This document shows positions 1 to 64,000 of a stretch of DNA of 64,000 nt, one piece after another. A program made the position numbers and the translations under genes. Every line of letters starts with the position of its first letter. Within the stretch, counting starts at the first letter, position 1. Source of the stretch: a virus (lineage: Duplodnaviria; Caudoviricetes); the IMG/VR virus record IMGVR_UViG_3300037047_000246; one strand, given 5' to 3'. The notes beneath the pieces were generated by a model that was not told where the DNA came from, did not search any database, and was given only the letters and a program-made list of their open reading frames with translations.

Positions 1-830
1 CCGCTGAATTGCAGGATGTCACCAGCCGCCCCGACAGGAACTTGTGCGGAGTTGTTAGTAGTCAGAACGTCGTACCAATTGGAGTCCCCATCGTACCTGA
101 TCTGCCAGGTGTTGTGTCCAACTGCGTCAAGATTGTCGTACCGCAAACCTGCTGACGGAGAAACCCCAGTGTTGGCAAGAATCTGGTAAGCGTTGGCGCT
201 GGCTGCGCCTGACTGGCCAAACACAATGTCACCACATGCAGCCGAATTGACTCCGCTGCCTGGAGTCAAAACCACGTTGCCGCCGGTGCTGCCGCTTGAC
301 GAACCTGCAGACAGTGTAAGACTTGTGCCTTGAGCAGCAGCGCTGTCTACAGTAAGTCCTCTTGTGCCGCCGGACGAGAACGGAATGGCTCCGCCCATCT
401 TGCCGAGGTTCCAGGACATGGTGCCGTTGACAGTTATCGGATCTCCTGCGCCGTCTCCAAGCACAATGCTTTCGTCAAAAGTGGTGTCGCCAATGACGTG
501 CTGGATGCCGCGAACAGTCAAGTCTCCGTGGACGACTACAGACATGCTGTATGGAGGACCGAGCTCGTCCCCTATATTGACCGTATCTCCGGCACTGCCT
601 ATGCTGATCGTTTTGTTGGCGGAGCCTGTGCCAATATCCACCACTGACGTGTTGGCACCACCTATGGACACAGACAGACTGTTCGCGTGTCCGCCGATGC
701 GCACACTGGCAGCGTTAGCGTCGCCGATGTGCAAAGTGGATCCTGCACTGTCTGCAGTTTCGAACGTGAGTACATCGGCCCCGATCCTGGAAATCGCGCC
801 TTTAAACACCAACGCTTGATAACTTGACAT
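1..830 (-). CDS. Tail-fibre-like virion protein, N-terminal part; runs off the left edge and is absent from the ORF track
   Basis: ATG at 830 opens MSSYQALVFKGAISRIGADVLTFETADSAGSTLHIGDANAASVRIGG..., rich in G/S/T/V with beta-repeat character (SIGGANTSVVDIGTGSANKTISIGSAG). I translated the first ~140 codons by hand without a stop; the absence from the track fits an ORF open at the edge. Confidence 0.65.
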   Translation of the reverse strand, partial: MSSYQALVFKGAISRIGADVLTFETADSAGSTLHIGDANAASVRIGGHANSLSVSIGGANTSVVDIGTGSANKTISIGSAGDTVNIGDELGPPYSMSVVVHGDLTVRGIQHVIGDTTFDESIVLGDGAGDPITVNGTMSWNLGKMGGAIPFSSGGTRGLTVDSAAAQGTSLTLSAGSSSGSTGGNVVLTPGSGVNSAACGDIVFGQSGAASANAYQILANTGVSPSAGLRYDNLDAVGHNTWQIRYDGDSNWYDVLTTNNSAQVPVGAAGDILQFS

Positions 831-851
831 GCCGTGATCTCCAGGCGGGAA

Positions 852-1076
852 CTATTGGATCTTCATGTAACGAGAGTCTACTGACATCAGTTTGACGGCA
901 TATTCATCTGCAATGTCGTATCCAATGTCCTGCCCTGGCGGAAAAAACTCACCGTTCTTAGGCAAAAACTCCGCCACAGTGCCATCCTTGAGCGGAATTC
1001 GGATCTTCTTGAGCCGACCCATGCTCTTGACGAAACCTTTGCGCGGTTTTTCGCCAACATACTTGAATCTAGACAT
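852..1076 (-). CDS. Small hypothetical protein in the virion module
   Basis: 74 aa ORF with a GGAGG SD, co-oriented with its neighbours. Confidence 0.6.
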   Translation of the reverse strand: MSRFKYVGEKPRKGFVKSMGRLKKIRIPLKDGTVAEFLPKNGEFFPPGQDIGYDIADEYAVKLMSVDSRYMKIQ

Positions 1077-1107
1077 CGCCGGGCCTCCACAGACTTGCGC
1101 GGTCGAA

Positions 1108-1461
1108 TCACTTCGGCGGGTTGCACAGTGTTTCTATATCTTCGCAAGTCTGCGCCAGTTTGACTATGCAGTCATTGTTCCAGGCAACTCCGTTATTGTG
1201 CTGGTAGACGCAGAAGTCCACGCACTGCACCGATCCGCCATCCTTGAACACAACCGGTTTGCCTTCTTCGCATCCGACGACGTCAGGACCGGCATCTGCT
1301 GGAGCAAGCTTGGCGTTCATTGCTTCGCAAGCGGCTGCGCACTGGTCAGATGACTGCGGAACAATGTGCGGGGCCGGGTCTTGCCCGGGGTGACTGGCGC
1401 ATGCTTGCACTAGCACGAACACTGATGCGCAGAAGGCGCGATTTGTGGACCACATGCCCAC
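1108..1461 (-). CDS. Cys-rich putative lipoprotein
   Basis: Hydrophobic N-terminus ending in lipobox-like VQAC, followed by several further Cys. Confidence 0.6.
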   Translation of the reverse strand: MGMWSTNRAFCASVFVLVQACASHPGQDPAPHIVPQSSDQCAAACEAMNAKLAPADAGPDVVGCEEGKPVVFKDGGSVQCVDFCVYQHNNGVAWNNDCIVKLAQTCEDIETLCNPPK

Positions 1462-1477
1462 ACTTGGAATGAGAATC

Positions 1478-2305
1478 CTAAAGAGATCCTCGAGTGGCGC
1501 ACCACAGAGACTTGGTTCCGGACCAGTCTACATAGTCTTTGTGCATCCAGCAGTAGCCAGCCTCGCCCCACCCGGTGCCCCAAGAGTTTCTGACCTTGAA
1601 CGCCTGGCGGCCTGGATCCCAACCGCATATGACCATGGCGTGTCTTCCAACTATGTAGTCAAAAGCGCCAGGTCGGCGGGCTACACCTCCCGGATAAGAT
1701 AGGAACGAGTTTGCCAGTGCGGTGCCAAACAGCACATTGTGCTTGGAGTTTAAAGCCTGGAGCACCGACGCAAGCCTGGCGTCTCCCTCTCCGCTTATGC
1801 TGTAAAAAGACGAGAACGTGTTGACGAAGGCTTCCCTGTACGACATGATGGACGGCCTGGTGGTGGCCTTCAGCGGATCATAGGGCCAACGGGCCTCAGT
1901 GCACACGCCGAATCTGGCCCCTACGTCCATAGCCAACCTGTTGTACGTGCCAGAGTTTGGATTGTTTGTCTGGTTTGGGTCCATTTCGTTTCTTGCATTC
2001 CACCACACGAACATCCTGGACAGGTCAGGGGTGGACGCTCTGGCGTTTGCCAGCGGCATGCCGGCCGAGACCTTGTCTAGCACCAAGGCGGCCTCCAACA
2101 TGTCCGCGGCAGCGTTCGCCACGCATGCTGGCAAACTGAACTGATTGGAAATGTCTTTGAAGTACGGCGAATTGTCGACGATTTTTGAATCGGCAGTCGC
2201 ACAAGCGGACATCGGACTGGCCGAGAACGGCAGATCCCTGACGTCCGGCGGGTCTTCCACCCACCCGAAATTGCGCGCCACTCTTACGCCGGAAATGGTT
2301 ACCAT
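1478..2305 (-). CDS. Papain-like cysteine protease (peptidase C1A, xylellain-like)
   Basis: GWVEDPPDVRD N-terminus; oxyanion Q and catalytic C (NQFSLPACVA), H (GRHAMVICGW) and N (VRNSWGTGWGEAGY). Confidence 0.92.
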   Translation of the reverse strand: MVTISGVRVARNFGWVEDPPDVRDLPFSASPMSACATADSKIVDNSPYFKDISNQFSLPACVANAAADMLEAALVLDKVSAGMPLANARASTPDLSRMFVWWNARNEMDPNQTNNPNSGTYNRLAMDVGARFGVCTEARWPYDPLKATTRPSIMSYREAFVNTFSSFYSISGEGDARLASVLQALNSKHNVLFGTALANSFLSYPGGVARRPGAFDYIVGRHAMVICGWDPGRQAFKVRNSWGTGWGEAGYCWMHKDYVDWSGTKSLWCATRGSL

Positions 2306-2349
2306 GAGGCCTCCTGACTAAGGCCTCCTGATAAACAGCCTGACTCGAA

Positions 2350-2658
2350 CTAAATCCTGGTGAAGGTCATGGTGGAGATGTCGAAGTCCAGAGGGCGTTC
2401 GTCCGGATTCAGCCCATACTCTGCAGCAGTCTTCTTGATCCTGTCGTACAGGCTCCTGTCCAGACTGATCACTTGCTGCGCTGCTTGAGCTCTTTGCATA
2501 GCCAAAGACTCTGCCTGCGCAGCAATGTTGGCCAGTTCCATTTTGGCCCGCGAGAGTTCTTGATTGATCTCTTTTATGATCTTCTGATCTTCGTCCTTAA
2601 CTCTGATTTTGGCGGGCGCTTCTTCCAGGTCGTTTTTTGTCTCATTTGCAGCTGTCAT
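2350..2658 (-). CDS. Coiled-coil hypothetical protein
   Basis: 102 aa with a heptad-like A/E/Q/L-rich helix. Confidence 0.65.
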   Translation of the reverse strand: MTAANETKNDLEEAPAKIRVKDEDQKIIKEINQELSRAKMELANIAAQAESLAMQRAQAAQQVISLDRSLYDRIKKTAAEYGLNPDERPLDFDISTMTFTRI

Positions 2659-2740
2659 GTCAACACCATACCCGAGTCAAACGTCTTGAGCATCACAAAG
2701 AGCGCCTCGGCTCCTCGTGACGGACGTTACCGACAGCAGC

Positions 2741-4543
2741 CTACATCACTATTGGTCTTGACTGCTGCAAGTACACATGAGGCGTAGCTGAAGATGTTTT
2801 TGCGTATCCGACAACAGTCACATGTCCGGATCCAGGAATTGCGTGGGTGACTTTGCCCGGAGTGGTGGCAAGGTACAAAACCTCGCCCTTTGTGGATATC
2901 CCAGCATCCATGTTGCACACAGCAACCCCGGCCACCGTCATCAAGTTTGCTCCGCTCTTGACTCCGACCGCCACAGCTTCAGCCAAAGTGCCGCCGGACT
3001 GCGACAGCACCATGTCATCATCAGAGTTTGTGTGCACAACGTCGCCAACTTCTATTACGCCAACTTCCCCGGATGTTTCAACTGCTGGTCCTGCATGCGT
3101 GTGCAGCAGCGTGGCGTCTGACGCCGGACCGGCGGTCAGCGTGCCCAAACCAGCCGAAGTCACGTTTGCACTGACCGACAAGCCTTCTATCTGGAATCTG
3201 GCAGAGGCGTTGTTCGGAAGGTTGACATTGGCTGCGCCGACAGCGCTGAGAATTTTGGTGGAGTAGTTGAACTGAAGGCTGTCGCCGTCTCCGATAGACA
3301 CAGACCCGCCATGGAGGCGGATGCTGCCCCTGGAAGCTCCATTTGCGCTGATAGCTAGCGTGATGCTTCCGCTGGCTTCAGACCCTCCGTCGCCAGAATT
3401 TATGAGAACGTCGCCTCCAAACTCGTTGCCTGCGCCGCCCCAAATCGACACCTCGCCGCCGGATCCAGCAGTTCCTCCCAAGCTGGCGTTGCCGCCAACA
3501 AGGGTAATTATCCCTCCTGAAGCTCCTGCTCCAGCTCCGCCGTCCACCCCAGCTGCGCCGGCAGCCAGCACAACTGCGCCTCCAGCTCCAGCACCGAGGA
3601 CCGCAGTGCCGGCGCCGCCGGCGCCGCCGCGGACTGTGAGAAACCCGCCCGCTCCGCCGCCGGTCGCCAACGCCGCACCGCCGGCACCGCCGGCGACAAC
3701 GAAATTCTTGCCCAGCAAGTCGCTGGTCGAAGCCAGCGGACCCAAGTATCTGTCCCCTGCAGCGACTGGACTCAGCAAAATGTCGTAAACTGCTTGCCAC
3801 CCGCCCGAGCTCCACTCAAGGTGCTGATAGTCCGCGCCGGCGGCCAGAGGGTCCCACTCCACCCACGAGAGCGGGTCCCCAGGCGGCGACGCCAGCCGCC
3901 AAAGCTTGGACGTGCCCGCAACAAAAGAGAACATCCCAGTTTTGCGAAGAGTCTCCGGTATGCTGTCTCGTTCAGCGTTGTCAAAGACTACTCTGAACCC
4001 TCCCACGCAGTTGACGTCTTCGATGTTGGAGGGCAGCCACTGAGACCCATCCGACACCAGAGACTGCCCTGGCGAAGGACTGTCGGACGACAATCCGACA
4101 CCTTGCAGTCCAACGACTGTTTGAATGGTGTCGTCGCCTGACAAGTCGCCGCCGGCCGAAAACGCGCCGCCTGGGTCTCCTTTGTCTCCCTTGTCCCCCG
4201 GCAAGCCAGGTTCTCCGCGAGGCCCTGGCGGTCCGAGGGGTCCTCTCTGGCCTCGAACTCCAGGAGGGCCCTGAACGCTGCTCAGTCTGGAGCCCGCTTT
4301 GGCAAGCTTGACTGCAAACGTGTATTCCCATACCTGGTGAGCAGTCGTGACGCTAGTCAGTATGATTTGCGTCAGCATGTACTCTCTGCCAATGCCGAGA
4401 GTGCCGTAGACTTGGTTGTGCACAGCCGGGTCGTCAAACTGCAATGCCGGGTTTGGCAAAACTGCATCTGACGTGATTATCACTGTAGCCCGATAAGTGT
4501 CGAGCTCATCGGACGCCTGTTTGATCGTTCCGACCTTCAGCAT
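2741..4543 (-). CDS. Collagen-repeat, Gly-rich tail fibre or virion appendage protein
   Basis: GPPGVRGQRGPLGPPGPRGEPG collagen tract and a long GGAGGA region; N-terminal ~90 aa paralogous to 6410..7285. Confidence 0.8.
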   Translation of the reverse strand: MLKVGTIKQASDELDTYRATVIITSDAVLPNPALQFDDPAVHNQVYGTLGIGREYMLTQIILTSVTTAHQVWEYTFAVKLAKAGSRLSSVQGPPGVRGQRGPLGPPGPRGEPGLPGDKGDKGDPGGAFSAGGDLSGDDTIQTVVGLQGVGLSSDSPSPGQSLVSDGSQWLPSNIEDVNCVGGFRVVFDNAERDSIPETLRKTGMFSFVAGTSKLWRLASPPGDPLSWVEWDPLAAGADYQHLEWSSGGWQAVYDILLSPVAAGDRYLGPLASTSDLLGKNFVVAGGAGGAALATGGGAGGFLTVRGGAGGAGTAVLGAGAGGAVVLAAGAAGVDGGAGAGASGGIITLVGGNASLGGTAGSGGEVSIWGGAGNEFGGDVLINSGDGGSEASGSITLAISANGASRGSIRLHGGSVSIGDGDSLQFNYSTKILSAVGAANVNLPNNASARFQIEGLSVSANVTSAGLGTLTAGPASDATLLHTHAGPAVETSGEVGVIEVGDVVHTNSDDDMVLSQSGGTLAEAVAVGVKSGANLMTVAGVAVCNMDAGISTKGEVLYLATTPGKVTHAIPGSGHVTVVGYAKTSSATPHVYLQQSRPIVM

Positions 4544-4576
4544 CTCGCCGTGTCGGTTTCAATAGAAGCCGCGGAG

Positions 4577-5188
4577 TCAGCTTGTTTTGACATGCACGAT
4601 AGTGCCCAGCGGAGGCACGATAATGCCTCCGCCAGGATATGGGGCTGCAGGGTCTTGAGACTCCCAGGAAACGTAGGCGCCGGACTCCACCCTCCAAGCC
4701 CGCTTGGCGTACGTCACTACGGGCGCCGGAGCAGCAGCACGCACAAGTTTGGTTTGATCCGCCACCACAGGGTTCAGCTGGCTGGCGTCGATTATGGACC
4801 ACTCCTCCACAGCAAGAGAGTCCCAGTCAGAGTATCCGCCTGACTGCTGATACACGCCTATGTAGAACGTGGTGCCGTTGGCTGTCTGAATCACGTCGAT
4901 TGGCTGCCAGTCGGTGGATGTGCTGCCCTCAAACGCCAGCACGCCTTGCAGCCAAATTTGCGGCAGCCGTGTGCCGTCTGATCGGCACGCGCCTCTTATG
5001 CGGTAAGTGCGGCCGTTGACGAGTTTGATCTGCTTCGCATATCCGTACGTGGCGCCGGTGTGCGTGACCCGCATATACCTGACGCCGGCGTACGGCGTGT
5101 CTGTGCGCTTTTCCAGCGTGGCCCCGTCCGCAGTCCAAGACGCGGTTGTGAGAGCCTCCATGTCCCAGTCGTCGATGACGATCGTCAT
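4577..5188 (-). CDS. Putative carbohydrate-binding-module-like (jelly-roll) virion protein
   Basis: DMEALTTASW...TPYAGVRYMRVT...LVNGRTYRIRGACRS pattern resembles CBM4/9-like domains of tail proteins; judged by pattern only. Confidence 0.5.
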   Translation of the reverse strand: MTIVIDDWDMEALTTASWTADGATLEKRTDTPYAGVRYMRVTHTGATYGYAKQIKLVNGRTYRIRGACRSDGTRLPQIWLQGVLAFEGSTSTDWQPIDVIQTANGTTFYIGVYQQSGGYSDWDSLAVEEWSIIDASQLNPVVADQTKLVRAAAPAPVVTYAKRAWRVESGAYVSWESQDPAAPYPGGGIIVPPLGTIVHVKTS

Positions 5189-6369
5189 AGCTGAAAGTCA
5201 ATCCCGGCTCTGGTCGCGTTGGTGCCGGGAACACTTGCGCCATCCCAGGCCAAGGCCATCATGGGCTGAGCTGCGGAAGACGAACCTAAAACGGCTCGCC
5301 TCAGGTTGCCGTCCATGGTGTGGTTCATGTGGTTGTAAGTTTCTCTCACCAGCGCAGGGCTGAGCGTTCCTACAATGCCTTGGTACGCCTCGGAGCAAAG
5401 CAAAGGAATGTCGCACAGGTTCATTCTATTGGGCCCAGGAGTCCATACTTTGCTCGGGCTATATGTGGGTATGGTGCCGGCTGCGCCAACATTTTGTAGG
5501 CGGTCTATCCTCGCCATGCGCTCCTGGTCTCCGGGTAGGTCCATGCCTCCTCCGAGATCCAGGCCGTTGATTGGGCCAAAGTCAGTAGCAACTGAAATTG
5601 GCGGAGAGTTGTTGGTGATCATAGCCATGACGCCGCCAGCGGATTTCATGTCTGGCTCTTCCACAATGGCTCCAAGGTAGCTGAATCCGTAACTTGACCC
5701 TGCATTGTCTGAAAACACGCACACCACGGCGTCACCATCAGTCAAAAAACTGACGCGGTATGGATAATACGAGTCACTATTCACTATAGAACCCATGTTC
5801 TTTTTGGAGGCAGCGTGCGCTCCACCAAGCCCGTTGCTTCTAGGCAGCACGGCCACGCGGGTGCCTCCAGCAGGGATCTTCCAGTATGGCTCGCTGCCTT
5901 TTATATCCGTGCCGTCGTTGTTTGTGGTGCCGTTCCAAATGCTGGCTGTGCTTCCTATGCCCCTGGCAATCTGCCATCCGAATAGGTTGTACCTATTAGA
6001 CACGCCACCGTTTATGAGAGCCGGATGATCTACTGCCCCGAAGTTTATGGTATATCCGCTCACTTGGAAATGGAGATACCACGGCCAGGACCTGCCGGCA
6101 TTGGGCGGGAACCTGTACAGGAACCAAGCATTGGTACCAAAAGGGTTGGCCTCGTCCGGCCAGTCGGACCCTGGGTTGACTGGCCAACCCGTGCCGACGA
6201 GGTTTGAAGACCCTTTGAACCACGCGATGCGCTCGCATATCCCTAGGTTTTTGAAATGCTCCATCGCTTGGAACGTGGCTTTCATCCACATTCTTGCTTG
6301 AGTGCCCTGGAGACCCAGCGTGCTGTACAAATTTGGGAGATAGCACTCGATTTTTCCATAAACGGTCAT
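5185..6369 (-). CDS. Virion-associated hypothetical protein
   Basis: 394 aa, rich in G/W/P; its stop overlaps the start of 4577..5188 within the fibre module. Confidence 0.65.
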   Translation of the reverse strand: MTVYGKIECYLPNLYSTLGLQGTQARMWMKATFQAMEHFKNLGICERIAWFKGSSNLVGTGWPVNPGSDWPDEANPFGTNAWFLYRFPPNAGRSWPWYLHFQVSGYTINFGAVDHPALINGGVSNRYNLFGWQIARGIGSTASIWNGTTNNDGTDIKGSEPYWKIPAGGTRVAVLPRSNGLGGAHAASKKNMGSIVNSDSYYPYRVSFLTDGDAVVCVFSDNAGSSYGFSYLGAIVEEPDMKSAGGVMAMITNNSPPISVATDFGPINGLDLGGGMDLPGDQERMARIDRLQNVGAAGTIPTYSPSKVWTPGPNRMNLCDIPLLCSEAYQGIVGTLSPALVRETYNHMNHTMDGNLRRAVLGSSSAAQPMMALAWDGASVPGTNATRAGIDFQL

Positions 6370-6409
6370 GTCACGTCGCCTTGGTGAAAAACCTCAGTTG
6401 TGCTTGTTG

Positions 6410-7285
6410 TCACGAAAAATCGACACGCAGGCAAGCTTTCATGCAGCAGCACGCCCCGCCAGCATTGTTTGGCGTGCACATCCAAACTTCCAGCTGCTGA
6501 GAACCCGCAGCAAGCACCACGGCCTGGCTGATTTCGGTGTCTGCTGCAAACGGCCCAAGCTCGCCGGTGAGGCTGTTGTGGTTCGTGAAGTCATACAGCT
6601 GCACGAGAGCAGTGCTTCCGTTTGGCACCACCACTGCAGCTTTGAAAGTTGCGGACACAGCGCCAGTGCCCAAACTGGCTGGATCGAAGCTTGTGGTCGC
6701 ACCGAGAACTTCGTAGACGACGGTGGCGGCGTAGGCTTTGCCGGCTAGGAGCACAATCTCGGCGAAATTTGGTCCGTTCGCCGGGGGTCCTTGCGGCCCT
6801 GGGTCGCCTTGATCGCCTTTGTCGCCAGGCAGACCTTGCTGCCCAGGCAGACCCTGCTGCCCTTGCTGCCCGACGTCTCCTTTGTCGCCTTTGTCTCCGG
6901 TGGCCCCGGGAATGCCAGGTTCGCCGGAGTCCCCCTTATCCCCTCTTTCGCCAGGAGGGCCTTTGGGGCCGGGCGGTCCCCTATCCCCTCTGTCTCCCTG
7001 GGGTCCTGAAGCCACATCCAGCTGCACGCCTGGTCTGGCGAATTTGAGCGCAAAACTGTACCCGAAGACGCCGGTGCTGGTTTTTGACACCTGCACAAGG
7101 AACAAGTTCGCGACAAAGTACTCCTTGCCTATGCCAAGCGCCCTATACACTTGGTCCATGACGTCAGGTTTGGTCAGCTCACACACCGGATCGGGCAGCA
7201 CGACGTCGGAACTCAGCAAAGCCGTGGCTTTAACAGTCCCAGGCTGGTCCGACACCTGCTTCATCACGCCTATGGTCGTAGTCAT
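6410..7285 (-). CDS. Collagen-repeat protein, paralogue of 2741..4543
   Basis: About 24 Gly-X-Y triplets ([25 protein letters not shown]...) and a shared N-terminal domain. Confidence 0.85.
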
Positions 7286-7545
7286 GCAACGACGCCAGGG
7301 TATGAAAAACGCAGTGTACTAGAACATTTCAACCGGCCAGCATGGCGTCGGCTCGAGCGGATCTGTTGCCCGGCTCGTCGTCATGCCCGGGTCGGCGTTG
7401 CAGTCGTGGTCCCAAATGGCGCATCCGCGGCACATCGCCGCAACCTTGCAGCTGTGGGTGAGCTCGACCGCGTCCTGGTGCGGCCTGCCGCAAATTTCGC
7501 ACCACTGCGGAAAACCAGGGTCCTTCTTGCCGCACAGCACGCAGT

Positions 7546-7866
7546 TCACTGAAGACTTTCCAACCGAAGCTTGCCTGCCACGTCGACAACTCTGTCGCCC
7601 GGCGCGACGCGGAATCCGAGCTTTCGGCTCAGATTTTTGGCCCCATCTTCCTTGGCGTGCTGGTCCCAAAAGTCGCTACAAATCGACAGATCTGTGACAA
7701 ATGCCTCTGGATGGCCCACGGCTTCAAGGACTTTGCTGATCCACTTGCGGAGATCGTTGATGCGGCTTGACCGCACGTAGGTCACCTGGATCTCGCCGCT
7801 GCGAATCTTGCGGGCAATTTCAGCTGTCCTGGCGCACGATTCCGAAGTTCTCTTGAAGTCTGTCAT
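7546..7866 (-). CDS. Hypothetical protein
   Basis: Start at MTDFKR overlaps the upstream stop (ATGA coupling). Confidence 0.65.
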   Translation of the reverse strand: MTDFKRTSESCARTAEIARKIRSGEIQVTYVRSSRINDLRKWISKVLEAVGHPEAFVTDLSICSDFWDQHAKEDGAKNLSRKLGFRVAPGDRVVDVAGKLRLESLQ

Positions 7867-8069
7867 GAGTTCATTACCTGCTTGACGCGGTGCACGTCGC
7901 AGTCCTCTGGCATATGCTGATGGTCCGGATGGCGCAGGCCGCCGCAGTGCTCGCACGGCACCCACACCATATCCTTGTATGTTTGCAGATCCATCCAAAT
8001 TTTGCTGCAGACGAGCGTCTGCCGATCTATCGCGGCGAACGCTTCACGCAGCGTCTTGCGCGAAATCAC
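7863..8069 (-). CDS. CxxC/H/C zinc-finger micro-protein with C-terminal tag (VKQVMNS)
   Basis: PCEHCGGLRHPDHQHMPEDCDVHRVKQVMNS*. Confidence 0.75.
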   Translation of the reverse strand: MISRKTLREAFAAIDRQTLVCSKIWMDLQTYKDMVWVPCEHCGGLRHPDHQHMPEDCDVHRVKQVMNS

Positions 8070-8389
8070 TTCTTCACCAAGAAGTCAACATGGATGTAGC
8101 GCAGTGGCATGGCTACGCGCATTATCATCTCGGAATGCATTTCGTCTTGAGGCTCTTCCATGACTTCGCGCACTAGAGCCTCGGCCGGGTCGTCCTCGAC
8201 CATACGGACGCCCTCGAGTATTGCGAGGCCTGGGTCCAAATCGGCCAAGACAACAGCAAGCGCTCTAGCGGGTTGCTTGGCCGACATCTCGCCACCCACC
8301 GCATAGCTTCTGCGCACCGCTTCGTCGATCGCTCCTTTAAGCTCGTCGAGATCGGTCTCGGATGCGCCACACTCGCCAGGTCCCGTCAT
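8066..8389 (-). CDS. Hypothetical protein with an internal tag-like motif (LVREVMEE)
   Basis: Start at MTGPGEC overlaps the upstream stop. Confidence 0.55.
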   Translation of the reverse strand: MTGPGECGASETDLDELKGAIDEAVRRSYAVGGEMSAKQPARALAVVLADLDPGLAILEGVRMVEDDPAEALVREVMEEPQDEMHSEMIMRVAMPLRYIHVDFLVKK

Positions 8390-8781
8390 TGGTTCATCAT
8401 GTCTCCCAAAAGGAAGATCTCGACAGCGTGCAGCAAATCGTCGGCCGACATTCTGTCGAGACATGGCAAGACAACACCAAATCCGGTCTGTTTGATCGCT
8501 ACGTATTTTTGCTCGTACTCGCTCAGGTAATCGTACCGCTGCGCCAATCGAAGTCTGCAACTGTCCAAGCCGACGTCCAGCACGAAGGTAATGGTCCAAC
8601 CTGGTTCTACCACTTGAAATTTAAAAGAGAATGTCTCGTTGACGTGCTTCCTGATTTCTGCCCACACGGTTTCCACCGACTGCCGGCGAAGACAGTTTTC
8701 GCCAACGCCGTCCAAGTCAATGACTACAGACAACGCCCGCTTGACGTCAGACGAATATATGTCGGCTGGTACGGGAGTCAC
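8386..8781 (-). CDS. Hypothetical protein with a variant tag (LGDMMNQ)
   Basis: GTG start overlaps the purB stop (GTGA); the track ORF's 5' extension overlaps purB and is probably not translated. Confidence 0.65.
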   Translation of the reverse strand: MTPVPADIYSSDVKRALSVVIDLDGVGENCLRRQSVETVWAEIRKHVNETFSFKFQVVEPGWTITFVLDVGLDSCRLRLAQRYDYLSEYEQKYVAIKQTGFGVVLPCLDRMSADDLLHAVEIFLLGDMMNQ

Positions 8782-10079
8782 GCGACAATTTCCGGCAATG
8801 CTCTCTGCAAAATTGAATCTGCGTGGCGCAAGACGTAGTTCAAGTCGAAGCAGCGCGCCGCCCCCTCGGGGCCTATGGCGGCGAGCACTTCCGGGTGGGA
8901 AGTTATTCTGTCTCGAAACGGCGCTGGAGACATCGCGCACGACTGCACTATTTTGTAAGCCTGAGATTTGATCATGCCAGACCTCACGAGCGCCAACATC
9001 ACCGACTCGCTGAAGATCAAACCGCACGTCGCCCGCAGATTCAAGTCCATCCGGCCCTCGTCCACTACCAAGTTCTGCACCAGCAGAAGCGCCCTGTCCA
9101 GCATGTGCGCCAAGGCAGCAGTGACGTCCGGAGCTATCATGCGCTCGACCGACGAGTGCGAAATGTCGCGCTCATGCCACAACACGGCGTTTTCCATCGC
9201 CGGCGCAACGGCGGACCGGACGTATCTTGCCAGTCCGCACAGTTGCTCAGAAACTATGGGGTTGCGTTTGTGAGGCATCGCCGAGGAGCCCGTCTGGCCA
9301 CGGGAGAAGCTCTCTCGCACTTCGGCCACCTCGGTGCGGGCCAGATGCCTGAATGCCAGAGCAAGCCTCTCGAGGCCTGTCGCGACCATGCCGCACACCC
9401 AAAACAAGGCGGCGTGCCGGTCGCGGGCCACTACCTGGGTCGGCACCGGCTCCGGCCGCAGCCCAAAGTCGAGCAAGATTTCGCGCTCGATCTCTGGATC
9501 GAGATGCGCGTAGGTACCCACGGCCCCTGAGATAGTACCTGTTTGGATTCCGAGCTGGGCCTGCAGCAGATGGTGCTGCGCCCGCTGCAGCTCCTGGAAG
9601 TGCCCAGCCAGCACCAGCCCGAACGTAGTGGGCTCGGCATGCTGCCCGTGCGTGCGGCCCACCATGGCAGTGCCGGCATGCTCTCGGGCTCGCACGGCCA
9701 GGGCGCACATCACAGCTTCCAACCTCAGATACAGCAGCGCGCACGCCCGATCCAGCAGCACAGCGAGCGCCGTGTCGACCACGTCGCTAGAGGTCAGTCC
9801 GTGGTGCAGCCACCTGGCGGCAGGCCCCAAACTCTCTTCCAGGTGGCGCAGGAACGCCACCACGTCGTGCCGGGTCTCGGCTTCCAGCTCCGCGACGCGG
9901 GCCGGGTCGGGGCGAAAATTCTGCGCAGCCGCCGTCAGAACGTCTGTCGTGCCAGCAGGCACGATGCCATGGTTTTCCATGGCCGCAGCGGCAGACATCT
10001 CGATCCTGAACCAAGTGTCGAGCCTAGTCTGGTCGGACCACAGATCGGCGAATTCTTTAGGTGTATACCTGGGAATCAC
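8778..10079 (-). CDS. purB: Adenylosuccinate lyase
   Basis: Fumarate-lyase signature GSSAMPHKRNP, plus GRTHGQHAEPTT, HHGLTSSDVVDT and LWHERDISHSSVER. GTG start (IPRYT...) after AAGGTGA gives 433 aa. Confidence 0.97.
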   Translation of the reverse strand: MIPRYTPKEFADLWSDQTRLDTWFRIEMSAAAAMENHGIVPAGTTDVLTAAAQNFRPDPARVAELEAETRHDVVAFLRHLEESLGPAARWLHHGLTSSDVVDTALAVLLDRACALLYLRLEAVMCALAVRAREHAGTAMVGRTHGQHAEPTTFGLVLAGHFQELQRAQHHLLQAQLGIQTGTISGAVGTYAHLDPEIEREILLDFGLRPEPVPTQVVARDRHAALFWVCGMVATGLERLALAFRHLARTEVAEVRESFSRGQTGSSAMPHKRNPIVSEQLCGLARYVRSAVAPAMENAVLWHERDISHSSVERMIAPDVTAALAHMLDRALLLVQNLVVDEGRMDLNLRATCGLIFSESVMLALVRSGMIKSQAYKIVQSCAMSPAPFRDRITSHPEVLAAIGPEGAARCFDLNYVLRHADSILQRALPEIVA

Positions 10080-10336
10080 AGCGTCACCTTCACCCAAATG
10101 ACGGTCCGGTCTTCGTCTTCTTCCATGATGCCGTCCACCAGGACTTCCGCCGAATCCATGACCCGCACTTGCGGCGGAGGCATGCCTAACGGCACTCGCT
10201 TGCACCTGAACGCGTCGAGCAGAGTCCATACGATCCAGTCCTTAAACTCGTCCCGGGTCCGGGTGAAGAAGCCCTCCAAAGGAAGAATTCGCCCCGTCCA
10301 GCGAGCGGCCTCTGCTGCCAGCTCCGCGTCGGTCAT
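10076..10336 (-). CDS. Hypothetical protein
   Basis: 86 aa ORF coupled to purB and to the upstream gene. Confidence 0.6.
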   Translation of the reverse strand: MTDAELAAEAARWTGRILPLEGFFTRTRDEFKDWIVWTLLDAFRCKRVPLGMPPPQVRVMDSAEVLVDGIMEEDEDRTVIWVKVTL

Positions 10337-10647
10337 CGACCTGGAGGTTTCAGAGGCCGGTTCAAACTGTACGGGAACTCCAGCGGTTTGCCCTCAGGAA
10401 TTTTGCCTGAGCTCCACAAATTTTTGGCTTTTCTGTCCAGGTCCACGTCCAGCCTTTTGCATGCTTCGTCCACCTTGGACTTTTGCGCAGCCGTTAATGG
10501 CTTACCCTGGTCTAGCTTGTCTCGCATGCTAGCAAAAGCTTTCTTCTCCCATTCATCAAGGGCTTCATATTCGAGGATGGTGCTTAGAGTTGCAAGATCG
10601 TCTTTGATGCTCATGCAGTCAAATTTCCATAATAAGCGCCACGGCAA
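10333..10647 (-). CDS. Hypothetical protein
   Basis: Likely start MSIKDDL; protein-like composition. Confidence 0.7.
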   Translation of the reverse strand: MPWRLLWKFDCMSIKDDLATLSTILEYEALDEWEKKAFASMRDKLDQGKPLTAAQKSKVDEACKRLDVDLDRKAKNLWSSGKIPEGKPLEFPYSLNRPLKPPGR

Positions 10648-10960
10648 GATAGTCCGTGATTTGTTTCACAGACTGTCGCCACTGCCGCGCCGCTGAAGAG
10701 TATTCCAGTTCAAGCGTATACCTACGCGCCAGCATGTCTATTTCTTCGATCTTGCCCACCTGGCCGCAAATGGCGTTGTGCACGCCGCAGGCCACGCGAA
10801 ACATGATGCGCTGCACTATCTCTGCGGGCGAATCTGACAGCATCAGCCACATGCCGTCGCATTGGCAGTACAGCGGCCCCACCCCGATTGCAATCTTGAT
10901 TCTCCGGTCGTCCTCGATGTGCAAATATGGCGTCACGTCATAAAGAGGCGGAAAAATCAT
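10619..10960 (-). CDS. Hypothetical protein with tag (VALIMEI)
   Basis: ATGA overlap with the upstream gene. Confidence 0.6.
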   Translation of the reverse strand: MIFPPLYDVTPYLHIEDDRRIKIAIGVGPLYCQCDGMWLMLSDSPAEIVQRIMFRVACGVHNAICGQVGKIEEIDMLARRYTLELEYSSAARQWRQSVKQITDYLAVALIMEI

Positions 10961-11370
10961 GACTCCATCACATCGCGCAGATGCTGATAGTCCCGCGTCA
11001 GCGAAGCCAAGTCCGCATCCATCGTATGGCACGGCGTCGGGGACACTCGGGACCATTTTATTGTCACACAGTCCCCGCTGCAGCCGCGAGTTATGGAAAT
11101 ACTGTACTCGAACACAGCGCCTGAAATTTTCATCTCAGACATCACACTGTCCACCAGCCAGTACTGCCTGTCTTTCTCACTCCTGCCTACATCTTTGGAT
11201 GATAAAGCAGATACTATCTTTGCTCGTATTACATCTACATACTGGACGGTGTAAGCTGGCATGAACTGTTTTACTTGGCCGGACTTCGCATTTGCGCGAA
11301 ACTGTATCAGTTGTGCTGCGAGCACGAGCTGCGCGTTTCGCGGCAGTCTGCCTGATATTGCAAAATACAC
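10957..11370 (-). CDS. Hypothetical protein with tag (LRDVMES); start uncertain
   Basis: Track ORF; ends ...YQHLRDVMES*. Confidence 0.55.
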   Translation of the reverse strand: MYFAISGRLPRNAQLVLAAQLIQFRANAKSGQVKQFMPAYTVQYVDVIRAKIVSALSSKDVGRSEKDRQYWLVDSVMSEMKISGAVFEYSISITRGCSGDCVTIKWSRVSPTPCHTMDADLASLTRDYQHLRDVMES

Positions 11371-12143
11371 CTTCTCATCTTCAGTGCAGCACGATCGCCG
11401 ATCTGTTTGGCTCTTTGCTTTGTGACCCCTATCTTTTTGCCGGCCTCAGCCAAACTCTCTGAAGACATGATCGAGCGAATAACCGTGGCTTCGCGGTCTG
11501 TGAGCGAAGCCATTGCGCTTCTAAGCCACAGCTGGGCGAAGTCCCTGTTTTCTTTGGCTATGCACTGTTCCTCGGGATCGGCGTCGTAGTTCCTTATGCG
11601 GTCGCCCAGAGTCTCTTCCCCATCTTGCCCCACCGGAGCGTCCATGGAAGTTGCGTACGACCTGGATGCGTCCAGAAGTTCGTCAAGCTTGGCAGAATTC
11701 ATATCCAGACGGTCTTGCACGGCGACTCTCACGCTGTCGTCCCAGGCACCCTTGCCGGACATGGCATACTGCCGGCACAACTCTCTTTTGAAATGCGTCA
11801 TGTTCGGGAAGTCTGACAACAGCCTGCAGCTTTGCTTTATATGCTGCATCATTGCAGACCGGATCCACCAAGCAGCGTAGGTGCAAAACTTCATGCCCCT
11901 GGATGGGTCATATCTGTTGGCTGCAATCCAGGCTCCGAGCAGACCAGCTCCGACCAGGTCATCTCTGTCTGCGCTGGATCTGGCGTACGCCGACGCCATG
12001 AACAAAACCAATTTTAAGTTACCGTGCACGAGCTTGGCCGCGGACCAATAGTCTCCCGCTTTGGCCGCCCTAATGAGTTCGGCTTCATCATCCTGAGACA
12101 TAACATCAGGCACGTGCCATTTCCATCCGCATTCATTGCTCAT
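11307..12143 (-). CDS. Phage-encoded RNA polymerase sigma70-family factor (RpoH/RpoD-like, no region 1.1)
   Basis: Region 2 (DLVGAGLLGAWIAANRYDPSRGMKFCTYAAWWIRSAM), region 3.2 (SMDAPVGQDGEETLGD) and region 4 HTH (LTDREATVI...LAEAGKKIGVTKQRAKQI). Confidence 0.93.
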   Translation of the reverse strand: MSNECGWKWHVPDVMSQDDEAELIRAAKAGDYWSAAKLVHGNLKLVLFMASAYARSSADRDDLVGAGLLGAWIAANRYDPSRGMKFCTYAAWWIRSAMMQHIKQSCRLLSDFPNMTHFKRELCRQYAMSGKGAWDDSVRVAVQDRLDMNSAKLDELLDASRSYATSMDAPVGQDGEETLGDRIRNYDADPEEQCIAKENRDFAQLWLRSAMASLTDREATVIRSIMSSESLAEAGKKIGVTKQRAKQIGDRAALKMRRCILQYQADCRETRSSCSQHN

Positions 12144-12286
12144 CTAAAGTATAAGCCCTGTTGGCTCCTCCACTTCCGTCACACCGCAGCGCTCATGAAA
12201 ACTCAAGACGCTACCGGCTCGCAACTTTTGTGCAGAAAACCTTGCGCTTCGACGTGCAAGATGCGCGGCAGTTCGCCGCTGGCAGG

Positions 12287-13585
12287 TCACGCCCTGTCGA
12301 GATATTGAAAAACCATGTTGAAAGTGGCTTCCACGTCCATGGCGCCAATATCAACGAGCTTCTGGCACGAGGCGAACAGCTCCCTGAGCTGCGCCTTGAT
12401 CAAGGCGACATCTTTTGGCTGGGAGGACTGAACGTCGGCCAAGCGCTTCTTCAGCACTTCGTTTTCCTCCATGTAAATGCGCGCGAGCTCGGCGTCGTCC
12501 ACCACCTGAATTTTAGCCAGCGGCTTGGCGGCGGTCCTGGCGGCGGCCCTGTTCGATGCCGTTTCTGCGGTCTTGCCTCGACGGATCTTTTTCGGCGCAG
12601 GCCCGTGACGTCGAACCCTGTCGTACCACGCCTTGTATCCGATTGGCGCGCGTGGCGAAATTGCAATGGAAGCCATGAACTTCGACAACTGGTCCGGGTC
12701 TTGAGGCCCGTCTTCTTCCTTCCAGTATTTGCGAATTTCCGGAAAGATGTCCTTGTACGGCACGCCTTTGTCGCGCAGGCTCGTGACTTTGCGCACAAAC
12801 CTGTCCAGATTTTTGTCGCTCAAAGCGCGAAGGAACATGGGGCGCTTGCCGCGCCGGTCTGCGACCTCAGCTGCGGCCTCTACAGGTTCAGGCTCCTCCT
12901 GAACGTCCGCGTCGCTCGCCGGACGCCCGGCTTCAATCCAATCTTTGTAAAACTCTGGACAATTCGAGCGCCTGTAAATGTTGTCAAGATACGAGCGCAG
13001 CTGCTTGCCGCTCTCAAGCGTCCCTGACTTCCAGTACTGTTGCAGCTCCGGCACCATGTCGTCGTATGAGGTGCCATGGCCGTGCATCTTGATCATATGG
13101 CGAAGCATGTGCTCCACCAGTTCATTCGGCACTGATTTGACTGCGTTCGATGGCATGTTTTCGTCTCCAGTATTCGAGTCTGGCGGCGCACTGGCCGGTG
13201 TCTCGCTTGAATTTACAACCGTTGCTACAACTTCTGCTGCAGCTATTGTAGCAGCCGTGTCGATGTGTGTTCCAACCGCTGGGGCACTTCTGACTTCTGA
13301 CTGAACGCTGGGGAGTCTGTCTCCCCACAGTGCCGACTTGCGGCTGATGCAAATCAGCGGCAGATTGGCGCGCTCAGCAAAATTTTTCACAGCATCATTT
13401 TCGCCGTGACTTGAAAGCTCGTGCATGAACAGCACTGTGGCAACATCAGGCACAGGAGTCGTGATGGATGAGGCGGCTCTGGGCGACAAGACTCTATCCA
13501 CCGACACACCTCGAGTCTTCAGCTTGGGAATGACTGAATCTTGAAGGAACCTGTCGGGGAAATTACTGAACAACAGCGCCCGCAT
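12287..13585 (-). CDS. DUF2325-like N-terminal domain plus two internal ~55 aa repeats
   Basis: VLFMHELSSHGENDAVKNFAERANLPLICIS; repeats GTSYDDMVPELQQYWK...FYKDW and GVPYKDIFPEIRKYWK...GYKAW. Confidence 0.7.
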   Translation of the reverse strand: MRALLFSNFPDRFLQDSVIPKLKTRGVSVDRVLSPRAASSITTPVPDVATVLFMHELSSHGENDAVKNFAERANLPLICISRKSALWGDRLPSVQSEVRSAPAVGTHIDTAATIAAAEVVATVVNSSETPASAPPDSNTGDENMPSNAVKSVPNELVEHMLRHMIKMHGHGTSYDDMVPELQQYWKSGTLESGKQLRSYLDNIYRRSNCPEFYKDWIEAGRPASDADVQEEPEPVEAAAEVADRRGKRPMFLRALSDKNLDRFVRKVTSLRDKGVPYKDIFPEIRKYWKEEDGPQDPDQLSKFMASIAISPRAPIGYKAWYDRVRRHGPAPKKIRRGKTAETASNRAAARTAAKPLAKIQVVDDAELARIYMEENEVLKKRLADVQSSQPKDVALIKAQLRELFASCQKLVDIGAMDVEATFNMVFQYLDRA

Positions 13586-14037
13586 GTCGTCACCCTCCTG
13601 CAGATCTGGGTTTGCATCCTGGACCGCTCTTGCCAGCACAAACGGCACAGAGTGCGGTCCGCGTCTCATCTGCCAATAAATTACGTTTGGGACCTGCAGA
13701 TTTACGGCAGGGTGAAATTTGAACGCTTCAGGATTGTCGACACTGCTGCAACTTGCCTTAGCGGTCCAGCAGCGGAGGGCGTCCGGCGCAGTGTGGCCGA
13801 ACTATCCTCCCAGAAGCCCAAATCACGGTCTGAACGTGTGCCTTGCTGCTTGCTCTAGCCGCTCCGCCGCTTCGTCAGCTCTGATTTTTGCTGTTTCGCC
13901 GAGCTCCCTGATGCGAGCCAACGTGCCCAGCGCAGCTTCCGCAAACTCGCCAACCTGCGAGCAGGCTTGTGCTGGTCCAGTCACGGTTCCAATAGCCAAC
14001 GCAGCACTGCGCAAATTATGCAGGACTTCAGAGTCTG

Positions 14038-14394
14038 TCATTTCGCATCTCCGACCGGGGGCTTGTAGCTTGTCTTCAGGAACCTCGGCAATAGAGGCTT
14101 GCATGCCGCGTCCAGTTCGCACAATAGCTGAGCAAGTTGCTGATCAAAATCCGGCACTTCGTCTGGATGATCGAACAAATGGCCTATCTTCTTTGCTGCA
14201 GCCTTGACTTTTTCCAGTGCGTCGAGGTCGCCTGCAGCGTGGCCTGACAATCGCGGCTCCATGGGGTGCAGCACATCGTCCCACCACATCACGCGATCGT
14301 TGCCGCACAGGCCCTCGTGCCCCGTTTCTTTCTGGCACGTCGTCCCGGGCCTGATTGTGCTGACAGTTCCGCAAGTGTTCACTTCACGTTCCAT
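14038..14394 (-). CDS. Hypothetical protein with a Cys/His motif
   Basis: TCQKETGHEGLCG motif. Confidence 0.55.
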   Translation of the reverse strand: MEREVNTCGTVSTIRPGTTCQKETGHEGLCGNDRVMWWDDVLHPMEPRLSGHAAGDLDALEKVKAAAKKIGHLFDHPDEVPDFDQQLAQLLCELDAACKPLLPRFLKTSYKPPVGDAK

Positions 14395-14422
14395 TCCACC
14401 AGTTCGTGTTTCGCCGCCGAGG

Positions 14423-14914
14423 TCAGCGTACGTCGTCCAGTGCTCCGAGCTCCTCTTGTATCGCCAACTCTATGCCGGCGGCCTGCTCTTGCGGCAAAAC
14501 GTCAGCAAGTATCTTGGCCCTAGCCAGCAAATGCGCTCTTTCTTGAATCACTGCAGACACCACGCTCACCGCCATGAACGACGTCAGTTCTTCTGTCATC
14601 TCGTCGGGAAGTTTCTTGAGGTCAGGGAAAGCTTCGCGAGCCGATCTGAGACCAGCGTCCACAAGCGCAGTGGCCAAATTTCTCATTTGTCCAGATCTGC
14701 TGATTTTGGCCGCGTACTCGTCTACATGAACATCGTAGCAGTCGTCCGAGCCGTCCGAGCCGCGGTCTGCGCATGCAACATCTGACGCGGAATGAAAAAC
14801 CTCGTCCACTTGGGCCAGATGGTCCGAGCACAAACGGACTCCGGGGGCCGCACATTTGCCGCAGTCTTTGATGGCGCAGTCTGACGTCATGGAACACGAT
14901 ACCTGATGCTGCAA
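14423..14914 (-). CDS. Hypothetical protein with an N-terminal zinc finger
   Basis: CAIKDCGKCAAPGVRLCSDH. Confidence 0.6.
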   Translation of the reverse strand: MQHQVSCSMTSDCAIKDCGKCAAPGVRLCSDHLAQVDEVFHSASDVACADRGSDGSDDCYDVHVDEYAAKISRSGQMRNLATALVDAGLRSAREAFPDLKKLPDEMTEELTSFMAVSVVSAVIQERAHLLARAKILADVLPQEQAAGIELAIQEELGALDDVR

Positions 14915-14929
14915 GCTTTAGGTATGCTG

Positions 14930-15436
14930 TCAGCCGTCGACAGGGTTCTTGATCCAGTCTCGCTTTGACACGACCGAATCCCAGGTTTGCTTTGCCGCTT
15001 GCACCACGTCAACCCCGGAAATGACTCGCAACAAGGCGAATAGTCTAGCCAGTGCCTGGCGTCCCTCTGTCTGCCAGTCTTCGTCTGTCCGAACCGCCTG
15101 CGTCTGCTTCAAATGCGCATGGCACAGGCGCCCAAGATTGATCAGCACAGCGGTCTCTGGCTTCTGCGATTCAGCATAACTTACGGCGCTGCTGGAGCTG
15201 GACTCGCGCCAAATGTCGCCAAGATGCCACCCCATCGAGGTGCAGTAGTCTGCCGCAAATATGACAACGTCGGCTACAGCGTCCACCCTATCTTCGTCGC
15301 TGGCCGCAGCAGCGAACTCTCCAAACTCTTCTACAAGACCGAGAAGCGGATGCCACGGCTTATGACCGGGAAAATTGCGGTCTATCCATGGTTTTTGAGC
15401 CAACTGCAGTCCCTGCAAAACTTCCGTCTCGGTCAT
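14930..15436 (-). CDS. MazG-like all-alpha NTP pyrophosphohydrolase
   Basis: LLGLVEEFGEFA...DAVADVVIFAADY (EExxE...DxxxD), with a degenerate second copy in the C-terminal half. Confidence 0.75.
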   Translation of the reverse strand: MTETEVLQGLQLAQKPWIDRNFPGHKPWHPLLGLVEEFGEFAAAASDEDRVDAVADVVIFAADYCTSMGWHLGDIWRESSSSSAVSYAESQKPETAVLINLGRLCHAHLKQTQAVRTDEDWQTEGRQALARLFALLRVISGVDVVQAAKQTWDSVVSKRDWIKNPVDG

Positions 15437-15592
15437 ACTCGACCGATGTTACAAAAGTTCCACTTTGTTGGACGCTCGGCGCCGTAGATGCCTCAATTAA
15501 GCTGGAACAGTCTTTGACTGGGAGCCATACAGCGTCGCCGTCGAGGCTTCACGTGCACCCTCAGGCTCCAATTTTAGTGAGAGCTAGCGCCC

Positions 15593-15976
15593 TCATTCGC
15601 ACATTACATGCAACACGTTGCGCTCGAGCATGGACCGAAGAATGTTGGCAAACCACCTTTTTACGGACTTGGTGTGAAATAGATGAAACGGTCGCTCGTG
15701 TCTGCATGCAGGCAGGAATACTCCATCTGTAGTCCACCCGGCGAAGAGATCGTGTACGCTGGGAGCAGACTCCTCCACACTGACCCACACCGTAGAATGG
15801 CGAATTTTCACAACGACGCGAGCTACTTTGGATCGGTTAAGCTTCAGGTCAAATGTGGTACAAGACTTTTTCCGGATCCCAAAACTGGAATCCGAAGCCA
15901 TATTTTTGACGACGTCGGCAATCTCCGAGCGCAGCTTGCGCAGAGCATGCGATTTTCTAAAGAGTTTTGTGCTCAT
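15593..15976 (-). CDS. Hypothetical protein with tag (VLHVMCE)
   Basis: Track ORF; C-terminal motif. Confidence 0.6.
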   Translation of the reverse strand: MSTKLFRKSHALRKLRSEIADVVKNMASDSSFGIRKKSCTTFDLKLNRSKVARVVVKIRHSTVWVSVEESAPSVHDLFAGWTTDGVFLPACRHERPFHLFHTKSVKRWFANILRSMLERNVLHVMCE

Positions 15977-16021
15977 GACTCCACGGCGCCACGTGCCACG
16001 TGCCGTTGCTGATGCGAGCCG

Positions 16022-16210
16022 CTAGTCCAAGTCCTCTTCGTGCAAATATTTTTCGTGCAGTCCGCCTGTGTGCTGTACCGTGGCCGACCCAGGCAGATCG
16101 GCGAACGATTTCTTGTCTTCAGACGAACAAACCACGCACGTTTTGGCGCGCGGCAGAGCGTCAAGGCGCCTTTGCGGTATGGGCTCGCCGCACGATACGC
16201 ACGATTTCAT
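16022..16210 (-). CDS. TraR/DksA-type C4 zinc-finger protein
   Basis: CVSCGEPIPQRRLDALPRAKTCVVC matches the DksA/TraR finger pattern. Confidence 0.85.
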   Translation of the reverse strand: MKSCVSCGEPIPQRRLDALPRAKTCVVCSSEDKKSFADLPGSATVQHTGGLHEKYLHEEDLD

Positions 16211-16254
16211 GCCAAGCCGAATTGTGCCATGTGGAGCACACTACCCGAGGTGAG

Positions 16255-16731
16255 CTAGACTGTCAGTTTGTTTGCCGGGTATACGAACTCGTACACCGCT
16301 GTGTTGCCGTCCACCTTGCCAGGCCGCCACGCGACGTAGGCTTCCAACCCGTCTTGCTCGCGCATTTCGAACACCGGAGGCAGGTTCGCCATGAACTCGG
16401 CTGACAGCTCAGCCATTTGCTCTGGCGCCATTTGTTCGCCTGCCGCAGGCGAAAACGAGAAAGTCACGGTCACATCTGGACCGAGCACCTCTTCGATGCC
16501 AATGCTGGAGTCTTGTCCTCTACTGCCCCAGTACTCGTACTGGCCTATGCCTTGGTCCACCACCCGAACGTTGACTTCCAGATCGCTGAAAATGACGTCT
16601 CGCATCTCGTCGACAAGAGCGTCGTCGTCCCAACCGTCTCCATTCAGCTCGTATGCAAATTCGGCAGCGACTGGGCTTGGTTGCCCAGTGTAGGCAGAGA
16701 TTCTTTTGGCAATGGCAGCAGTCTTGTCCAT
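16255..16731 (-). CDS. Acidic hypothetical protein
   Basis: Start at MDKTAAIAKRIS after GGAGG; contains GIGQYEYWGSRG. Confidence 0.7.
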   Translation of the reverse strand: MDKTAAIAKRISAYTGQPSPVAAEFAYELNGDGWDDDALVDEMRDVIFSDLEVNVRVVDQGIGQYEYWGSRGQDSSIGIEEVLGPDVTVTFSFSPAAGEQMAPEQMAELSAEFMANLPPVFEMREQDGLEAYVAWRPGKVDGNTAVYEFVYPANKLTV

Positions 16732-16987
16732 ATCCAGCCTCCAAAATTGAAGATTTAGGAGTCGTGAACTTCTCGCAAGCGAACATTTCATGCTGATGCA
16801 AAGAACTTCGTCTTCTGCCCATCGTGGTGTGCGGTGCCGTGGCCGCAGCGCATGATGCACCTGGCTCCACCCCACACGGCCGCGTTGGCTTCGCACCGCA
16901 CTGCGTCGGATTCGGCGCGGATTCGCTCGAAGTATCCTTCCACCGAACGCTGGTATGCTTCCACTGTCTGGGCCCACTCGTCGGCAA

Positions 16988-17260
16988 TCACGCCAAGTCC
17001 ACTTGAATCATCGCTTGTGCGGCGTCCCATTGGGTCCTGACGATCTCTACGACGCTGGCGAATTGTCCCAGACAAAGTGAGGTCGCGTGCAGCCGGCACC
17101 TGGCCGCCACGTACGTCGTGCTCCCACAGTTGACAAGGAACCAGTGCCTGGCTTCGCATCCGCATGGTCCATCCTCCGGATTGCCATTCCAGTTGTCGCA
17201 CTCGTCGGGCGACGGATCCCGAGTCGTCTCACACTTGTCGTTCCACTCATTCAAATTCAC
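16988..17260 (-). CDS. Zinc-finger family A member with a variant tag (MIQVDLA)
   Basis: PCGCEARHWF...ARCRLH...VEIVRTQWD; GTG start overlaps the upstream stop. Confidence 0.55.
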   Translation of the reverse strand: MNLNEWNDKCETTRDPSPDECDNWNGNPEDGPCGCEARHWFLVNCGSTTYVAARCRLHATSLCLGQFASVVEIVRTQWDAAQAMIQVDLA

Positions 17261-17436
17261 TGCCTTGAGGCCATCCCGCGCTCCTTCTTCTTGCGGCGAG
17301 TCATCAGCCACCACACAAGCTTCGCCACCTGCCTGTCCGACATCCCATCCGTCCGCAGGCGCAGCCATCCCGCCAGCCGGCGCAAACCCACCAGGTTCAG
17401 ACGCTTGGCCTGGTTCAACTCCGATTTGGTCACCAT
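17257..17436 (-). CDS. 59 aa basic micro-protein, below the track cutoff
   Basis: MVTKSELNQAKRLNLVGLRRLAGWLRLRTDGMSDRQVAKLVWWLMTRRKKKERGMASRQ*, coupled at both ends. Confidence 0.6.
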   Translation of the reverse strand: MVTKSELNQAKRLNLVGLRRLAGWLRLRTDGMSDRQVAKLVWWLMTRRKKKERGMASRQ

Positions 17437-17951
17437 CAGGATGCATGAACCCCCGACACGACAACTTCATTGAACACTGTCTGAACATCTTCTGGCGTCA
17501 AGCCTTCGCGCATTGCCTCCGCCATCTGGTCACGCAGCCGGCGGTTAGCTCTGAAGCGAATTTTGGCGTGCAAATCTCTCGAAACGGCATCCCACACAAT
17601 TCCAGCAAAACTGGTCAGCGTGGGCCAGCGGCCGATAAGCTGGTCGCTGGCCAGGCCACTACTCGCCACCCAATCATTGTCAGTCCATGCGAGTGCCAAG
17701 AATTCCAAAATCCGCGCCTTCGGCCTATGCGCGTCGATAATCCCGCCGCTGATTGGCAAATTTCTGCCGCCGCTTGAGCAGCGATATGCGGCGAACTTCA
17801 TCATCACCAACCTAGATTCCAAGTCGAACTCGACGTCATGTACGTCGATACGAGCTTTGGCGCCGCCGTACAGACGATGGACTAGGTTGCACCTGTCGGT
17901 CAGCACCAGGGATGACTCAATGTCATCCAAGACTGCCTTGAGCTTCATCAT
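17436..17951 (-). CDS. Hypothetical protein with helical tag (VSGVHAS)
   Basis: ...AMREGLTPEDVQTVFNEVVVSGVHAS*. Confidence 0.7.
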   Translation of the reverse strand: MMKLKAVLDDIESSLVLTDRCNLVHRLYGGAKARIDVHDVEFDLESRLVMMKFAAYRCSSGGRNLPISGGIIDAHRPKARILEFLALAWTDNDWVASSGLASDQLIGRWPTLTSFAGIVWDAVSRDLHAKIRFRANRRLRDQMAEAMREGLTPEDVQTVFNEVVVSGVHAS

Positions 17952-17965
17952 GTCGACCGTTACTT

Positions 17966-18196
17966 TTATGAATTTTGGACTTCCTCAATTATCAGCTCGT
18001 CCAAGGTCTTCTCAACTATCGGATAGCCTTTATTGACCCAGTTGGCCACAACCTCCAATGTCATTGCAGCAGCATGCTTGCGACACCTGGCCGATGTTCT
18101 TTTACCATCTCTGGACAGCATCTCGAACCACCGAGCAGCCGGCTTCCCGCACACTCCTCCTGCACCATCGCAGACCATCGGGATGCCCTTTTTCAT
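17966..18196 (-). CDS. Zinc-finger family A member with tag (IEEVQNS)
   Basis: VCDGAGGVCGKPAARWF...ARCRKH...EKTLDELIIEEVQNS*. Confidence 0.75.
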   Translation of the reverse strand: MKKGIPMVCDGAGGVCGKPAARWFEMLSRDGKRTSARCRKHAAAMTLEVVANWVNKGYPIVEKTLDELIIEEVQNS

Positions 18197-18394
18197 GGTA
18201 TGGTCCTTGCCAATTTTAGGACAAGTTTTAACAATTTTAGCATACAGTTGTAAGCACGTGCGGCGAAAATTTGCAAACGGGTCTGACTAAAATTTTGATC
18301 CTAACGCAATTTGCATGTTGCAACTGATTGGGGGATCAGTGCCATCATAATTCATCATGCAATGCCACTCTGGGTTACATGGCCATACATTAAC

Positions 18395-18937
18395 TCATGA
18401 TTCGTGAATGTGCATCACATCCAACATTGAGTCCACTTGTCGAGAAAACTCATCCCATTCTGGCCAATCTCGGTCCGGCACTTTGCTAGGACCCGACAGC
18501 AGCGATCGTTCGGACGGCAAAACTTTGCCAGAGCGCGGATCAACAGCGTCGCCCACTTCGGCACACGCCATATGCCATAGCCAACCCCGTTTTCTCGGAA
18601 TAAGCTTTGACTCAACTATGCCACTGCTGATTACACTGTCGACTATCCAGTCACCGCGCACGCGAGCAAATTGCCAAATGGGCGCTTCAGTTATCTGGTA
18701 GGGACGAAGCGGATCTGCCGACTGCAACCTTAGGAGCGCAGCCGTCTTGTCAGCAAAGGTCATGAAAAAGGTGGCTTCGCTGCCGCAGCATCGGACCAAA
18801 ATTTTCCAACAATCAAACGTCAGCTCGAGCATGGCGGACTGAGTCGAGGCCAAGTTCAAATTTTTGACTACCCTCAAGTTGACATTGGCACCGCCAACTG
18901 TCTCGTAAGCATGGAAGCCGGTTGCCCTTTTCATCAT
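18395..18937 (-). CDS. Hypothetical protein with tag (VMHIHES)
   Basis: 180 aa track ORF. Confidence 0.65.
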   Translation of the reverse strand: MMKRATGFHAYETVGGANVNLRVVKNLNLASTQSAMLELTFDCWKILVRCCGSEATFFMTFADKTAALLRLQSADPLRPYQITEAPIWQFARVRGDWIVDSVISSGIVESKLIPRKRGWLWHMACAEVGDAVDPRSGKVLPSERSLLSGPSKVPDRDWPEWDEFSRQVDSMLDVMHIHES

Positions 18938-18990
18938 CTCACTCCAGTTCGGCGCTGTTCTCTGACAACCCAGGCGCTTGCCCTAACGTC

Positions 18991-19332
18991 TCATTTCCTT
19001 CCAAGTGCTCTGCGCATCTCCAGGCGGTTCTCGCGTCCCACTGAGGCTTGTACCAACCCCACCCTTGCTCCACTGCATGCTGCGGATTTTCGCAGTTTCT
19101 CCTGCAGCTCCACACCACGCACCGAATCACTGTTTCTCTCATATTCAACACCAAGTTTGACTGCGCACCCGCCGCAAATGTAGTACAAATTCCCGTCGCC
19201 AGACGGGCAGCTATTGCGCACAAGCCACCCAGGAGGCGGCAGGTGCCAAAGCTTGCGCTTGACGAACGCAGTTTGCACGAACGCAGATGTGCGGCACTCG
19301 CAACATGCCACTCTTTCGGTTTTGGAACTCAT
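18991..19332 (-). CDS. CxxC zinc-ribbon hypothetical protein
   Basis: CCECRT...YICGGCA. Confidence 0.55.
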   Translation of the reverse strand: MSSKTERVACCECRTSAFVQTAFVKRKLWHLPPPGWLVRNSCPSGDGNLYYICGGCAVKLGVEYERNSDSVRGVELQEKLRKSAACSGARVGLVQASVGRENRLEMRRALGRK

Positions 19333-19352
19333 CGAGACAAATTACGCCTGAG

Positions 19353-19604
19353 CTACTCGCTGTGCACTTCAATCACAGCAATGGCGTCCGGGCTAATTTC
19401 CTCCCACAGTATGTGCCGCGGCGGACTGTTTGGACCGCCAAAATGCCAGTTGCCGTCCCACAACCGCGTCATCATGTCAGCGCAGGAGCTGCAGTATTGC
19501 AAAATGTTGCGGTCGTCATGATTTGTGAGAAAGACGCGCGTGGCCTCCAATGCACACTGCGGACGGAAGCACTTCACAACAGATCCTTGGTGCAGCAAAT
19601 GCAC
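19353..19604 (-). CDS. Zinc-finger-like protein with tag (VIEVHSE)
   Basis: ...YCSSC...WEEISPDAIAVIEVHSE*. Confidence 0.65.
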   Translation of the reverse strand: MHLLHQGSVVKCFRPQCALEATRVFLTNHDDRNILQYCSSCADMMTRLWDGNWHFGGPNSPPRHILWEEISPDAIAVIEVHSE

Positions 19605-19837
19605 CCCCTTCCTCCGCAGTCAGAACACTGCGGAGGAATGGTGACCGACGCGGCTGCCGGCCGAAGCTGGGCAGGATCTGCCTCGATTTGCACCGGGCCG
19701 GACCGTAGTGGGCACGACGCAGGAACGCAGTTTCTGTCAGGAGAGACGCTTTCGCTCAACCTACAGCCGCTCATGGGCGGGAATTCCACGCTGAACAGAC
19801 AAGGACACCCGACGCACGACTTAATGATTAGGTTCAA
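19574..19837 (-). CDS. Cys-rich micro-protein
   Basis: SCVGCPCL...CPL...CSDCGGRGCICC. Confidence 0.55.
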   Translation of the reverse strand: MNLIIKSCVGCPCLFSVEFPPMSGCRLSESVSPDRNCVPASCPLRSGPVQIEADPAQLRPAAASVTIPPQCSDCGGRGCICCTKDLL

Positions 19838-19882
19838 TTTGCTGCTCCGACAAATCCTAAAGACGAAAGTCGTAAAACATCA

Positions 19883-20608
19883 GTGTACAGTCGGAAAATG
19901 CCTAAATTCGCCGTGTTCAGCGATCTGCATCTTGACTTCCATCGCGATGGTGGTCGCGGGTTGATCCGTTCCTTGCCGAAGGAAGTGTGCTTGATGGCTG
20001 GAGATGCAAGCTCTGCCCCGATGCTGCTGGCTTCCTTAGCTTTAGCCTGCGAGCACTTCCCTCGACTCATTTACGTGAACGGGAACCATGATCTGTATGC
20101 GTCCAGTCCAACCGAGCTAGCCGAGGTGAGACGCATAGCCACAGAGCGACACCCAAACTTGTCGTGGCTGGAGCGAGGAACGTGCACGATTGACGGGACT
20201 CGCATCGTTGGCTCGACACTGTGGTTTCCGCCGTCTAACGCGCCAAGAAGCGGGCTGAATGACTTCTTCCAAATTCGGGACTTCGACCCCTGGGTGTGGC
20301 AAGAGCATGAGCGAGACATGAAGTTTCTCGAGGCCACGCTGAGGCCGGACGACGTGCTGCTTACGCACCATTTCCCGCTCCGGCAGTCAATTGCCCCAGC
20401 ATATGCCTCCTCGGCGCTGAACCCATTCTTCTGGGCCGGAGCCGACGCTGAGGAGCTCGTGCTCAAGCACATGCCGCGGCTGGTCATCCATGGCCACACG
20501 CACGACTGCATGTCGTACGAAGTTGGCTCTATGCGCATCGAGTGCAATCCTCACGGATACCCGAGCGAGAACCTAGCCTTCGACTTCTGCCGCATCGTCG
20601 AAACCTGA
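19883..20608 (+). CDS. Calcineurin-like metallophosphoesterase
   Basis: SDLHLD, AGD, GNHD, THH and HGHTH motifs. Confidence 0.93.
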   Translation: MYSRKMPKFAVFSDLHLDFHRDGGRGLIRSLPKEVCLMAGDASSAPMLLASLALACEHFPRLIYVNGNHDLYASSPTELAEVRRIATERHPNLSWLERGTCTIDGTRIVGSTLWFPPSNAPRSGLNDFFQIRDFDPWVWQEHERDMKFLEATLRPDDVLLTHHFPLRQSIAPAYASSALNPFFWAGADAEELVLKHMPRLVIHGHTHDCMSYEVGSMRIECNPHGYPSENLAFDFCRIVET

Positions 20609-20609
20609 C

Positions 20610-20903
20610 TCACTCCGAGTGCACCAGCGCCACCAAGACCTCATCCCAAGTGAGTCGCAGCGGCCAATAGACCGAATCGTGCTCGGCGCAACGGGGATGA
20701 ATCCAGCCTGTAGAAGAGGACACGCACCAGACCACGGCTGGCGCGTCGCACGGCTGCGCCGGTCCGATGTTCTCCTTGCAAAACTGCAGGCCGAGATCAG
20801 TCAGAATCCCAGAGCTTATTTCTGGCACTGGCGCCTCTTGAGATTTGATTGGCGGACGAGACGAATGGCTCGCGTCACGACTCCTGCACACGCGCCACTT
20901 CAA
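20610..20903 (-). CDS. Zinc-finger family A member with tag (VALVHSE); true start probably internal
   Basis: PCDAPAVVW...PRCAEH...LTWDEVLVALVHSE*. Confidence 0.6.
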   Translation of the reverse strand: MKWRVCRSRDASHSSRPPIKSQEAPVPEISSGILTDLGLQFCKENIGPAQPCDAPAVVWCVSSSTGWIHPRCAEHDSVYWPLRLTWDEVLVALVHSE

Positions 20904-21153
20904 GCCAGGCGTACTCGTCCAAATGCTCCTGGCACATCAGCAGACTTCCGACAAGAGAGTCGTCGGGGGCTTTGCCCATAGCCTCGCTCTCGCACTCGGC
21001 GACCGAGCACAAGCCCTGCTCCCGGTTTCTCGGGCTGAACACGCCCAGACAGGTTGCCATGCGGGAGCTTACATTTCGAGAGCGCTGAGCGGCTTGGCCG
21101 GCGGCGGTACAGTTCTCGCGGAGCCGAACCCAGTCAGGAGCACTCCCTGCCAT
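20875..21153 (-). CDS. Zinc-finger protein with tag (VARVQES), paralogue of 24447..24674
   Basis: GVFSP...CSVAEC...LMCQEHLDEYA shared with the paralogue. Confidence 0.7.
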   Translation of the reverse strand: MAGSAPDWVRLRENCTAAGQAAQRSRNVSSRMATCLGVFSPRNREQGLCSVAECESEAMGKAPDDSLVGSLLMCQEHLDEYAWLEVARVQES

Positions 21154-21571
21154 GAACGCATACGACCAAGCCAGCTACGCCCACGCAATCTCGGAGTTCG
21201 TGCGAAAGCTCAATGAAGTGGCGGCGCCCGTCGAGATTGGCCAGACCTGGGTCCGCATAGCGCCCTTGGACAAGGCGGACATAGGCGCGTGCGAGCGAGA
21301 CCCCAGGCTTTTGCCTTTCCTGCACGTCGGGTCCTTGGCCGAGATCGTCGACGCGGACGCGCGCTTCGTGCAGGTCCGGGTCGGAGGAGACTCGATCTTG
21401 CTGGAGCACGAGGTCTTTCTGCGGACGTTTGTGCGCGCTGCGGCCTCGCCGGATTGGGCGGCGCGGCCTCCTGCAGCGCGAGACGGAGCTGCTCTTGGGC
21501 GAGCAGGAGAGCCGCGGACAGCGCTTAATCCTTTCGACCAGCCGCGAAAGCTGTCTGAGCGGATCGAATAG
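21152..21571 (+). CDS. Hypothetical protein, possibly SH3-like
   Basis: IGQTWVRI...VGSLAEIVDADARFVQVRVGG...; SD-like AGGAG upstream. Confidence 0.55.
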   Translation: MNAYDQASYAHAISEFVRKLNEVAAPVEIGQTWVRIAPLDKADIGACERDPRLLPFLHVGSLAEIVDADARFVQVRVGGDSILLEHEVFLRTFVRAAASPDWAARPPAARDGAALGRAGEPRTALNPFDQPRKLSERIE

Positions 21572-21635
21572 AGCAGAGCGAATCAGGCACGCTGCGCTGG
21601 GCGGACAACGGCAATGGCGGAGCCATGTCCACCGC

Positions 21636-22049
21636 TCAAATTTTCTCCCAGACAGCCTTGATGCGGCCAGAGCACGTCTGGATGCCGTTCAAAAACACCG
21701 TCTTGCGCTCGATGGCGGTGCCGCTCTTCGCATCCCTGGTCCAAGAAGCCTGTCCGACAGTTCTGACCACGCCGCCGTTTGCTGCGGGGCACATGGTGTC
21801 GCATGAAGACATGCAGTTGTCTGCAGAGTAGTCGATCGGCCCGGTGCATCCAAGCGCCTTGATGCTTTCGGTGGTGGGCTGACTGCTCAAGCTGACGATT
21901 TCGTTTGCAGGAGCGGAGCAGGTGCCGTCTTGATAGGAGTATTTGACTTGGTAGGTGCCGCGCCGCTCGGCGCAAACGTCGAGGGAGTCTCCTTGCTCAG
22001 AGGAGCATCCGACCGACAAAGCCAAAATCAAAAGTGCGCAGAATTTCAT
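21636..22049 (-). CDS. Cys-rich lipoprotein, paralogue of 30537..30986
   Basis: MKFCALLILALSVGC lipobox; GGAGG SD. Confidence 0.8.
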   Translation of the reverse strand: MKFCALLILALSVGCSSEQGDSLDVCAERRGTYQVKYSYQDGTCSAPANEIVSLSSQPTTESIKALGCTGPIDYSADNCMSSCDTMCPAANGGVVRTVGQASWTRDAKSGTAIERKTVFLNGIQTCSGRIKAVWEKI

Positions 22050-22142
22050 ATATCCTCCATTCCTAGGGGATTACGCCAAAAGCGGCAGCACTTCCACCTT
22101 CTACTAGCTGCTTGTTGATCAGTTTGGCCAGTACCTCATGGT

Positions 22143-22376
22143 TCATGGTCGTCTCCTTGTCCCGGCAGGCCTTGGTCGACCAGGTCGAGCGACTCCTGCC
22201 GGACCTGCTCGACCATCCGATGATGCAGCCATGACGTCCGCGCCGACAGCGTCACCCACCACGAAATCGTCACCTTCCCAAGCCGCATCTCTTATGCTGT
22301 TTGCGTAGTGCTCTTCGAATTCTGTCTGAGTCAAGTCAAGGTGCCCGGAAATAAACCAAGTCGTCATTGTAGTCAC
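22143..22376 (-). pseudogene. Truncated SLOG/YspA-like protein
   Basis: WFISGHLDLT...FVVGDAVGADVMA N-terminus followed by a low-complexity R/P/G tail that looks out of frame. Confidence 0.4.
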
Positions 22377-22549
22377 TCACTGTCGTCATATTGCCGAGAT
22401 GCCCTAACCTCTCGGATGCGAAAGCGGTCAGGCAATAGAAATCGACTGAGTGACTCCAGAAAGCTCTTGACTTCGTAATCACTCGCGCCAACCGCAGGAT
22501 CGACTTCGAGCGTGAAGCTGACTTCATACTTGTCTTTTTCGGAGGCCAT
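22373..22549 (-). CDS. Micro-protein
   Basis: MASEKDKYEVSFTLEV...; coupled to the downstream gene. Confidence 0.5.
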   Translation of the reverse strand: MASEKDKYEVSFTLEVDPAVGASDYEVKSFLESLSRFLLPDRFRIREVRASRQYDDSE

Positions 22550-22611
22550 GAATGAGGTTACGCTCGATGCAGACGAGTTTACGCTATTCACTCACACGCC
22601 GCCAAACGGAC

Positions 22612-23274
22612 TTATCCGCTCATGATGTTGGTGATCATCCGCTGCCTGCAGGCTTCAGGGTCATGAACCTCGGAGCGCGCATGGCGCCGGGTCTTGCCGC
22701 TGCACCAGGGACATTCTCCCTTGGTGCGCCACTCAAACATCAGCCGACGTTTAGGGGCAGATGTGGCCGATCCTGAAACACGAGCTTGTGCCAACTGAAC
22801 ACTCTGGTTCCTGATGTAAGTGCCATCGTTCAACTTGAACAAATAACCTTGAGCAAGCAAATAGCTGAGCACGCCCGGTACGCTGTCCCTTCGGCCAAAG
22901 TCTTCAATCTTGGCTTTGCCGATACGCTCGAACACCTTGCGGACTCGGAGCAGCACATCGGGGTCCACCTGGGGCTTCGGGACGGGAGGCGGAGGCGGCG
23001 CGCTCGGGGCGCACCTGTACAATCGGCCATCTCGACGCAACCGCCCGTCGTGCACCATGCGCTGCAGGCAGTCGTCGACATCGTCGACGTGCTCGCCAAG
23101 AGCCTTCGCAATCTGCATCGGGTTGTGCGCTCGGTAACGCCAGTCGTACCCTTGAAACACGGCGTTACCGACGCGGATCAACAAATCAGGGCGAGCACGA
23201 CGCAGCGGAGGACGCTCAACACCAGATTTGTCTTCCGACTTATGCTCGCGGCGCCTGTCGCGGTTCTTGGCCAT
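22612..23274 (-). CDS. Basic protein with putative winged-helix segments and a zinc finger plus tag (ITNIMSG)
   Basis: PMQIAKALGEHVDDVDDCLQRMVHDGRL...; CPWC...H...C...ITNIMSG*. Confidence 0.65.
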   Translation of the reverse strand: MAKNRDRRREHKSEDKSGVERPPLRRARPDLLIRVGNAVFQGYDWRYRAHNPMQIAKALGEHVDDVDDCLQRMVHDGRLRRDGRLYRCAPSAPPPPPVPKPQVDPDVLLRVRKVFERIGKAKIEDFGRRDSVPGVLSYLLAQGYLFKLNDGTYIRNQSVQLAQARVSGSATSAPKRRLMFEWRTKGECPWCSGKTRRHARSEVHDPEACRQRMITNIMSG

Positions 23275-23460
23275 TTGCTCCTTCAGAGGAAATCATCCTC
23301 GTCACTGCTCCATTACGTCAGCCGTGTTGGAGTCAGCTGAGTAATCCGCCCACAACTGATGCTGCGCGAAGCTATCGGCCTCGATGCGGTAGACCACATC
23401 GGCGAATCTCGGATCTTTGCTCACGCTAGGGATTACGCGCAAGGTAGCCGAATCTCCGGT

Positions 23461-23823
23461 CTATCGGCGAGCGCCGACAAGGCCGTGGTAGTGCTTCTTG
23501 GCCTCGGCTGCGGCCGACACGCCCTTCTCCATCTTCTCGATGTAGTCGAACGCGATGGTCAGGGCCCGGATCAGCTGCTTACGCGACAGCATCGGCGAGC
23601 TTATGGGCACGACGTGCCCCATGCTCGAGGCGCAAATTTCGTACTTGGACGGCTTGTCGTCGACCTCGCACGATGAGTCCATCACCTGTAGGACGCCGTC
23701 GATGGTGCGCAAGTGCTTGATCAGCTCGGTCAGAAAACCCTCGCCGTCCTTGTCTTCGCCGAGGAGCTTCTTGCTAATGACGAGTCCGAAAGAGATGTGG
23801 GCGGGCGTTGTTGAATAGCTCAT
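23461..23823 (-). CDS. Hypothetical protein
   Basis: 120 aa ORF with GC3-rich codons. Confidence 0.6.
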   Translation of the reverse strand: MSYSTTPAHISFGLVISKKLLGEDKDGEGFLTELIKHLRTIDGVLQVMDSSCEVDDKPSKYEICASSMGHVVPISSPMLSRKQLIRALTIAFDYIEKMEKGVSAAAEAKKHYHGLVGARR

Positions 23824-23843
23824 GTCCGGAGATTACATCTAGC

Positions 23844-24224
23844 CTACGACTCGTCAGACTCTTCATGCAGACATTTATACCGAAGTTCATAACCTCGTCT
23901 CTGGCTTAGTTTGCTCCACTCTGGAAGCGGGCGGCTGTTGTCCCAACCGTCAATTTCAAAACGTCCCTTGCAGTCGGCACGCATTGCCTCCTGGCACTCG
24001 ACAGAGGGGCATCGGCACATCATCGTGAACCACATGGTGCCGTCCGGAGACACCTCTGCCCGCGTTATTTTGGCGGACCCGTAATCTGGCGCTTCCACGC
24101 CGATGCTTGAGACTGCTGCGCATCCAGCGCAGACAGACAAGGCAAGATGCAACGTCACGATTATAACGGCATAAGCGCTGCCGCGCTGACGTATGTTGTC
24201 GCAGTGCACTGGTCTCGCTCCCAT
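23844..24224 (-). CDS. Putative exported or lipoprotein
   Basis: Hydrophobic segment ending in CAGC. Confidence 0.5.
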   Translation of the reverse strand: MGARPVHCDNIRQRGSAYAVIIVTLHLALSVCAGCAAVSSIGVEAPDYGSAKITRAEVSPDGTMWFTMMCRCPSVECQEAMRADCKGRFEIDGWDNSRPLPEWSKLSQRRGYELRYKCLHEESDES

Positions 24225-24243
24225 GGCCTCAGCACAGACCCCG

Positions 24244-24450
24244 TTACTCTTCCATGACCGCCTTCACTTGCCTCTCGTCGCAGTCAGTCAGTTCGTATTC
24301 GCCCAGTTTGTAGATGGTTTCTCGAATTGTGCCAGAGATGCTGGTCAGCTTCAAGCCACACTTGGCACATGCGAAGTTCCTGCCAATGAGCTGCCAACGG
24401 TGCGGGGCAGTTTTAAGCTGCGTCTGAGTATTTGTGCGTCTAGCGTTCAC
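24244..24450 (-). CDS. CxxC...C micro-protein with tag (VKAVMEE)
   Basis: HRWQ...FACAKCG...TDCDERQVKAVMEE*. Confidence 0.7.
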   Translation of the reverse strand: MNARRTNTQTQLKTAPHRWQLIGRNFACAKCGLKLTSISGTIRETIYKLGEYELTDCDERQVKAVMEE

Positions 24451-24674
24451 GACTCCTGCACCAGTTCAACCTCAGTTTCAGCGTACTCGTCCAAGTGCTC
24501 TCGACATAGCATCATTCCGTCTACTGGAGAGCCGCAAGACAACGCTCCGGCGATCTCCCCGTCGCATTCTGCCACCGAGCAAACACCGCGAGTGATGTTG
24601 GAAGGACTAAACACTCCAATAAATCGCGCCATGCTAAATCTTACATTCCGGCTCGCGATCCAAAGAAGCTTCAT
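24447..24674 (-). CDS. Zinc-finger protein with tag (VELVQES)
   Basis: Paralogue of 20875..21153. Confidence 0.7.
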   Translation of the reverse strand: MKLLWIASRNVRFSMARFIGVFSPSNITRGVCSVAECDGEIAGALSCGSPVDGMMLCREHLDEYAETEVELVQES

Positions 24675-25150
24675 CCTCGGTGATCGGAGCTACTTCACAG
24701 CGCAGCAGCGCGTTCTTCACCCACCCCATGAACTGTCCGTTGTGCTCAAGCTGCAAGAGCGTGAATTCGGGCCCCAGCGGCAGCAACGGCCCGCTTGTGT
24801 GCATGCGGGTTGTTATAATGAGCTGCCTCGGCGCGGTGATACGCGTCTGGCGATAACCTGGTGCCTAGACAACTGCGTCCGATACGCTCTCCCACTTGCC
24901 TCTCTGACAACGAGCTTTGGTGCTTGACCAAATCCGTACTTCAAGTTACGCCGGACTTGCGCCCCAGCAGAGAGCGCGCCGACTCGGCGGCCCGGCGCTC
25001 GACAGTTCGGATCTCCATCGTCACGACCTCCCAGCTGGTCGGAATGCGCATCTTAGGGTGATATCTGTTGCCGCGCTCAAGCATCAGCAGGTGGGCCCGC
25101 ACTTCCGCCCTGGTCTTCCAGACTTTTCCGACCGGGTTGAACCTAGGGCC

Positions 25151-25399
25151 CTACCCGCCCGTGGAATACAATCCGGTCTTGCTGTCCCGGATCTTGAGCC
25201 CTATGTCGGACAGGCAGCTGTCGATGTCGCAGGTGGCCAGCAGCCTCCCAGCGAGCGCTATCAGCTGCCTGTCGTGGTCGTGCGATTCCCAATCCTTGAT
25301 GAGCCATTTGCGCGCTTCGGCCAGCTGCTTATCCGACAGCGGACCCTTGCGCTTCACCAAGTCTTCAAGCTTCGCGGGCATGCAGCGGCGTGTGCTCAC
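25151..25399 (-). CDS. Hypothetical protein
   Basis: Coupled to the upstream DUF2829 gene. Confidence 0.5.
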   Translation of the reverse strand: MSTRRCMPAKLEDLVKRKGPLSDKQLAEARKWLIKDWESHDHDRQLIALAGRLLATCDIDSCLSDIGLKIRDSKTGLYSTGG

Positions 25400-25701
25400 G
25401 GCACCACTTCCCAGTCGGTCGCGAGCAGCTCTTCGGTCGAGGGCGTCCAGCCGACGTCAATGGCACCACTGACGTGCGCCATGGCGACGAACCGGCAGTC
25501 GTCACCCGACATGCTCGTGCCAGGCCCGGCTTCCGCCACCACGTTTGGCGAGCAGCTTGCGAGAAACAGGTAGCGGCTGCCGTTCCAGGACTTGCGGCTG
25601 ACCCGCCCGCCTTTGCGCAGCCACGCCAGAGCGAAACTGAAGCTGCCAGTCGGCATGCCAGAGCTTTCAATCGCAGCCTGCCTGATTTCTTTACAGCTCA
25701 T
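25396..25701 (-). CDS. DUF2829-family protein (Thoeris anti-defence Tad2-like)
   Basis: FSFALAWLRKGGRVSRKSWNG...GWTPSTEELLATDWEVV pattern. Confidence 0.8.
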   Translation of the reverse strand: MSCKEIRQAAIESSGMPTGSFSFALAWLRKGGRVSRKSWNGSRYLFLASCSPNVVAEAGPGTSMSGDDCRFVAMAHVSGAIDVGWTPSTEELLATDWEVVP

Positions 25702-25948
25702 GAATTTTCTCGCACTCGAACTCGTTTATCACCGGAAGGTCCAGCTCGCGCACCGTCCCAAGGAACGGCGAACGCGGTGCCCTGGGATGCCCGCTCAGTG
25801 CCCACCACGAAAAACTCCCCGGTCGGACGCTAGGCACTGGCGACACTGAGGCGGAAGCTTCTGTGACGACATTGAACACTTTTGTTCTGTTGTTGAGCAC
25901 TGGGATCACCGTGCCATGATCTTTTTTGAAGTCATGAGTGACGCACAA
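25691..25948 (-). CDS. Hypothetical protein with a variant tag (CEKIHEL)
   Basis: Track ORF. Confidence 0.45.
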   Translation of the reverse strand: MCVTHDFKKDHGTVIPVLNNRTKVFNVVTEASASVSPVPSVRPGSFSWWALSGHPRAPRSPFLGTVRELDLPVINEFECEKIHEL

Positions 25949-25999
25949 AGTAGCCGCACGCGTGTTCGGGTGTGTTTCGGTCGGGGTACTGGCACGTGT

Positions 26000-26305
26000 T
26001 CATCGCGCCTCCTTATTGTTGGTCCGCCGGGCGATCTCCATGCCCTTGGCGAGCGACCAGTTTATTGGGACGGTCAGGTCGAAGTCGTCCTCCTCGAGCC
26101 GGCGCCCGAGCCGGGATTCCAGGCAATCGAAGCACAGCTCGACGTGTTTCAACGCATCGTCCTTTGTGCCCTTGTGTTGCGCCACGACTTGCCGTTTGAT
26201 ATGCGGGTAGTCTGGGAACGCTTGTGACCACACGTGCTGGCGAACCATATAACTTGGAGATCGCCCGCCACAGTCCCAACATGCCAGCGGCCTACGTTTT
26301 TGCAT
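26000..26305 (-). CDS. C4 zinc-finger protein
   Basis: CWDCGG...YMVRQHVWSQA...LCFDCLESRLGRRLEEDDF. Confidence 0.75.
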   Translation of the reverse strand: MQKRRPLACWDCGGRSPSYMVRQHVWSQAFPDYPHIKRQVVAQHKGTKDDALKHVELCFDCLESRLGRRLEEDDFDLTVPINWSLAKGMEIARRTNNKEAR

Positions 26306-26416
26306 TGCCCGACCTCAGTGATGTCGAAGCGCTGCAAGCAGCGCTTGCATCCGAGCTTGTTGAACCAGTCGTAGCCTTCGTCATCAATCCAGTTGGGTAT
26401 TTGCGGCTCCCGCAGT

Positions 26417-26635
26417 TTACAGCGAATGCACCTCGGCCGCCTCGGCCTCGGCTCGCGTGCACTCGCACTCGACGATGGACACGTTTTGCCAAGTCCCATT
26501 CCGAATAGATTGCCAGCAAGCGGCGCACACGGCGACCGGCGCGCTGCTTCCGTCGGGAAAAATTGCCCAGCGCTCGGGCGCGCCGTGCGAGCCGTCGTCC
26601 CACTCGCAGCGATCGAGCGACCGGCGCGCAGTCAC
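26417..26635 (-). CDS. Zinc-finger-like protein with tag (AAEVHSL)
   Basis: RCEW...H...VCAACW...CTRAEAEAAEVHSL*. Confidence 0.65.
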   Translation of the reverse strand: MTARRSLDRCEWDDGSHGAPERWAIFPDGSSAPVAVCAACWQSIRNGTWQNVSIVECECTRAEAEAAEVHSL

Positions 26636-26895
26636 GGCTTGGTCCTATAGGGCGAGTCTGGCCGGGCGCCGGGCTTCAGGCGCACCGTCACCTCAAGCCG
26701 GCAAATGTCTCCCTTAAGGGCCAACCAGTCGGTTGTCTCAATCTGCTCGGCCGTCAGGCCGAGCAGATCTTGCGCCCACTGCTGCACCAGCTGGCAGACG
26801 TCCAACGCATCGAACACTATCTTCATATCTTCAGTCTCCAACGTGCAGCCTTTCCGGAGCAGCGAGCGGCCTCGCCAGTTAGAGGACCACGGCAA
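26632..26895 (-). CDS. Hypothetical protein
   Basis: Coupled ORF. Confidence 0.5.
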   Translation of the reverse strand: MPWSSNWRGRSLLRKGCTLETEDMKIVFDALDVCQLVQQWAQDLLGLTAEQIETTDWLALKGDICRLEVTVRLKPGARPDSPYRTKP

Positions 26896-27000
26896 TCTTA
26901 CTGCGAACGAGTCAAAACTTCCGGAGGCAATGTCACGATTGCATCGTTTACTCCTCGCGGTCGGAAATTTGAACTGGCGACGCCGTGCCTGGGCGGAGCG

Positions 27001-27990
27001 TCACAGGCGGCTGTCCCAGGCTTTGCTGGAAATCTTGACGTATGCCTCGTTGCGATAGGTGACGCGCACATTGTTGCCTTCCGCATCAGCCACGATAATC
27101 CCTCCGAGCAAACCCGCCTGCCCAGGCCATCCCCACCGGATTTCGCGCTCGTTTTGGCAGGACTCCGACCCATACTTGCGGGAGATGTCGCGCACAACCT
27201 CAATTAGCGTCGCTGCCCAGCTTGGATTGTCCCTCTTGTAAGCAAACACCGCGATTGCGCACACCGTGCCGGAGCACATATGCAGTTGCGCCCACTCTTT
27301 CGAGAACCCCAAGGTTTGCGGCACGCCTCTTAGGCAGTAGAAAGCCCGCATGCCGCGAAAAGATGAGGGCCGTTCCACCATCTCTACCCCTGTGGACTGG
27401 TGGCACAGGCTATTAGCCTGTGCCAGGGTCATGCCGAAAGAAAATCCCGCCAAACCTTTGGGCAGCGGCGGCCTGGACGGCGGCGCAAACGTCCCCTCAT
27501 CCGAACAAAGGCCGGGGTCTGGCGGGGGCGGGGGCGGGGGCGCGTTCTGCACCGGCACTGCGGCCACAGGCTCTGCGGTCGGAGCAGGCAAAGGCGGGGC
27601 TGTTGAAGACTCGGGCTCCTCGGATGCTTTCTGCTCCAGGTCTTTGGCTGCCCGCCTGATGTCCGCGTCTCCTGCCAAGGTTGCCAACTTGGCCGCTTCT
27701 TGAGCCAGCAGGACTGCTTGAGCCCGATTGCCCTTGGACAGGTGGCGCAAGGCGCCGGCCAGGCGGATTTTGGCCATCTCCGACCGGGCTTCCGAAGCCG
27801 CCCTCGTGTTTCCCCAAAGCCGGACGACAGCCGCGTAGTCGTCGAACTCTTCGGACTCCCTGGCTTGCTCCAGCGCCGAGAGGGCTTTGGCTTCGCGGTC
27901 TGTCATTGTGCGCGGCGGGGGGCCTAGCGTGGCGGGCTCGGCGCAGCCAAGCGCCAAAGCAAAACAGAGCGCCAAAAATTTGAGAGCCAT
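27001..27990 (-). CDS. Putative lipoprotein with a helical (TPR-like) region and a Pro-rich linker
   Basis: MALKFLALCFALALGC lipobox; PPPPPPDP linker. Confidence 0.75.
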   Translation of the reverse strand: MALKFLALCFALALGCAEPATLGPPPRTMTDREAKALSALEQARESEEFDDYAAVVRLWGNTRAASEARSEMAKIRLAGALRHLSKGNRAQAVLLAQEAAKLATLAGDADIRRAAKDLEQKASEEPESSTAPPLPAPTAEPVAAVPVQNAPPPPPPPDPGLCSDEGTFAPPSRPPLPKGLAGFSFGMTLAQANSLCHQSTGVEMVERPSSFRGMRAFYCLRGVPQTLGFSKEWAQLHMCSGTVCAIAVFAYKRDNPSWAATLIEVVRDISRKYGSESCQNEREIRWGWPGQAGLLGGIIVADAEGNNVRVTYRNEAYVKISSKAWDSRL

Positions 27991-28084
27991 GGGAAATTTT
28001 ACTTCGAACAGGCTCAGGTTTCCGGCCTCCGGAAACCTGCAAGCTCGCCGAGAAAGGATGGCGAAATGAGCGGCGACGGTTGCC

Positions 28085-28792
28085 ATGCCGAAATCTTACG
28101 GCGCGGGAGGCCGGATTTGCGCCGGTGTAAGTAGGAGCATGGACAAAGCATATGCAAAAAAGTCTTTGAGCGCCGGAAGTCTGAGCAAGAGAGAGACGGA
28201 GGCAGACCCCGAATGGGACGCGGAGGTGTCGCAAGCGCTGTTGGAGCTTGCCGCCGTCAGGCTGGCCGAACAGGATGCCCGAGCTGCCGCGAACGCCATG
28301 GCTCGGGTGCGCCGGCGCAAGAAGGCCGCAGACGCGATGTCGGCGGCGATCCAGGAAGTCGTGCCTGAAGCGCTGGCCATGCCTGTGGAGGTACGCGCAG
28401 ACGAGTCCGGCTGGCCGCGGGTCTGGCTGGGGCAGGAGGTCGTGCGGATGCACCTTGGAACCGCGGAGTCTGTGCTCGAAGGCCGGATGATCGATATGGC
28501 AGCCTCCCGGTGCTCCGTCGCCCAGACCGGGATGAACAGCCTGGACGAGGGGGATTTGAGCGACTTGCCGAGCTGGGCTGCCATCAACCCCAAAGCATGG
28601 GCTGCCAAAACGCAGGAGCTCGTCCGAGCATGGGCGCAGATGGAGCTGCAGACGGCAGCCATGTCGCTCAGCGCGAAGACGGTGGTGATGTCGGGCATCT
28701 CGAGAGCGGAGCTCGGTGAGATGTTCGCCCAGGCGTGGGACCGAGCCCAGTGCCAGGACGTGCACGAGGAAGAAGGGTCCCAGGAACAGTGA
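28085..28792 (+). CDS. Hypothetical helical protein with a sub-terminal tag (CQDVHEE plus 6 residues); start uncertain
   Basis: ...GISRAELGEMFAQAWDRAQCQDVHEEEGSQEQ*. Confidence 0.65.
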   Translation: MPKSYGAGGRICAGVSRSMDKAYAKKSLSAGSLSKRETEADPEWDAEVSQALLELAAVRLAEQDARAAANAMARVRRRKKAADAMSAAIQEVVPEALAMPVEVRADESGWPRVWLGQEVVRMHLGTAESVLEGRMIDMAASRCSVAQTGMNSLDEGDLSDLPSWAAINPKAWAAKTQELVRAWAQMELQTAAMSLSAKTVVMSGISRAELGEMFAQAWDRAQCQDVHEEEGSQEQ

Positions 28793-28923
28793 CGGTAGCC
28801 GCGCGATGAATCAGCCCTTCGGAGCTTCGGGCTTGGGGCTTGAACCCCAAATGTCTTCTGATCGATCCGCTTCTGATCCGCGGCTTTCTGGTGCGCCCGC
28901 CGGGCCGCCTAGCAGGCGGTTTA

Positions 28924-29262
28924 TCACCTGGCCGAGCAATAGGCCGAGCAATAGTCGCACACCGGATAGCCATTCTCCATGTTCTCGTTTCCTGGCACAC
29001 CGCCGCGCAAGCCCGAACAGCGCACACAAGAATCTCTGTGCGCCTGTGGAATCATGCGCAGCAGTTCCCGCCGCATGTCAAGGTTACCGTCACGGAGCGC
29101 GATTGCTGCCGCGTCTCGCAACGCGAACGCCTGTGCCGCATCCCAAAGATCGCCAAGCGCCGTTGAGACGATCGGCCCCTTGATTGGGTCCGCGTACCCG
29201 CGCGCCTGCGCAAACTTGCGGTACATTGTCAGAATGTTCGTGTTGTTTGGCTGGTCATTCAT
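28924..29262 (-). CDS. Hypothetical protein with a C-terminal zinc ribbon
   Basis: CVRCSG...GNEN...VCDYC. Confidence 0.7.
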   Translation of the reverse strand: MNDQPNNTNILTMYRKFAQARGYADPIKGPIVSTALGDLWDAAQAFALRDAAAIALRDGNLDMRRELLRMIPQAHRDSCVRCSGLRGGVPGNENMENGYPVCDYCSAYCSAR

Positions 29263-29378
29263 TCCGCCATCCTCCTCACTTCCAGTGCCAACTCATCCAC
29301 CCTATCCAACATCCGCTGACTCGTGGTCCGATGCCCATCCTCAGCCGCGTCGCTCTCCGCGTTGCTCCGTGAGTTGCG

Positions 29379-29672
29379 TCAGCCGCCTTCGTCCCCGTCG
29401 TCCAAGTCGCGCTCCTCGAACACATCGTCGGCGTCGAACCGCACCTCGTACGTGTCGATGTCCACGGGCGTGCACCCAGAGGAGTCGTAGCGGCCCCAAG
29501 AAAACTCTTTCTCGACTTTCTCGGCTGCAGCTTGAGCGGAGGCGGCCCGGACGCGAACGGTGCCGGACACGACAATTTCGACCGGGACGAAGAACTCTTG
29601 ATCCTCTTCCATGATGTCTCGCACCCGCTGCTCATTGTGCTTGCGCTCCTGCTTCTGGCTCTGCATTCCCAT
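29379..29672 (-). CDS. Acidic micro-protein
   Basis: GGAGG SD; follows a promoter-like element. Confidence 0.65.
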   Translation of the reverse strand: MGMQSQKQERKHNEQRVRDIMEEDQEFFVPVEIVVSGTVRVRAASAQAAAEKVEKEFSWGRYDSSGCTPVDIDTYEVRFDADDVFEERDLDDGDEGG

Positions 29673-29778
29673 TTGCTAACCTCCAGCCAGGCGCTACGCT
29701 GCGGCAGCGGAGATTTCCGCGGTTCGACCGCCCCGGCGGACCGGGCCTGACTGAACATTGTCTGCGCGGACTGGCCGG

Positions 29779-30012
29779 TCACTCCCAATGCACCTGCGCG
29801 GCCAGAAACTCGTCCGGAGAGACGTCGATCGCATTGAACAGCGGCCTCATTTTGTTGTGCTCAGAACATAGGGCGAACGGCGCGCCGTTCTCAAGCACGA
29901 GCAGGCTTGCTGCACGCTTGCTGCAACGCTTGCTGGAAGAGCCTGACCCAGACCTCTTCCAGCGCCAGGAACACTGGAAATCGGAATCATTGACTGCGTA
30001 AGAAGCGCTCAT
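29779..30012 (-). CDS. Zinc-finger family A member with tag (AAQVHWE)
   Basis: QCSW...RCSKRA...PFALCSEH...DVSPDEFLAAQVHWE*. Confidence 0.75.
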   Translation of the reverse strand: MSASYAVNDSDFQCSWRWKRSGSGSSSKRCSKRAASLLVLENGAPFALCSEHNKMRPLFNAIDVSPDEFLAAQVHWE

Positions 30013-30154
30013 GACTCGCCTCTCTTCGCCTCTTCGCGGGTCTCGGCCCACGCGCGTCCGAGCACGATGCCGAACGACGCCCCGGCGAGCAGCCCGACCA
30101 GGAACAAAATCACTTGGGCCTCCCGCCCTTTGCCAGGAAGCAATCGTCCCAGTC

Positions 30155-30406
30155 TCATTTTGCCTCCACGGCGCACCAGCAGTCCAAGGCGATCGTGGAG
30201 ATGCGCCGCGCGTCCGCCGGACACGCCTTGGCGTCGCATCGATGCTTTGCGTAGACCGCCCACGCCACCAAGAGGGCGACGGGCACCGCGACGATCAGCA
30301 CCGTGAGCAGGAAGGAAGGCGGCTTGGTCTGCTTCACTTCTGAACTCCTTCGTGCTTGCACCACTCCGCAGCTTGAGACTCGCAAGCTGAAATGCCAAAT
30401 CGGCAC
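30155..30406 (-). CDS. Single-pass membrane micro-protein with a Cys-rich tail
   Basis: LLTVLIVAVPVALLVAWAVYA...CDAKAC...DCWC. Confidence 0.5.
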   Translation of the reverse strand: MPIWHFSLRVSSCGVVQARRSSEVKQTKPPSFLLTVLIVAVPVALLVAWAVYAKHRCDAKACPADARRISTIALDCWCAVEAK

Positions 30407-30540
30407 TGCACTTCAAACATGCCACTGTCTTCTACTCTGGGCGCAGACTGCATCGGGAGCTGCGGCGGCAAAATTGCTCCGTCGTACCCGCATCCGAGAA
30501 GCGCTACAGCAAGAATCGGCGCGGAAAGCTTCAGCATCAT
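30334..30540 (-). CDS. Small putative lipoprotein
   Basis: MMLKLSAPILAVALLGC lipobox. Confidence 0.55.
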   Translation of the reverse strand: MMLKLSAPILAVALLGCGYDGAILPPQLPMQSAPRVEDSGMFEVQCRFGISACESQAAEWCKHEGVQK

Positions 30541-30986
30541 TGCCTCGTCATGCGGCATTTGTAGGTGGATTGGCACCAGGAGCCGTCGCCGCAGTCGATC
30601 CTCATAGTGTCGATGCTGTCGGCTGACGAGCCATCCTGCGCAAAAGTGGTCATATAGGTCTCGGACACCGTACAACCGCCATGCTGTTTGGCGAATGGGG
30701 TCTGAGACTCATAGGAGCAGCCCGTGCCGCGGGCAGCGCAACCGTCTTGCGACAGAGCGTCGCAAGACACAGACGACAGGTCCGCTGCGCCGGCCGAATC
30801 AGTGTTGAAGACAGAGTCCGCAAGCGGGCCGCAATTTCCGGACTGCTCGACGCAAGAGACGACGTAAGTGGCATTCTTGGTCGCGCACGGGTTGAGCTGG
30901 TTCCGAACTTTTTCAGAATCGGGATCGTTAGAAGAGCAGCCGATGGCCGAGATGACCAAAAACGGCAAAAATCGCATGAGCTGCAT
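30537..30986 (-). CDS. Cys-rich lipoprotein, paralogue of 21636..22049
   Basis: FLPFLVISAIGC lipobox; GGAGGTG SD. Confidence 0.8.
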   Translation of the reverse strand: MQLMRFLPFLVISAIGCSSNDPDSEKVRNQLNPCATKNATYVVSCVEQSGNCGPLADSVFNTDSAGAADLSSVSCDALSQDGCAARGTGCSYESQTPFAKQHGGCTVSETYMTTFAQDGSSADSIDTMRIDCGDGSWCQSTYKCRMTRQ

Positions 30987-31285
30987 GAAACACCTCCGCA
31001 AGCTGTGAGTGGGAAATTGCGCTGTCAAAATTTCCAACAACCGTGCCTCTGAGAAAGTCGGAAGGGTTTACAGCTGAAGCGGCGAAACTTACGAGACGGG
31101 CAGTCCGCCGAAGGACAGCAGCCTCCAGCGCGACAGGCGGTTGCGCACAGCGGCTTGCAGGCCGTCGGAGCGGACGACCCGAGCGACCCTGTGCTTGTCC
31201 ATGAATGAAAGAGCCTCGGACAAATTGGAAAACTGCCGGCCGGGAAGGACCCAATGGCGGCCTTGGGCGATTTGGACGAAGAAGG

Positions 31286-31519
31286 TCATGAGCAGCGCAC
31301 CTGGTCCAGGAGCTCGAGGGCGTCGGCCTCTTCGGAAGAGATTTCGCGGACGGGCTCGTTGAGGCGGGGCTCGCGGGACCACTCGATCCACCACAAGGAG
31401 TGCTCCTCGCAGACGCGGGAGACGGAGACGCCCCCAGGCCTGCCCTGGGCGAAGAAGCGGGCGGCGGGGAGGTTGCAATGACACAGAGGCCCGGCATGCT
31501 TGCAAAGATTGCCGCTCAT
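31286..31519 (-). CDS. Zinc-finger family A member with tag (LDQVRCS)
   Basis: LCKH...CNLPAARFF...VCEEH...EISSEEADALELLDQVRCS*. Confidence 0.7.
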   Translation of the reverse strand: MSGNLCKHAGPLCHCNLPAARFFAQGRPGGVSVSRVCEEHSLWWIEWSREPRLNEPVREISSEEADALELLDQVRCS

Positions 31520-31731
31520 GACGAATGCACCAGCAGGACGGAATATTCGGCGGCCGAGACCTCGGAATACATGCCCATCAGGAGGGACGCCAGATCGTCG
31601 TGGCTCTTGCACAGGGCGAACGGCAGGCCCCGGTCGGACGCCCAGCACCGGAAAGCGGGCTGCCCGCACCGCTCATAGGGATGGCCGCCGTAGATGAGCC
31701 AACGGCAGGGAAAGTCGGAAGGGCTTGCCAT
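31516..31731 (-). CDS. Zinc-finger family A member with tag (VLLVHSS)
   Basis: PCRW...RCGQPA...PFALCKSH...EVSAAEYSVLLVHSS*; closest by eye to 29779..30012. Confidence 0.75.
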   Translation of the reverse strand: MASPSDFPCRWLIYGGHPYERCGQPAFRCWASDRGLPFALCKSHDDLASLLMGMYSEVSAAEYSVLLVHSS

Positions 31732-31740
31732 CGGCGCGCC

Positions 31741-32217
31741 TCAATTCAGAAAGAATCCCTGCGGAATCGGACTGCCCGGGTCTAAAATCTGCGAGCATCC
31801 GGTCCTGACGTCCTTGAGAGCCCCTGTGGCCGTCGCCGTCCGCAGATGCATCTCCTGCCTGGAAGAGAACAGCGAAGCAATCTCCCGGTCCAGCCGATCC
31901 TGGCTGATCGGGTGGAACAAGTCGGCGCCGGGAGCCGGCTGCACTGAGGCCGGCTGCCAGAACGGGGAGCCGAGAAGATTGGCGACGTCGCTCTTGCCGT
32001 AGGCGAAGTCCTGGCCCCGGAACGGCTCCGGATGCAAAATGCGGCCCTTCCCGTCGCTCGGCAGGTCGAGCGCGGCCGTCACCATGACGCATTTGCCGCG
32101 GACCAGGCTGTTGCGGGCCCGGAGATACCAGACGGCGGAGTCGGCAGCCGACACGACCACGAAATCGGGCTTGCGCGACAGGACCTTGCAAAACATCTTG
32201 GCGAGAATGCGGACCAT
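31741..32217 (-). CDS. Hypothetical protein
   Basis: Start at MVRILAK; GC3-rich codons. Confidence 0.6.
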   Translation of the reverse strand: MVRILAKMFCKVLSRKPDFVVVSAADSAVWYLRARNSLVRGKCVMVTAALDLPSDGKGRILHPEPFRGQDFAYGKSDVANLLGSPFWQPASVQPAPGADLFHPISQDRLDREIASLFSSRQEMHLRTATATGALKDVRTGCSQILDPGSPIPQGFFLN

Positions 32218-32317
32218 GGCCGAGCTTACGCCAAAGAGCGGCAGATTTCCACACCTGAAATTGGACGCGGTCCGAAGTACCCGGAGCGAACAGGAGTATT
32301 CGCAACGGAGGCCGCAA

Positions 32318-32837
32318 ATGCCGGACGCAGACCAGCCGCGGAAGAATGGCAAATGGACGCTGACGGGGCAGGCAAACACGCAATCCGACAAGGAATATTG
32401 GCAGCGCAACAAGGAGAAGGTCAAGGCGCAGCACGACCGGTATCGGCGGGAGAATCGGGACAAAATCAACGACAAGCGCAAGGACAGGAGGTGGTGCGAC
32501 GGGTACTCGCTCGCAGAGCGGTTTGCCAACGGCAAGGCATGCGCCGCCAAGCGAGGCATCGAATTTTCCTTGACATGCGAGGAACCCGCCGCCACAATCT
32601 CGCTCCCGTGCCATTATTGCGGCGGCGGGTTCGGCGAGAAGACTCGAGCCAGCCTCGGCTTGGACAGGCTGGACAGTAAGAGCGGCTACGTCGCCAGAAA
32701 CGTGGTGAGCTGCTGCCGGATCTGCAACAACAATTAAATGGGACAAGTTCACTCCGGAGGAGACGAAGGCGATGGTGCGAATTGTCATGGAGATGCGAGG
32801 AATATTGAAAGAAGCATGCCAGACATCTGATCGTTAA
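32318..32837 (+). CDS. HNH endonuclease with an apparent frameshift near 32733
   Basis: PCHYCG...GLDRLDSKSGYVARNVVSCCRICN, then continues one base shifted as IKWDKFTPEETKAMV...; GGAGG SD. Confidence 0.75.
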
Positions 32838-32914
32838 ACCTAGATGCGAGGGATCCCTCCAGTTCTATGAAATCCGTCTTGATTTATTTGGCTGAGTTCA
32901 AACTGCGAGGCGGG

Positions 32915-32959
32915 ACTGCGCTAGCCTTTCGGCCCTTCGGGCCGAAAGGCTAGCGCAGT
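32915..32959. terminator. Perfect 21-bp inverted repeat between convergent genes
   Basis: ACTGCGCTAGCCTTTCGGCCC-TTC-GGGCCGAAAGGCTAGCGCAGT. Confidence 0.75.
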
Positions 32960-33048
32960 TAAAAGTACTGAACAAGCGTTTGGTAAAACTATATGCCAGA
33001 CACTTCGCTGACCCCTGCCATATACTTAGCAAGTATATGGCATATACT

Positions 33049-33357
33049 TCAGCTGTCGTGCACTTCGGCGACGTCGATGGTGGTCAAGGCGATGTCCAGA
33101 TGCTGGCGCAGCTGCAGCACTTCGTCCCGGGTCAGGTCGAGGCTGGTGCGGCACCCGGAGTCTGGTCGGTCCAGGGTCAGGCACACGTGCCGGTCAAAAC
33201 GGTCTGGCGGCTCGTTCTCACAAGAGTAAAAGACAACAGACACGCCAACCTGGGCGCCCGTATGCAGCGAAGACTTGAACTGGCAGCAGTACTGGACGCT
33301 GCGGGCAAGCTCCTGGACAGTTTTGGCCGAGCGGCGGCCAGCTAGCAAGCGCTTCAT
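33049..33357 (-). CDS. Hypothetical protein with tag (VAEVHDS)
   Basis: Track ORF, coupled. Confidence 0.65.
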   Translation of the reverse strand: MKRLLAGRRSAKTVQELARSVQYCCQFKSSLHTGAQVGVSVVFYSCENEPPDRFDRHVCLTLDRPDSGCRTSLDLTRDEVLQLRQHLDIALTTIDVAEVHDS

Positions 33358-33638
33358 GAGTTTTGCACTTCCCAGACAGCAAGGTGCTTTTGCACAGTGG
33401 ACACCGCCCGAGCCAGGTTGGCCATCCGAGTCCGGTCGACCCGAGTCTTTGTCCGCTCTGGCTTGCGCTGCAAGCTGGTCAGATAGTCCTGCAGGTGGTC
33501 GAGCTCCCAGCGCCTCTGCATCGCGTCCACGGCGGACGCCACGGGCTCATCCGACACTTTTGTGCGCACTTTCGTGCGCTGCGCAGACGGAACTTGCAGC
33601 CAGGACCGGTTTGGGGCGGCTCGCCAGGAGTCAGGCAT
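33354..33638 (-). CDS. Helical protein with tag (VWEVQNS)
   Basis: Track ORF, coupled. Confidence 0.65.
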   Translation of the reverse strand: MPDSWRAAPNRSWLQVPSAQRTKVRTKVSDEPVASAVDAMQRRWELDHLQDYLTSLQRKPERTKTRVDRTRMANLARAVSTVQKHLAVWEVQNS

Positions 33639-33870
33639 TGCGCAGCCTGCGGGCCAGCCGGGGGCTCAGCAGAAGCTGCTGCTGGTCGGTCGGACCTATC
33701 TGGACCCGCAGCGCGGCAGCCAGCTGGGCTTCGAAGTCCTGGGCGGCTTTGAATGCGGGGTCGTTTGGACGAGTGGCTTGCAAAGCCGCCTGCACCCAGT
33801 TCAGCACCACTACGGCTTGCGAAGGGTGCATTTCGAACGCAATCTTCTTTCGAAAGGGGACTCTAGGCAT
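33631..33870 (-). CDS. Hypothetical protein
   Basis: GGAG SD; MPRVPFRKK... Confidence 0.55.
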   Translation of the reverse strand: MPRVPFRKKIAFEMHPSQAVVVLNWVQAALQATRPNDPAFKAAQDFEAQLAAALRVQIGPTDQQQLLLSPRLARRLRNA

Positions 33871-33898
33871 TTGGAAACGGCTCCTTTGAATCCCCACC

Positions 33899-34078
33899 TT
33901 ACAGCAGGGAGCTCAAGAGGTTCCCCTGTCCCACTCGACGGCCGGAGCGGTCCCTGGTGACGTCCTGGCTTTTGTCGTACTCTCCCACTTTGCGGCCAGT
34001 CTCGTCGAAGGCCTCGAGTTTGTTGCCCCGGTCTTCGATGCGCCCCACTCGCTTTCCCGACGCGTCTTTGAGCACCAT
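33899..34078 (-). CDS. 59 aa beta-hairpin-repeat micro-protein, below the track cutoff
   Basis: MVLKDASGKRVGRIEDRGNKLEAFDETGRKVGEYDKSQDVTRDRSGRRVGQGNLLSSLL*, with three (D/R)xxG(K/R)(R/K)VG repeats and a GGGAG SD. Confidence 0.8.
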   Translation of the reverse strand: MVLKDASGKRVGRIEDRGNKLEAFDETGRKVGEYDKSQDVTRDRSGRRVGQGNLLSSLL

Positions 34079-34145
34079 TGCAAATCTCCCTTCAGGATTG
34101 CCTACGGGGAAACTCGTCCCATTTACGGCAAATCCCCTCCGGGGA

Positions 34146-34289
34146 TGTGTTCAAACTGTGGCCTTTGAAGCTTTGGCAAAGCACATATGGCCTTCGAAGC
34201 AGTTCAACCGATCAGGCCGCTGGCCACCCCGAGGGTGTGTTCAAACTGTGGCCTTTGAAGCTTTGGCAAAGCACATATGGCCTTCGAAG
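34146..34289. repeat. Two identical 54-bp direct repeats separated by 36 bp
   Basis: TGTGTTCAAACTGTGGCCTTTGAAGCTTTGGCAAAGCACATATGGCCTTCGAAG at 34146-34199 and 34236-34289. Confidence 0.95.
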
Positions 34290-34557
34290 ATACAAGTTTA
34301 CCCGGCGATTTTCTCTTTCCCTTTTGGACCTCCCGCTCGTGTCTCTGTTTGGAATCCAGCAGTGCGGGCTTACAACAGCAACTGTCTAGGTCTGGGAAGC
34401 GAGGCCGGGTCTTTTGTTCAACTTCGCCTTCGAATGTCGAACTCGGGTGCAGCTGCACCAACTTGAACCGTTGCAGCTCCGCTACGCGCCTTTTATCCTA
34501 GGAAAGGGTGAGGCTTCGCTGCGACGGCACAGTCCGTGCGCCATAAAAGGCCTGAAA

Positions 34558-35160
34558 TTACGAGTCTTGCACCTGTTTGGTGACTAGGTCCTGCAGAAAT
34601 TTCTCCAACACCTTTTCGGACGGGTTCCTGATTCTACAGATAGTGCCGTCCCGCCGGACAGCTTCGAGCTGCACCTTTTCGGACGGCCGCTCTATGTACT
34701 GAATTGCCCAACTGTTTCGCCGTACTGCTGCAAGCTGCACCTTTTCGGACGGCCGCTTGATGAACTGTACAGCGGTCCAGTTTTTCTTGACTGCTGCAAG
34801 CTGGACCTGCTCGGACGGACTTTTGATGCACTGAATCGAATCCCCGTCCATTTTGACTGCTGCAAGCTGCACCTGCTCGGACGGTCGCTTGATGTACTGG
34901 ACTGAGCGCCAATTCTGCCGGACTGCTGCAAGCTGAACCTGCTCGGAGGGGTTTTTGATATACCGGATCAACCAGCCGTTCTGCCGGACTGCTGCGAGCT
35001 GAACCTGCTCGGAGGGGTTTTTGGTATACCGGATCAACCAGTTTTGCTTGACTGCTTCGAGCTGGAACCGCTCCTGGCACAGACCCAGCGCGCATTTCAA
35101 GCCCAACTCGAATGCCACTTCAGGAGTCAGTCCGTACTTTTTCAACAAAGACTTCAGCAT
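34558..35160 (-). CDS. DUF4116-like 22-aa tandem-repeat protein with tag (TKQVQDS)
   Basis: About seven copies of PSE(Q/K)VQLAAVxxNxxxI(Q/R)YI. Confidence 0.88.
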   Translation of the reverse strand: MLKSLLKKYGLTPEVAFELGLKCALGLCQERFQLEAVKQNWLIRYTKNPSEQVQLAAVRQNGWLIRYIKNPSEQVQLAAVRQNWRSVQYIKRPSEQVQLAAVKMDGDSIQCIKSPSEQVQLAAVKKNWTAVQFIKRPSEKVQLAAVRRNSWAIQYIERPSEKVQLEAVRRDGTICRIRNPSEKVLEKFLQDLVTKQVQDS

Positions 35161-35189
35161 GACGGCCCTTCCAGCGGGATGTGGCAGGT

Positions 35190-35894
35190 TCAGCCGAACT
35201 TGAGCGCCGGCTCGACCCTCTTGACCGCCTGGGCCAGCAGCGCGCGGGTGTTGTCGTCGACTTCCTTGATGCGCCTTTCGTAGTCCTTGGAAGCCGAGAC
35301 CTTGGTTTCGGTGTCGAACAGGGTCTGCATGGCGTTTTCCAGGTCATCGCCGACCATGCCGAGCTCGCCGAGCAGTCCCCGCACCAGCTCTTCTGCGTTG
35401 GCCTTGAGGCGTTTGGCGGTCTCGACCACGAACAACCGGTCGAAAGTGGCCTGGTCCAGCACCTGGGCCTGCAGCATCCCCAGAGCCGCGTCGCGCGCCA
35501 CCGTGTAGCGGTTGGTGCACACCACGGACACGTACCGGGTCTCCCTTGCGGCAGGGTCCCCCGGCACTTCCACCGAGTACGGGACGGAGACGGTGGTCAC
35601 GTCGCATTTGAACGTGTCGTTGTACAGCTCCCTCTTGTCGGCGCCGTACTGGCGCATGTCGGACTGAATCATCGAGAACCTGGCCTCTGCCTCCTGCAGC
35701 GCCGCCTTGAGCTCGGCCGCGGTCTGGGCCTTTTCGGCCATGGCCGGGTCGAATCCGAGGCGGACCACGTTCTTGTCCCTGCGGGCGCCAGCCAGAGCCG
35801 GGTCCTGCAGCTGGACAGTCAGGGCCGAAGCGGCCTGTCCGTCCACGGTCTTTTTGCTGGCAAGCCGCTTGAGGGTGTCGAGTGCTGATGTCAT
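35190..35894 (-). CDS. Hypothetical protein (234 aa)
   Basis: AGGAG SD, upstream promoter-like element and strongly GC3-biased codons. Confidence 0.8.
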   Translation of the reverse strand: MTSALDTLKRLASKKTVDGQAASALTVQLQDPALAGARRDKNVVRLGFDPAMAEKAQTAAELKAALQEAEARFSMIQSDMRQYGADKRELYNDTFKCDVTTVSVPYSVEVPGDPAARETRYVSVVCTNRYTVARDAALGMLQAQVLDQATFDRLFVVETAKRLKANAEELVRGLLGELGMVGDDLENAMQTLFDTETKVSASKDYERRIKEVDDNTRALLAQAVKRVEPALKFG

Positions 35895-35963
35895 GCGCGT
35901 CGTCTCCTGGGTTGGTTGTCTGCTCGCTGCTCGGTACGCAGCAAGCCGCCCAGCTTCCGCCAC

Positions 35964-36248
35964 TCACTGAGACTGCACTTTATACACCTCGGCATCAAGC
36001 AGCAGCTGGGCGGCTTGCTCGTCGGTCAGCGCTAAACGCCGGCTTTTGGTGGCAGGCACAACCGCCCAACACTGCTGGCAATACCGGGTTAGAACGGTGT
36101 TGAACTGGTCTGGATTTTGGTCATCCTCGCACCAGAACACCACCCACTGGGTGGGCAGGTTGAGGCATCGGTGGCGCCACCGGGCCGGGCATGACCGGCC
36201 GCAGTCATCGGTGTTGTAAACGAATCGTCCAGTAATTTCTATCATCAT
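35964..36248 (-). CDS. Zinc-finger-like protein with tag (VYKVQSQ)
   Basis: HRC...RYCQQC...LTDEQAAQLLLDAEVYKVQSQ*. Confidence 0.7.
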   Translation of the reverse strand: MMIEITGRFVYNTDDCGRSCPARWRHRCLNLPTQWVVFWCEDDQNPDQFNTVLTRYCQQCWAVVPATKSRRLALTDEQAAQLLLDAEVYKVQSQ

Positions 36249-36289
36249 GCGAGGAGCTCCTTGGGTCTACTGCAGGCCGCGCAAAGTTT

Positions 36290-36412
36290 CCAGGCGCGAC
36301 GCTGCTGCGGCGGCGCGGGCGGCGGGCCGAGCGAGCGGCGCGCGGCGCGCGGAGCGCGGCGCGCGGACGGCCCAAGCGCTCGGCGGCGCGAGCCAGGCGC
36401 GCGGCGCCGCTC
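36290..36412. repeat. Near-pure GC low-complexity intergenic tract
   Basis: GGCGCGCGG and GCGGC units; very few A/T bases. Confidence 0.8.
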
Positions 36413-36908
36413 ATGACTCGTGCACCAGTTCCACTTGAACTTCGCTTACCGTTTCCAGCATCTGCTCGTGCGTGCCGCCCCGCTTGAAGAACGTCCGAAC
36501 GGCACGTTGCAAATTATCTTTTGCTGACCTCAAAGCCTCTTCGGCGTTTGAGGCGTCTGCTTGGGCGAACTGCTCTGGCGGAATGGAGGCGACGAACTCG
36601 ACGAACTTTTGCTGTAATATCAGGAAAGTTTGTTCGTAGTCTGATGACCAACTGTCGCAGCAAGTGTTGGCGTACTGCTGCAAACTGTTTGATATGATCT
36701 GCAGGTCTTCGGTGCGAGAAGGCTTTCTGAACGAAATGAACCAAGATGGCCTGGGGTCGTAGTCACCCAAGTGGGCCCGAGGCGTGTCGTACTTCGGATC
36801 TCCCGTGACGAACCTGGCCGACACCCTGGACCGGCTGAATACTCGGTCCAGCTCGAAGTGACCTTTCCGAGCCATTCGCTCCATGCGCTTGCGATCTCTA
36901 TCATTCAT
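36411..36908 (-). CDS. Hypothetical protein with helical tag (VELVHES)
   Basis: ...FFKRGGTHEQMLETVSEVQVELVHES*. Confidence 0.75.
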   Translation of the reverse strand: MNDRDRKRMERMARKGHFELDRVFSRSRVSARFVTGDPKYDTPRAHLGDYDPRPSWFISFRKPSRTEDLQIISNSLQQYANTCCDSWSSDYEQTFLILQQKFVEFVASIPPEQFAQADASNAEEALRSAKDNLQRAVRTFFKRGGTHEQMLETVSEVQVELVHES

Positions 36909-36940
36909 TTTGAGGCAAGCAGCTTGCTAAAAACTCAGAA

Positions 36941-37363
36941 TCACTCATTGTGGATGATCTCCACTTGGAGCTCGGGGCTGTACGGCCCGGACTCGTCTTG
37001 GGCCGACGGGGTCTGTCGGCCCAAAATGTGGCCGAACAGCTCGGTGAGCACGAGCACATCGTCCTCGTTCCTGTCGAACGGCAGGCGCAGCTTTTCGGCC
37101 ACGTAGTTAGGCGCCAGGTACCCGGCCGGAGCCAGCACGCAGCAGCGCCCGCTGCAAGCGCCGTCCGCGAGCGACACCACGAACGAGCCGGGAAAGCATC
37201 CGATCCCTTCTTCTGCGCCCCCGGGCACCTGCACGAACGACACCACATACCTGGAGCCGTTGCCCGGCTGGTACTCGAGCAGCACCTGGCGGGAGAACAG
37301 CCTGGTCGGGTCGTGATGATCGCGGATCCAGCAGATGGACTCTTGAATCGTCTTGGTTCGCAT
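36941..37363 (-). CDS. Hypothetical protein with tag (VEIIHNE)
   Basis: YQPGNGSRY motif; GAGGTGA SD. Confidence 0.75.
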   Translation of the reverse strand: MRTKTIQESICWIRDHHDPTRLFSRQVLLEYQPGNGSRYVVSFVQVPGGAEEGIGCFPGSFVVSLADGACSGRCCVLAPAGYLAPNYVAEKLRLPFDRNEDDVLVLTELFGHILGRQTPSAQDESGPYSPELQVEIIHNE

Positions 37364-37372
37364 TCAGTCACC

Positions 37373-37573
37373 TCAACTGTTGTGCACGAGCCACAGCTCG
37401 GCTTCTCGCTCTGTGATTTCCGTATTCGCAAACAGCCAGCGCCCGTCCGGGTGTGGGCAATCGTCTTCTGCGTGCCATTTGCACCAGGCTACAAGCTCCT
37501 GCCCTAGTGTGGCAAACCGGACAGCTGTGCAGCGGCATTTGCGGTCGTCATCGTCCACGTAGTTGCAATTCAT
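37373..37573 (-). CDS. Zinc-finger family A member with tag (LWLVHNS)
   Basis: Paralogue of 37662..37856. Confidence 0.8.
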   Translation of the reverse strand: MNCNYVDDDDRKCRCTAVRFATLGQELVAWCKWHAEDDCPHPDGRWLFANTEITEREAELWLVHNS

Positions 37574-37683
37574 GACTCTTGCACCGCCTCGACCACGGTC
37601 TCTTTGACGAGCTCGGCCAGCTCCTGCTCAAGCTCGTCGGTGTCGGCCCCGGCGGCGTCAGTCAGCTTTGATGCACCAGCCAT
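37570..37683 (-). CDS. 37 aa micro-ORF consisting mostly of the tag helix
   Basis: MAGASKLTDAAGADTDELEQELAELVKETVVEAVQES*; ATGA overlap with 37373..37573. Confidence 0.6.
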   Translation of the reverse strand: MAGASKLTDAAGADTDELEQELAELVKETVVEAVQES

Positions 37684-37856
37684 ACCTCGGCCTCTTGTTC
37701 GGTCACTTCAGCATACAGGAACAGCCAAATGCCGCTTGCGTTCAAACCAAGCGCGTAATGCGCCTCGCACCTGGTCACCAAATAACCGTCGCCCGTCAGG
37801 GCGAACCGGACAGCTGGTCCGTTGCAGTACTCGGTTTCTGAGTGGTTGCATTTCAT
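37662..37856 (-). CDS. Zinc-finger family A member with tag (VWLVHQS)
   Basis: MKC...CNGPAVRFA...TRCEAH...EVTEQEAEVWLVHQS*. Confidence 0.8.
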   Translation of the reverse strand: MKCNHSETEYCNGPAVRFALTGDGYLVTRCEAHYALGLNASGIWLFLYAEVTEQEAEVWLVHQS

Positions 37857-37866
37857 GGTGCCAATC

Positions 37867-38337
37867 TCACGACTGGTGCACTCCCTCGCAAATGGCTTCC
37901 CTCACGAGCTGCTGCAGCTGCTTTTGCGTCATGCCGCGGTTGACCAGATCTTGCACTTGCTCCTTGAAAGCTCGGCACTTCAGTTCCAAATTCCTTTTGT
38001 CCAGTGCCCGGCGTGAAGACTTGGCGCCGGCGGCAGCTTGGCGCAGGGCCTTCGCCACAGCTTTTTGCTGACCAGAGTCGGCTCTGGCCTCGTTTGCCCG
38101 AGCGGCCACCTGGCCGGACAGCTGAGCGGCGTCCTGCTCGGACAAGCAGACTCCGAAAGACAACGCCCAAGCGCGCAAGTGCTCTTTGGTTTTGTCAACG
38201 TCTCCTGAGTCCAGAACTTTGCACTCGACATATTTGCTGCCTGCAGCGGACTTGAACAGCACCGGCACGGACACTGGCACGGACACTTTGCCGGAGCCGT
38301 CCATCCAGAGTTTGCCGAGTCCAACCTCAAACTTCAT
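37867..38337 (-). CDS. Hypothetical protein with helical tag (CEGVHQS)
   Basis: AAGGAG SD after the promoter cassette. Confidence 0.75.
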   Translation of the reverse strand: MKFEVGLGKLWMDGSGKVSVPVSVPVLFKSAAGSKYVECKVLDSGDVDKTKEHLRAWALSFGVCLSEQDAAQLSGQVAARANEARADSGQQKAVAKALRQAAAGAKSSRRALDKRNLELKCRAFKEQVQDLVNRGMTQKQLQQLVREAICEGVHQS

Positions 38338-38360
38338 TACTAGCTCCTTCTTCCCCGGCT

Positions 38361-38400
38361 CGGTACGCGCGGCGCGCGGCGCCTTGCGCCGGCGCTCAAG
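38361..38400 (-). promoter_or_regulatory. Conserved promoter-like cassette; 39/40 identical to 49775..49814 on the opposite strand
   Basis: CTTGAGCGCCGGCGCAAGGCGCCG(C/T)GCGCCGCGCGTACCG. Confidence 0.75.
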
Positions 38401-38929
38401 CTTCCTGCACCAAGCGAATGAGCTTGACCCGGTCGCGATATAGCCCATCCGGCTCCATCGAGTACTGGACCTGGCAGCAGTCGGCGAGTTTGGCCCAGAA
38501 CCGGAGCTTCTGGATGGTCTTGCCGTTCTTGCCCACGACCCTCCAAGTGATGGAGTCGTAATCATCCCCTTCCTTCAGGCGCCCCTTGTTGAAGGTCCGG
38601 ATGTAGACCCGGTCGCACTCCAAAGCCAGACCGGCCGGCAGGGTCACTTGGGTGCGCTTCAGAACTCCTCCGTAGCGCTGGCCCTCGACTGAGTCGTAGC
38701 AATCCTTCCAGTGATTGCCTGTGGGTTTGAAAACTCCGAGCGCCTTGCCGAACTCGTGGTTGCGACCCTCGAAATACAGCGTGAAGGTCCAAGACTCGGC
38801 CAGCACAATCCGGTCTCCGCAAGCTGGAATGAACAGCTTGGTAGCTTGCTTACGCGCCAGCGGCGTCTTGGACGCAAGTTCGCTCAAGTCCAACGGCCCG
38901 TTCTGTTTTGTCTTCTTGATCTTTGCCAT
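38396..38929 (-). CDS. Phage hypothetical protein with tag (IRLVQEA)
   Basis: 177 aa; LFIPACGD...LECDRVYIR...RFWAKLADC. Confidence 0.8.
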   Translation of the reverse strand: MAKIKKTKQNGPLDLSELASKTPLARKQATKLFIPACGDRIVLAESWTFTLYFEGRNHEFGKALGVFKPTGNHWKDCYDSVEGQRYGGVLKRTQVTLPAGLALECDRVYIRTFNKGRLKEGDDYDSITWRVVGKNGKTIQKLRFWAKLADCCQVQYSMEPDGLYRDRVKLIRLVQEA

Positions 38930-38932
38930 CGG

Positions 38933-39190
38933 TCATCTCCCGGAACCTGAGCAGACCCACTGGCGCACTTCAGCTGCGGCCGGCTCGACGCGGTGCAGCG
39001 CGAAGGTCCAGACTTCGTCGGAGATAAAGCCCCGGCCGCAGCTGCACTCATAGCACTGATCTAAGATTTCGAACCGGACTGTCATCGGCAAGTCGGCCCG
39101 GCGAGCGAACCGCAGAATCTTGCTGGCTTGCTGGGTCGCCAGCTCGTCTTTTTTGGCGAACAGAATTTCCTGCTTGGTTTTCCTAGGCAT
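38933..39190 (-). CDS. Hypothetical protein
   Basis: GGAGGT SD; YECSCG. Confidence 0.55.
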   Translation of the reverse strand: MPRKTKQEILFAKKDELATQQASKILRFARRADLPMTVRFEILDQCYECSCGRGFISDEVWTFALHRVEPAAAEVRQWVCSGSGR

Positions 39191-39374
39191 CGTGTACCTC
39201 CGCCACTTGGTTGAGTTGGTCGGCCACCGCGCTCGCCTCGCCGTACGTGTCTGCCGCAGCCACCTCCAGGTCTGGGACCTGGCCTAAAAACTCTGGCGTC
39301 ATACGTTCTCTCGGCATGGCCCGGTACCACCCTGACGCGTCCTTCAGCACGGCGTAAAGCTTGGGCTCAGGCAC
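39183..39374 (-). CDS. Micro-protein with tag (VAEVHDA)
   Basis: ...ADTYGEASAVADQLNQVAEVHDA*. Confidence 0.7.
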   Translation of the reverse strand: MPEPKLYAVLKDASGWYRAMPRERMTPEFLGQVPDLEVAAADTYGEASAVADQLNQVAEVHDA

Positions 39375-39561
39375 CGTGCACCTGCGCCACTTGGTTGAGT
39401 TTTTCGGCCAGCAGACACGCTTCCACGAACGGCATCTTGCTGCTCACAATTTCGACGTGTCTGAACATGAAGAACCACGAGCCCGCTTGGACCGGCGAGT
39501 ATCGCCCGCATATGTCGCGGCGAACAATCCAGCAACAAGCCGTCACATCAGAGTATTGCAT
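39367..39561 (-). CDS. Micro-protein with tag (VAQVHGA)
   Basis: ...EACLLAEKLNQVAQVHGA*. Confidence 0.65.
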   Translation of the reverse strand: MQYSDVTACCWIVRRDICGRYSPVQAGSWFFMFRHVEIVSSKMPFVEACLLAEKLNQVAQVHGA

Positions 39562-39582
39562 TTTGTCCGCTCCCGGCGCAGG

Positions 39583-40158
39583 TCAGCTAATTTGAACGTC
39601 CGCCACTGCCATGAGGTCCTCGAGCTCCTGCTCGGTTGTCGGCGCAGCGTGGTGCTGCAGCAGCTGCGCCACCATCCCAAGCCGAGTGCCAGGCCGGATG
39701 TTGGTGGGCGTCGTGCCGCCGTTTCGAAGCAGCATCAACTGCACGGCTGACACTAGGTCGCGGACCGGCATCGAATACCCGCGAGCCTCGATCAAGCCCG
39801 CGTCGGCAGAGCGCCATATGAACTCGTTGACGAGCGCCGTCGGGATGGGCCTGATCTTTCTGCATAAGCGCTCGTAAGAGACGGCAAGCTTGGCCAAAGA
39901 CACGGTCAGCATGCCTGCCACAGGCCAATGCGCCCCAGGCTTGGGCTGGAATTTGTCCATCGTCAAACGCCGCAGCAAGTAGTGCCGCAGCGCGGCGGTC
40001 GGATCGCACTTCGGGCAGTCGACTACGTGCTTTTTGACTTCAGTGTACAGATGCACATTGTCGACCATGAACCGTTCGACCCGGTCGGTCTTATCCAGCT
40101 TGAACCGGCCGTTTCCGCCTTTGCCGTTGCCGGACACCGTGATGATGCAGTCAAACAT
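39583..40158 (-). CDS. Hypothetical protein with tag (VADVQIS)
   Basis: Start at MFDCII after a GGTGA SD; HVVDCPKC. Confidence 0.7.
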   Translation of the reverse strand: MFDCIITVSGNGKGGNGRFKLDKTDRVERFMVDNVHLYTEVKKHVVDCPKCDPTAALRHYLLRRLTMDKFQPKPGAHWPVAGMLTVSLAKLAVSYERLCRKIRPIPTALVNEFIWRSADAGLIEARGYSMPVRDLVSAVQLMLLRNGGTTPTNIRPGTRLGMVAQLLQHHAAPTTEQELEDLMAVADVQIS

Positions 40159-40163
40159 ATGCG

Positions 40164-40376
40164 TCACCAATCCCCCAGCGCTCGAAACGCTGCTGTCAGC
40201 TTCGCCATATCCTTGGGCTGCGGCTCGTCGAGCAGCTCCCAGCGCACGTTGAAGACGTGCTTGCGCCGGAACCGCGCGAGCCAGGAGAGCACGCGCCCGA
40301 GCGGGATCGTCGCGTGCGTCGTGGGCGCGTTGCCGGCGCACTTCTCGTACGTCACCTTCATCAGCACTCGGACCAT
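40164..40376 (-). CDS. Micro-protein
   Basis: GGAGGTGA SD after a promoter-like element. Confidence 0.65.
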   Translation of the reverse strand: MVRVLMKVTYEKCAGNAPTTHATIPLGRVLSWLARFRRKHVFNVRWELLDEPQPKDMAKLTAAFRALGDW

Positions 40377-40443
40377 GCTCTATCACCTCCGCGATCGTAT
40401 ATTCGCGGCGCGCGGCGGGCTCCGGCCGGCTTCAGGGAAGGCG

Positions 40444-41424
40444 TCACTCGGCCATCATGGTGTAAATTTGAAGGAGCGGGATAGCGGCCAGAGCGATGCC
40501 CTTGCCTTTGTGCTCGTGGCGCGCCACGACTTTGGTCATCTCGTAAAGGGCATTCGAAGCCGCGCGGTTGTTTTGATCCCAGCCGTAACCCATCCGAAGC
40601 TTGTCCCAGCTCCAGCGGCGCTCGTTGTAATCCTGGTGCGCCACAGTCATGAGGCGGGCCAAGTCTTCGGGCTCGGGCAGCTTCATGCCTTTGGGCCAAT
40701 GCTGTTCGACGACCTTGACAAACGTCTGGGCGAAGTCGTCCTTGCCCTTGGAAATGAGCTTTTCGATTCGGCGGTCAATCGCCTCCTTCTTCGAGACCAG
40801 GACCTCGGGCCAGGCAACGGCCAGGCGCTGCTGCAGGTCCGCGAAGTGCGGGCTGTTGGCAGCCAACCAATCCAATTCAATCCACTGCTCGAACTCCTTG
40901 GCCACTCGGGTCTCGATCACCAGCGGCGACAGCCCATCTCGCACCAGCTCGAACTTCGGCTGCACCAGCACGCTGCCTTGCTCCTCGACCGGGTCCGGCG
41001 CGTGCTCTCGCTTGTGCGTGGCCATGATGTCTCGAAGCTTGAATTCGATGGGCGCCGAGAGCCATTGCACGGCGCGGTCGCACTCGGCAGGCGCGGTCGC
41101 CCGCGCTCGCTGCCGGAAGGCATATTCGAAGCCGCTCATCTGGCGCGCTTGCGGCCACAGGCTGTCGATGAGCCCGGCCAGGGCTTCAGGCTGCATCTGG
41201 GTGGCCAGCTTGGCCGTTTGCAACAGGAGGCTGCCTTTTGGCGGCGCATACCCCCAGGCGGAGCACTCTCCGCCGCAAGCAATCCTGTAGCCTTCGACCA
41301 GGTCTGTGCCGTTGGTCAGCAGCACCCGGTGCTCAGCCAGCTTGCCTCGGATCTCCCCAAGATCGATCAGGCACATGACGCGCTGCAGCAAGTCGTTGAG
41401 TTCGGCAGGCATCTGCTCGAGCAT
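40444..41424 (-). CDS. Hypothetical protein (326 aa)
   Basis: GAGGTGA SD, promoter cassette and GC3-rich codons. Confidence 0.8.
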   Translation of the reverse strand: MLEQMPAELNDLLQRVMCLIDLGEIRGKLAEHRVLLTNGTDLVEGYRIACGGECSAWGYAPPKGSLLLQTAKLATQMQPEALAGLIDSLWPQARQMSGFEYAFRQRARATAPAECDRAVQWLSAPIEFKLRDIMATHKREHAPDPVEEQGSVLVQPKFELVRDGLSPLVIETRVAKEFEQWIELDWLAANSPHFADLQQRLAVAWPEVLVSKKEAIDRRIEKLISKGKDDFAQTFVKVVEQHWPKGMKLPEPEDLARLMTVAHQDYNERRWSWDKLRMGYGWDQNNRAASNALYEMTKVVARHEHKGKGIALAAIPLLQIYTMMAE

Positions 41425-41427
41425 TCG

Positions 41428-41480
41428 GTCACCTCTTTGGCGGGTACGCGGGAGGGCGGCGCACTGCCGCCCTCCCCTCA
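41428..41480 (-). promoter_or_regulatory. Promoter-like cassette with an 11-bp hairpin
   Basis: GGGAGGGCGGC-AGTGC-GCCGCCCTCCC, then GCGTACCCG and GAGGTGA. Confidence 0.65.
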
Positions 41481-41484
41481 GGGA

Positions 41485-42726
41485 TCATTCGTAATCCCTC
41501 ACGGCGACAAACGAAGCGCATTTAGGTATGCCGTCCGATGTCGTGTCTGCAAAGCGGTAGGTGATTGTCGCACCCACTTTCGGCGGATTGTCGCGCTCGC
41601 GGTCCGTGAGCCCGGTGCCAACGTTGAACGTCTTGCCGTCGGCCATCCGGACCTCGAGCCCGCCCAAGCGACCCTTGTGGCGGCCCTTGCCGGCCACATG
41701 TCTAATGACCACGGCTTCGGCGTCCTTGAATGGCTTGAACTTCATCAAGGTGCTCGATCTTCGCGGCTCGTAGGAGCTGCCCGGCTTGCGGTACATCAGC
41801 CCCTCGGCCCCGTCCGCTGTCGCCTGCTTCAGGTGCGCCTCGGCCTCTGCTCGGCTCTTGCACGGCGAGTGGGGGTGGACGTGCGCGAAGTGTCCCAGCT
41901 CCAGTCCGGCCAGGTATGTCAGGCGCTGCTCGAATCCCTCGGTGCGGTTCGGTGCGTCGAACACCACGAACGAGACCTTGTCCCAGGCCTGGCCGGACCC
42001 GGCAGACCGGACGACCGAAATGGTCTTTTGGAACTGCTTGCGCCCCATCCACAACTCGCCGTCCAGCGGCACCTGGGGCAGCTCCGCCACGAAGAAGTCC
42101 GGGGCCTCGTAGACATTGCCCTGCCGCGAAATGAACTGAACACCTGACCAGTAGGCCCGGACGCCGTCGAGCTTCTCGGACTCGAGCCACCCAGTCGGGT
42201 CGAAGTCGTCCTCGACCGAGTTGGCCAGCAGCACAGGCGGTCCAAACAAATTTGTTTTCTCGTCCTGCCTGAGCTTGCGGCCCAGCCGCGCTTCCTCCTC
42301 GGCGTAGATGATCGTTTTCTCCTGGTCGGTGAAAGGCTGGAATCCGCCGAACCGGTTGACCCGCTTGGTCTTGTCCCGTTCAATGCCACCGTCCTGACAC
42401 GGGACGGTACTTTCCTGGGCTTGGGGCACCCGGGCAGGGGCGCTGACCCCCATGACCTGACGCACGACCTCCTCGGGGTCTTCCTGACCCCGAGCGGGCA
42501 TGGTCACTGGAGAAGTGGCCGGAGCGCCGCTCGAGATACGGGACTCTTCGACCGCTCGGCCTCGCTGGGCAATCAGGTGCTTGCATGTGCGTTGGTCGAT
42601 CGGCTTACTCTGCCGGGTCCAAGCAGGGCACGAGCAGCTGTATACCTCTCCGCGCCGGAGCAGCTTGTAGGGCTTGGCGCCGGAACCTTGAACCTGTCGA
42701 ACTTCCCCGTCTTGCCAGTCTGACAT
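41485..42726 (-). CDS. ATP-dependent DNA ligase with an N-terminal SWIM zinc finger
   Basis: YSCSCPAW...TCKHL (SWIM); SEKLDGVRA (KxDG adenylation motif), LDGELW, FDAP, EGLMYR, and an OB-fold FNVGTG. Confidence 0.95.
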   Translation of the reverse strand: MSDWQDGEVRQVQGSGAKPYKLLRRGEVYSCSCPAWTRQSKPIDQRTCKHLIAQRGRAVEESRISSGAPATSPVTMPARGQEDPEEVVRQVMGVSAPARVPQAQESTVPCQDGGIERDKTKRVNRFGGFQPFTDQEKTIIYAEEEARLGRKLRQDEKTNLFGPPVLLANSVEDDFDPTGWLESEKLDGVRAYWSGVQFISRQGNVYEAPDFFVAELPQVPLDGELWMGRKQFQKTISVVRSAGSGQAWDKVSFVVFDAPNRTEGFEQRLTYLAGLELGHFAHVHPHSPCKSRAEAEAHLKQATADGAEGLMYRKPGSSYEPRRSSTLMKFKPFKDAEAVVIRHVAGKGRHKGRLGGLEVRMADGKTFNVGTGLTDRERDNPPKVGATITYRFADTTSDGIPKCASFVAVRDYE

Positions 42727-42729
42727 GTT

Positions 42730-42783
42730 GTCACCTCCGCGATCCGGTACGCGCAACCGCCGCGCGCCTCCGGTGTTGTTTCG
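42730..42783 (-). promoter_or_regulatory. Promoter-like cassette upstream of the ligase
   Basis: CGAA-N28-CGTACCG...GGAGGTGA-caac-ATG. Confidence 0.7.
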
Positions 42784-42793
42784 CCAGCACCAG

Positions 42794-43135
42794 TTACATC
42801 CCGGTTGAAAAACGCTCCCAGATCCGCTGCACGAGCTGTTGAACCTTAGGAAAGGAAACCTCTTCGAACGAAGGCAGCCAGCGGTTGTCTACTTCCACAG
42901 GCTGAGTTGTATCCACAAATGCATGGACGTAGCGGATTTTGTTGACTCCGTCATATTGAGCTTCCTCAACAAACTGAACTTCAATGCGAATGGGCGTCTT
43001 TTTCTTGCCCTCGATCGCCTCAGCGGTCACCTCGTAGCTGGCAAAGCACAGAGACGACTCCGGTTGGATGACCAGTTTCTTGATTCGGGTTGTTGTCTGG
43101 ACCTCTTTGCGCACCTTTTGCGAATTCATCATCAC
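42794..43135 (-). CDS. Hypothetical protein
   Basis: GAGGAG SD. Confidence 0.65.
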   Translation of the reverse strand: MMMNSQKVRKEVQTTTRIKKLVIQPESSLCFASYEVTAEAIEGKKKTPIRIEVQFVEEAQYDGVNKIRYVHAFVDTTQPVEVDNRWLPSFEEVSFPKVQQLVQRIWERFSTGM

Positions 43136-43154
43136 TTCTCCTCGATTCTGAGCA

Positions 43155-43553
43155 TCATTTGGTGAGTTGACGCCCTTTCGCCTTCAGTGCTTGCGCCTCT
43201 TCGCACCATTGCTCGAGCACTTCAATGAGCAAGATTGTTTGGCGATCTTCGAAGTATCCGCCGCAGGCCTCGCTTGCTTGGGGCAAGCCGAGGCCAGGAT
43301 GTTCTTCCAGCTCTTGGCCGTTCAGTTCCCATTCCTCCTCGCCGAAGTCGCCGTTCACAACGCCACTGCCTGTCAGCAGACCCAGCGGGGTGTCGGCTTC
43401 CAGCTCGAAGTAGCCAGTGGTGCGATCGTCGCCAGGGTCGAACTTAAACTGCACAATTTTGACCGGGCTCTTTTTGATCAAAAGCTGGTCGATGCGGGCG
43501 CGCTTCGCGCGCAGCTGCTCGGTTGTCATCTCAGATAGCTTCATGCTCGTCAC
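43155..43553 (-). CDS. Acidic hypothetical protein
   Basis: GAGGTGA SD, coupled. Confidence 0.7.
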   Translation of the reverse strand: MTSMKLSEMTTEQLRAKRARIDQLLIKKSPVKIVQFKFDPGDDRTTGYFELEADTPLGLLTGSGVVNGDFGEEEWELNGQELEEHPGLGLPQASEACGGYFEDRQTILLIEVLEQWCEEAQALKAKGRQLTK

Positions 43554-43870
43554 CTCATCGCCTTGTTGACGGCCCTTGCCACGTCGCGAAGCCGCCGCAG
43601 GCTCAAGTCGTCAAATTCGCCGCCAAACGCCTCGCGGATCGGCTCGTCTGCCTCGCAGTCCAGTTCAGGCGCTTCTTCCATTTTGCCGCCGCGCCAGCGC
43701 CAAATCGTGAGAAAGTAGCTGCCGTTGGGCGAGAACAGGTCGTAGTTGTCTGGAAACTTGAACTGGACGCGGATTCGCGTTTCCGGCAGATTGAACTCGA
43801 ATGAGATCTCTCCCATGCTCTTGTCGTTTGCACGCACCAGCTTCACCTCATTGACCTTGATCTTTGGCAT
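43550..43870 (-). CDS. Hypothetical protein
   Basis: Start at MPKIKV after GAGGAG. Confidence 0.7.
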   Translation of the reverse strand: MPKIKVNEVKLVRANDKSMGEISFEFNLPETRIRVQFKFPDNYDLFSPNGSYFLTIWRWRGGKMEEAPELDCEADEPIREAFGGEFDDLSLRRLRDVARAVNKAMR

Positions 43871-43875
43871 GTCCG

Positions 43876-44088
43876 TCACTTCTCCTCGATTCTGAAATCC
43901 CACCAATGGACGTCGTCTTCGTGCCCGGAGTTCCAGCCGCACCGCCTCAGCTCCGCCAGCTCTTCTGCGGTGAAGCTGGATGGAGGCGGGGTCCCGATGC
44001 ACAGCCAGCCTTCGTGCAGGCTCGGGTTGCCGACTGCCCTCGGAGCCAGGATTGCCAGACCTCGAGCCAACATCTCGTTCCTGTTCAT
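43876..44088 (-). CDS. Micro-protein
   Basis: GGAGGTGA SD; ...EELAELRRCGW... Confidence 0.7.
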   Translation of the reverse strand: MNRNEMLARGLAILAPRAVGNPSLHEGWLCIGTPPPSSFTAEELAELRRCGWNSGHEDDVHWWDFRIEEK

Positions 44089-44094
44089 GCTGCG

Positions 44095-44148
44095 GTCACC
44101 TCCGCGGTCCGGTACGCGTGGCGCAGCCAGATCGCTGCCTGGCTTCAA
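44095..44148 (-). promoter_or_regulatory. Promoter-like cassette
   Basis: TTGAA-N27-CGTACCG...GGAGGTGA. Confidence 0.7.
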
Positions 44149-44342
44149 ACCTGGTGCACCAGCCAGCATTCAACTTCTTCGCGCGTCAGAACAGGTATGC
44201 CATATCGCCGCATCTCTTCATCTGTTATGTAAATGTTGCGATGTGCCGGACACACCGCGATGAGAGCGAGTCCGGCATTCACCAGATGAAAGTGTGTGGG
44301 CGGACTTTTACAACCATGGGCTCTGCAAGAAATGTCAACCAT
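44145..44342 (-). CDS. Zinc-finger family A member with tag (CWLVHQV)
   Basis: CRAHGCKSPP...VCPAH...LTREEVECWLVHQV*. Confidence 0.75.
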   Translation of the reverse strand: MVDISCRAHGCKSPPTHFHLVNAGLALIAVCPAHRNIYITDEEMRRYGIPVLTREEVECWLVHQV

Positions 44343-44363
44343 CTTTAACCTTTTCGGTCAGCT

Positions 44364-44564
44364 TCACAGGTCGCAGATTTCGCCGACTCGGCCGATGGCG
44401 TCGTAGCCCTCGACCATGTCGGAAGCCTCTTCCCAGGTGTCGGCCTCGGCGACCTTCTCGACTGTGCCGGCAGCGAATTGCTGCAGCGCCTGCCACTCTT
44501 CTTTGGTCACCGCGCCGTGGACCGTTTTTTCGTGCGTGCGCTTGAAAACCACGAAGTTTTTCAT
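44364..44564 (-). CDS. Micro-protein with a variant tag (VGEICDL)
   Basis: EADTWEEAS resembles AADTYGEAS of 39183..39374. Confidence 0.65.
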   Translation of the reverse strand: MKNFVVFKRTHEKTVHGAVTKEEWQALQQFAAGTVEKVAEADTWEEASDMVEGYDAIGRVGEICDL

Positions 44565-44625
44565 TCTGTCCTTCCAGAGTCGAGCTCTTCGTAGACCACG
44601 ACGCAGCAAGACCAGTCGTGCTCCT

Positions 44626-44931
44626 TCATGTACTTGCCAGATCCTCGAGCATCCACTTGAGGAATGAGGTCCTTTGGCAGACGGCGCAGGCGTCTTCGCC
44701 GCTGCGGAATAAGACATATCTGTCGGTCGGCTGGTGCAAAATCATCTTGTCTTGCTTCAAAAAATGGGTTAGTTTCGTGTCATGCAGCCATTGATCGGTG
44801 CTGTCGCACCAATACACGTCGGCAAGCAGTCCCTGTTGGCCGCTCTCCGATTCGGCCGCTTTGTCTGCCATGTCGGCCATGCGCGCGAATTCTTTGCGTA
44901 GAATTTTGTCGCGGACGACTTCCAACTTCAT
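44626..44931 (-). CDS. Hypothetical protein
   Basis: Coupled ORF. Confidence 0.5.
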   Translation of the reverse strand: MKLEVVRDKILRKEFARMADMADKAAESESGQQGLLADVYWCDSTDQWLHDTKLTHFLKQDKMILHQPTDRYVLFRSGEDACAVCQRTSFLKWMLEDLAST

Positions 44932-45164
44932 GACTTCATAACTCCTCCCACTTCCTCGAGCTGGACCAGCTCGCACTCCTTCTGGTCGTGCTTCGGGTAG
45001 TAAGACTCATGCATCGACAGCCAGCACCTGGGGCAATAAGCCAAGCCCGGGAAATTCGGGTCCAGCAGGCACCCGTTCTCGTGCGGCACCAGCTGGTCCT
45101 GGATCTCTAGCGGGTCCCTAGGCACAGTCCGCTCAAGCGACGTGGCTTCAGGCGTCCGCCTCAT
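44928..45164 (-). CDS. CxxC/H/C micro-protein with tag (VGGVMKS)
   Basis: YCPRCW...KHDQKECELVQLEEVGGVMKS*. Confidence 0.7.
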   Translation of the reverse strand: MRRTPEATSLERTVPRDPLEIQDQLVPHENGCLLDPNFPGLAYCPRCWLSMHESYYPKHDQKECELVQLEEVGGVMKS

Positions 45165-45613
45165 GTCTTTCGCCTCGGCTCTGCAACCTTCTTGACGATT
45201 CCCCAGTCGGCGCTGCCATCAGGATCTTTGATGATTGTCAGCCCATGCCGATGCGCTTGCAGGCGCATCCTTTGCCCAGCCCCCCAACCCCTTGCCGGAC
45301 AGCCGCTTGAGGAGCTTGCTGAACGCCAAATCCGCCGCCATCTGGGCAGAGCTGGCTTCTGCCGAGGCGGACTCGCCGCTTTGAAACATAATGACGAAGT
45401 ACGTCACAACCCCTCCGTGAGGCCACTCTTGGCCAAGAAGGCCGCGGCGGCCACGTCAGCGTCTCGCTCCACAAACACCGAGGAAGTACCTGGCCTTGCC
45501 ACAGTGCCACTTGATGCAGAAGCTAGCTTCTCGCCCGGCGATTGTCGACACCACCCGAGCCTTGGAGCCGCTCAGCCGGGTGAGGCTGCGCGCCATCTGT
45601 TTGGCGAAGGCTT

Positions 45614-46057
45614 TCACGTCTCCTCCTTGCGGCGTTCGACCAGTTGAGCCAGCTTCAAGGCCAGGTCCCTCAGATCTCCGTAAGGCAGCGTCAGCGACAT
45701 CTCGTACAGCGACTGGACTTGGTCCTTGGGGCGGGCCTCGATCACTTCCAGAGAGTACAGCTCGCCGAGCTGCGGGTTCATGGTCCGGTACCCTCCCTCG
45801 ACCAACTGGCTGTCGACCACGCGGTCGCGATTGTACGCCATGATCGTCAGGACCACCTCGCCCTTTCGAGTCATCCACAGCGACTCGAACGTCCCGACGT
45901 AGTGGCGCCTGGCCAGGCCTTCTTGCAAAGTGGCTCGCTCGCTCTCCAAGACGGCCTGGCCGGTCGGGGGCCGTCCGGCCTTGTACGACACGAACAGCAC
46001 GGATCCGCGTCCGCAATCGGCCAGGGCTTCAATCATCTCTCGTTCGGTCATCGGCAT
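45614..46057 (-). CDS. Hypothetical protein, possibly SH3/Sm-like
   Basis: GGAGGTGA SD and promoter cassette; VLFVSYK...YRTMNP...LYSLEV. Confidence 0.75.
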   Translation of the reverse strand: MPMTEREMIEALADCGRGSVLFVSYKAGRPPTGQAVLESERATLQEGLARRHYVGTFESLWMTRKGEVVLTIMAYNRDRVVDSQLVEGGYRTMNPQLGELYSLEVIEARPKDQVQSLYEMSLTLPYGDLRDLALKLAQLVERRKEET

Positions 46058-46076
46058 GTGCGTCACCTCCGCAGCC

Positions 46077-46113
46077 CGGTACGACTCGCCGAGCGCGATC
46101 TGCGCCGGCGCTT
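46077..46113 (-). promoter_or_regulatory. Promoter-like cassette; 35/37 identical to 46891..46927
   Basis: AAGCGCCGGCGCAGATC(G/T)CGC(T/C)CGGCGAGTCGTACCG followed by GGAGGTGA. Confidence 0.75.
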
Positions 46114-46195
46114 CAAGATCCATGTCAGCTCTCCTGGATGCTTTTGACGTTGAACAGATCTTGATGAACGTCATGACCGAGCTCGGTAGATTCGA

Positions 46196-46735
46196 TCACG
46201 ACGTTTGCACCTCCTCGACCTCAAGCAGGTTTGCGAGCTCCCGGCGCTCGTCGGGCGGGTATCAGTCGAGGAATGCCAAAATTCTGCCCAGCTGCGGCCT
46301 GAACTGGCACGGCACGCTCGCCAGATCCAAGTTGTCTGCCAACATGGCACGTAGGTCAAGGTCGTGCTTGATGCCCAGCTCGCGCATCCATTCCATTTGG
46401 CCCTTGATGTAGAGGATGTCTCTCTTCAACCCGGTAACGGGTGGGGTCTTCTTGCACGCGGAGCGCCTCAGGAGCTCGCTTGCAGCCTCTTCCTCCGTCA
46501 TCTTCCAAAATGCGAACGTGAGCGTTACTTTGTCTGTCCGGATGACCATAGCCACGGGACAGTTGCTTCCCAGGAATCTGCTCGATACTGGCCGGGCTTC
46601 CTCGCAGTTGGCCGATCCAACGGCATACCACTCGTCGTCGAGCACCTCATGCGTGGCCACGGCTCTGACTGTGCCGACGGATTTGCCGTCGAGCAGATTC
46701 TGGCAGATTTTGGACAACTTCACCGAGTACTTCAT
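46196..46735 (-). CDS. Hypothetical protein with an in-frame TGA at 46262-46264 preceding the tag (VEEVQTS)
   Basis: ...ILAFLD*YPPDERRELANLLEVEEVQTS*. Confidence 0.7.
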
Positions 46736-46890
46736 GGTGCTTGCACCTCCCGAACGGCCTCCTCGGCCTCTGATCGACAGACAGGATCTTCATTTCACTC
46801 ATTCGCCGGCGCGCTCGCCTCTTGCTTCGCGTACGGTCAGCGCGCCCGGATCGCCGATGCGGTTTGAACTAGTCGCTCATCACTTCCGTC

Positions 46891-46927
46891 CGGTACGACT
46901 CGCCGGGCGAGATCTGCGCCGGCGCTT
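46891..46927 (-). promoter_or_regulatory. Promoter-like cassette
   Basis: Near-identical to 46077..46113. Confidence 0.7.
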
Positions 46928-46940
46928 GACCGGCCATCGT

Positions 46941-47864
46941 TCAAACGCGCTCTCGCATGCAAAGTAGGCATTCCACCCGCGGACGTCCACTTGCCAGTTT
47001 GCCGACATAACAGCTTTCAACCGGAACAATGCCATGTCGCTCGCAAACTTTGTGTGTAACAACGCCATTCTGCATGACGTAAGTGCGATTTCGCTCTGAG
47101 TTGGCGTTGGCTGCGTCCAAAGCTGCTTGTTTGATCTTGGCCAGTGCCGCAACTGTATGTTTTTTGCCCTTGAAGGCGAGCGTTGTTTTGGCAATATGCT
47201 CCGGGCTGTGCTTCTTGCCACTGAGTGCGGCAGCAATTTTTGCGCGCACTGTTGGTGTCATTGCAGCACGAGACCGTCTCGATTGCGCTGCTTTGAATGT
47301 CGGTGTGTTGTGAGTCGCCACCATTTTCAAATAGGACTCATGACTAAGCAGTGGGTTCGGCAACGTCGCGCGCTTCGCGCGGTAGTCTTGGCGGTTCCAA
47401 GGGTTCCTACGATTTTTGCGCTTCTGCGGACTGACTGACCGCCAGTAAGCAATGGACGCAGCAGATATTTTCGCTTTGACCAGCGCGTCTGGCTTTCGTG
47501 GCGGCCTTGCCAACTGCTTTGCGCGAAACTCAGGCCTGTGCCATGGATTCGTGATCGGGTGCGGCTTGAACCCGCCTCCGGGCGCGAGGTTGAACCCAAA
47601 CATCGGATCGGTTGTCTTAAACTTCTTGATGAAGCGCCTCTCGGCTGCATTTGCTCGCTGCAGGGAGCTGTATTTTGCGAGCACCTCATGGACGAATGCG
47701 TCTTTGCCGTACTTGCGGATTGCATTAGCGAAGTGTGACCACCCACCACGGTTTCGAGTCGACGTGTAAACGTGTTGATTCCAACGCTGCATCACTGTCT
47801 TCTTGGTCAGCCCGATGTAGCGGCGGCCGGATTCGATGTGGGTGTGGCAGTAAACAGTATACAT
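46941..47864 (-). mobile_element. GIY-YIG homing endonuclease with NUMOD3-like repeats
   Basis: TVYCHTHIESGRRYIGLT...GFNLAPGG; KKHSPEHIAK...GKKHTVAALAKI. Confidence 0.9.
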
Positions 47865-47884
47865 CTACCACATTACCACACCAA

Positions 47885-48313
47885 TCACAAATCCATGACC
47901 TTGCGGCAATAGAATTCATCCAGCGCCATCCGGAAGATTTCTTCCCAGCGGTCCTCCAGGTCTGCGTTGCCCTTGGTGCACATGATGCGCAGAAGCTCGC
48001 GCTTGGCGTCGTGCAGCCGCTTGTCGTCAGCTTCCTCGACGCACTCGGACTCAGTGGCCGGCGCGACGTGCGAAATCTGGCCGCGCAGATGCAGCACCCT
48101 GCGGTCTGAACGCCAATGCGTGCCGCCCCACGAAGCGATTTTGTGCGCTTTGCCCTTGGCGCAGTCGTCGCAGAAGCCGAACACGTCCTGGTATTTGCCG
48201 TTATCTTTGTAAGGCACCAAGTCCGAGTAGTGCACGCGAAAAAAGTGCTTGGCCGGCCGCCCGCAGTTCCTCAGGCGCTTGTCTTCGCTGAGCTTCATTC
48301 CTTTGCATCTCAT
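47885..48313 (-). CDS. Zinc-finger family A-like protein with tag (CRKVMDL)
   Basis: MRC...NCGRPAKHFF...FCDDC...ALDEFYCRKVMDL*. Confidence 0.75.
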   Translation of the reverse strand: MRCKGMKLSEDKRLRNCGRPAKHFFRVHYSDLVPYKDNGKYQDVFGFCDDCAKGKAHKIASWGGTHWRSDRRVLHLRGQISHVAPATESECVEEADDKRLHDAKRELLRIMCTKGNADLEDRWEEIFRMALDEFYCRKVMDL

Positions 48314-48340
48314 TGCGTCACCTCATCGAGAGTTTGCAAG

Positions 48341-48877
48341 CTAAATTTCGTGCACTTCCATGATGCTGAACGCAGTCTCGTGCGCGTCAAGGAATTCGCG
48401 AACCTGCTCGAGCGTGTTCTCGTCCTGCTTGGACAAAGCTCTTTTGCGCGCCCCGGCGGAAACGCGAACTGCCTCCGCATCAGCTGACGTGCAACTCGCT
48501 GCACGGGCAAGCAGCTCCTGCAGGATCACGTCCGCAGGCAGCCGGCCCCGGTGAGCCGAGAAGTGCAGCAGGCATTTGTCCATGTCCCGCGTCTGCAGCA
48601 CCAGTCGAGTGTACTTTGCGTGGTCCAGCTCGGGACGCAGCCGCATAAACCTCGGGTACTCGCGCGCTGCGCTTTGGTAGTAGTAATCGCGCTCGAGGCG
48701 CACGCCGTCCCAGCGCATCTGGTCGCAAATGGACTGGGCGGCCGTGCAGCACTCGCACTCGTCGCCCTGAGCATGATGCTCAACCAGATGTTTGATTAGA
48801 ACAAGGTTTTGGCGTTGGCGCAAATGGTAGTTCACCCATGACTGGACGGCGTTGCTCGTCTTGCGTTTGCGGTTCAT
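48341..48877 (-). CDS. Hypothetical protein with tag (IMEVHEI)
   Basis: AGAGG SD after the promoter cassette. Confidence 0.75.
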   Translation of the reverse strand: MNRKRKTSNAVQSWVNYHLRQRQNLVLIKHLVEHHAQGDECECCTAAQSICDQMRWDGVRLERDYYYQSAAREYPRFMRLRPELDHAKYTRLVLQTRDMDKCLLHFSAHRGRLPADVILQELLARAASCTSADAEAVRVSAGARKRALSKQDENTLEQVREFLDAHETAFSIMEVHEI

Positions 48878-49008
48878 CGCTCGCCTCTCTGCGGTCAGGT
48901 ACGCCGCCGGCCGCCGCACTGGCGGTGCAGCTTGAGCCAGAACACTGACTTCAAAGATTACGGCCGAAGCGCAGGGGCAAGCAGGGCGCGTCGCGAGTAC
49001 GCGAAGAC

Positions 49009-49779
49009 ATGAACAACCGACTGCGCGCCATTTGCGACAAGTTGCCCTGGACGTTCGAAACGTCTGCCGGACGGGACGAGCGGACGAGAGACATCGTGCT
49101 CGGTCTGGGCGATCTTGCCGCTCTCGGGCGCCGGGCGCAGAAAGCGCTCGACGAGCTCGAGCGCTCAGGCAGCTTCAGGGGCCTAGCCCCCTACCTGAAG
49201 ACCAACGAAGGGCGCATTGACCAGCTGAGGTTGGACGCCGCGTCCATGCCGCCTGCTGCAGAGCTCAGCCCAGCGCAGCTGCGCTGGGTGCGGCGCCTGA
49301 AGCTCGAGTGCGTGCGCATCGAACCGAGTTCGGCTTCCACGAGATGGGTAGCTCAACTGTGCGGAGTAGGCTACGATTGGGAGCCCCGCCGCAGCCGATT
49401 CGCAATTGTGCGGACGCAAGTGCAAGTGGCTGCGGCAGTAATTGCCCCATCGCGCAACCACTGCGATTCGTACGCCATAGGGTCTTTCGGTCCAGATCAT
49501 TTGACTCTGGACATGTCGGACGACAGCGCGCCGGAACTGGACCCTGCAAAGCTCGCTCAATCTGCAGCCGAACGGCTGGTGACCTGCTGCGATCGCGGCT
49601 TTCGCTCGGATATGGCCAATGTGCGGGTAGCCAGGAAGCAGGTGCAAGCGAAGCTTGTCGAATCCGGCAAGTGCCTCGAGTGGACGGAGATGTGCCGGGA
49701 AATGATCGCGAGCGCCAAGCGCGAAGCGATGGCGGGCGAGTATGGACAGCAAGCCGTGAAGCACGTGATGGAGACTTGA
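49009..49779 (+). CDS. Hypothetical protein with tag (VKHVMET)
   Basis: 256 aa, divergent from 48341..48877. Confidence 0.75.
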   Translation: MNNRLRAICDKLPWTFETSAGRDERTRDIVLGLGDLAALGRRAQKALDELERSGSFRGLAPYLKTNEGRIDQLRLDAASMPPAAELSPAQLRWVRRLKLECVRIEPSSASTRWVAQLCGVGYDWEPRRSRFAIVRTQVQVAAAVIAPSRNHCDSYAIGSFGPDHLTLDMSDDSAPELDPAKLAQSAAERLVTCCDRGFRSDMANVRVARKQVQAKLVESGKCLEWTEMCREMIASAKREAMAGEYGQQAVKHVMET

Positions 49780-49814
49780 GCGCCGGCGCAAGGCGCCGTG
49801 CGCCGCGCGTACCG
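49775..49814 (+). promoter_or_regulatory. Conserved promoter-like cassette upstream of the BRCT gene
   Basis: Near-identical to 38361..38400. Confidence 0.75.
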
Positions 49815-49846
49815 GGCAGCGGACAACAAACCAAGAGGCGAACGTC

Positions 49847-50188
49847 ATGGCGAGAAAAGGTTCCGAAGGAGAAGCGGTCGGCACTGTGTTGGACGTGATG
49901 GAAATCACCGGCGTGCTTCGCGGCAAGTCGTTCAGCATCACCGGACATCTGGGTTTGCCGCGCGACCAGGTGGTGGCCATCATTGAAAGGGCCGGGGGCA
50001 CGTTCCACAAGACTCCGACATACGGCACGACGTACCTGGTGACGAACCTCGATTGGAACGAGGGGTCCACTGTGGCGTCGGGCACGTCGCGCAAGTTGAT
50101 CAAGGCCCGCGAGATGGGCATCAAGATCTTGTCGGAAAAGCAGCTGCACGACATGATCACGGAGCTGGCCGAAGCGGACAGCAAATGA
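49847..50188 (+). CDS. Stand-alone BRCT-domain protein (DNA ligase LigA C-terminal type)
   Basis: LRGKSFSITGHL...RDQVVAIIERAGG...TTYLVT...SRKLIKAREMGIKILSE. Confidence 0.9.
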   Translation: MARKGSEGEAVGTVLDVMEITGVLRGKSFSITGHLGLPRDQVVAIIERAGGTFHKTPTYGTTYLVTNLDWNEGSTVASGTSRKLIKAREMGIKILSEKQLHDMITELAEADSK

Positions 50189-50376
50189 AGCGCTTCCCCG
50201 GCATGCGGTGCGAATTCAAGTCGTGCCAAAGAGAGGTGGTGCAGTTTTTGCAGACTTGGGCGGACACCCTGGTGTGCAGGTGCGAAGTGCACAGCATACC
50301 TTTCCTAAATATGCGCCGAGACATCAAAGAGATTGACCTGCAGCAAGCTCAAGTGCTAGACGTGCACAGCAAGTGA
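50185..50376 (+). CDS. Zinc-finger family A member with tag (VLDVHSK)
   Basis: RCEFKSC...CRCEVH...EIDLQQAQVLDVHSK*. Confidence 0.75.
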   Translation: MKRFPGMRCEFKSCQREVVQFLQTWADTLVCRCEVHSIPFLNMRRDIKEIDLQQAQVLDVHSK

Positions 50377-50386
50377 GGGTGACTCG

Positions 50387-51133
50387 ATGGTTGGCAGATT
50401 TGTGGTGGACAACAACTCTGATCCGGCGGAAGCAAAGCAAGTTTTGCGCCAGCTCCGCCGCACAGTCCGGTTGGGCAAGATAGCGGAGCGCGCTCTGAAG
50501 TCTTTGGAGGAGAGAGGATCTTTCGACAGCAGGGTCGTCGTGCTGCACAGGGAATATGGCTACTACTGCGCTGCTGTGCGAAAGTTGTCTGCTTACAGAC
50601 CCTTCAGTCGGGACGACGTGCCCGGTTGGCCTGAGCTGACTGTGGTGTGCGGCAAGAAGACCATAGGGTCCCACGGCGGCTCCCGATTCGACCAAGTGTC
50701 TTTGTGGCTGCTTGGCACAGGGTTTGCGCCGCGCCGCCATATCAAGCCGGTCGACCAGTGGGAGCAGGTGACCCTGCGCAAAGGCGTGCCGGGAGCGAGG
50801 CTCGGCACATGTCGCATGAAGGCGAACGGCGAAGTGACGTTTGTCGTGTCGTCGTCTCTAGAAGAGACGACGAACTGCGTGATACGCATCAGCCGGAATC
50901 CAGGCGCTTCTGCCAAGTCCTTGGCAGAAGCGCAGCGCTTTGCGCGCGTCGTGGCGGCATGCTTGGTGGATGTCGGCCGCCCCCACGAACTGGAGCTGTT
51001 CAAAAAGTGTCCGCAGTACTTGACGGACCTGCGGCGCGCTGCGCCTGACTGGCTCATTGAAGACGGACACGTCCACCGGATGTTCAACGACATTCTGGAC
51101 GCTGTTGCAGTTGTTCGAGTGATGGAGGCGTGA
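50387..51133 (+). CDS. Hypothetical protein with tag (VVRVMEA)
   Basis: 248 aa track ORF with a GAGGGTGA SD. Confidence 0.75.
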   Translation: MVGRFVVDNNSDPAEAKQVLRQLRRTVRLGKIAERALKSLEERGSFDSRVVVLHREYGYYCAAVRKLSAYRPFSRDDVPGWPELTVVCGKKTIGSHGGSRFDQVSLWLLGTGFAPRRHIKPVDQWEQVTLRKGVPGARLGTCRMKANGEVTFVVSSSLEETTNCVIRISRNPGASAKSLAEAQRFARVVAACLVDVGRPHELELFKKCPQYLTDLRRAAPDWLIEDGHVHRMFNDILDAVAVVRVMEA

Positions 51134-51515
51134 GCATGATCGAATTCAAATCGGCCGGGGCGACGAGGTCTGGCAAGCGGGTGCAGGCGCACTTCAAAGT
51201 GGACGGCCAAACCCGGTGCTGGACTTTGACGCCGACGCTCGCCGAGCAGTTCAAAAAGCAGTTCGATAGAGGCGGCACATCGAGAGACATCACCGTGTAC
51301 CAAATGTTGGCGAGCATGATCGGAGGCGACACGATCAGGCTGCGCCAGACCGCGCAGGAGCGCAAGATGCAGCATCGCGTGCAGCGCTGCGGCTGTCCGA
51401 GGCCGACAGCGCGCTGGTCGCATGGACGAGGCAGGCGCTGCAGTTTGGCATGAGCGATGCCAGGCTGCGCGAGATCTTCGAAGAAGCGATCGTGCAAAAC
51501 ACGCACGAGTCGTGA
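51130..51515 (+). CDS. Hypothetical protein split by a frameshift near 51380, or followed by a 21 aa tag-only micro-ORF (51450..51515)
   Basis: The alternative frame reads AALRLSEADSALVAWTRQALQFGMSDARLREIFEEAIVQNTHES*. Confidence 0.65.
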
Positions 51516-51517
51516 AT

Positions 51518-51561
51518 GCGGATGAGGGCGGATCGATTTGACTCAATCCGCCCTCATCCGC
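51518..51561. terminator. 16-bp perfect inverted repeat between convergent gene blocks
   Basis: GCGGATGAGGGCGGAT-N12-ATCCGCCCTCATCCGC. Confidence 0.75.
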
Positions 51562-51690
51562 TCCCAGTTTAATTGGAGGACTTCTGCCTCACATATTAAA
51601 TTGGCTACTGCGCGGAATGTCGGGCCATCGTCCGCGCCATCTCGCCCGGCCAGGTGTTCCTATTAGCTACTGTCTAGACGCATGTTGGCC

Positions 51691-52056
51691 TCACATTCCG
51701 TGGATGCTTTTGACAAGATCTTTGCGCAAAAACTGTACAATGAGAGATGCAGCGCGTCTCGGGGATGCGGTTTGGTGTAGCGCGAACTCTGTCGTGAAAA
51801 AAGCCGGAGTGCCCGTCACGACAGTGGCCGTGACCGTAGAGTGGCGGAGCTGGGACTTGAAGAATGACATTTCGGCCACGCGGCATCCGCCAAAGCTCAC
51901 CGACTCCCGGTAAAAGAATACGCCTGCTGCGCGCGATTCGAGCGGCGTCATGGCGAGCTCGTAACCTTCTTTCTTGAGTCTGGCCGCAACGACAGCATGC
52001 GCTTCTCTGGCGAGAATCTCGAAAGCTCTGCTGCGATTGCTAGACAACGCTCTCAA
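51691..52056 (-). CDS. Hypothetical protein
   Basis: Coupled ORF. Confidence 0.55.
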   Translation of the reverse strand: MRALSSNRSRAFEILAREAHAVVAARLKKEGYELAMTPLESRAAGVFFYRESVSFGGCRVAEMSFFKSQLRHSTVTATVVTGTPAFFTTEFALHQTASPRRAASLIVQFLRKDLVKSIHGM

Positions 52057-52406
52057 AATCTGTTGGCCCTTCTTGAGCGGCGCTTGCGCGGGATCGGAGC
52101 GGCTGCTGCTTCAAGCGGCATGACGCCGAAGTGCTCGATTTCCGCGGCCAGCGGATTGGTGTCGCCGGCGCGGCAGTCGAACAGCACCGTGGCGCAGTCG
52201 GCCCGGCCTCCAGCCCGGTCCCGCTTGAGCACAAGCACAATGCCGTCGACCAGCGCCTGGTCGTCTCCCGCAGCCGTTCGCTCTCGAAGAGGGATGGCCT
52301 CGGCGGCCAGGCGCTCCAGCTCCTGCAAAGCCTGCATGCGAGAAGCGCCAGGCATGCGCCGCTCGATGAACCTGTCGACTGCGTGCTCTGTGAAACGGAT
52401 CTTCAT
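52053..52406 (-). CDS. Small protein with an HAVDRFIER motif (RelE/DUF4258-like fold suspected)
   Basis: MKIRFTEHAVDRFIERR; motif resemblance only. Confidence 0.55.
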   Translation of the reverse strand: MKIRFTEHAVDRFIERRMPGASRMQALQELERLAAEAIPLRERTAAGDDQALVDGIVLVLKRDRAGGRADCATVLFDCRAGDTNPLAAEIEHFGVMPLEAAAAPIPRKRRSRRANRF

Positions 52407-52444
52407 AGCATCCTCAGCTTGTATTCCATCCCCAACACCAAACT

Positions 52445-53416
52445 TTACTTCTTGTGTTTGGCCGCCCACTCCTCAAGCGTCGGGATCTTGACGGGACCGC
52501 TGTTGGTCTTGATAGCTTCGTGCGAGTAGTGCTCCATCAGCACGCGCCACAGAGCGACGCGCGCTGCTGGGTGCTTGGGAACGATCCAACCTTTCTCAAC
52601 GCGATCGAAGAAGGCGCGGGGGATGGCGCCGCAGGCTCGCCCGAACTCTCGGGTCCAGCTGGCGCGCTTGATCCAGACATGGTGGTTGCCCGCATGCAGC
52701 TTGGAATCTTTGATCTGACCAATGACCAGCGAATTCCGCAGGGTATTGGCGAGACGCCCGTATCCGAGCATCTCAATAGCATTGCAACAGGCCGGGTGCA
52801 CCGGCGATTTGCGATTCAGAGCTGCGATGCGCACCAGGCCGTTCATCAGACCGCGCAGGCCAAACGGCTTGTAATGCTCTATCAGAAATTCGACCAGAGC
52901 CGGGTACTCCGCGAGCTCGATCATTGCACCCATTTCGTCAGAGTCTATGGGATCCTCGGCATATCCCTTGCCGGCGCAGTCCGGTCCCAAACATCGCTGG
53001 ATGCTCAGTGCATCGGTCAGCGGCATGCCGCAACTGATGCACTTCTCCGCGATGCCGTTCAGCACCATCGTGCCGTGCACCATCTTCTCGGTCGAGATGG
53101 CCCCGACGATCGCCTTGGACAGCTCCAGGCGGCGGGCCTTCTGCTCCGCGGTCTCGGCCTGAGCGGCCGGGGCGGCCTGAACGGCGGGGGCTTCGACTTC
53201 GGGGGCGGACTCGGCCTGAATGGCCGCGCGCTCCTGCCTGTCGAAGTCCTTCTCGAGCTGCACGGCCTGCTCCTCGCGGCCCTCTTCGGCTGCTGCAGCA
53301 GCCTCTTCGGCTTGGGCGATCTCGGCCAGGTCAGAAGAGGCTGGGGGCGGCTCGCTCGCTGGCTCGCTCGCGCCAGAAATGAGTGCATCCAACTGCGCCA
53401 AGAAACTGTTCGACAT
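52445..53416 (-). CDS. DUF6011-like zinc-finger protein with an acidic/Ala-rich N-terminus
   Basis: CISCGMPLTDALSIQRCLGPDC; GGAGGTGA SD. Confidence 0.8.
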   Translation of the reverse strand: MSNSFLAQLDALISGASEPASEPPPASSDLAEIAQAEEAAAAAEEGREEQAVQLEKDFDRQERAAIQAESAPEVEAPAVQAAPAAQAETAEQKARRLELSKAIVGAISTEKMVHGTMVLNGIAEKCISCGMPLTDALSIQRCLGPDCAGKGYAEDPIDSDEMGAMIELAEYPALVEFLIEHYKPFGLRGLMNGLVRIAALNRKSPVHPACCNAIEMLGYGRLANTLRNSLVIGQIKDSKLHAGNHHVWIKRASWTREFGRACGAIPRAFFDRVEKGWIVPKHPAARVALWRVLMEHYSHEAIKTNSGPVKIPTLEEWAAKHKK

Positions 53417-53419
53417 GCT

Positions 53420-53472
53420 GTCACCTCCGCTCCTCGGTACGCGCACAGCGCGCACACTTACGATTTCGTTCC
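53420..53472 (-). promoter_or_regulatory. Promoter-like cassette
   Basis: GCGCGTACCG...GGAGGTGA-cagc-ATG. Confidence 0.7.
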
Positions 53473-53569
53473 ACTCGCGGTCCTGCTCTGCTATGACCTG
53501 CTGCTTGATGGCTCCCATACGGTCACCTACTGCAAATGTGCCGGGATTTACAGAGTTCAGCAGTTTGCG

Positions 53570-54292
53570 CTATTCGTCTTGCACCGCTTCCACCATGACT
53601 TCGTTCCAGGCCTCTGCAATTGCAGCACTAACAGCCTGTTCAAGGCTACGTCGGTCTGTTTCACGAAGCACGCCAAGTTTCGTCATCATCTTCTTCGTCA
53701 CACTTTTCAAATGTTCGGCAATGGCTGCAGATATAGCAAGGCCTCTGAGTTCAGACCATTTGCGAAGAATTTCCTGCATCCGCCGCACGCCTATCACTTC
53801 CTTGCAAGCCGCATCTATCGCTTCATTAAATCTGCCCCCTTATCATGATCGTCAAACCACCATTGCTGCGACAAGCAACTCTCTAAAATCTTTCCATGAC
53901 GCCATTTTTCCTCTGCCACAGTCCGCACCGCACGAACAACGTCTTTCTCGTCAATCGAGTACCAGCTAAGCTCCCTGCTGTTGTGTCTCAAAATGTTCAT
54001 GTGTGGCTCGTCGTCAAGTTTGACTGTGATCCCCCCATGCGTCAATGTTGGCAGACACGGCTTCATACCGAAGCCGCAGGTCACCCTCCTTGGCACTCTT
54101 CAGGACGCTAGCCAAGTTCCTTTTATAAGACGCCTTATTTGCAGCTGCCTTTGCAGCCTCCATCTGTTCAACTCGCACCGAGCGAACTTCATCATTCATC
54201 TTTTTCATCAGACGTTTGACTGTCGAAGCAGGGAGGCCTTTTTGTTTGCACAACCGTTCCAATTCTTGCGTCAAACACATATCGTCTCTCAT
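53570..54292 (-). pseudogene. Probably one tagged protein (ends VEAVQDE) broken into three ORFs at G-homopolymers
   Basis: Track ORFs 54014..54292, 53815..54096 and 53570..53797 join at the G6 (54031-54036) and G5 (53835-53839) runs. Confidence 0.55.
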
Positions 54293-54465
54293 GAATCTTG
54301 CACCATCTGCACCGCGATTTCGCGAACTCGGTCACTTATCTCTTCCGGCGACAGGCCGAGCTTCAACAGAGTTTCCACGCCTGTACGAAGGGACTGTTCC
54401 GCAAGCTCTTTGGCGAGTTTCAGATTCCAATCAGGATCTCCGCCTTGTTTGTCACCTTTCGACAT
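54289..54465 (-). CDS. 58 aa helical micro-protein with tag (VQMVQDS)
   Basis: MSKGDK...LLKLGLSPEEISDRVREIAVQMVQDS*; GGAGTGA SD. Confidence 0.7.
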   Translation of the reverse strand: MSKGDKQGGDPDWNLKLAKELAEQSLRTGVETLLKLGLSPEEISDRVREIAVQMVQDS

Positions 54466-54497
54466 TCGGTCACTCCACGTTCCAAGGTTTACGCAAA

Positions 54498-54749
54498 TCA
54501 GTCTGTCTGCACGCGGTGCACTATTCACTCTTCGAACGAAATTTCCGATATGCCAAGCAGTGCAAATTGTGGCGAGTGGTACTCGCAGCGCGCCAGCGTT
54601 TCCCCGTCTGCGCGAAGGAAGAAGTGCGCTGCGAATTTTTCGCACTGTTTTAATGGTGAAGGGCTGAGCCCAACATACACGAGACAAAATGCTTCGCACT
54701 GCACGCGGCCAAGAGCTGTCGCCCGGTCACACATCCTGCACTGCCTCAA
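54498..54749 (-). CDS. Zinc-finger family A member with an in-frame TGA at 54525-54527 just before the tag
   Basis: QCEKFAAHFF...ARCEYH...SEISFEE*IVHRVQTD*. Confidence 0.7.
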
Positions 54750-55176
54750 CCAGCACCTCTTTGCACATAACGGCGAGCTCCTGCTCCAGGGAGTCCAACG
54801 TCTCGCCGCGCCTGACCAGGTCGACCAGGAGGGGTCGAAGCTTGCGGATGCACGCTCGGACTCGGATCTTGGTGTTGGTCAACTCGCGTTTCGGCAACCC
54901 AGCGAACCCTTGCGCAATCGCTGCCTCGAGCCGGTCCAGGTCTTCGGCCGGCAGCTCGCAGCACGAAATGTGTCCCACGGATGCCATCGCCGATCTCGTA
55001 GAGGCTAAAAACCAGCTTCCTTCTTCATGCTGCACGATGTGCGAATGCTCATCGCGATTAAATTGACCTTCGTAGTATCGAAGTTGTTTTGCTGCTCCAT
55101 TGTAGCTTACCGAGATCATGACTCTTGGTAAGCTCCTTTTCAGGGCAGACGTCCGCGGCTTCCCAATTTCAATCAC
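54727..55176 (-). CDS. Hypothetical protein with helical tag (VEAVQDV)
   Basis: ...DLVRRGETLDSLEQELAVMCKEVLVEAVQDV*. Confidence 0.7.
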   Translation of the reverse strand: MIEIGKPRTSALKRSLPRVMISVSYNGAAKQLRYYEGQFNRDEHSHIVQHEEGSWFLASTRSAMASVGHISCCELPAEDLDRLEAAIAQGFAGLPKRELTNTKIRVRACIRKLRPLLVDLVRRGETLDSLEQELAVMCKEVLVEAVQDV

Positions 55177-55511
55177 GGCACTTTCTCCAGAGGCACGATC
55201 CGCGCCGGGTTGCTGCGGCTGTCGATGTAGCGCTGCAGCTGCTGGGTGCAAATTGCGCACAGCGCCTTCAGGCGCCCGTCTTGGGTGTGCATAGGCTTCC
55301 CATCTTTGTCGACGAGCATCTGCGTGGCTTCGACCGGATGCGCTTCGAGCCAAGCCCGCCTGAACTTCTCGAGCTGAAAGCCGCGCAGCTTTGCGGTGCG
55401 ATTCTGGCAAATTGCTTTGCCCTCGCGGGCGAGAGTCGTGACGTAGACTTTGTCGAGGTGCAGATGTAAATGGCTGTAGCAATTCATATCAGTCGCCTCC
55501 GCCGTCGACAT
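55173..55511 (-). CDS. Zinc-ribbon hypothetical protein
   Basis: AICQN...LCAIC; GGAGG near the start. Confidence 0.6.
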   Translation of the reverse strand: MSTAEATDMNCYSHLHLHLDKVYVTTLAREGKAICQNRTAKLRGFQLEKFRRAWLEAHPVEATQMLVDKDGKPMHTQDGRLKALCAICTQQLQRYIDSRSNPARIVPLEKVP

Positions 55512-55534
55512 GTGTATGTTCGAGAATGTTCGAG

Positions 55535-57115
55535 CTAAGGCCGATCATGCCGCAAAGGCGCCACACGGCCAAACGCGGGCTTGAATCCGGTGTTGTTCCG
55601 GGTCAGCACCCACACCACGTCGATCCCGCGCGGGCGCAGCTCCAAGGGCACCACGCCGCAGTCGCCGTCAGTCAGGACGATGATGACGTCGAATTCGGTC
55701 CCCAGATGCTTCGGGAAATCCCGAAAAAACTCATCGAATACTGTTCCTCCGCGACCCACCACTTTGGTGCGTTTCAGGTCGGTGGCCTTCTCGACCTTGT
55801 GGACCCCGGCCCAATGTGGTTGGGCGTCGCAGGGGATGACGTACCCTTCGGTATTGCTGCCCAGCACCTGCAGCTGAGAAATCCCGTAAGCCATGTCGTC
55901 GTCGCCCATGGATCCGGAAGTGTCCAGCATCGCCAGCCACCTGGGCTTGTGGGTGTAGCGCTTCGGCAGGTACTGCCGGGGCGTGGTTTGCAGGTACCGG
56001 CGGCGCAGCCGATGCCAATCGTTGTTGAGGCCCGCGTCCTGCACCTTCTTGAGCAGAGCCGACCTCACGATGTCGGTGAACTTCAGTGTCGGCTTCTTGA
56101 GCTCGCCGAGCATTCCCTCGATCTCGGAGGGCACGGTCCCCCTCATCTGGGCGGATTGCTCGGCTGCGCGCATCAGGTCCGCTTGAACCTCTTGCTGCGT
56201 CATGTCTGTCTCGATGTGCGAGTCCATGCCGCCCAATCTGTCGAAGGGGCTGCCGCATGTGTCGCAATGATCTCCGCCGCATCCGCCGCACCCCTGCCCT
56301 GGATTTTGACCGGGCTGGCCCTGGCCGGGCTGGCCCTGACCGGACTGCTTCTGGCCCTGGCCGGGCTGGCCCTGACCGGACTGCTTCTTCTGCCCCTTGG
56401 GGCCCATCGACAGGCTGCCGCAAGACGGGCACTTGCGCGGCGACTTGTTCCAGTGGTCGATGATTTCGTCGTAGATGCTCTCGGGCGACCGGCCGTGCAG
56501 CGATTTGTCGGCGAAGCAGAACTCGTCCTTGGGCAGCTCCTTGGTGCCGTCGATGTAGGCCAGAAACTCTCCGAGCAACATCGGCTGGCCGATGTTGCCG
56601 CCGAACAGCGTCCCCTTGCGGCCGGTCTTCTCCTGGTCGGACAGGATGCACGCGTTGACCACGTAGTCGACAGCGATGTTCCAGACCTTGGATTGCTTGT
56701 CGCGGCCCCGCTTCGGGTGGAAGAACACCACGTGGTAGCCTTCGTGCTGCATCACCGTTGCGATCTCGTCCGGGGTCAGCGTCGCCAGGAACACCGGGTT
56801 CCAGTAGTACTTGCGGCCATCGGTGGCGGCCGTGTCGACGGTCTGGCCGCCGAGCTTGATCACAAGCTCGTGGCACTTCGGGGCGGACAGGGCGAACAAA
56901 AACGGGTTGCCTCCGTTTTCAGGCTTCTTGAACAGCCTGGTCATGCAGGACGTGACCTTCTCCTGCAAATCGTGCAGGCGCACGCCCTTGAACGCCTTGC
57001 GCATCTTCTCGAGCTTGTCTTTGGGGAACTTGTCGTCCTTCTCGAGAGCGTCCAGCCAAAGGACGGCCTCCTTCTCCATCACGTCGCGCGGGTCGGACAA
57101 ACGGGAACCGATCAT
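55535..57115 (-). CDS. HExxH metallopeptidase-like plus VWA-domain protein (DUF2201-type MoxR partner)
   Basis: TAATDG, VMQHEGYHVV (HExxH), WNIAVDYVVN, MIDAS motif LDTSGSMG, GGGT and VLTDG; Q/G repeat linker. Confidence 0.93.
   Translation of the reverse strand: MIGSRLSDPRDVMEKEAVLWLDALEKDDKFPKDKLEKMRKAFKGVRLHDLQEKVTSCMTRLFKKPENGGNPFLFALSAPKCHELVIKLGGQTVDTAATDGRKYYWNPVFLATLTPDEIATVMQHEGYHVVFFHPKRGRDKQSKVWNIAVDYVVNACILSDQEKTGRKGTLFGGNIGQPMLLGEFLAYIDGTKELPKDEFCFADKSLHGRSPESIYDEIIDHWNKSPRKCPSCGSLSMGPKGQKKQSGQGQPGQGQKQSGQGQPGQGQPGQNPGQGCGGCGGDHCDTCGSPFDRLGGMDSHIETDMTQQEVQADLMRAAEQSAQMRGTVPSEIEGMLGELKKPTLKFTDIVRSALLKKVQDAGLNNDWHRLRRRYLQTTPRQYLPKRYTHKPRWLAMLDTSGSMGDDDMAYGISQLQVLGSNTEGYVIPCDAQPHWAGVHKVEKATDLKRTKVVGRGGTVFDEFFRDFPKHLGTEFDVIIVLTDGDCGVVPLELRPRGIDVVWVLTRNNTGFKPAFGRVAPLRHDRP
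56315..56392 (-). repeat. Q/G-rich coding tandem repeat in the VWA-protein linker
   Basis: KQSGQGQPGQG twice, followed by QPGQ. Confidence 0.8.
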
Positions 57116-57118
57116 GTT

Positions 57119-57172
57119 GTCACCTCCATGCTGCGGTACGCGCCGCAGGGCGCGATCGCCGCTGCGCGTTGA
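57119..57172 (-). promoter_or_regulatory. Promoter-like cassette upstream of the VWA gene
   Basis: TCAA-N28-CGTACCG...GGAGGTGA-caac-ATG. Confidence 0.7.
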
Positions 57173-57175
57173 ATG

Positions 57176-58039
57176 TCATACCTGTAGTTCAATGAGTATC
57201 GCCTGTATGTCATCCACCCCGATAAACCTAAGCAGTTTGATAAGCAGCAAACGGGCTTGTCGCAGATGATGTTCTCTGCGCACAGTTTTTTCACGCTCAG
57301 CTCTGGCCGATGCAATTTTTGCTTTATGATCATCGGACAATCGCTTGCCTAGGTTTGCTGCACTTATCTTCGCACGCATTTCGGTGGTCCACGTCCGGTC
57401 TCGACCGGCTTGAGCAGCTCTTTCTCTGGCCAAAGCAGGCCACCCCGAATTTTTGCGAATAGTCGTCTTCCTGTGCTTGGCCGCCTCACTCATATGCTGC
57501 CTGACCTCAGGCGTATACACGCGCTCTTTGGCAGCTTGACTCATCTTAGTTAGAACGTCGGGTCGCGCACAAACCTCCCGAGAAGCTTCTGCTCTTTTGA
57601 CCTTGGACTCGGATGTGCCGAGCGCCGCTTTGTTTGCAGCCCGAGCCTCTTGAGTATGAAGATGGCTGCGGTCAATTGTCATTTGCTTGGCTCGATACTC
57701 CGGGTCGTCCCAAGGATTTTTGCGAACCGGATGCGGCTTGTGTTGCTCACCCTTAGCCAGATTGAAGCCAAACTCGGGGTTGCGAGTGTCATAAAACTCG
57801 ATCCATTTCTGTTCGGCGGCATTGGCCTCTTCGAGCGTTTCACATACTTCGAGCACTTCGTGCTCGAACGCCTCAGGCCCATACTTCCGGATGGCGTTTG
57901 GGAAATGCCAGCGGCCGCCCCTTGTGGATTTGGCTTGGCAGACATGCTGCGCCCAACGCCGTTCCATTGTGCGTTTGGTCAGTCCAACATACCTGCGTTG
58001 CGACTCCGTGTGTATGTGGCAGTAGACAGTCCAACCCAT
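57176..58039 (-). mobile_element. GIY-YIG homing endonuclease with NUMOD3-like repeats, paralogue of 46941..47864
   Basis: WTVYCHIHTESQRRYVGLT...GFNLAKG...GKRLSDDHKAKI. Confidence 0.9.
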
Positions 58040-58062
58040 GCTGGACCGGTTCCATAAACGAA

Positions 58063-58674
58063 CTAAACTTTCATGACTCCTTCCACGAAGCACTCGTCCA
58101 CGATGCGGTGCAGGTCTTCCCTTGTCGCGCCCTTGGCGATGGATGCTTTGAGCGGACCCATCAGGTCTGCCATGTGCAGCTCGAGCGGCGAGACCGATGT
58201 CCTGAGCTTGGCCCGCACATTGGCGGCGAGCACGTCGATTTGCGGGTGGTATTCCAGAGTCGGGTCCTCCCGCAAGACCTTTTCGACAGCCTTCATCATT
58301 CGGCAAGCCGCGTCGCTGCTCCAACTGTGCACGGTGTTGCCTTTGTTCGGCCCGTGCTCCAGCACTCGCCCTTTGCCGAACATCTCGGCGCAGTGCTTCG
58401 GCCAGCCGGCATACAGCAGCGACGCCACCAGCAGCGCCTCCAGGCGCGGCCTGGGGTCGTTTGGATGCCGTGGCGCTAGCGAAAGGACGTTCGTCGACAG
58501 CAAAACCCCGTTTCGCTGCGGATATACGTGCACCACGAACGAGCGGCCTCCTGCGCCCTTCATGGTCAGGCAGTCAGCTTCGAGAAAGTCCCAGGCGGCA
58601 GACCCTTCAATCATTTCGCGGACCGCGGCCTCCGCAGCTTTTCGCTGAGCCACTGTCCGCCCAAGTTCGCTCAT
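58063..58674 (-). CDS. Hypothetical protein with helical tag (VEGVMKV)
   Basis: ...SIAKGATREDLHRIVDECFVEGVMKV*; GGAGGTGA SD. Confidence 0.75.
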   Translation of the reverse strand: MSELGRTVAQRKAAEAAVREMIEGSAAWDFLEADCLTMKGAGGRSFVVHVYPQRNGVLLSTNVLSLAPRHPNDPRPRLEALLVASLLYAGWPKHCAEMFGKGRVLEHGPNKGNTVHSWSSDAACRMMKAVEKVLREDPTLEYHPQIDVLAANVRAKLRTSVSPLELHMADLMGPLKASIAKGATREDLHRIVDECFVEGVMKV

Positions 58675-58678
58675 GCGG

Positions 58679-60514
58679 TCACCTCCGGTGGCTCGCTACT
58701 GGCAGCAGCGGGCGATCGCCGCCGCCCGCTGCGGGCGGCTCCCAGACCCAGCGCTTTTTGCCCAAATCCCAGATTCTGGAGTAACCTTGGGCTTCCCTGA
58801 GCTCGACTTCAGTTTTGCCTGTCTGCTTCTCTGCAGCGGTTTTGCGCAGCCCGGATTTGTGGTGCCTCTTTCCGCCTTTCACCCAGTAGTAGTCCGGCTT
58901 CAGTTCGCCGTCCAGCCTGAATCCGATCTTGCCGTACACGCGGCCGTCGAACAGCCGATTGTCGGAGAAAGACACCACAGACCGTGGCGAACGGTCGACT
59001 GCGAACATTTGCATAACCTTGGACCACACCCCATGTACTCGAAAGCCTGGATGAGCGGACATTCGAACGAGTTCCCAGTCATGCTTGGACTGGCGCGTGG
59101 GGCGCTTAAACGAGCAGCAAGCGATCATTTTTTGGTTGTAGAACACGCCGTAGTTCTCGACAGATTTCGTCTGTCCTATGTAGTGATGCTGCTCGTAGAA
59201 CTTGTCTGCGGCAGTCCTGTCCACAGAGCGAATTTCGCATTCGGACGGCCTGAGCGGCGCTGGCCGGTTCGCTCCGAGCCGGTTTCGCAGCAAATTCTCC
59301 ATCTTGGAGCGGCCAGCCGTCCACTCGTCCTCAAAAATCATGATAAAGTCGCATCCTGACGCAGCGGCGTTGGCATGCTTCTCGGCGTCTCTCTTTCTTG
59401 AGTCCTTGCGCGAATGCCACTTCAGGCCGTTGAACTCGATCGCCAGGTTCTTGGGCGGAACCCAGATGTCGTAAGTCAGATTCCCTACTTTATGCTCCAG
59501 CTCTGCTTCGACGCCGAGGCTCTGGATAAATGCGAATACTTCGTTTTGGCCTCCAGACACCCGCGACGTCGAGCAGCCGCAGGTCAAGGACTTGCCGAGC
59601 CGAATTCCGCTCCATCTAGGGTAGTATTCGCCCGAGCACAACCTACACCGAGCGCGGAACGGCTTGCTTGCGTTTGAAATCGTCTCAAGAGCTACCGGGC
59701 ACCAGTCCGGAAGCTGCTCCGGAGAGATAGGAGCCCGTAGCTTTCGGATTTCGTCTTTGCCTGATTCCCACTTCAGTCTGCAGGACAGGTAGCACCGGCC
59801 GCACGACCTCGCTTTGCCCCGCGTGACGGCGAACACCTTTGAAAAAATTTCTCTGCCGCAATCGCATCGCCACCAGACTTTTTTGTTCGAGTTGGCTTTG
59901 ACGATTTGCGGATCGCGCATTTGCAAGCGACCGAACTTCTTGCCGGCCAAAGACTCAGCCGACAGTTCGTTGCACCGGCCGCAGGTGCCGATTGTACCTT
60001 GCAGCACGTATCTGGCCTGAGCTTCTGTGGTCCGGCCGCAGTCGCACCGCCATGTCAGCTTCCTGTGCGATTCCGGAGCAATGTGCGCCAGGCCCTTTGC
60101 ATCTGCCAGGCATAACTTTCCAAACTTCTTGCCGGATATTTGAACGATAGGCATGTCGCGGCAGTGTCCGCACGTCCTGTCGCGTCCGACGACGTCAAAA
60201 ACGCGGGCGGCGACCTCGCCGCCGCAGTCGCACACCCACTGAACCTTCTTGGCCGACCCTGCGGTGACGGTCGCGGGAGTCTTCATGCGCAGCGACCCGA
60301 ACCGACGCCCGGCCATGTCCCTGGTCGAGATTTCGTTGCACCGGCCGCAGGATCGGGTCCGCCCTTTCAACACGTTGCCGACCAATTTTGTCGCGGTTCT
60401 GCCGCAATCGCATCGCCAACGGGCCTTGGTTCGCCATCCGAATGGGCCTGGGTCTAACAGAATCAGTTTGCCAATGCGCGCATCCTGATGTAAACACTCG
60501 ATTTTGGCTTCCAT
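58679..60514 (-). mobile_element. Hef-like homing endonuclease: 4-5 GxxFGxL...WxCDCG...CGxC zinc repeats, a Vsr/DUF559-like nuclease domain and a GNAT-like C-terminus
   Basis: Repeated WRCDCG; YDIWVPPKNLAIEFNGLKWH; FSDNRLFDGRVYGKIGF...IWDLGKKRWVW. Confidence 0.85.
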
Positions 60515-60658
60515 ACCATCAAACGTACAATTAAAAACCAACGACGGGATAACATACAGTCGCGGAGCCACTCTCAATGGTTTACACCGGGCCGTTCTGA
60601 ATTCAGGCTTATTGGAGGAAACGGAGGAGGGGATCTGGCGGTATTGCTGAACCGGTGC

Positions 60659-61765
60659 TCAGTCGTTGAGGCTCTTGCGGATCTTGACGTAGACAGACAT
60701 CAGCTCCTGCACCCGGGTGAGCTTCCAGTCCTGGATGATCTTCATCGACAGGACCGACTTGACCGCGCCGATCGCGAACTCGGACGGGATGTCGTTCATC
60801 CACCCGAAGACGTTCTTGGTGATCTTCATGATCTTTTCGTCCTGCTTGGCCCGATCGGTGCCGGACGGTGCTTCGCGGCCGAGCTTGGCGATTTCGCCGC
60901 AGCCCGCGATGGCGCAAACCATGATGCGGTCCACGGTCATGCCGTCGATGTTGGGCTTGACGCCTTCCCGGACCAGCTTGTTGATGATGGGTTCGACATG
61001 CCGGTAGTGGTCGAGCCATACTCGAAACTTGACCGCTGCCGCCTGCCCGACGCGCCCAGCCACCAGCATCGTCTGGAAGTCCACAGACTCCTTCGCCGCC
61101 AGGTTCAGATCGCGAGCGGCCTGGGTCCAGGCGCGGGGCGAGGGGTGGCTGTAGGCGGTGTCGTCGCCCTCGGGCGGCGGCATCAGCAGGTATTCCTGGT
61201 TCTTGCTCAGGAAGCCCACGACCAGGCCGTTGATGCCGGAGTCCGTGGCCCACTGCTGCCAGGGGTCGAAGCTGGACTCCACCTTGTAGACCATGCAGCG
61301 GTTGGTCAGGGCGTGCGACACCGGGAGGCTGAATGCGCCCTCCTCGGGCAAGTTGCCCGTGGCGATGATGCTGTGGATGTCGAGCGCCCGGCCGTTGATG
61401 CTCCGGAACTGGAACAGCTCCAGCATCGGGTTCTGCAGCTCCGGCTTGGCCTTGTCGATCTCGTCCACGATGAGGACCACGCCCTGGGGCCGCGTGCCCT
61501 TGATGGGCAAGAACTTGGGGGTGGCGTACTCCGAGAGCTTGGTCTCGGAGTCGATCATCGGCAGGCCCATCAGGTCGGGGGCCTCGAGCACGGACAGGTT
61601 CAGGTAGACCTGCTCCCGGCCCTTGGACTGCGCGGCCTGTATTGCGCACTCCGTCTTCCCCACTCCAGCGTTGCCGAAGATGATGACGTTCCCGCCCGCC
61701 TCGATCGAGAAGCGGTAGATGGTCATCATTGTGGCCTGGTCGATGCTGTGTACGCCGGTAAGCAT
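60659..61765 (-). CDS. MoxR-family AAA+ ATPase
   Basis: Walker A GNAGVGKT, Walker B LIVDEID, sensor ATGN, ALTNR and PSPRAW. Confidence 0.93.
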   Translation of the reverse strand: MLTGVHSIDQATMMTIYRFSIEAGGNVIIFGNAGVGKTECAIQAAQSKGREQVYLNLSVLEAPDLMGLPMIDSETKLSEYATPKFLPIKGTRPQGVVLIVDEIDKAKPELQNPMLELFQFRSINGRALDIHSIIATGNLPEEGAFSLPVSHALTNRCMVYKVESSFDPWQQWATDSGINGLVVGFLSKNQEYLLMPPPEGDDTAYSHPSPRAWTQAARDLNLAAKESVDFQTMLVAGRVGQAAAVKFRVWLDHYRHVEPIINKLVREGVKPNIDGMTVDRIMVCAIAGCGEIAKLGREAPSGTDRAKQDEKIMKITKNVFGWMNDIPSEFAIGAVKSVLSMKIIQDWKLTRVQELMSVYVKIRKSLND

Positions 61766-61871
61766 TCTGTCACCTCATTGGGTTGGTTGTCTGTCGGGGC
61801 TCCATCGCCCCATCCGCCGATACGCGGCACGGCGGCGCGCCTCCGCCACCTTTTGAGCAGTACGGTACCAC

Positions 61872-62597
61872 ATGAAACCGAGATGGTGCAGCGAACATGC
61901 GATGGAGTTCAAACAGTTTGGGCCTCGAAGCTTCCAGTGCCCCGAGTGTTACAATCGGAAGAGGCGAGCGCGCTACGCTGTCCGCAAGGACAGTTTGCGC
62001 GCGGTCCAAACAAGGGACCGCGCTCGGCGCGCGGCTTCTGGCAAAACGCGAGCTTGGCGCGTGGCTTACCACGAGAAGCTGAAGTGCGAAACCTTCTCGC
62101 ACTACGGCAGCAAGTGTCCTTGCGGCGAAACCAGGCTGAGTCGCCTGGCGCTCGATCATGTTCGAGACGACGGGCATGCGCACCGTGTCAAGACTCGCCT
62201 GAGCGGCTGCAAATTGTACTCCTGGCTCAGGATGCACAACTGGCCTGGAGGCTACAAGGTACTTTGTCACAATTGCAACATTCTGAAGCGCGCTGCTCGG
62301 TATGGCAGCCGTGAGCAAACACGTCGCGCTGCCATTAGACTTGCGCGAGAAGCGCGAGTCAAGCTGCAAGTCATCACACATTACGGCGAGAGTAGAGCGG
62401 CTTGCGTGCGCTGCGGATACGACAGGCTCGAAGCCCTCACCATCGATCACGTTGGCAATGATGGACACCTGACTCGCGGTCAAATGTCGCCTGGATACCA
62501 ATTTTATGCTGCGTTGGCCCGGCAGGGATATCCGGACGGATACCAGACGCTGTGCTTTTGCTGCAACATGGAAAAGGAAATATTGCTGCATAGATGA
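61872..62597 (+). mobile_element. Endonuclease-like protein with two tandem HNH domains
   Basis: HYG...C..CG...LALDHV..DG...LCHNCN and HYG...CVRCG...LTIDHV..DG...LCFCCN. Confidence 0.85.
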
Positions 62598-62747
62598 GGG
62601 TATGCGGCGGGCGACTGCGCTGCCGCTGCCTTTTGAGCGTAATCTTTGGGCTGCTCCGGCCTTTGATCGCGCGACGCGCGCGATCCGCTCTTCGAAGAGG
62701 ACGGGAAGTCCGGCCGCCCGCCGCGTACCGAACGGTGAGGTGATCTC

Positions 62748-62990
62748 GTGAGATTGCAAGGACACGATTGGGAGCGCATGGAATGGGCGGGGTTCACGGA
62801 CGCCAACCCGTGGGATCGCGACGCGCAGCGCCAGTTTCTGTACATCTGGAGATGTAACGACTGCAAGGCCGTGGTCAAAGCCACCGAATCGTGCGGAATG
62901 CCGGGCCGGTTGGTTCTCGTGTGCGCCGGGCTGCCTGCCGGGTTGACTTGCGAGCAGTCGGCAGCGCTGAGAGACGTTCATTTGAGCTGA
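62748..62990 (+). CDS. CxxC...C micro-protein with tag (LRDVHLS)
   Basis: GHDW...WRCNDC...LTCEQSAALRDVHLS*; GAGGTGA SD. Confidence 0.75.
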   Translation: MRLQGHDWERMEWAGFTDANPWDRDAQRQFLYIWRCNDCKAVVKATESCGMPGRLVLVCAGLPAGLTCEQSAALRDVHLS

Positions 62991-63265
62991 CAGGAGGCAA
63001 CCTGTGCCGAAGTGCATGGCGGAAAACGACGACTCCAGCTGCAGCAACGAGGCGACTGTTTTCGGCGCACTGGGGCGGTCAAATCCTTTGCTTCTGTGCT
63101 GATGCGACGAGCACTGGGTGCACTGCCTTCCAGGCGAGCGCCGCATGGACCAGGACGAGTGGCTTGGTTTGCAGGCTTTGCAAGAGGTGCACCGCATTTG
63201 AGTAGCGCCCTGGCCCGCAAAAGCAGGCGGAGCTGCTCCGCCCGATCGCGTATTGGGCAGCGGAG

Positions 63266-63895
63266 GTGACGGACATGGCAGAGTCGAGCTATGCGAAAGT
63301 CAGCAGGCTCATCGCAGAGACAGCGGCTGGCAGGGCTATGTTTGCTCGGGCGCGCGAGCGCCTCGTGACGCTCAATGTGTCCGGCGTGAGGTTCAAGCTG
63401 CAAACAGCGAGAAGCGTCGGCGACAAGGCCGTCGCCTTGCCGATGGCCGTAGTGTCCCACTGCGACGGAGAATACGGCAGCACGCACAACGGGCAAATTT
63501 GGATGGCCGGCTCTAGCTTTTTGAGCAGCCAGGAGTGCCACGACCTTGTGCGCGCCGCGTTCGGCGTGACGGTCAAGACGTACTTCATCGACAAAGGGGT
63601 GCTCGTCGGCAACAAACACCGCAAGAACACCGCGAGCTTCTACGAGTATGCGGCGGGCATGTTCGAGAAGGAGTATGCCGCAGAGATGCAGGCGGCCCAG
63701 GGTCGGCTCCTGAAGCAAACGCAAGAACTGCTGGAATCGAGCGAGACGGTCAGGCTTGGCGAGGAGTTTCTCGCGCAGCATGCGGTGGCAGACATCAAGC
63801 TCGCTCTGGCCGCATACGCGCACCTCGGCAAAGACATCCTGAAGCAAGCGATACAGGAGTATATCGTGGACGACGTTTTTGAGTTCGATTCTTGA
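63266..63895 (+). CDS. Hypothetical protein with an extended tag-like end (VDDVFEFDS); ATG start probably 63275
   Basis: GGAGGTGA SD after the promoter cassette. Confidence 0.75.
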   Translation: MTDMAESSYAKVSRLIAETAAGRAMFARARERLVTLNVSGVRFKLQTARSVGDKAVALPMAVVSHCDGEYGSTHNGQIWMAGSSFLSSQECHDLVRAAFGVTVKTYFIDKGVLVGNKHRKNTASFYEYAAGMFEKEYAAEMQAAQGRLLKQTQELLESSETVRLGEEFLAQHAVADIKLALAAYAHLGKDILKQAIQEYIVDDVFEFDS

Positions 63896-64000
63896 CTGGA
63901 ACAAAATGATGCAAACGATTGCAATCGTGCTGATATTGGCGTTCGTAGCGGCGTCAGTATTCGCGTCCTGGTGGGTGCTCGCTGCCATGGTGGAGCGTGC

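Follow-up and report, generated by a model that had tools for sequence, protein, structure and literature searches.

Numerous proteins of this huge phage end in the same short tail, which is a genuine short linear motif at the extreme C-terminus and is probably bound by one shared reader acting in trans. Its consensus comprises [V/I/L] at position -7, two arbitrary residues, [V/I] at -4, [M/H/Q] at -3, [E/D/N/S] at -2 and [S/E/A] at -1 with the free carboxylate. In the literature searched no account of such a tag was found. The window, i.e. the whole stretch of 64,000 nucleotides analysed here, belongs to a phage genome of 362,524 bp that has terminal repeats and carries a CasPhi-like gene. 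A codon-model gene caller assigned 133 genes to the window and 498 to the genome. The strict regular expression [VILC]xx[VI][HQM]xx-stop matches 43 window ORFs of at least 20 aa, and 43 of the 133 called genes (about a third) are tagged, 40 on the minus and three on the plus strand, with lengths from 37 to 256 aa. The preliminary description had already proposed a shared C-terminal tag but counted about 50 ORFs; nearly all of its listed examples were recovered, and the slight overcount arose because a few short or overlapping ORFs had been included.

Genome-wide, 74 of 498 genes are tagged versus approximately 1.2 expected from the internal rate. Among all ORFs the regular expression matches 88 times, the 74 being called genes, and ORFs that are not genes show no enrichment. 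The register is strict: exactly two residues follow [HQM] in 74 genes, and the other offsets between 0 and 7 yield only 0–3 genes each. A cross-validated position weight matrix (PWM), trained on the other four tagged genomes only and used with a threshold of at least 8 bits, gives 77 terminal hits in this genome versus 0.15 expected, and its 30 internal hits are not commoner than in tag-free outgroups (23–24). Regular expression, gene calls, register control and PWM thus agree on a shared and strictly C-terminal tag, and the enrichment of terminal over internal positions, whose lack would have spoken against the original proposal, amounts to roughly 60-fold (regular expression) or 500-fold (PWM). 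The acidic stretch described upstream of the tag is borne out, in that 32 of 84 tails have glutamate at -10 and 21 of 84 have aspartate at -11. The conserved tag positions are spaced i, i+3, i+4 as in a helix.

The tagged genes of the window lie on the minus strand unless stated otherwise, and each was found by both regular expression and gene call where no other evidence is given. In the first third they end in VKQVMNS (68 aa, 7863..8069, additionally with a PWM score of 20.7 bits), VALIMEI (145 aa, 10619..11056), VLHVMCE (127 aa, 15593..15976), VSGVHAS (171 aa, 17436..17951), IEEVQNS (76 aa, 17966..18196), VMHIHES (180 aa, 18395..18937), VIEVHSE (83 aa, 19353..19604), VALVHSE (72 aa, 20610..20828) and VARVQES (61 aa, 20875..21060). 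A probable further member with LRDVMES (137 aa, 10957..11370) matches the regular expression and was dropped by the gene caller because of its 100-nt overlap with the ORF at 10619..11056. There follow ITNIMSG (220 aa, 22612..23274), VKAVMEE (68 aa, 24244..24450), VELVQES (61 aa, 24447..24632), CEKIHEL (85 aa, 25691..25948) and, by gene call, AAEVHSL (72 aa, 26417..26635). Two genes are weak members, namely TADVMEQ (46 aa, 23302..23442; 4.4 bits, loose regular expression only) and AAQVHWE (77 aa, 29779..30012; gene call, 4.7 bits).

The array continues with VLLVHSS (71 aa, 31516..31731), VAEVHDS (102 aa, 33049..33357), VWEVQNS (94 aa, 33354..33638), TKQVQDS (200 aa, 34558..35160, gene call), VYKVQSQ (94 aa, 35964..36248), VELVHES (154 aa, 36411..36875), VEIIHNE (140 aa, 36941..37363) and VEAVQES (37 aa, 37570..37683). 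LWLVHNS (66 aa, 37373..37573) and VWLVHQS (64 aa, 37662..37856) terminate members of a Zn-ribbon paralog family. Gene g0409 (IRLVQEA, 177 aa, 38396..38929) is conserved throughout the five tagged genomes. The neighbouring VAEVHDA (63 aa, 39183..39374) and VAQVHGA (64 aa, 39367..39561) are paralogs of each other. VADVQIS (191 aa, 39583..40158), CWLVHQV (65 aa, 44145..44342), VGGVMKS (78 aa, 44928..45164), CRKVMDL (142 aa, 47885..48313) and IMEVHEI (178 aa, 48341..48877) precede three plus-strand genes, VKHVMET (256 aa, 49009..49779), VLDVHSK (63 aa, 50185..50376) and VVRVMEA (248 aa, 50387..51133), the last of which is again conserved in all five tagged genomes. The remaining members are VKSIHGM (121 aa, 51691..52056), VEAVQDE (72 aa, 53570..53788), VQMVQDS (58 aa, 54289..54465), VEAVQDV (130 aa, 54727..55119), VEGVMKV (203 aa, 58063..58674) and, on the plus strand, LRDVHLS (70 aa, 62778..62990).

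The tagged proteins (542 sequences) are mostly small, soluble, fast-evolving and devoid of known domains. They fall into 460 blastp families. The claim of unrelated bodies is mostly right; it was nevertheless overstated, since a number of the small tagged proteins are diverged paralogs of one another, grouped in families missed by blastp. A Pfam search with the 150 longest gave few hits, and these belong to unrelated folds (ankyrin, HEAT/Arm, GIY-YIG, RecB-like, RuvC, DHHA1). Membrane-like segments occur in 12 of the 542 versus 113/1854. The genes sit in accessory arrays that are separate from the core of structural and replication genes, and no identified structural or assembly protein bears the tag. 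Among database homologs of g0409, 117 of 120 end at the identical position with a tag-like tail, and its model places a C-terminal helix at residues 164–176.

Selection acts on the peptide, because the choice of synonymous codons at its conserved positions is that of the genome at large. Synonymous codons at Val-7, His-3 and Gln-3 match genome-wide frequencies (p 0.15–0.7), and the tag is conserved as amino acids in phages of 40–70% GC, which upholds the earlier reading of codon variation and is the opposite of conservation at the nucleotide level. With body identities of just 32–63%, 23 ortholog pairs still retain the tag, and between orthologs position -3 alternates among M, H and Q; replacing M by H or Q takes two or more nucleotide substitutions. 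A DNA or RNA signal translated by chance (the ribosome-binding site of the next gene, a terminator or a recombination site) could draw on a slight preference for GTG at Val-4 (p 0.04) and on the excess of TCA at Ser-1 (12 versus 3.0 expected), the only clear DNA-level overlay, which is due to TCATGA stop/start overlaps. But the other codons show no such bias, sequences downstream of the tags are not conserved, non-gene ORFs are unenriched and the following gene is spaced as usual; the codon data together with the conservation across GC contents effectively refute this signal.

The clade with the tag consists of CasPhi-bearing huge phages. In the five related genomes compared (40%, 50%, 50%, 51% and 57% GC) tagged genes number 72–150 each, which also holds for the four relatives of the present phage (40–51% GC), and account for 15–23% of all genes; contigs of 62–70% GC carry the tag as well. 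Two related huge phages of similar GC (55% and 59.5%) are devoid of it, with 0 of 637 and 0 of 604 genes. Seven discordant ortholog pairs show that it was gained or lost on otherwise conserved orthologs. In the Sinorhizobium phage Phosso an apparent tag is confined to a single diverged paralog family. With position -3 left free in the search, 289 of 303 tags of the five genomes have M, H or Q there. On two contigs of 65–70% GC all six tags have L or I at this position, and on other contigs of 65% GC all seven have M; at 62% GC the residue is Q or H, and at 52% GC 13 tags have M and four have L. The difference between lineages is significant (Fisher p = 1.8e-10), and the types (M only, M/H/Q, M+L, L/I) follow lineage independently of GC. 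Such lineage-wide switching points to one co-evolving reader. The earlier proposal of a C-terminal helix recognised by a single receptor is therefore supported in part, by this switching and by the terminal helix of one well-modelled family.

Two untagged genes encoded among the tagged ones are candidates for this reader. Gene g0372 (526 aa, 55535..57115, minus strand), assigned from Pfam, sequence and model, comprises a DUF2201_N zincin-like metallopeptidase domain (HEGYH), a Zn ribbon and a DUF2201 VWA domain with an intact MIDAS (DTSGS), its Pfam scores of 86.7 and 41.5 bits both lying above the cut-offs. HExxH and the MIDAS motif DxSxS/T/D are invariant in 112 homologs, and the model (pLDDT 89) matches the VWA fold to the carboxylate-binding MIDAS domains of CMG2, CLCA1 and integrin I. 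According to profile matches g0368 (368 aa, 60659..61765, minus strand) is a MoxR-family AAA+ ATPase, with weak Pfam hits to AAA_2/AAA_5/AAA_3, a match to the ATPase family phrog_1297 (3.5e-49) and Atlas look-alike clusters named MoxR/AAA_5; it is 82% identical to its counterpart in G001, which places it in the top seven when 243 orthologs are ranked by conservation. Both genes are present in five of five tagged and none of two untagged genomes (whole records checked), a contrast with Fisher p = 0.048 that effectively represents one evolutionary event, and 32 further untagged genes, many of unknown function, share the same phyletic pattern. The outgroup is distant, so that divergence may account for some of the apparent gene absences. 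Distantly related versions of the pair without a proteome-wide tag are found in the N4-like Vibrio phage VBP47 and in the 20 kb of the huge phage G016 covered by the analysis. Systems of vWA and MoxR proteins associate with a zincin peptidase and with small proteins that diverge rapidly and are conserved in a C-terminal motif (PMC7159879), and jumbo phages are noted to have the same MoxR and metallopeptidase-vWA pair, with no client known for it (PMC7824862). From sequence features and this one phyletic contrast we suggest the phage's own pair as best candidate for the reader, a tentative assignment at present.

The explanation we favour, with somewhat less than even confidence, is that the tag represents a docking handle for one shared reader, most likely this MoxR and metallopeptidase-VWA pair. 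The tag would present its free C-terminus to the trans-acting reader, the MIDAS metal of the VWA domain would clamp the terminal carboxylate and/or the acidic residue at -2, and the V/V/M face of the helix may occupy an adjacent groove. Since only about 50–70% of the tags have an acidic -2 residue, the MIDAS contact would be made mainly via the carboxylate. The HExxH domain could then cut the client and the MoxR ring release or unfold it. MIDAS sites are known to capture an extended peptide via a ligand carboxylate, with MoxR subsequently releasing the client; MoxR ATPases are not known to act as processive unfoldases.

Readers other than this pair have to be considered. The tag might be a degron or stabiliser that determines how long early or accessory proteins of the phage persist, read by the host's ClpXP, ClpAP, Lon, FtsH or tail-specific protease or by some other conserved hub of the host. 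Bacterial C-terminal degrons such as ssrA-LAA and that of MuA are recognised by a free C-terminus at fixed register, which the tag resembles, no ClpP, Lon or FtsH-type peptidase was found encoded by the phage, and the rarity of membrane-like segments fits cytosolic handling. Nevertheless, host reading appears improbable: known bacterial C-degrons have non-polar ends whereas the tag ends in [E/D]-[S/A/E], it is kept in phages of 40–70% GC with presumably different hosts and is entirely absent from related outgroup phages, and the changes at -3 by phage lineage regardless of GC are more easily explained by a phage-encoded co-evolving reader. Of similarly low probability is a capsid-targeting or packaging signal that docks on scaffold or inner capsid, so that its carriers are packaged and injected with the DNA. 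Its analogues would be the capsid-targeting sequence of T4 internal proteins, likewise a short conserved terminal peptide on unrelated fast-evolving proteins, and the cargo-loading peptides of encapsulins, which are C-terminal and bind an HK97-fold shell. The tagged proteins are small and soluble, and conservation of the major head protein is unusually high (G000 and G001 share 96% identity; 89–93% across the tagged clade versus 75% to the untagged outgroup). But with tagged genes in accessory arrays instead of the structural module and all identified structural and assembly proteins untagged, up to about 150 cargo species per genome would have to be packaged, far beyond any known set, and a protease site beside the tag was not seen.

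A dedicated reader may also be dispensable. The tag could be a structural or self-association module, i.e. a capping helix or mutual-binding handle, either passed down within a hyper-diverged superfamily or acquired time and again as stabiliser of small new proteins. The helical terminal segment in one good model, the i, i+3, i+4 spacing, the diverged paralogs missed by blastp and the restriction of Phosso's comparable C-terminus to one paralog family are consistent with it, and mutual binding could also yield coordinated lineage switches. We consider it doubtful, about as much so as host reading, since the carriers have clearly unrelated folds and range in size from 34 to 433 aa, orthologs gain or lose the tag, and a purely structural helix requires neither the exact two-residue distance (74 versus 0–3) nor absence from internal positions. 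Less probable still is an action in cis as nascent peptide that causes pausing or modulated release in the terminating ribosome. The exact register to the stop codon and the extent of the conserved positions (about 11 residues, fitting the upper exit tunnel) would agree with this. However, arrest peptides are normally leaders, whereas here about 100 functional proteins end in the motif; all three stop codons are used in proportions nearly identical to untagged genes, four of five genomes show no difference in the base that follows the stop (G005: p = 0.024), tagged and untagged genes are equally far from their downstream neighbours, and a lineage-specific -3 residue is hard to square with a nearly invariant ribosome.

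With a shared reader as the preferred explanation, the tail behaves as an address label on 15–23% of the proteins in this huge-phage clade. This means that the phage would handle its accessory proteome as a class, be it by timed removal, trimming or remodelling.

The seven-residue tail [V/I/L]-x-x-[V/I]-[M/H/Q]-x-x-stop (residues are numbered backwards from the stop, the last one being -1) is a real and strictly C-terminal feature of the proteome of this phage. The preliminary description had claimed about 50 unrelated ORFs sharing such a tag. A strict regular expression of its pattern matches 43 ORFs in the window, and 43 of the 133 genes called there by a purpose-built codon-model caller are tagged. 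In the whole genome (498 called genes, 91% coverage) 74 genes carry the tag, whereas the rate at which this pattern occurs inside proteins predicts about 1.2. The register is exact, since two residues between [HQM] and the stop give these 74 genes and spacings of 0, 1 or 3-7 residues give 0-3. A 12-residue position weight matrix trained on the four other tagged genomes only finds 77 terminal matches versus 0.15 expected, and its internal matches (30 in 101,508 positions) lie at the level of tag-free genomes, so that the enrichment at C-termini over internal positions holds. ORFs outside the called genes show no tag enrichment, and N-terminal positions past residue 2 give no signal. In its extended form the consensus reads D(-11) E(-10) x x V(-7) x x V(-4) [M/Q/H](-3) [E/D/S/N](-2) [S/E/A](-1) and includes the upstream acidic residues noticed earlier.

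The window corresponds to the minus strand of bases 297,348-361,347 of a 362,524-bp IMG/VR virus record (here G000) with direct terminal repeats and 57% GC. Besides a major head protein of 295 aa (phrog_2522) this genome encodes RNR, RecA, clamp-loader subunits, several sigma factors, a Cas12-type nuclease with a Cas12f1-like TNB domain and an actin homolog. The latter is of the Volactin type (G000 138201-139223 (-), Pfam PF25216, 2e-71) and is kept in all seven huge-phage genomes compared. Comparison at the DNA level with deposited phages revealed no close match; the nearest deposited capsid proteins are those of an uncultured 485-kb phage (75%), of the acidobacterial Tunturiibacter phage Tunturi_5 (45%), which is the nearest cultured relative by this protein, and of Bacillus phage G (36%), and a related capsid gene is found on 481 IMG/VR contigs. 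For comparison six related huge-phage genomes were retrieved via conserved genes. Among the five tagged genomes, G000 included, the capsid protein is at least 89% identical at a GC content of 40-57%. The head protein of G000 (183928-184815 (-)) is 96% identical to that of the relative G001, where typical orthologs reach about 60%, and remains 89-93% identical across genomes of 40-57% GC.

In these relatives the tag occurs on 92 of 570 genes (G001), 112 of 581 (G003), 72 of 564 (G004) and 150 of 664 (G005), always in the identical register; other registers give 0-6. Two genomes of 55% and 59.5% GC, in which the capsid protein is 75% identical, served as composition-matched negative controls and contain no tags at all (0/637 and 0/604), which rules out a compositional artefact and agrees with the earlier claim when set against other phages of similar GC. 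Tag status agrees in 236 of 243 reciprocal best hits between G000 and G001 (23 both tagged, 213 both untagged) and is discordant in seven (Fisher p = 3e-25). The bodies of the 23 tagged ortholog pairs are 32-63% identical with the tag positions kept and M, H and Q interchanging freely. In the same comparison 55 of 83 and 74 of 99 tagged genes, respectively, have no ortholog in the other genome.

The carriers are short (median 90-110 aa, maximum 433) and concentrate in two accessory regions adjoining the genome ends, being scarce in the structural and replication core. Clustering of their bodies by blastp divides the 542 tagged proteins of the five genomes into 460 families with 403 singletons; this count is an upper bound since blastp misses a C...C-x-x-H zinc-ribbon family that is seen by MAFFT alignment. 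Thus, the bodies described as unrelated do include clearly unrelated folds according to Pfam, but some of the small carriers belong to one zinc-ribbon family. Five diverged paralogs with this zinc-ribbon-like pattern, whose kinship blastp does not detect, lie at window 37373-37573, 37662-37856, 44145-44342, 50185-50376 and 31516-31731. Among the 150 longest tagged proteins Pfam recognizes ankyrin repeats (3), HEAT/Arm, GIY-YIG, RecB-like, RuvC, DHHA1 and other domains, with no match for about 90%; Pfam and PHROGs together gave no match for 10 larger tagged proteins, nor for most clade-specific unknowns. Membrane-like segments are rarer in tagged proteins (12/542) than in untagged small ones (113/1854; p = 1.6e-4). 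One family, that of g0409 (window 38396-38929 (-)), is present in all five genomes; of its 120 database homologs, 117 stop at exactly this position with a tail resembling the tag, and the tag columns are about as conserved as the body. Its AlphaFold2 model (117 sequences, pLDDT 86) shows a beta-rich body without clear PDB match that is followed by a terminal helix at -14 to -2. Strong tag-like modules also lie within a few proteins. In the ATP-dependent DNA ligase (window 41485-42726 (-)) ...VVRQVMGV ends at residue 94 just before the catalytic domain, and in g0351 (G000 292528-293508) ...IAKEVMET is found at residue 163, the G001 ortholog having the tag at its C-terminus. These modules seem to derive from once-tagged genes that have merged with ORFs downstream of them.

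Position -3 was surveyed with X left free in the frame [VIL]xx[VI]-X-[EDNSQ]-[SATE]-stop. Of the 303 tags in the five genomes, 289 have M, H or Q as X, and L and I occur twice each; G003 and G005 use almost Met alone, G000, G001 and G004 all three residues. Further lineages were represented by metagenome contigs bearing homologs of a tagged family. All six tags on two of them (65% and 70% GC) contain L or I at -3 and belong to different proteins; on other 65%-GC contigs all seven tags contain M, contigs of 62% GC have Q or H and a contig of 52% GC has M 13 times and L four times. The same all-ORF procedure applied to tag-free genomes yields 0-3 matches per 400 kb. A difference is seen between the L/I lineages and both the five genomes (p = 1.8e-10) and the Met-only lineage of equal GC (p = 6e-4). 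The permitted residues at -3 are therefore a property of the lineage that is common to unrelated proteins and independent of base composition, the Leu-lineage sample being small. Such a repertoire is the pattern predicted by a single reader with a lineage-specific pocket, and we consider it probable that one shared trans-acting partner recognizes the tag.

Candidates for this reader were sought among G000 genes that each of the four tagged relatives shares and for which tblastn gives no match in either untagged genome. This screen yields 37 genes, 34 of them untagged, including sigma factors, nucleotide-metabolism enzymes, many unknowns and a pair formed by a MoxR-family AAA+ ATPase and a metallopeptidase-VWA protein. 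The ATPase g0368 (window 60659-61765) has weak Pfam AAA_2/AAA_5/AAA_3 matches, belongs to phrog_1297 (3.5e-49) and falls into Atlas clusters named MoxR/AAA_5; its identity to the G001 ortholog, 82%, places it within the top seven of the 243 orthologs in conservation. Its partner g0372 (526 aa, window 55535-57115 (-)) combines a zincin-like DUF2201_N metallopeptidase domain (86.7 bits) with a DUF2201 VWA domain (41.5 bits, cut-off 26.4), both well above the curated Pfam cut-offs. In 112 homologs the MIDAS residues D398, S400, S402 and D483 (DTSGS) are invariant and T458 is conserved; likewise the HExxH motif (HEGYH) is invariant, and a further His and a CxxC...CxxC ribbon are invariant or nearly so. 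The VWA domain of the model (pLDDT 89) matches CMG2, CLCA1 and integrin I domains, a type that binds a ligand carboxylate via the MIDAS metal. These Pfam matches displace the PHROGs label "HNH endonuclease" (phrog_1314) for g0372. The same label is given by phrog_1314 and by RefSeq records of N4-like phages to DUF2201 metallopeptidase-VWA proteins, that of Vibrio phage VBP47 (NC_020848 9604-10767) among them, and seems to be an annotation error that has been passed on.

Before the VWA-peptidase gene and several other conserved genes, a promoter-like element, CGCGTACC, precedes a GGAGGTGA ribosome-binding site by about 8-12 nt. Its sites are located upstream of window 55535-57115, 60659-61765, 41485-42726, 35190-35894 and others; the MoxR gene has the variant GCGTATC, which is placed further upstream. 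Of 13 gene-proximal copies 12 are found at 280-340 kb of the genome, and there is no genome-wide enrichment of the element. An ECF-type promoter of the form GGAA-N15-18-CGTAA was unsupported (3-6 matches, 2-9 expected). A GC-rich hairpin, GCGCCGGCGCAAGGCGCCG(C/T)GCGCC, occurs in nearly identical form just 3' of the stops of window 38396-38929 (-) and 49009-49779 (+) and is probably a repeated terminator.

The MoxR/VWA pair is present in 5/5 tagged and 0/2 untagged genomes, the absence of both genes having been confirmed by whole-record searches, but this co-occurrence is a single phyletic contrast and 32 other untagged genes follow the same pattern. A second VWA protein, g0199 (784 aa, G000 178485-180839 (-)), whose weak N-terminal VWA match lies below the Pfam cut-offs, was rejected as reader because it occurs in the untagged genome G007 and is missing from the fully read tagged G004. 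Two tagged genes are situated directly downstream of it. When the VWA-metallopeptidase, with Mg and Zn, and g0412, a tagged protein of 37 aa, were submitted to complex prediction, the score was 0.00 in a run without controls, which speaks neither for nor against the pair.

Distant versions of the pair also occur in phages where no proteome-wide tag was seen. The N4-like phage VBP47 has a distant pair and no common tag. Its single-strand DNA-binding protein (NC_020848 25728-26459) and a protein of 123 aa (26961-27332) both end in ...SLFG, possibly a shared docking tail of the SSB type. The tag is also absent from the 20 kb read of G016, a phage genome with a 28%-identical homolog, from the region of the uncultured phage LR756500, where gene calls are poor, and from the first 50 kb of KVP40. 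Sinorhizobium phage Phosso (PV764938) encodes adjacent MoxR and DUF2201 metallopeptidase-VWA genes at about 175 kb. Elsewhere in this genome (2.9-20 kb) lies a tandem family with at least 13 members of 70-104 aa, in which the ending ...[D/H]-A-M-x-F-K-L-x-x-x (as a pattern over 13 proteins, [ML]xF[KR][LV]xxx) keeps one exact register. These proteins share internal motifs as well, represent one diverged paralog family and were not counted as an independent tag. Since Phosso is cultured, the system is testable there. Because of the single contrast, the 32 rival genes and the distant pairs that occur without tags, the assignment of the pair as reader is possible but doubtful, whereas a single reader as such stays probable.

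Among the other explanations, those at the DNA level are answered by the nucleotide sequence. Selection on the peptide, proposed earlier from varying codons, is borne out: the synonymous codons at Val-7, Ile, His-3, Gln-3 and Glu-2 follow genome-wide usage (p 0.15-0.8) and Val-4 has a mild excess of GTG (p 0.04). The sole strong deviation, at Ser-1 (12 TCA versus 3.0 expected), results from the TCATGA overlap of the stop with the start of the next gene. No conservation was found 3' of tagged stops. Tagged genes use all three stop codons, with differences to untagged genes in the stop and +4 base that are small and inconsistent across genomes, which rules out that the tag depends on a particular stop codon or release factor, and translational coupling is ruled out by the equal distance of tagged and untagged genes to the next start. 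These data remove readings based on ribosome-binding sites or coupling, terminators and specific release factors, and a DNA-level signal is effectively refuted. With an effect of the nascent peptide in cis, the exchange of the residue at -3 by lineage is hard to explain, since ribosomes hardly vary; we regard the cis effect as highly improbable.

Three further explanations concern the finished protein. The capsid-targeting sequence of T4 is a short N-terminal peptide that is cut off by the prohead protease and occurs on a handful of hypervariable internal proteins. A packaging signal of this kind, or like encapsulin cargo peptides, would explain why accessory proteins that are hypervariable and otherwise unrelated share a short conserved peptide at one end, and by analogy the one presumed reader of the tag would correspond to the one phage machine that reads the T4 signal. 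Unlike the latter, however, the tag is C-terminal, shows neither the N-terminal position nor the prohead-protease cleavage of that signal, and is found on 15-23% of genes; encapsulin cargo peptides are C-terminal as well, but the tagged genes lie in accessory arrays at least 100 kb from the major head gene. Packaging is rather improbable. A degron for a host protease, to which we give little credence, would be in line with the fact that no phage-encoded peptidase of the ClpP, Lon or FtsH type was found. Signals with a free carboxylate at the C-terminus include ssrA-LAA (ClpX), the SspB XB tail, HbYX motifs, EEVD (TPR) and PTS1. With these the tag shares the exact distance from the free C-terminus and the combination of many clients with one presumed reader; it differs in its V-x-x-V-[M/H/Q] core, in the polar or acidic last two residues, in being encoded on a large share of a viral proteome and in a lineage-specific key residue. 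In particular the last two residues, mostly [E/D/N/S]-[S/E/A], are not the non-polar LAA-COOH-like end read by ClpX, and with S, E or A at -1 in most tags the hydrophobic terminal residue of ligands of PDZ domains or tail-specific proteases is lacking. Finally, a structural or self-association helix without dedicated reader would agree with the terminal helix modelled for the g0409 family; a purely structural helix would not need the exact distance from the free end, and this explanation has a low probability.

A shared reader, the preferred explanation, has its closest parallels in vWA-MoxR systems. For these it has been proposed that the MIDAS sites of the vWA partners capture an extended peptide and that the MoxR ring releases the client (PMC7159879), and in NorQ/NorD a finger of the VWA protein enters the MoxR pore (PMC13036017). 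Some of these systems comprise a zincin peptidase and small, fast-diverging proteins in which a C-terminal motif alone is conserved; the types named by Kaur, Burroughs, Iyer and Aravind (2020), following Haft and Basu (2011), include FxSxx-COOH, RxD and acidic ones (PMC7159879). The tag system resembles those with FxSxx-COOH in that MoxR, vWA/MIDAS and a zincin-like HExxH metallopeptidase are encoded together with small, fast-diverging, variable proteins whose motif keeps a constant spacing from the C-terminus. It differs in the motif itself, V-x-x-V-[M/H/Q]-E-S or [VIL]xx[VI][MHQ]xx in place of FxSxx, RxD or an acidic run, and in the fusion of the peptidase to the vWA protein. Among the phage proteins that were annotated there was no radical-SAM/SPASM maturase and no AP-ATPase or VMAP partner. 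Moreover, a bacterial conflict operon of the FxSxx-COOH kind encodes one or a few small precursor peptides, whereas the phage carriers are accessory proteins of up to 433 aa with folds of their own, 70-150 per genome. The two-gene architecture of the G000 pair is that of "group 2.2" jumbo phages, where a MoxR ATPase is accompanied by a vWA co-chaperone with an N-terminal metallopeptidase domain and the pair was proposed to help assemble virions and process structural proteins, no client tag being named (Iyer et al. 2021, PMC7824862). In contrast with that proposal, the G000 pair is situated in accessory-gene arrays and the proteome-wide C-terminal tag is a candidate client mark.

If the pair were the reader, a MIDAS-carboxylate clamp with a small hydrophobic pocket would recognize the free C-terminus, and the phage would clear, trim or activate its accessory (host-takeover, anti-defence) arsenal as one class. 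The key residue of the tag and the pocket of the reader would co-evolve, resulting in an orthogonal "degron code" for each phage lineage. That a MoxR ring with a VWA-metallopeptidase adaptor reads the C-terminus of a fifth of the phage proteome, as a private proteasome-like control, is a speculative and on balance unlikely extension.

Terminal tags read by one partner are a kind of system already known. In the open literature searched neither the tag motif nor any proteome-wide C-terminal tag in huge phages is described. If one reader handles 70-150 proteins per genome through a seven-residue tail, no other protein-addressing signal of a bacterial virus would, to our knowledge, have as many clients, and the tag would offer an easy way into the "dark matter" genes of huge phages. 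By the tag alone, hundreds of orphan ORFs can be recognized as genuine translated proteins that form one functional class. A short portable tag with lineage variants and its reader could also serve as an orthogonal protein-handling tool in bacteria. The biology of this clade is of wider interest, since it is widespread (481 capsid-gene relatives in IMG/VR) and is the source of the CasPhi genome editors. If the assignment of the pair is true, the phage MoxR/VWA-metallopeptidase pairs, which are common in large phages and have no known job, would obtain concrete, testable clients.

Follow-up and report, generated by a model that had tools for sequence, protein, structure and literature searches.

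An uncultured 362-kb groundwater phage encodes about 19 copies of a ~65-residue mini-protein predicted to bind zinc, and these zinc micro-proteins constitute a real and new family, of which the tag is the own, best-conserved C-terminal helix. The best explanation, to which we give an even chance when taken as a whole, is that the copies are paralogs, belonging to a single family not described before and carried by a clade of huge uncultured phages, and that they act as acidic protein-binding modules, with the loops directed to a separate target in each and the helix to a common partner. Huge phages carry long arrays of tiny unnamed genes, and one block of these now resolves into a family whose boundaries are clear, which counts hundreds of relatives and to which a predicted fold and a metal site can be assigned.

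The window, i.e. the whole 64,000-nt stretch of DNA that was analysed, belongs to a phage genome of 362,524 bp, of which 6,885 stop-to-stop ORFs were searched. The phage occurs at groundwater or coal-seam sites and is present in four samples. An iterated profile started from 8 seeds converged on 18 members among these ORFs; a zinc-core profile without the tail, a partly circular check, retrieved the identical 18 at E ≤ 1.4e-7 with noise at E ≥ 2.8e-3, and a profile built mostly from external homologues returned 19 genome members at E ≤ 1.4e-3, 47885 among them. Hence the profile building that the sequence-only reading had proposed for its family of about 12 dispersed loci converged, at 18-19 genome members. 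All 12 listed loci exist with the layout described, 11 as strong profile matches and 47885 as a weak one, but the list was incomplete, as the window holds at least two members beyond it (19353 and 26417) and one probable (35964). Two of the listed coordinates were amended: 50185-50376 lies on the plus strand and the CDS given as '54498' is 54525-54749. The loci are as follows.

16988-17443, minus strand: member, 151 aa from the ATG at 17443, with a long N-terminal extension; zinc core C..CGCEARHWF..ARCRLH; degenerate tail AMIQVDLA; wider-family profile E 5.6e-8; closest outside relative P0023 (53% identity).
17966-18196, minus strand: member, 76 aa; C-x6-CGKPAARWF..ARCRKH; tail TLDELIIEEVQNS; profile matches; closest outside relative P0011 (63% identity).
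19353-19604, minus strand: extra member, 83 aa, a Cys4 variant (C-x4-C..YCSSC); tail ISPDAIAVIEVHSE; core-only E 1.4e-7, wider-family profile E 3.9e-8.
20610-20903, minus strand: member; C-x9-CDAPAVVW..PRCAEH; tail LTWDEVLVALVHSE; profile matches; start uncertain, TTG at 20903 versus the 72-aa form in the database (P0008); the gene after it lies on the opposite strand.
26417-26635, minus strand: extra member, 72 aa; ligands Cys, His (at the Cys2 position), Cys and Cys (CAAC); profile matches; the ligand swap recurs in its relative P0012 (53% identity).
29779-30012, minus strand: member, 77 aa; C-x15-CSKRAASLL..ALCSEH; tail VSPDEFLAAQVHWE; profile matches.
31286-31519, minus strand: member, 77 aa; extended tail ISSEEADALELLDQVRCS; profile matches; its start overlaps the upstream member's stop (ATGA).
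31516-31731, minus strand: member, 71 aa; C-x12-CGQPAFRCW..ALCKSH; tail VSAAEYSVLLVHSS; profile matches; P0001.
35964-36248, minus strand: probable divergent Cys4 member, 94 aa; C..CLNLPTQWVVFW..RYCQQC; long tail LTDEQAAQLLLDAEVYKVQSQ; assigned from a weak profile match (E 0.66) and a layout judged by eye.
37373-37573, minus strand: member, 66 aa; profile matches.
37570-37683, minus strand: tag-only-like ORF, 37 aa; acidic helix plus tag (…ELVKETVVEAVQES); overlaps zinc genes on both sides.
37662-37856, minus strand: member, modelled, 64 aa; wider-family profile E 3.7e-18.
44145-44342, minus strand: member, 65 aa; C-x4-CKSPPTHFH..AVCPAH; tail LTREEVECWLVHQV; profile matches; closest outside relative P0021 (56% identity).
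47885-48313, minus strand: marginal member, 142 aa; Cys4 core C-x13-CGRPAKHFF..GFCDDC, then an 80-aa extension ending FYCRKVMDL; core-only E 0.22, wider-family profile E 1.4e-3 in two pieces.
50185-50376, plus strand: member, the second one modelled, 63 aa; C-x4-CQREVVQF..CRCEVH; tail IDLQQAQVLDVHSK; profile matches.
54498-54749, minus strand: member with CDS 54525-54749; TGA (54525) exactly at tail position -9, past which the frame reads IVHRVQTD with the tail register kept; 54498 is the end of this tail remnant.
Genome coordinates 23951-24214, 284037-284324, 293631-294167, 294457-294915 and 294672-294983: five copies outside the window.

A search of the phage genome for a UGA-reading tRNA found none. 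An RNA-library contig is identical (100%) to 37360-37547, which offers weak evidence that 37373-37573 may be transcribed, the contig being short and the library possibly containing DNA. Two further ORFs, 20875-21153 and 24447-24674, in which CSVAEC...LCxEH is immediately followed by the tag, were rejected as members, with neither being matched by a family profile; these two paralogs have the same Cys3His order and possibly represent a related, separate family.

Searching 1.84 billion proteins with profile A1, built from window sequences only, yielded 202 outside representatives at E ≤ 1e-3, each a protein cluster at 50% identity from public metagenomes. The 120 that were inspected are 57-195 aa long, mostly 60-90 aa, and almost all end in the same tail, with P0032, P0072, P0097 and P0105 as the exceptions. 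The majority of the members are stand-alone proteins with a length of 57-100 aa, and the longer forms (up to 195 aa) have no ATPase or adaptor body. The family had no match among Pfam, PHROG and NCBIfam models, tblastn against 50,697 cultured-phage records gave no family match, and scanning IMG/VR with a single protein brought up no close relative. A related phage, represented by a 116-kb contig, has its zinc genes and tagged genes arrayed in the same manner. About 8 of the 19 paralogs have outside relatives at 45-63% identity, compared with 31-43% for any in-genome paralog; being closer to relatives in other phages, these copies are old, individually kept and maintained, not fast-diversifying, so 'diversifying', as the scaffold had been described, was an overstatement.

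In sequence, three Cys and then a His make up the metal ligands, and in the model the last two, paired as C-x-x-H, stand where a helix begins. Among 160 aligned sequences, the entropies of the ligand columns were 0.0, 0.1, 0.0 and 0.3 nats versus 2.4-2.9 nats in the loops, bearing out the earlier claim of a conserved Cys-Cys-Cys-His zinc-knuckle scaffold with highly variable loops; the ligand columns were invariant or nearly invariant in a 70-sequence alignment too. In 71 parsed sequences the fourth ligand is a His 66 times and a Cys 5 times, and the Cys1-Cys2 spacing varies from 3 to 22 residues, a spacing of 2 never being seen. In one lineage, sites 2 and 4 have exchanged their Cys and His, so the ligand set is still Cys3His. 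The metal is most likely zinc, one ion per protein, where we infer zinc over another metal. In 37662-37856 the ligands are C3, C11, C30 and H33, and the model places C30 and H33 at the start of helix 31-37.

AlphaFold2 predicted 37662-37856 with a pLDDT of 91.5 and a pTM of 0.74, and 50185-50376 with a pLDDT of 87.7 and an equal order of elements; these two members are only 33% identical, and the shared fold expected by the earlier reading is therefore predicted for divergent sequences. Both models display a zinc knuckle, a beta-hairpin, the CxxH helix, a third strand and an N-capped C-terminal helix, which in 37662-37856 correspond to strands 17-20, 26-29 and 49-51 and helices 31-37 and 53-63. 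In this predicted layout, one knuckle would be made by the N-terminal Cys together with another Cys that lies 3-22 residues on and is followed by G-x-P-A-x-R-F/W-F. The beta-hairpin would connect it to the other half-site, a C-x-x-H with which a short helix begins; from there a variable linker would run into the third strand (E-I/V), and a C-terminal helix of 11 residues, amphipathic and of the form E-E-[A/Y/F]-x-V-x-x-V-[M/H/Q]-x-S, would start at a T/S-x-x-E N-cap. Fold and structure searches returned nothing above noise (Foldseek E ≥ 0.1, Z ≤ 3.4), which does not make the fold new.

The tag reads phi-x-x-[V/I]-[M/H/Q]-x-[S/A/E] exactly at the C-terminus, with an acidic helix before it. It was observed 63 times in the genome against 5.5 expected, and at least 55 ORFs outside the family end in a tag with the same core motif, in agreement with the earlier reading of a constant tail. 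Within the family the motif is kept in 15 of the 19 copies, being degenerate in 16988, 31286 and 47885 and cut by the TGA at 54525. Pfam hits in 10 further tagged proteins were GIY-YIG and DUF4116 only, showing no common functional theme, and the works searched on a shared C-terminal tag in jumbo phages contained nothing relevant. What did not hold was the notion of a tag appended to the zinc protein: the tail is the best-conserved part of the family, and, with a pLDDT of 97 for the terminal-helix block (residues 51-60 of 37662-37856), it is predicted with high confidence to be an ordered, N-capped helix belonging to the domain, as opposed to a flexible add-on. The puzzling tag of this clade is thus a predicted N-capped helix built into the largest tagged family.

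As judged from codons and substitutions, the tail is shown to be selected at the peptide level, not at the DNA level. Each of the four Val codons occurs at -4, the Ser at -1 is encoded by TCN as well as AGY, and position -3 by CAY, CAR or ATG; the tail persists before the opposite-strand gene at 20610 and before non-coding spacers of 15-20 nt, and its substitutions in 138 homologues are of the amino-acid type (V/I, T/S, A/Y/F and M/H/Q/L/F). All this speaks against the tail as a by-product of a DNA or RNA signal, namely the RBS and start codon that serve the overlapping gene downstream, an explanation that is largely refuted and retains hardly any probability, even though GTG is enriched at -4 (60% versus 38%) and TCA serves the last Ser in 15 of 39 cases against a 9% background, an over-use caused by TCATGA carrying the next ATG. 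Synonymous versus non-synonymous counts had three usable tail orthologue pairs with the related contig, and the tail-core mutual information signal was dominated by gappy columns. Being predicted as an ordered domain helix, the tail could also be purely structural or stabilising, e.g. a capping helix with a polar end against C-terminal proteolysis, with no common receptor, and the tag on other proteins would then result from descent or from 3′-end capture at gene birth in tightly coupled arrays. The well-ordered helix, which recurs in the second model, is consistent with this, as are the ATGA overlaps that join many genes and put 3′-ends under extra constraint; however, residues -7, -4, -3, -2 and -1 stay the same across proteins whose bodies are unrelated, which packing on different cores would not require, and one 37-aa ORF is almost the tag alone, so we regard a solely structural tail as unlikely.

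We favour the protein-binding explanation, in which each paralog would be a small acidic module, the variable loops would give it a target of its own, and the invariant face formed by V-7, V-4, M/H/Q-3, acidic -2 and S-1 would engage one common partner. With a median pI of 5.9 and a net charge of -2 the family is acidic, which makes it look unlike a DNA binder and speaks against small zinc-ribbon nucleic-acid binders such as regulators of the early gene arrays; zinc ribbons do often bind DNA or RNA, two conserved Arg flank the hairpin and the phage encodes its own sigma factor, yet the family contains no helix-turn-helix and matches no DNA-binding families, leaving this role distinctly improbable. 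It is improbable, too, that the zinc proteins are adaptors or selectors for a phage AAA+ machine with the tail as a docking or degradation signal, after the model of McsA for ClpC and of N1 within ClpG. The core does resemble the N-terminal zinc module of ClpG, ClpE and McsA, and the same region encodes a MoxR-like AAA+ ATPase (60659-61765; 83% identical in the related contig) and, at 55535-57115, a DUF2201 protein whose domains are metallopeptidase-like and VWA-like, but MoxR/VWA pairs occur in many phages without the tag, the ATPase and VWA are tied to the tag by adjacency alone, and the ClpG N1 similarity is weak. The zinc module might itself read the tag, its helix docking intramolecularly on the R-F-F strand and exchanging with other tags to form a hub, as the equivalent strand of ClpG N1 is a peptide-binding site, the family is the largest among the tagged proteins (19 of ~63) and the tag-only ORF is wedged between two members; an intramolecular helix usually just completes a fold, however, and the chance of such a hub seems slim. 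A complex prediction of the tail-less core (residues 1-48 of 37662-37856) with the 37-aa ORF scored 0.02, the chains being poorly folded without alignments, so that this score speaks neither for nor against a hub.

The favoured explanation also has a bolder form, of low probability, in which about 19 phage-encoded selectors on a ClpG/ClpE/McsA-type module would each hold a different host protein and the shared helix would be the handle by which a single machine of the phage (unfoldase, protease or compartment gate) would take up these selectors together with dozens of other tagged proteins. If true, this virus would encode a protein-addressing system unlike any described so far. The members are small, soluble and easily made proteins with which the partner of the tag can be sought.

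A short peptide common to many unrelated proteins within a single virus or compartment is known from the T4 capsid-targeting sequence, which is N-terminal and cut off, and from encapsulin cargo-loading peptides, which are C-terminal and unstructured. A T4-type capsid-targeting leader was rejected for the tag, as the phage peptide ends the protein whereas the T4 leader is N-terminal with a head-protease site; encapsulin peptides share the C-terminal location but differ in sequence, and the phage tag is a predicted helix. For the core, the best shape neighbours among solved structures are the B-box, RING/U-box and ZZ treble-clef fingers, which likewise have a hairpin plus helix with metal at the knuckle, but B-box, RING and ZZ bind two metals in a cross-brace (U-box none) and the scores are at noise level (Z ≤ 3.4, TM ≤ 0.40). 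The ClpX-type zinc domain is Cys4 with two CxxC pairs, in contrast to Cys3His with a long first spacer, and the zf-C4_ClpX Pfam model matched none of the members searched. DUF7455 (PF24254) and unnamed actinobacteriophage zinc proteins are likewise small (55-100 aa) and phage-encoded, and their predicted structures superpose on the family's first 53 residues with TM 0.45-0.62 (DUF7455 itself 0.56-0.62); they lack the shared tail and belong to phages of a different host group, and the DUF7455 Pfam model matched 0 of 70 members at E ≤ 1.

ClpG N1 (8p66_B) was the top sequence match in the whole PDB (E 0.032; CGQPAT...LCDDH versus CGxPA...RCxxH), aligned with the family by hhalign over 31 columns (P 60%, E 8.4e-5) and was also listed by an independent structure search (Z 2.4, rmsd 2.8 Å, 37 residues), a similarity below any safe threshold. 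The first ~40 residues of the phage proteins would be built like this Cys3His module, which is also found at the ClpE and McsA N-termini: shared are the Cys-Cys-Cys-His order with C-x-x-H at a helix start, G-x-P-A after the second Cys, and the hairpin with a conserved hydrophobic residue on strand 1 (F/W-F in the family alignments) followed by a C-terminal helical segment. ClpG N1 binds peptides and proteins rather than DNA; its Zn is coordinated by C6/C9/C31/H34, and strand 1 is where substrates bind (PMC10641755). The phage family differs by the long variable spacer of its first knuckle (C-x3-22-C versus CxxC in ClpG), by two elements absent from ClpG, namely a third strand and a strongly conserved terminal helix, and by standing alone at ~65 aa, whereas the ClpG/ClpE/McsA module is the N-terminus of an Hsp100 ATPase or a ClpC adaptor. 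Since all structural matches are weak, the resemblance may be convergence on a common small zinc fold. If the link to the ClpG/McsA zinc module is false, this is still a new small phage zinc-protein family without a database model; if true, it would give a first hint that the tag system takes part in protein handling.

At every locus where the sequence-only reading had placed its zinc layout, we found a Cys, a variable spacer, Cys-G-x-P-A-x-x-F/W, ~18 residues, Cys-x-x-His and a variable linker, followed by E-I/V-T/S-x-x-E and then the shared C-terminal tail (the tag), which ends in V-[H/Q/M]-x-S. Starting from 8 copies, an iterative profile search through the genome's full set of 6,885 stop-to-stop ORFs settled at 18 members; a tail-less profile of the zinc core retrieved the same 18 at E ≤ 1.4e-7 (next ORF 2.8e-3), a check that is partly circular, and a profile composed mostly of outside homologues gave 19 genome members, adding 47885 at E 1.4e-3. 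Because of these three results, 11 of the 12 loci are regarded as solid members and only 47885 as marginal. The latter is listed below together with the corrected and additional members in the window; 5 more copies lie elsewhere in the genome.

47885, marginal member, a Cys4 variant of 142 aa
50185-50376, + strand, member (strand corrected)
54525-54749, coding sequence of the copy first given as 54498, ending at a TGA
19353-19604, member absent from the earlier list
26417-26635, member absent from the earlier list
35964-36248, probable member absent from the earlier list

The zinc mini-proteins are a real family. In an alignment of 160 sequences, entropy at the four ligand sites was 0.0, 0.1, 0.0 and 0.3 nats versus 2.4-2.9 nats in the loops, bearing out the earlier picture of conserved ligands amid variable loops. 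Of 71 parsed members, 66 have His as the fourth ligand and 5 have Cys. In the 26417 copy and its nearest outside relative, site 2 is His and site 4 is Cys, which still gives three Cys and one His; exchanges of this sort would be expected of a metal site. AlphaFold2 modelled a 64-aa copy, supplied with 13 paralogs, at pLDDT 91.5 and pTM 0.74, with strands at 17-20 and 26-29, a helix at 31-37 beginning at Cys30/His33, a strand at 49-51 and a helix at 53-63. The elements follow one another in the same order in the model of the + strand copy, the most divergent clear member (33% identical; pLDDT 87.7), so that the shared fold proposed earlier is upheld by the predictions for two divergent members.

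The models also bear on the tail, which had been described as fused onto the zinc protein. The conserved I/V sits in the third strand, T/S-x-x-E forms a helix N-cap, and the remainder is an 11-residue helix with the highest model confidence of the chain. The tail is thus present as described, but rather than a floppy appendix it is, in the predicted structure, the family's own N-capped terminal helix.

The strict tag ends 63 ORFs of the genome versus 5.5 expected, and the tagged ORFs cluster at genome 280-362 kb and 0-40 kb. A signal acting purely at the DNA or RNA level was considered as its explanation. Ser codons at position -1, counted from the protein end, are led by TCA (15, versus AGC 10, TCG 8 and others), an excess that arises because TCATGA overlaps the next start codon. 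However, the codons are mixed, with Val at -4 encoded by GTG 30, GTC 9, GTT 6 and GTA 5 times; the tail is retained where the next gene lies on the opposite strand (20610) or 15-20 nt off; and substitutions in 138 outside homologues are of amino-acid type (V/I, T/S, A/Y/F, M/H/Q/L/F). A pure nucleic-acid explanation is therefore very unlikely, and the tail is better read as peptide. Zinc-family and other tagged ORFs have V-7, V-4, [M/H/Q]-3, an acidic residue at -2 and S-1 in common, while the stretch from -14 to -8 is unique to zinc-family members.

Few tagged proteins have a recognisable domain; one is a GIY-YIG endonuclease (440 aa, genome 127560-128879, minus strand, beyond the window) ending in ARQVMES, and the rest are DUF4116 repeat proteins. 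Two paralogs on the minus strand, 20875-21153 and 24447-24674, read CSVAEC...LC(Q/R)EH and then directly LDEYA..EV..VQES; they have the Cys3His order and tag of the zinc family, were not matched by its profiles, and could represent another zinc family related to the first.

In the 54525-54749 copy the TGA coincides exactly with position -9 of the tail, whose register is kept downstream (54498-54530, minus strand), the frame reading EISFEE*IVHRVQTD* with IVHRVQTD as the continuation. Since Trp occupies -9 in 5 of 138 homologues, a TGG-to-TGA change or read-through is possible; the TGA resembles either a nonsense mutation of recent origin or a stop that is read through. ARAGORN found only 4 tRNAs in the phage, among them one with anticodon UUA, which reads the UAA stop (genome 176188-176278, beyond the window), and none reading UGA.

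A search of 1.84 billion representative proteins with a family profile built from window sequences only yielded 202 clusters at E ≤ 1e-3. The 120 homologues fetched are 57-195 aa long, mostly 60-90, and almost all align end to end and carry the same tail; those checked are unnamed metagenomic proteins, encoded on phage-like contigs in arrays of small genes in one direction. No Pfam, PHROG or NCBIfam model matched the family, and no cultured phage was found to encode it. A close relative, the 116-kb contig L002 (GC 0.60), shares the TraR/DksA gene and several zinc members, and carries the tag on most of its small genes. About 8 paralogs are clearly nearer to proteins of other phages (45-63% identity) than to in-genome paralogs (31-43%), and only two pairs look like younger duplicates, 37662/37373 and two copies near genome 294.6 kb. 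The family is therefore an old, maintained set rather than a rapidly diversifying scaffold, although the loops remain very variable between paralogs.

The window corresponds to positions 297,348-361,347, read on the reverse strand, of a 362,524-bp record that is rated complete and bears direct terminal repeats; groundwater and coal metagenomes contain the same DNA as this phage. Genes in the window are mostly minus-strand and form long arrays, and neighbours frequently share an ATGA stop/start overlap. Inside the tagged-gene arrays, a sigma-70 family factor with regions 2, 3 and 4 (11307-12143, minus) and a TraR/DksA-type C4 zinc-finger protein (16022-16210, minus), its C-terminus nearly identical in L002, are encoded. 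The window also encodes a phage adenylosuccinate lyase (8778-10229, minus; Lyase_1 and ADSL_C, E 1e-46) and a papain-family cysteine protease (1478-2305, minus; Peptidase_C1, E 4e-12), unusual in phages and adjoined by two collagen-repeat proteins (2741-4543, 6410-7285). Directly 3′ of the tagged gene ending at stop 33049 (minus), a near-palindrome AGTATATGCCATATACT and a second AGTATATG within 33010-33048 could be an operator or terminator. An RNA-library contig matching 37360-37547 exactly hints weakly at transcription of that region. Two further genes, situated near the zinc family, were annotated:

55535-57115, minus strand, DUF2201 protein with metallopeptidase-like and VWA-like domains
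60659-61765, minus strand, MoxR-like AAA+ ATPase, 83% identical in L002

Between them lie genes for a GIY-YIG endonuclease and for a protein with DUF4379, restriction-endonuclease-like and Mom-like domains; pairs of MoxR-like ATPase and VWA-type genes occur widely in phages lacking the tag.

Most of the zinc proteins are acidic (median pI 5.9), a property that speaks against DNA binding. Their resemblance to a zinc module that binds peptides, and the tail they share with unrelated proteins, would fit small modules that bind proteins and dock through a common helix, in essence the proposal of the sequence-only reading, in which both the common receptor and the adaptor role are hypothetical. What appears new here is the family definition, the predicted fold, a weak link to ClpG N1 and the tag as the family's putative terminal helix.

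Foldseek and other structure searches matched B-box, RING/U-box and ZZ fingers weakly (E ≥ 0.9, Z ≤ 3.4), and matches to small phage proteins, unnamed or of DUF7455, were weak too (TM 0.45-0.62). Sequence comparison supplied the most specific lead: ClpG N1, the N-terminal zinc domain of the disaggregase ClpG (8p66_B), was the family profile's top match among all PDB sequences, at only E 0.032, with CGQPAT...LLCDDH aligned to CGxPA...RCxxH; hhalign gave P 60% over 31 columns, and structure search independently found the 8p66 chain (Z 2.4, rmsd 2.8 Å, 37 residues). In ClpG N1, zinc is held by C6/C9/C31/H34 and substrate is bound by hydrophobic residues on strand 1, and the N-termini of ClpE and McsA are homologous to it (PMC10641755). 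At the corresponding place on the strand, the phage family retains a pair of aromatic residues. However, its first spacer is long and variable where ClpG N1 has CxxC, and its proteins are free-standing with an additional strand and helix; because of these differences, we describe the family as built like ClpG N1 rather than as a proven member of that group.

Follow-up and report, generated by a model that had tools for sequence, protein, structure and literature searches.

It is a recurring principle that many unrelated proteins can be served by one machine through shared terminal peptides, as with peroxisomal signals, the cargo peptides of encapsulins and microcompartments, secretion signals and degrons. 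The cargo peptides of encapsulins are rich in Gly, Leu and Ser and are not helical; the encapsulation peptides of microcompartments are mostly N-terminal and need no fixed distance to the chain end. Encapsulin cargo-loading peptides are located C-terminally and dock unrelated cargo on the inner face of a shell with the HK97 fold (PMC8346489). The substrates of WXG100/type VII secretion are helical hairpins with a C-terminal signal that is read by an ATPase (PMC3935865). In a further type of recognition, VWA metal sites bind the acidic group of an exposed peptide (PMC7159879).

The complete, 362,524-bp genome of an uncultured phage (IMGVR_UViG_3300037047_000246) encodes proteins, termed Family C, that end in a helical hairpin and a short tag. 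Within the window, i.e. the whole 64,000-nucleotide stretch of this genome that was analyzed, a first-pass annotation had quoted eight segments as a recurrent module; all eight are present letter for letter at the C-terminal ends of their genes, seven of them running straight into the stop codon. The pattern hydrophobic-x-x-[V/I/T]-[H/Q/M]-x-x before the stop is exact in these seven; the eighth segment (28694-28771, + strand, in the 28085..28792 gene) has six further residues. The reading that we prefer, at about an even chance, is that Family C is a real, conserved C-terminal architecture, in which an antiparallel α-hairpin of ~46 residues carries a shared docking tag on a rigid stalk, and that it is not a currently mobile cassette. 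The genes concerned, with two shorter tagged reading frames and two genes considered below as a possible reader, are as follows.

17436..17951, minus strand: Family C gene of 171 aa, whose final 46 codons (17439-17576) are the module; Gly at -22, tail VHAS.
28085..28792, plus strand: Family C gene, at most 235 aa (50 aa in the database gene call); module at 28634-28771.
36411..36875, minus strand: Family C gene, 154 aa; Gly at -22, tail VHES.
37570..37683, minus strand: micro-ORF, 37 aa; a terminal helix plus tag and nothing else.
37867..38337, minus strand: Family C gene, 156 aa; the best-populated family; module and tag are present in every one of its >20 homologues.
51136..51515, plus strand: frameshifted Family C gene; body from 51136 to about 51373, module at about 51363-51512 in the -1 frame.
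53570..53788, minus strand: tagged protein, 72 aa, without the G-x-S/T turn.
54289..54465, minus strand: minimal Family C protein (P0011), 58 aa, nearly all hairpin; tail VQDS.
54727..55176, minus strand: Family C gene (P0050), at most 149 aa in our gene call and 130 aa in the database call; Gly at -26, tail VQDV.
55535-57115: VWA-metallopeptidase with DUF2201_N and DUF2201 matches; HEGYH at 124, DTSGS at 398.
58063..58674, minus strand: Family C gene, 203 aa (183 aa in the database call); module present in all seven homologues.
60659-61765: candidate MoxR-type AAA+ ATPase; weak matches to AAA_2, AAA_5, AAA and AAA_3 (E 8e-5 to 4e-4).

Three frames of the first-pass annotation had been over-extended at the 5′ end, the likely genes being 37867-38337, 54727-55176 and 54289-54465. 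The segment at 51450 belongs to the end of a gene with a frameshift, for which P0030, a homologue of 152 aa, is intact; it aligns as a single protein with 51139-51373 and then, in the -1 frame, with 51363-51513. The module of 28085..28792 is a variant with a four-residue insertion (one turn), in which the tag VHEE is followed by EGSQEQ and then the stop. P0058, a distant homologue, has a similar extension past its tag; with 5-6 residues added in this family, the tag does not in every case end in a free carboxylate. The Gly at -26 in 54727..55176 corresponds to one extra helical turn. For the 17436..17951 protein the only match found was itself. The gene 36411..36875 probably has a syntenic orthologue at 7871-8338 of a third related phage contig (L058), as judged from a like tail and the same gene order. 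The 53570..53788 protein is a borderline relative of the module; its last 12 residues resemble the 54727 tail (67% amino acid identity), with an HMM E value of 0.014 using a first, 25-aa model.

The module is longer than the ~30 residues first proposed, comprising ~46 residues in the order helix, invariant Gly, Ser/Thr cap and a helix of ~20 residues, with the last 10 residues constituting the tag. Helix 1 has hydrophobic residues at -33, -29, -26 and -25, the distance of the Gly from the end is exactly 22 residues, or 26 in three cases, and Gly -22 is followed by the Ser/Thr cap at -20 and by acidic residues at -18 and -17. In a set of 15 representatives, each from a different body family or contig, Gly -22 and S/T -20 are present in all 15, V -7 in 14 and E -10 in 13. 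The earlier description of the module as a helix-turn-helix does not hold in the DNA-binding sense: at Pfam E ≤ 1 the eight proteins gave no such match, only noise, e.g. SinI at E 0.049, and the structural models have two terminal helices. The register is specific: among 69 tagged proteins, seven have G-x-[S/T] at offset -22, versus 0.43 per other offset (Poisson p 4e-7, or 1e-5 once corrected for 32 offsets). In the tagged proteins of both genomes, the helix-cap box [ST]xx[DE] has maxima at -13 and -20, whereas its distribution is flat in untagged ones; of the two tail lengths that are preferred, Family C represents that with the cap at -20, and the short-tailed families have it at -13.

The tag itself has the consensus E-x-x-V-x-x-V-[H/Q/M]-x-S and then stop, i.e. 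E at -10, V at -7 and -4, H, Q or M at -3, a polar residue at -2 and usually S at -1. It ends ~1/6 of the phage's proteins, which are small, nearly all without a known domain, are located in the accessory arm of the genome and turn over fast in evolution. Using a looser pattern and our own gene calls, the tag was found in 74 of ~477 genes of the 362-kb genome, where ~5 are expected by chance, and in 81 of 510 genes of a 376,674-bp relative, with which the phage has roughly 245 proteins in common; in six-frame ORFs, the strict pattern was observed 63 times versus 4.6 expected, and the tag pattern is ~180-fold commoner at gene ends than per internal position. A further 23 metagenome loci (GC 45-68%) have 94 tagged ORFs versus 6.3 expected, and one contig of GC 69% (L061) has two Family C genes side by side. 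There is no enrichment in the more distant LR745208.1 (21 vs 23 expected), and no paper describing the tag was found.

Ser is encoded in the tag by both TCN and AGY, the Val, His and Gln codons vary and all three stops are used; thus, the tag is selected at the protein level. Of 22 orthologue pairs, 20 retain it, H, Q and M replacing one another at -3. In one contig (L059) the 37867 orthologue has Y at this position and neighboring genes keep Q/H, i.e. the lineage-wide co-variation of the -3 residue that would be a sign of one co-evolving pocket was not seen there. The phage encodes unusual termination genes, but the tag as a translation-termination device finds little support in stop-codon usage, which is nearly the same in small genes with and without the tag (p 0.047 here and 0.64 in the relative). 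That it is the translated RBS/start overlap of the next gene is ruled out by the synonymous codons, the two Ser codon families, the three stops and the variable spacing.

The bodies that precede the hairpin are unrelated at the sequence, profile and predicted-topology levels, in agreement with the proposal that one C-terminal module is present on proteins otherwise sharing nothing detectable. By BLAST they match only themselves, profile-profile comparison gave a probability of at most 8%, and no Pfam or PHROG family was found for them; the eight proteins had no convincing Pfam match (best E 0.005-0.3, all below the curated cut-offs), and ten larger tagged proteins gave one DUF4116 match and nothing else. 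The AlphaFold models of two proteins differ in topology. In that of 37867, two strands and two helices are followed by a long helix (88-133), which turns at Gly135 into the terminal helix (138-155), the last six residues being of low confidence; in that of 58063, a low-confidence linker (160-167) joins a mixed α/β body to helices at 168-180 and 185-201, with Gly182 between them and pLDDT <50 for the last four residues. Both models thus end in helix-Gly-helix, and neither has a PDB fold match at E ≤ 0.001. A search of the ESM Atlas with the 58-aa protein gave no usable match.

The profile search suggested in the first-pass annotation was carried out and gave 60 matches among 1.84 billion protein representatives, including ~38 small, tag-ended proteins with the match at the extreme C terminus. 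The module-bearing proteins form at least 14 groups without detectable similarity beyond the module, and on the retrieved contigs, which range in GC from 45 to 69%, the neighbors of module genes are tagged too. The module was never found internally, N-terminally or in the tag-less relative LR745208.1, and was not seen outside this phage clade among the 1.84e9 representatives. Close relatives of Family C proteins were found neither in IMG/VR (peptide patterns) nor in GenBank phages (tblastn), and the 23 metagenome loci around the AAA gene had no body orthologues of 58063, 54727 or 54289. In each Family C gene family, body and hairpin are inherited together. The companion suggestion, that body homologues without the module be looked for, was followed in two families by searches with the body alone; these gave 15 homologues for 37867 and seven for 58063, down to ~28% identity, all with module and tag, so no module-less homologue was found in either. 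In three related phages, the orthologues are syntenic, with body and module kept together.

These results bear directly on the proposal, made in the first-pass annotation, that the module is mobile and shuffled between genes, i.e. that recombination moves it repeatedly, its current carriers having gained it recently and each on its own; we consider this unlikely. The presence of the same module on at least 14 unrelated bodies would be explained by such movement, as would the scattering of Family C genes, which are interspersed with other tagged genes and form no single tandem array. However, the two families searched have no module-less homologue, body and module are syntenic in the three related phages, and the module was never seen away from the C terminus or beyond the clade. 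Further, module identity at the protein level is ~50% within families but only ~25% (23-28%) between them, and hence there has been no recent module exchange. Nucleotide similarity between family tails was not found, apart from one pair: the last 60 nucleotides of the micro-ORF 37570-37683 are 68% identical to the 54727-55176 tail, at about the 99.9th percentile (top 0.1%) among all tail pairs. For the micro-ORF there are two readings, the remains of a Family C gene or a copy of the tail of one; it is the sole hint that a tail moves on its own. Probably it was early in the clade that the hairpin became fused to its various bodies, or that new bodies took the place of old ones. Convergence is a real possibility, although less likely than not: only the 10-residue tag would be shared by selection, and last helices of ~20 residues would have independently adopted the commonest hairpin connection (Gly C-cap, S/T-x-x-E N-cap), such that Family C would be a structural class. 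Much of the module signal is indeed the tag itself, since leave-one-out recovery falls to 3 of 14 members when the last 10 columns are omitted. Identity in helix 1 is 14% between families. In the PDB, the front half of the module matches de novo designed helical hairpins and repeat proteins (best E 4e-6), and the profile also matches long natural multi-repeat proteins, from which it follows that the G-S/T-x-x-E turn could be generic capping rather than the result of common descent. The quantized tail lengths (-13, -20, -24) could likewise result from a structural or receptor constraint alone. Against convergence, the register is exact, with Gly -22 in 15/15 families of that register, and the families also have in common hydrophobic residues at -16, -13/-12 and -8 and D/R at -11. 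Positions -24 to -11 are 23% identical between body families versus 8% to other tagged proteins of the same register; with the complete leave-one-out HMM, ranks 1-3 in a set of 33,723 six-frame ORFs are reached by 10 of the 14 members, and the E value jumps past the 14 members (2e-9 to 6e-3), with no continuum into other tails.

What the tag is for admits other readings. It may be a signal for timed degradation or remodeling, read by the MoxR-type AAA+ ATPase (60659-61765) with the VWA-metallopeptidase (55535-57115), in which case the hairpin would be the handle for pulling and the VWA metal site would bind either the acidic -2 residue or the carboxylate at the C terminus; this is distinctly unlikely in our view, and the MoxR-type label is itself a reading rather than a firm assignment because the matches are weak, with only AAA_5 and AAA reaching curated cut-offs. 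Both genes are located among Family C genes, their HExxH and MIDAS motifs are intact, both are 73-82% identical in the tagged relative and have no match at E < 1e-5 in the tag-less LR745208.1, and loci that surround AAA homologues with at least 54% identity show an enrichment of tags. VWA MIDAS sites are precedented to capture peptides via an acidic group, with the MoxR partner remodeling the client (PMC7159879). Yet ~170 other genes have the same presence/absence pattern, tagged ORFs are missing from two loci in which the AAA homologue is 45-47% identical, and the -2 residue is acidic in just 58% of tags. A complex prediction for the VWA-metallopeptidase (with Mg and Zn) and the module alignment scored 0.00 without controls, which is evidence neither for nor against binding. 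Very unlikely, in our judgment, is that the hairpin is a self- or hetero-association element, which would link tagged proteins in a helical bundle with no separate reader. Both helices are amphipathic with heptad-like spacing, and the 58-aa member has little beyond the hairpin, lone hairpins being rarely stable as monomers; however, an oligomerization helix needs neither the extreme C terminus nor conserved last four residues, the tag pattern is concentrated ~180-fold at gene ends, and the tag is common to proteins with different tail lengths and contexts.

With the conserved docking architecture as the preferred reading, the hairpin would act as a rigid stalk, in which the first half of helix 2 (-16, -13, -12) may zip onto helix 1. 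The tag hydrophobics at -8, -7 and -4 would lie ~130° round the helix from the side facing helix 1, and the last residues are likely flexible; such two-face packing, as predicted from the residue pattern, together with a flexible end, implies that the tag would be held out at the free C terminus, where one common partner could bind it. We infer docking as the function, and a single putative reader. By analogy with encapsulins, the hairpin plus tag might be a portable loading handle, by which one phage-encoded reader gathers ~70 fast-evolving small proteins, the most radical candidate for the reader being the HK97-type capsid of the phage itself, on its inner face; this we regard as a long shot. 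If it were true, an arsenal of host-takeover or anti-defense proteins would be pre-packaged and injected with the phage DNA, and Family C would be the version of the handle that is rigid and has a longer reach.

About 1/6 of a huge phage's proteome is under one label and, in Family C, the label comes with a defined structural presentation, a 46-residue hairpin in exact register, that is conserved over phages of 45-69% GC while the attached proteins turn over fast. A minimal bait with which to fish for the putative reader is available in the natural protein of 58 residues, or in a reporter to which the last 22-46 residues are fused, and could show the collective role of the phage's many small proteins. 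The module profile is also an annotation aid for members of the system, having found ~38 proteins among 1.84 billion.

Compared with known systems, the likeness to microcompartment peptides (PduP, PduD, EutC) is in the short amphipathic terminal helix on a linker, common to unrelated proteins and in their case read by a shell partner; the shell domain PF00936 had no match in the 362,524-bp genome, whereas the controls, E. coli and Synechococcus, match. Like systems in which MoxR AAA+ and VWA proteins act on clients, the phage encodes such a pair, with motifs intact, among tagged genes. We know of no MoxR-VWA system with dozens of clients under one C-terminal consensus, as is shared by dozens of the phage proteins, and the link between tag and pair is that of a candidate. 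With WXG100 proteins, Family C has in common a hairpin of similar size, the second helix of which ends in a conserved C-terminal pattern, a recognition signal in WXG100. It differs in that there is no W-x-G turn, Trp never being located two residues before Gly (position -24) in the 15 representatives, and in that bodies of 100-180 aa precede the hairpin, whereas the WXG100 hairpin is the whole protein; PF06013 had no match in the complete phage genome, while control genomes match. The differences from encapsulin cargo are that the phage tag is unrelated in sequence, that there are ~74 clients per phage genome versus one to a few, and that these are small, nearly all without a known domain, and not enzymes; the capsid link is an analogy only. 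As with encapsulin cargo, however, proteins that are otherwise unrelated have a short peptide at the extreme C terminus, in many cases borne by an extension that is flexible or helical, and for encapsulin this peptide is read by one partner; since that partner has the tailed-phage capsid fold, a phage version is conceivable.

All eight peptides singled out in the first-pass annotation are present, each at the C-terminal end of an open frame, and its core observation is both confirmed and sharpened: the shared segments are real, C-terminal and longer than had been quoted. The 5' ends of three frames had been over-extended; a start model combining codon usage and Shine-Dalgarno sites, and gene calls in the protein database, give corrected genes at 37867-38337 (156 aa), 54727-55176 (149 or 130 aa) and 54289-54465 (58 aa). 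The segment at 51450 forms the tail of a disrupted gene, whose intact database homologue, P0030 (152 aa), aligns with 51139-51373 in one frame and with 51363-51513 in the -1 frame. In 28085-28792 the tag, VHEE, is not terminal, being followed by EGSQEQ (28772-28789); the distant homologue P0058 has VHEH and then EGSLF. These extended ends may represent the tag in a masked or processed state.

The window is the minus strand of bases 297348-361347 in one virus record of 362,524 bp (~57% GC), which has terminal repeats. It encodes phage-type functions, i.e. a DNA ligase, a Mom-like/nuclease fusion, an adenylosuccinate lyase (8778-10229; Lyase_1 plus ADSL_C, E 1e-46), a MoxR-like AAA+ ATPase and a DUF2201 VWA-metallopeptidase. 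The large fusion protein at 58679-60577, immediately upstream of Family C gene 58063-58674, joins a restriction-endonuclease-like domain to a treble-clef zinc finger (DUF4379) and also matches the Mom family, weakly and below the cut-off; a distant contig also has a DUF4379 protein near DUF2201 and P0069, a homologue of the 37867 family. The nearest whole-genome relative is IMG/VR record IMGVR_UViG_3300036987_000310 (376,674 bp, 51% GC), and LR745208.1 (485 kb; 44% ligase identity) is remoter; both were analysed as full sequences.

The alignment of the Family C tails, which end in a helix-Gly-helix hairpin (the module) and the tag, extends well upstream of the 25-30 residues of the quoted segments, so that the shared segment stands and its quoted size does not. 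Among 15 representatives, one per body family or separate contig, Gly at -22 (counting from the C terminus) and Thr/Ser at -20 are invariant (15/15). Hydrophobic residues occupy -33, -29, -26, -25, -21, -16, -13, -12 and -8, and charged residues -18 (Glu), -17 (Asp/Glu), -11 (Asp/Arg) and -10 (Glu, 13/15); the tag end has Val at -7 (14/15), Val at -4 (13/15) and Met, His or Gln at -3. In three more members an insertion of four residues (one turn) moves the Gly to -26. The motif G-x-[S/T] falls at -22 in 7 of 69 tagged proteins, compared with 0.43 per other offset (p 4e-7).

A 14-member HMM finds its members at E values from 2e-17 to 2e-9, the next match being at 6e-3, and has no match in LR745208.1. 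In leave-one-out searches, with orthologues also excluded, 10 of the 14 members rank 1-3 among 33,723 ORFs, and recovery falls to 3/14 when the tag columns are removed. Between families, identity is 23% at -24 to -11 and 14% in helix 1, versus 8% and 6%, respectively, to other tagged tails. On these HMM, leave-one-out and identity figures, the module is real, although upstream of the tag its signal is modest.

The last ten residues of the Family C peptides are also found outside Family C. Genome-wide, V-x-x-[V/I]-[H/Q/M]-x-x is terminal in 63 six-frame ORFs, where its internal frequency predicts 4.6; on a rough gene call, a looser form, [V/I/L/C]-x-x-[V/I/T]-[H/Q/M]-x-x, stands at the end of 74 of 477 genes in the genome, 40 of 133 in the window and 81 of 510 in the 377-kb relative. 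Of 22 orthologue pairs, 20 retain the tag, with H, Q and M interchangeable. Tagged proteins are short (median 99 aa versus 148 aa), and the lower proportion with a homologue in the 377-kb relative (30% versus 55% of untagged proteins) indicates faster turnover. LR745208.1 lacks the tag (21 occurrences versus 23 expected) and shows no other C-terminal bias. The 23 metagenome loci surrounding AAA-gene homologues (GC 45-68%) contain 94 tagged ORFs versus 6.3 expected. Two adjacent Family C genes, with tails ATMEV and SVQER, lie at 2-969 of a 1.1-kb contig (L061) of 69% GC, so the architecture is kept over a very wide GC range. Among ten further tagged proteins scanned outside Family C, the sole named domain is DUF4116 (34558-35160, E 9e-11), in a protein with a paralogue of identical tail outside the window.

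That the tag is a translated ribosome-binding site is ruled out by codon and context variation: Ser is encoded by both TCN and AGY, the Val, His and Gln codons vary, all three stop codons are used, and the downstream context differs from gene to gene.

The proposal that the N-terminal bodies are unrelated holds. BLAST among the bodies returns self matches alone, single-sequence HHalign only two known orthologue pairs, and profile-profile HHalign of body alignments probabilities of at most 8%. In the AlphaFold model for the 37867 family (pLDDT 84), two strands and two helices precede a 46-residue helix (88-133), after which the chain turns at Gly135 into the helix 138-155. In the 58063-family model (pLDDT 72), a helix is followed by five strands, two helices, two strands and two helices; a low-confidence linker (160-167) then leads into the terminal hairpin of helix 168-180, Gly182 and helix 185-201. 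The two body topologies are thus unlike; in both models the final 4-6 residues are of low confidence. A PDB fold search with both models gave nothing at E <= 0.001, and Pfam and PHROGs named no body.

The presence of a common module on unrelated bodies had been read as evidence of a mobile element shuffled between genes. That reading is only partly supported: the common module is borne out, but in the two families searched by body alone all homologues keep hairpin and tag. A body-only profile search of 5.8 billion proteins found no module-less homologue among 15 (37867 family) and 7 (58063 family), which reach down to ~28% identity and have H, M, Y or F at -3. Body and module are retained together in orthologues from the 377-kb relative and from a third phage contig, L058 (61% GC), with gene order beside the ligase unchanged, and module identity is ~50% within and ~25% between families. 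The conclusion drawn is that body and module were joined long ago and have stayed together; shuffling may have given rise to the fusions in the distant past, but is not going on now. The sole sign of an independent tail is a micro-ORF (37570-37683, 37 aa), which over its last 60 nt matches the tail of 54727-55176 at 68% nucleotide identity; the remaining top-ranking tail pairs are whole-gene paralogues. On a related metagenome contig (L059, 1538-4019), a LAGLIDADG endonuclease gene (2844-3707, opposite strand) lies between a ligase gene and a 78-aa ORF; the ligase OB-fold domain occurs in both, which looks like a homing-endonuclease insertion or duplication.

A 16-sequence module profile gave 60 matches at E <= 1e-3 among 1.84 billion representative proteins. 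Some 38 are tag-terminated proteins, 41-211 aa long and matched at their extreme end; by their bodies, these small proteins cluster into at least 14 unrelated families. Another 20 or so are long and match in 4-7 stretches, which are helical-hairpin repeats of the form G-[A/M]-[S/T]-x-x-E and thus generic look-alikes; among PDB sequences, the profile scores best with de novo designed helical repeat and hairpin proteins.

In tagged proteins of this genome and of its 377-kb relative, the helix-cap box [S/T]-x-x-[D/E] is nearly confined to -13 and -20 (9 and 6 of 69 here; 8 and 5 of 76 in the relative); its distribution in untagged proteins is flat. Examples in the window are:

37373-37573, tagged gene with cap box
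37662-37856, tagged gene with cap box
20610-20828, tagged gene with cap box

The peaks imply two preferred terminal-helix lengths, seven residues (two turns; one heptad) apart, plus a +4 variant. On a helical wheel the helices start on a common side, 100-140 degrees relative to V-7, and in Family C helix 2 the first-half hydrophobics (-16, -13, -12) lie ~130 degrees from those of the tag (-8, -7, -4). Judged from periodicity rather than coordinates, one face of helix 2 would zip onto helix 1, and the tag face and flexible chain end may stay free for a partner. A docking or address peptide would fit the tag better than an oligomerisation helix, since the ~180-fold chain-end preference would otherwise be unexplained.

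A candidate reader, i.e. a partner binding the tag, is the MoxR-like AAA+ ATPase (60659-61765) with the nearby VWA-metallopeptidase (55535-57115). The HEGYH and DTSGS motifs of the latter, which also has a Gly/Gln/Pro-rich linker and Cys clusters, are intact, and VWA metal sites bind acidic groups of exposed peptides (PMC7159879). Both proteins share 73-82% identity with their counterparts in the tagged relative, and neither has a match in tag-less LR745208.1; this pattern, however, is common to ~170 other genes, and two loci with remoter AAA homologues lack tags.

Family C is a structural sub-class of a wider tag system, which is undescribed as far as the literature was searched; no description of tag or hairpin was found. 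The genome has no WXG100 match, the Family C turn has no Trp, and a search of the genome for microcompartment shell genes found none. The nearest analogues are encapsulin cargo-loading peptides, microcompartment encapsulation peptides and the hairpins of type VII secretion that bear a C-terminal signal; they resemble Family C in how they work, but belong to other families.
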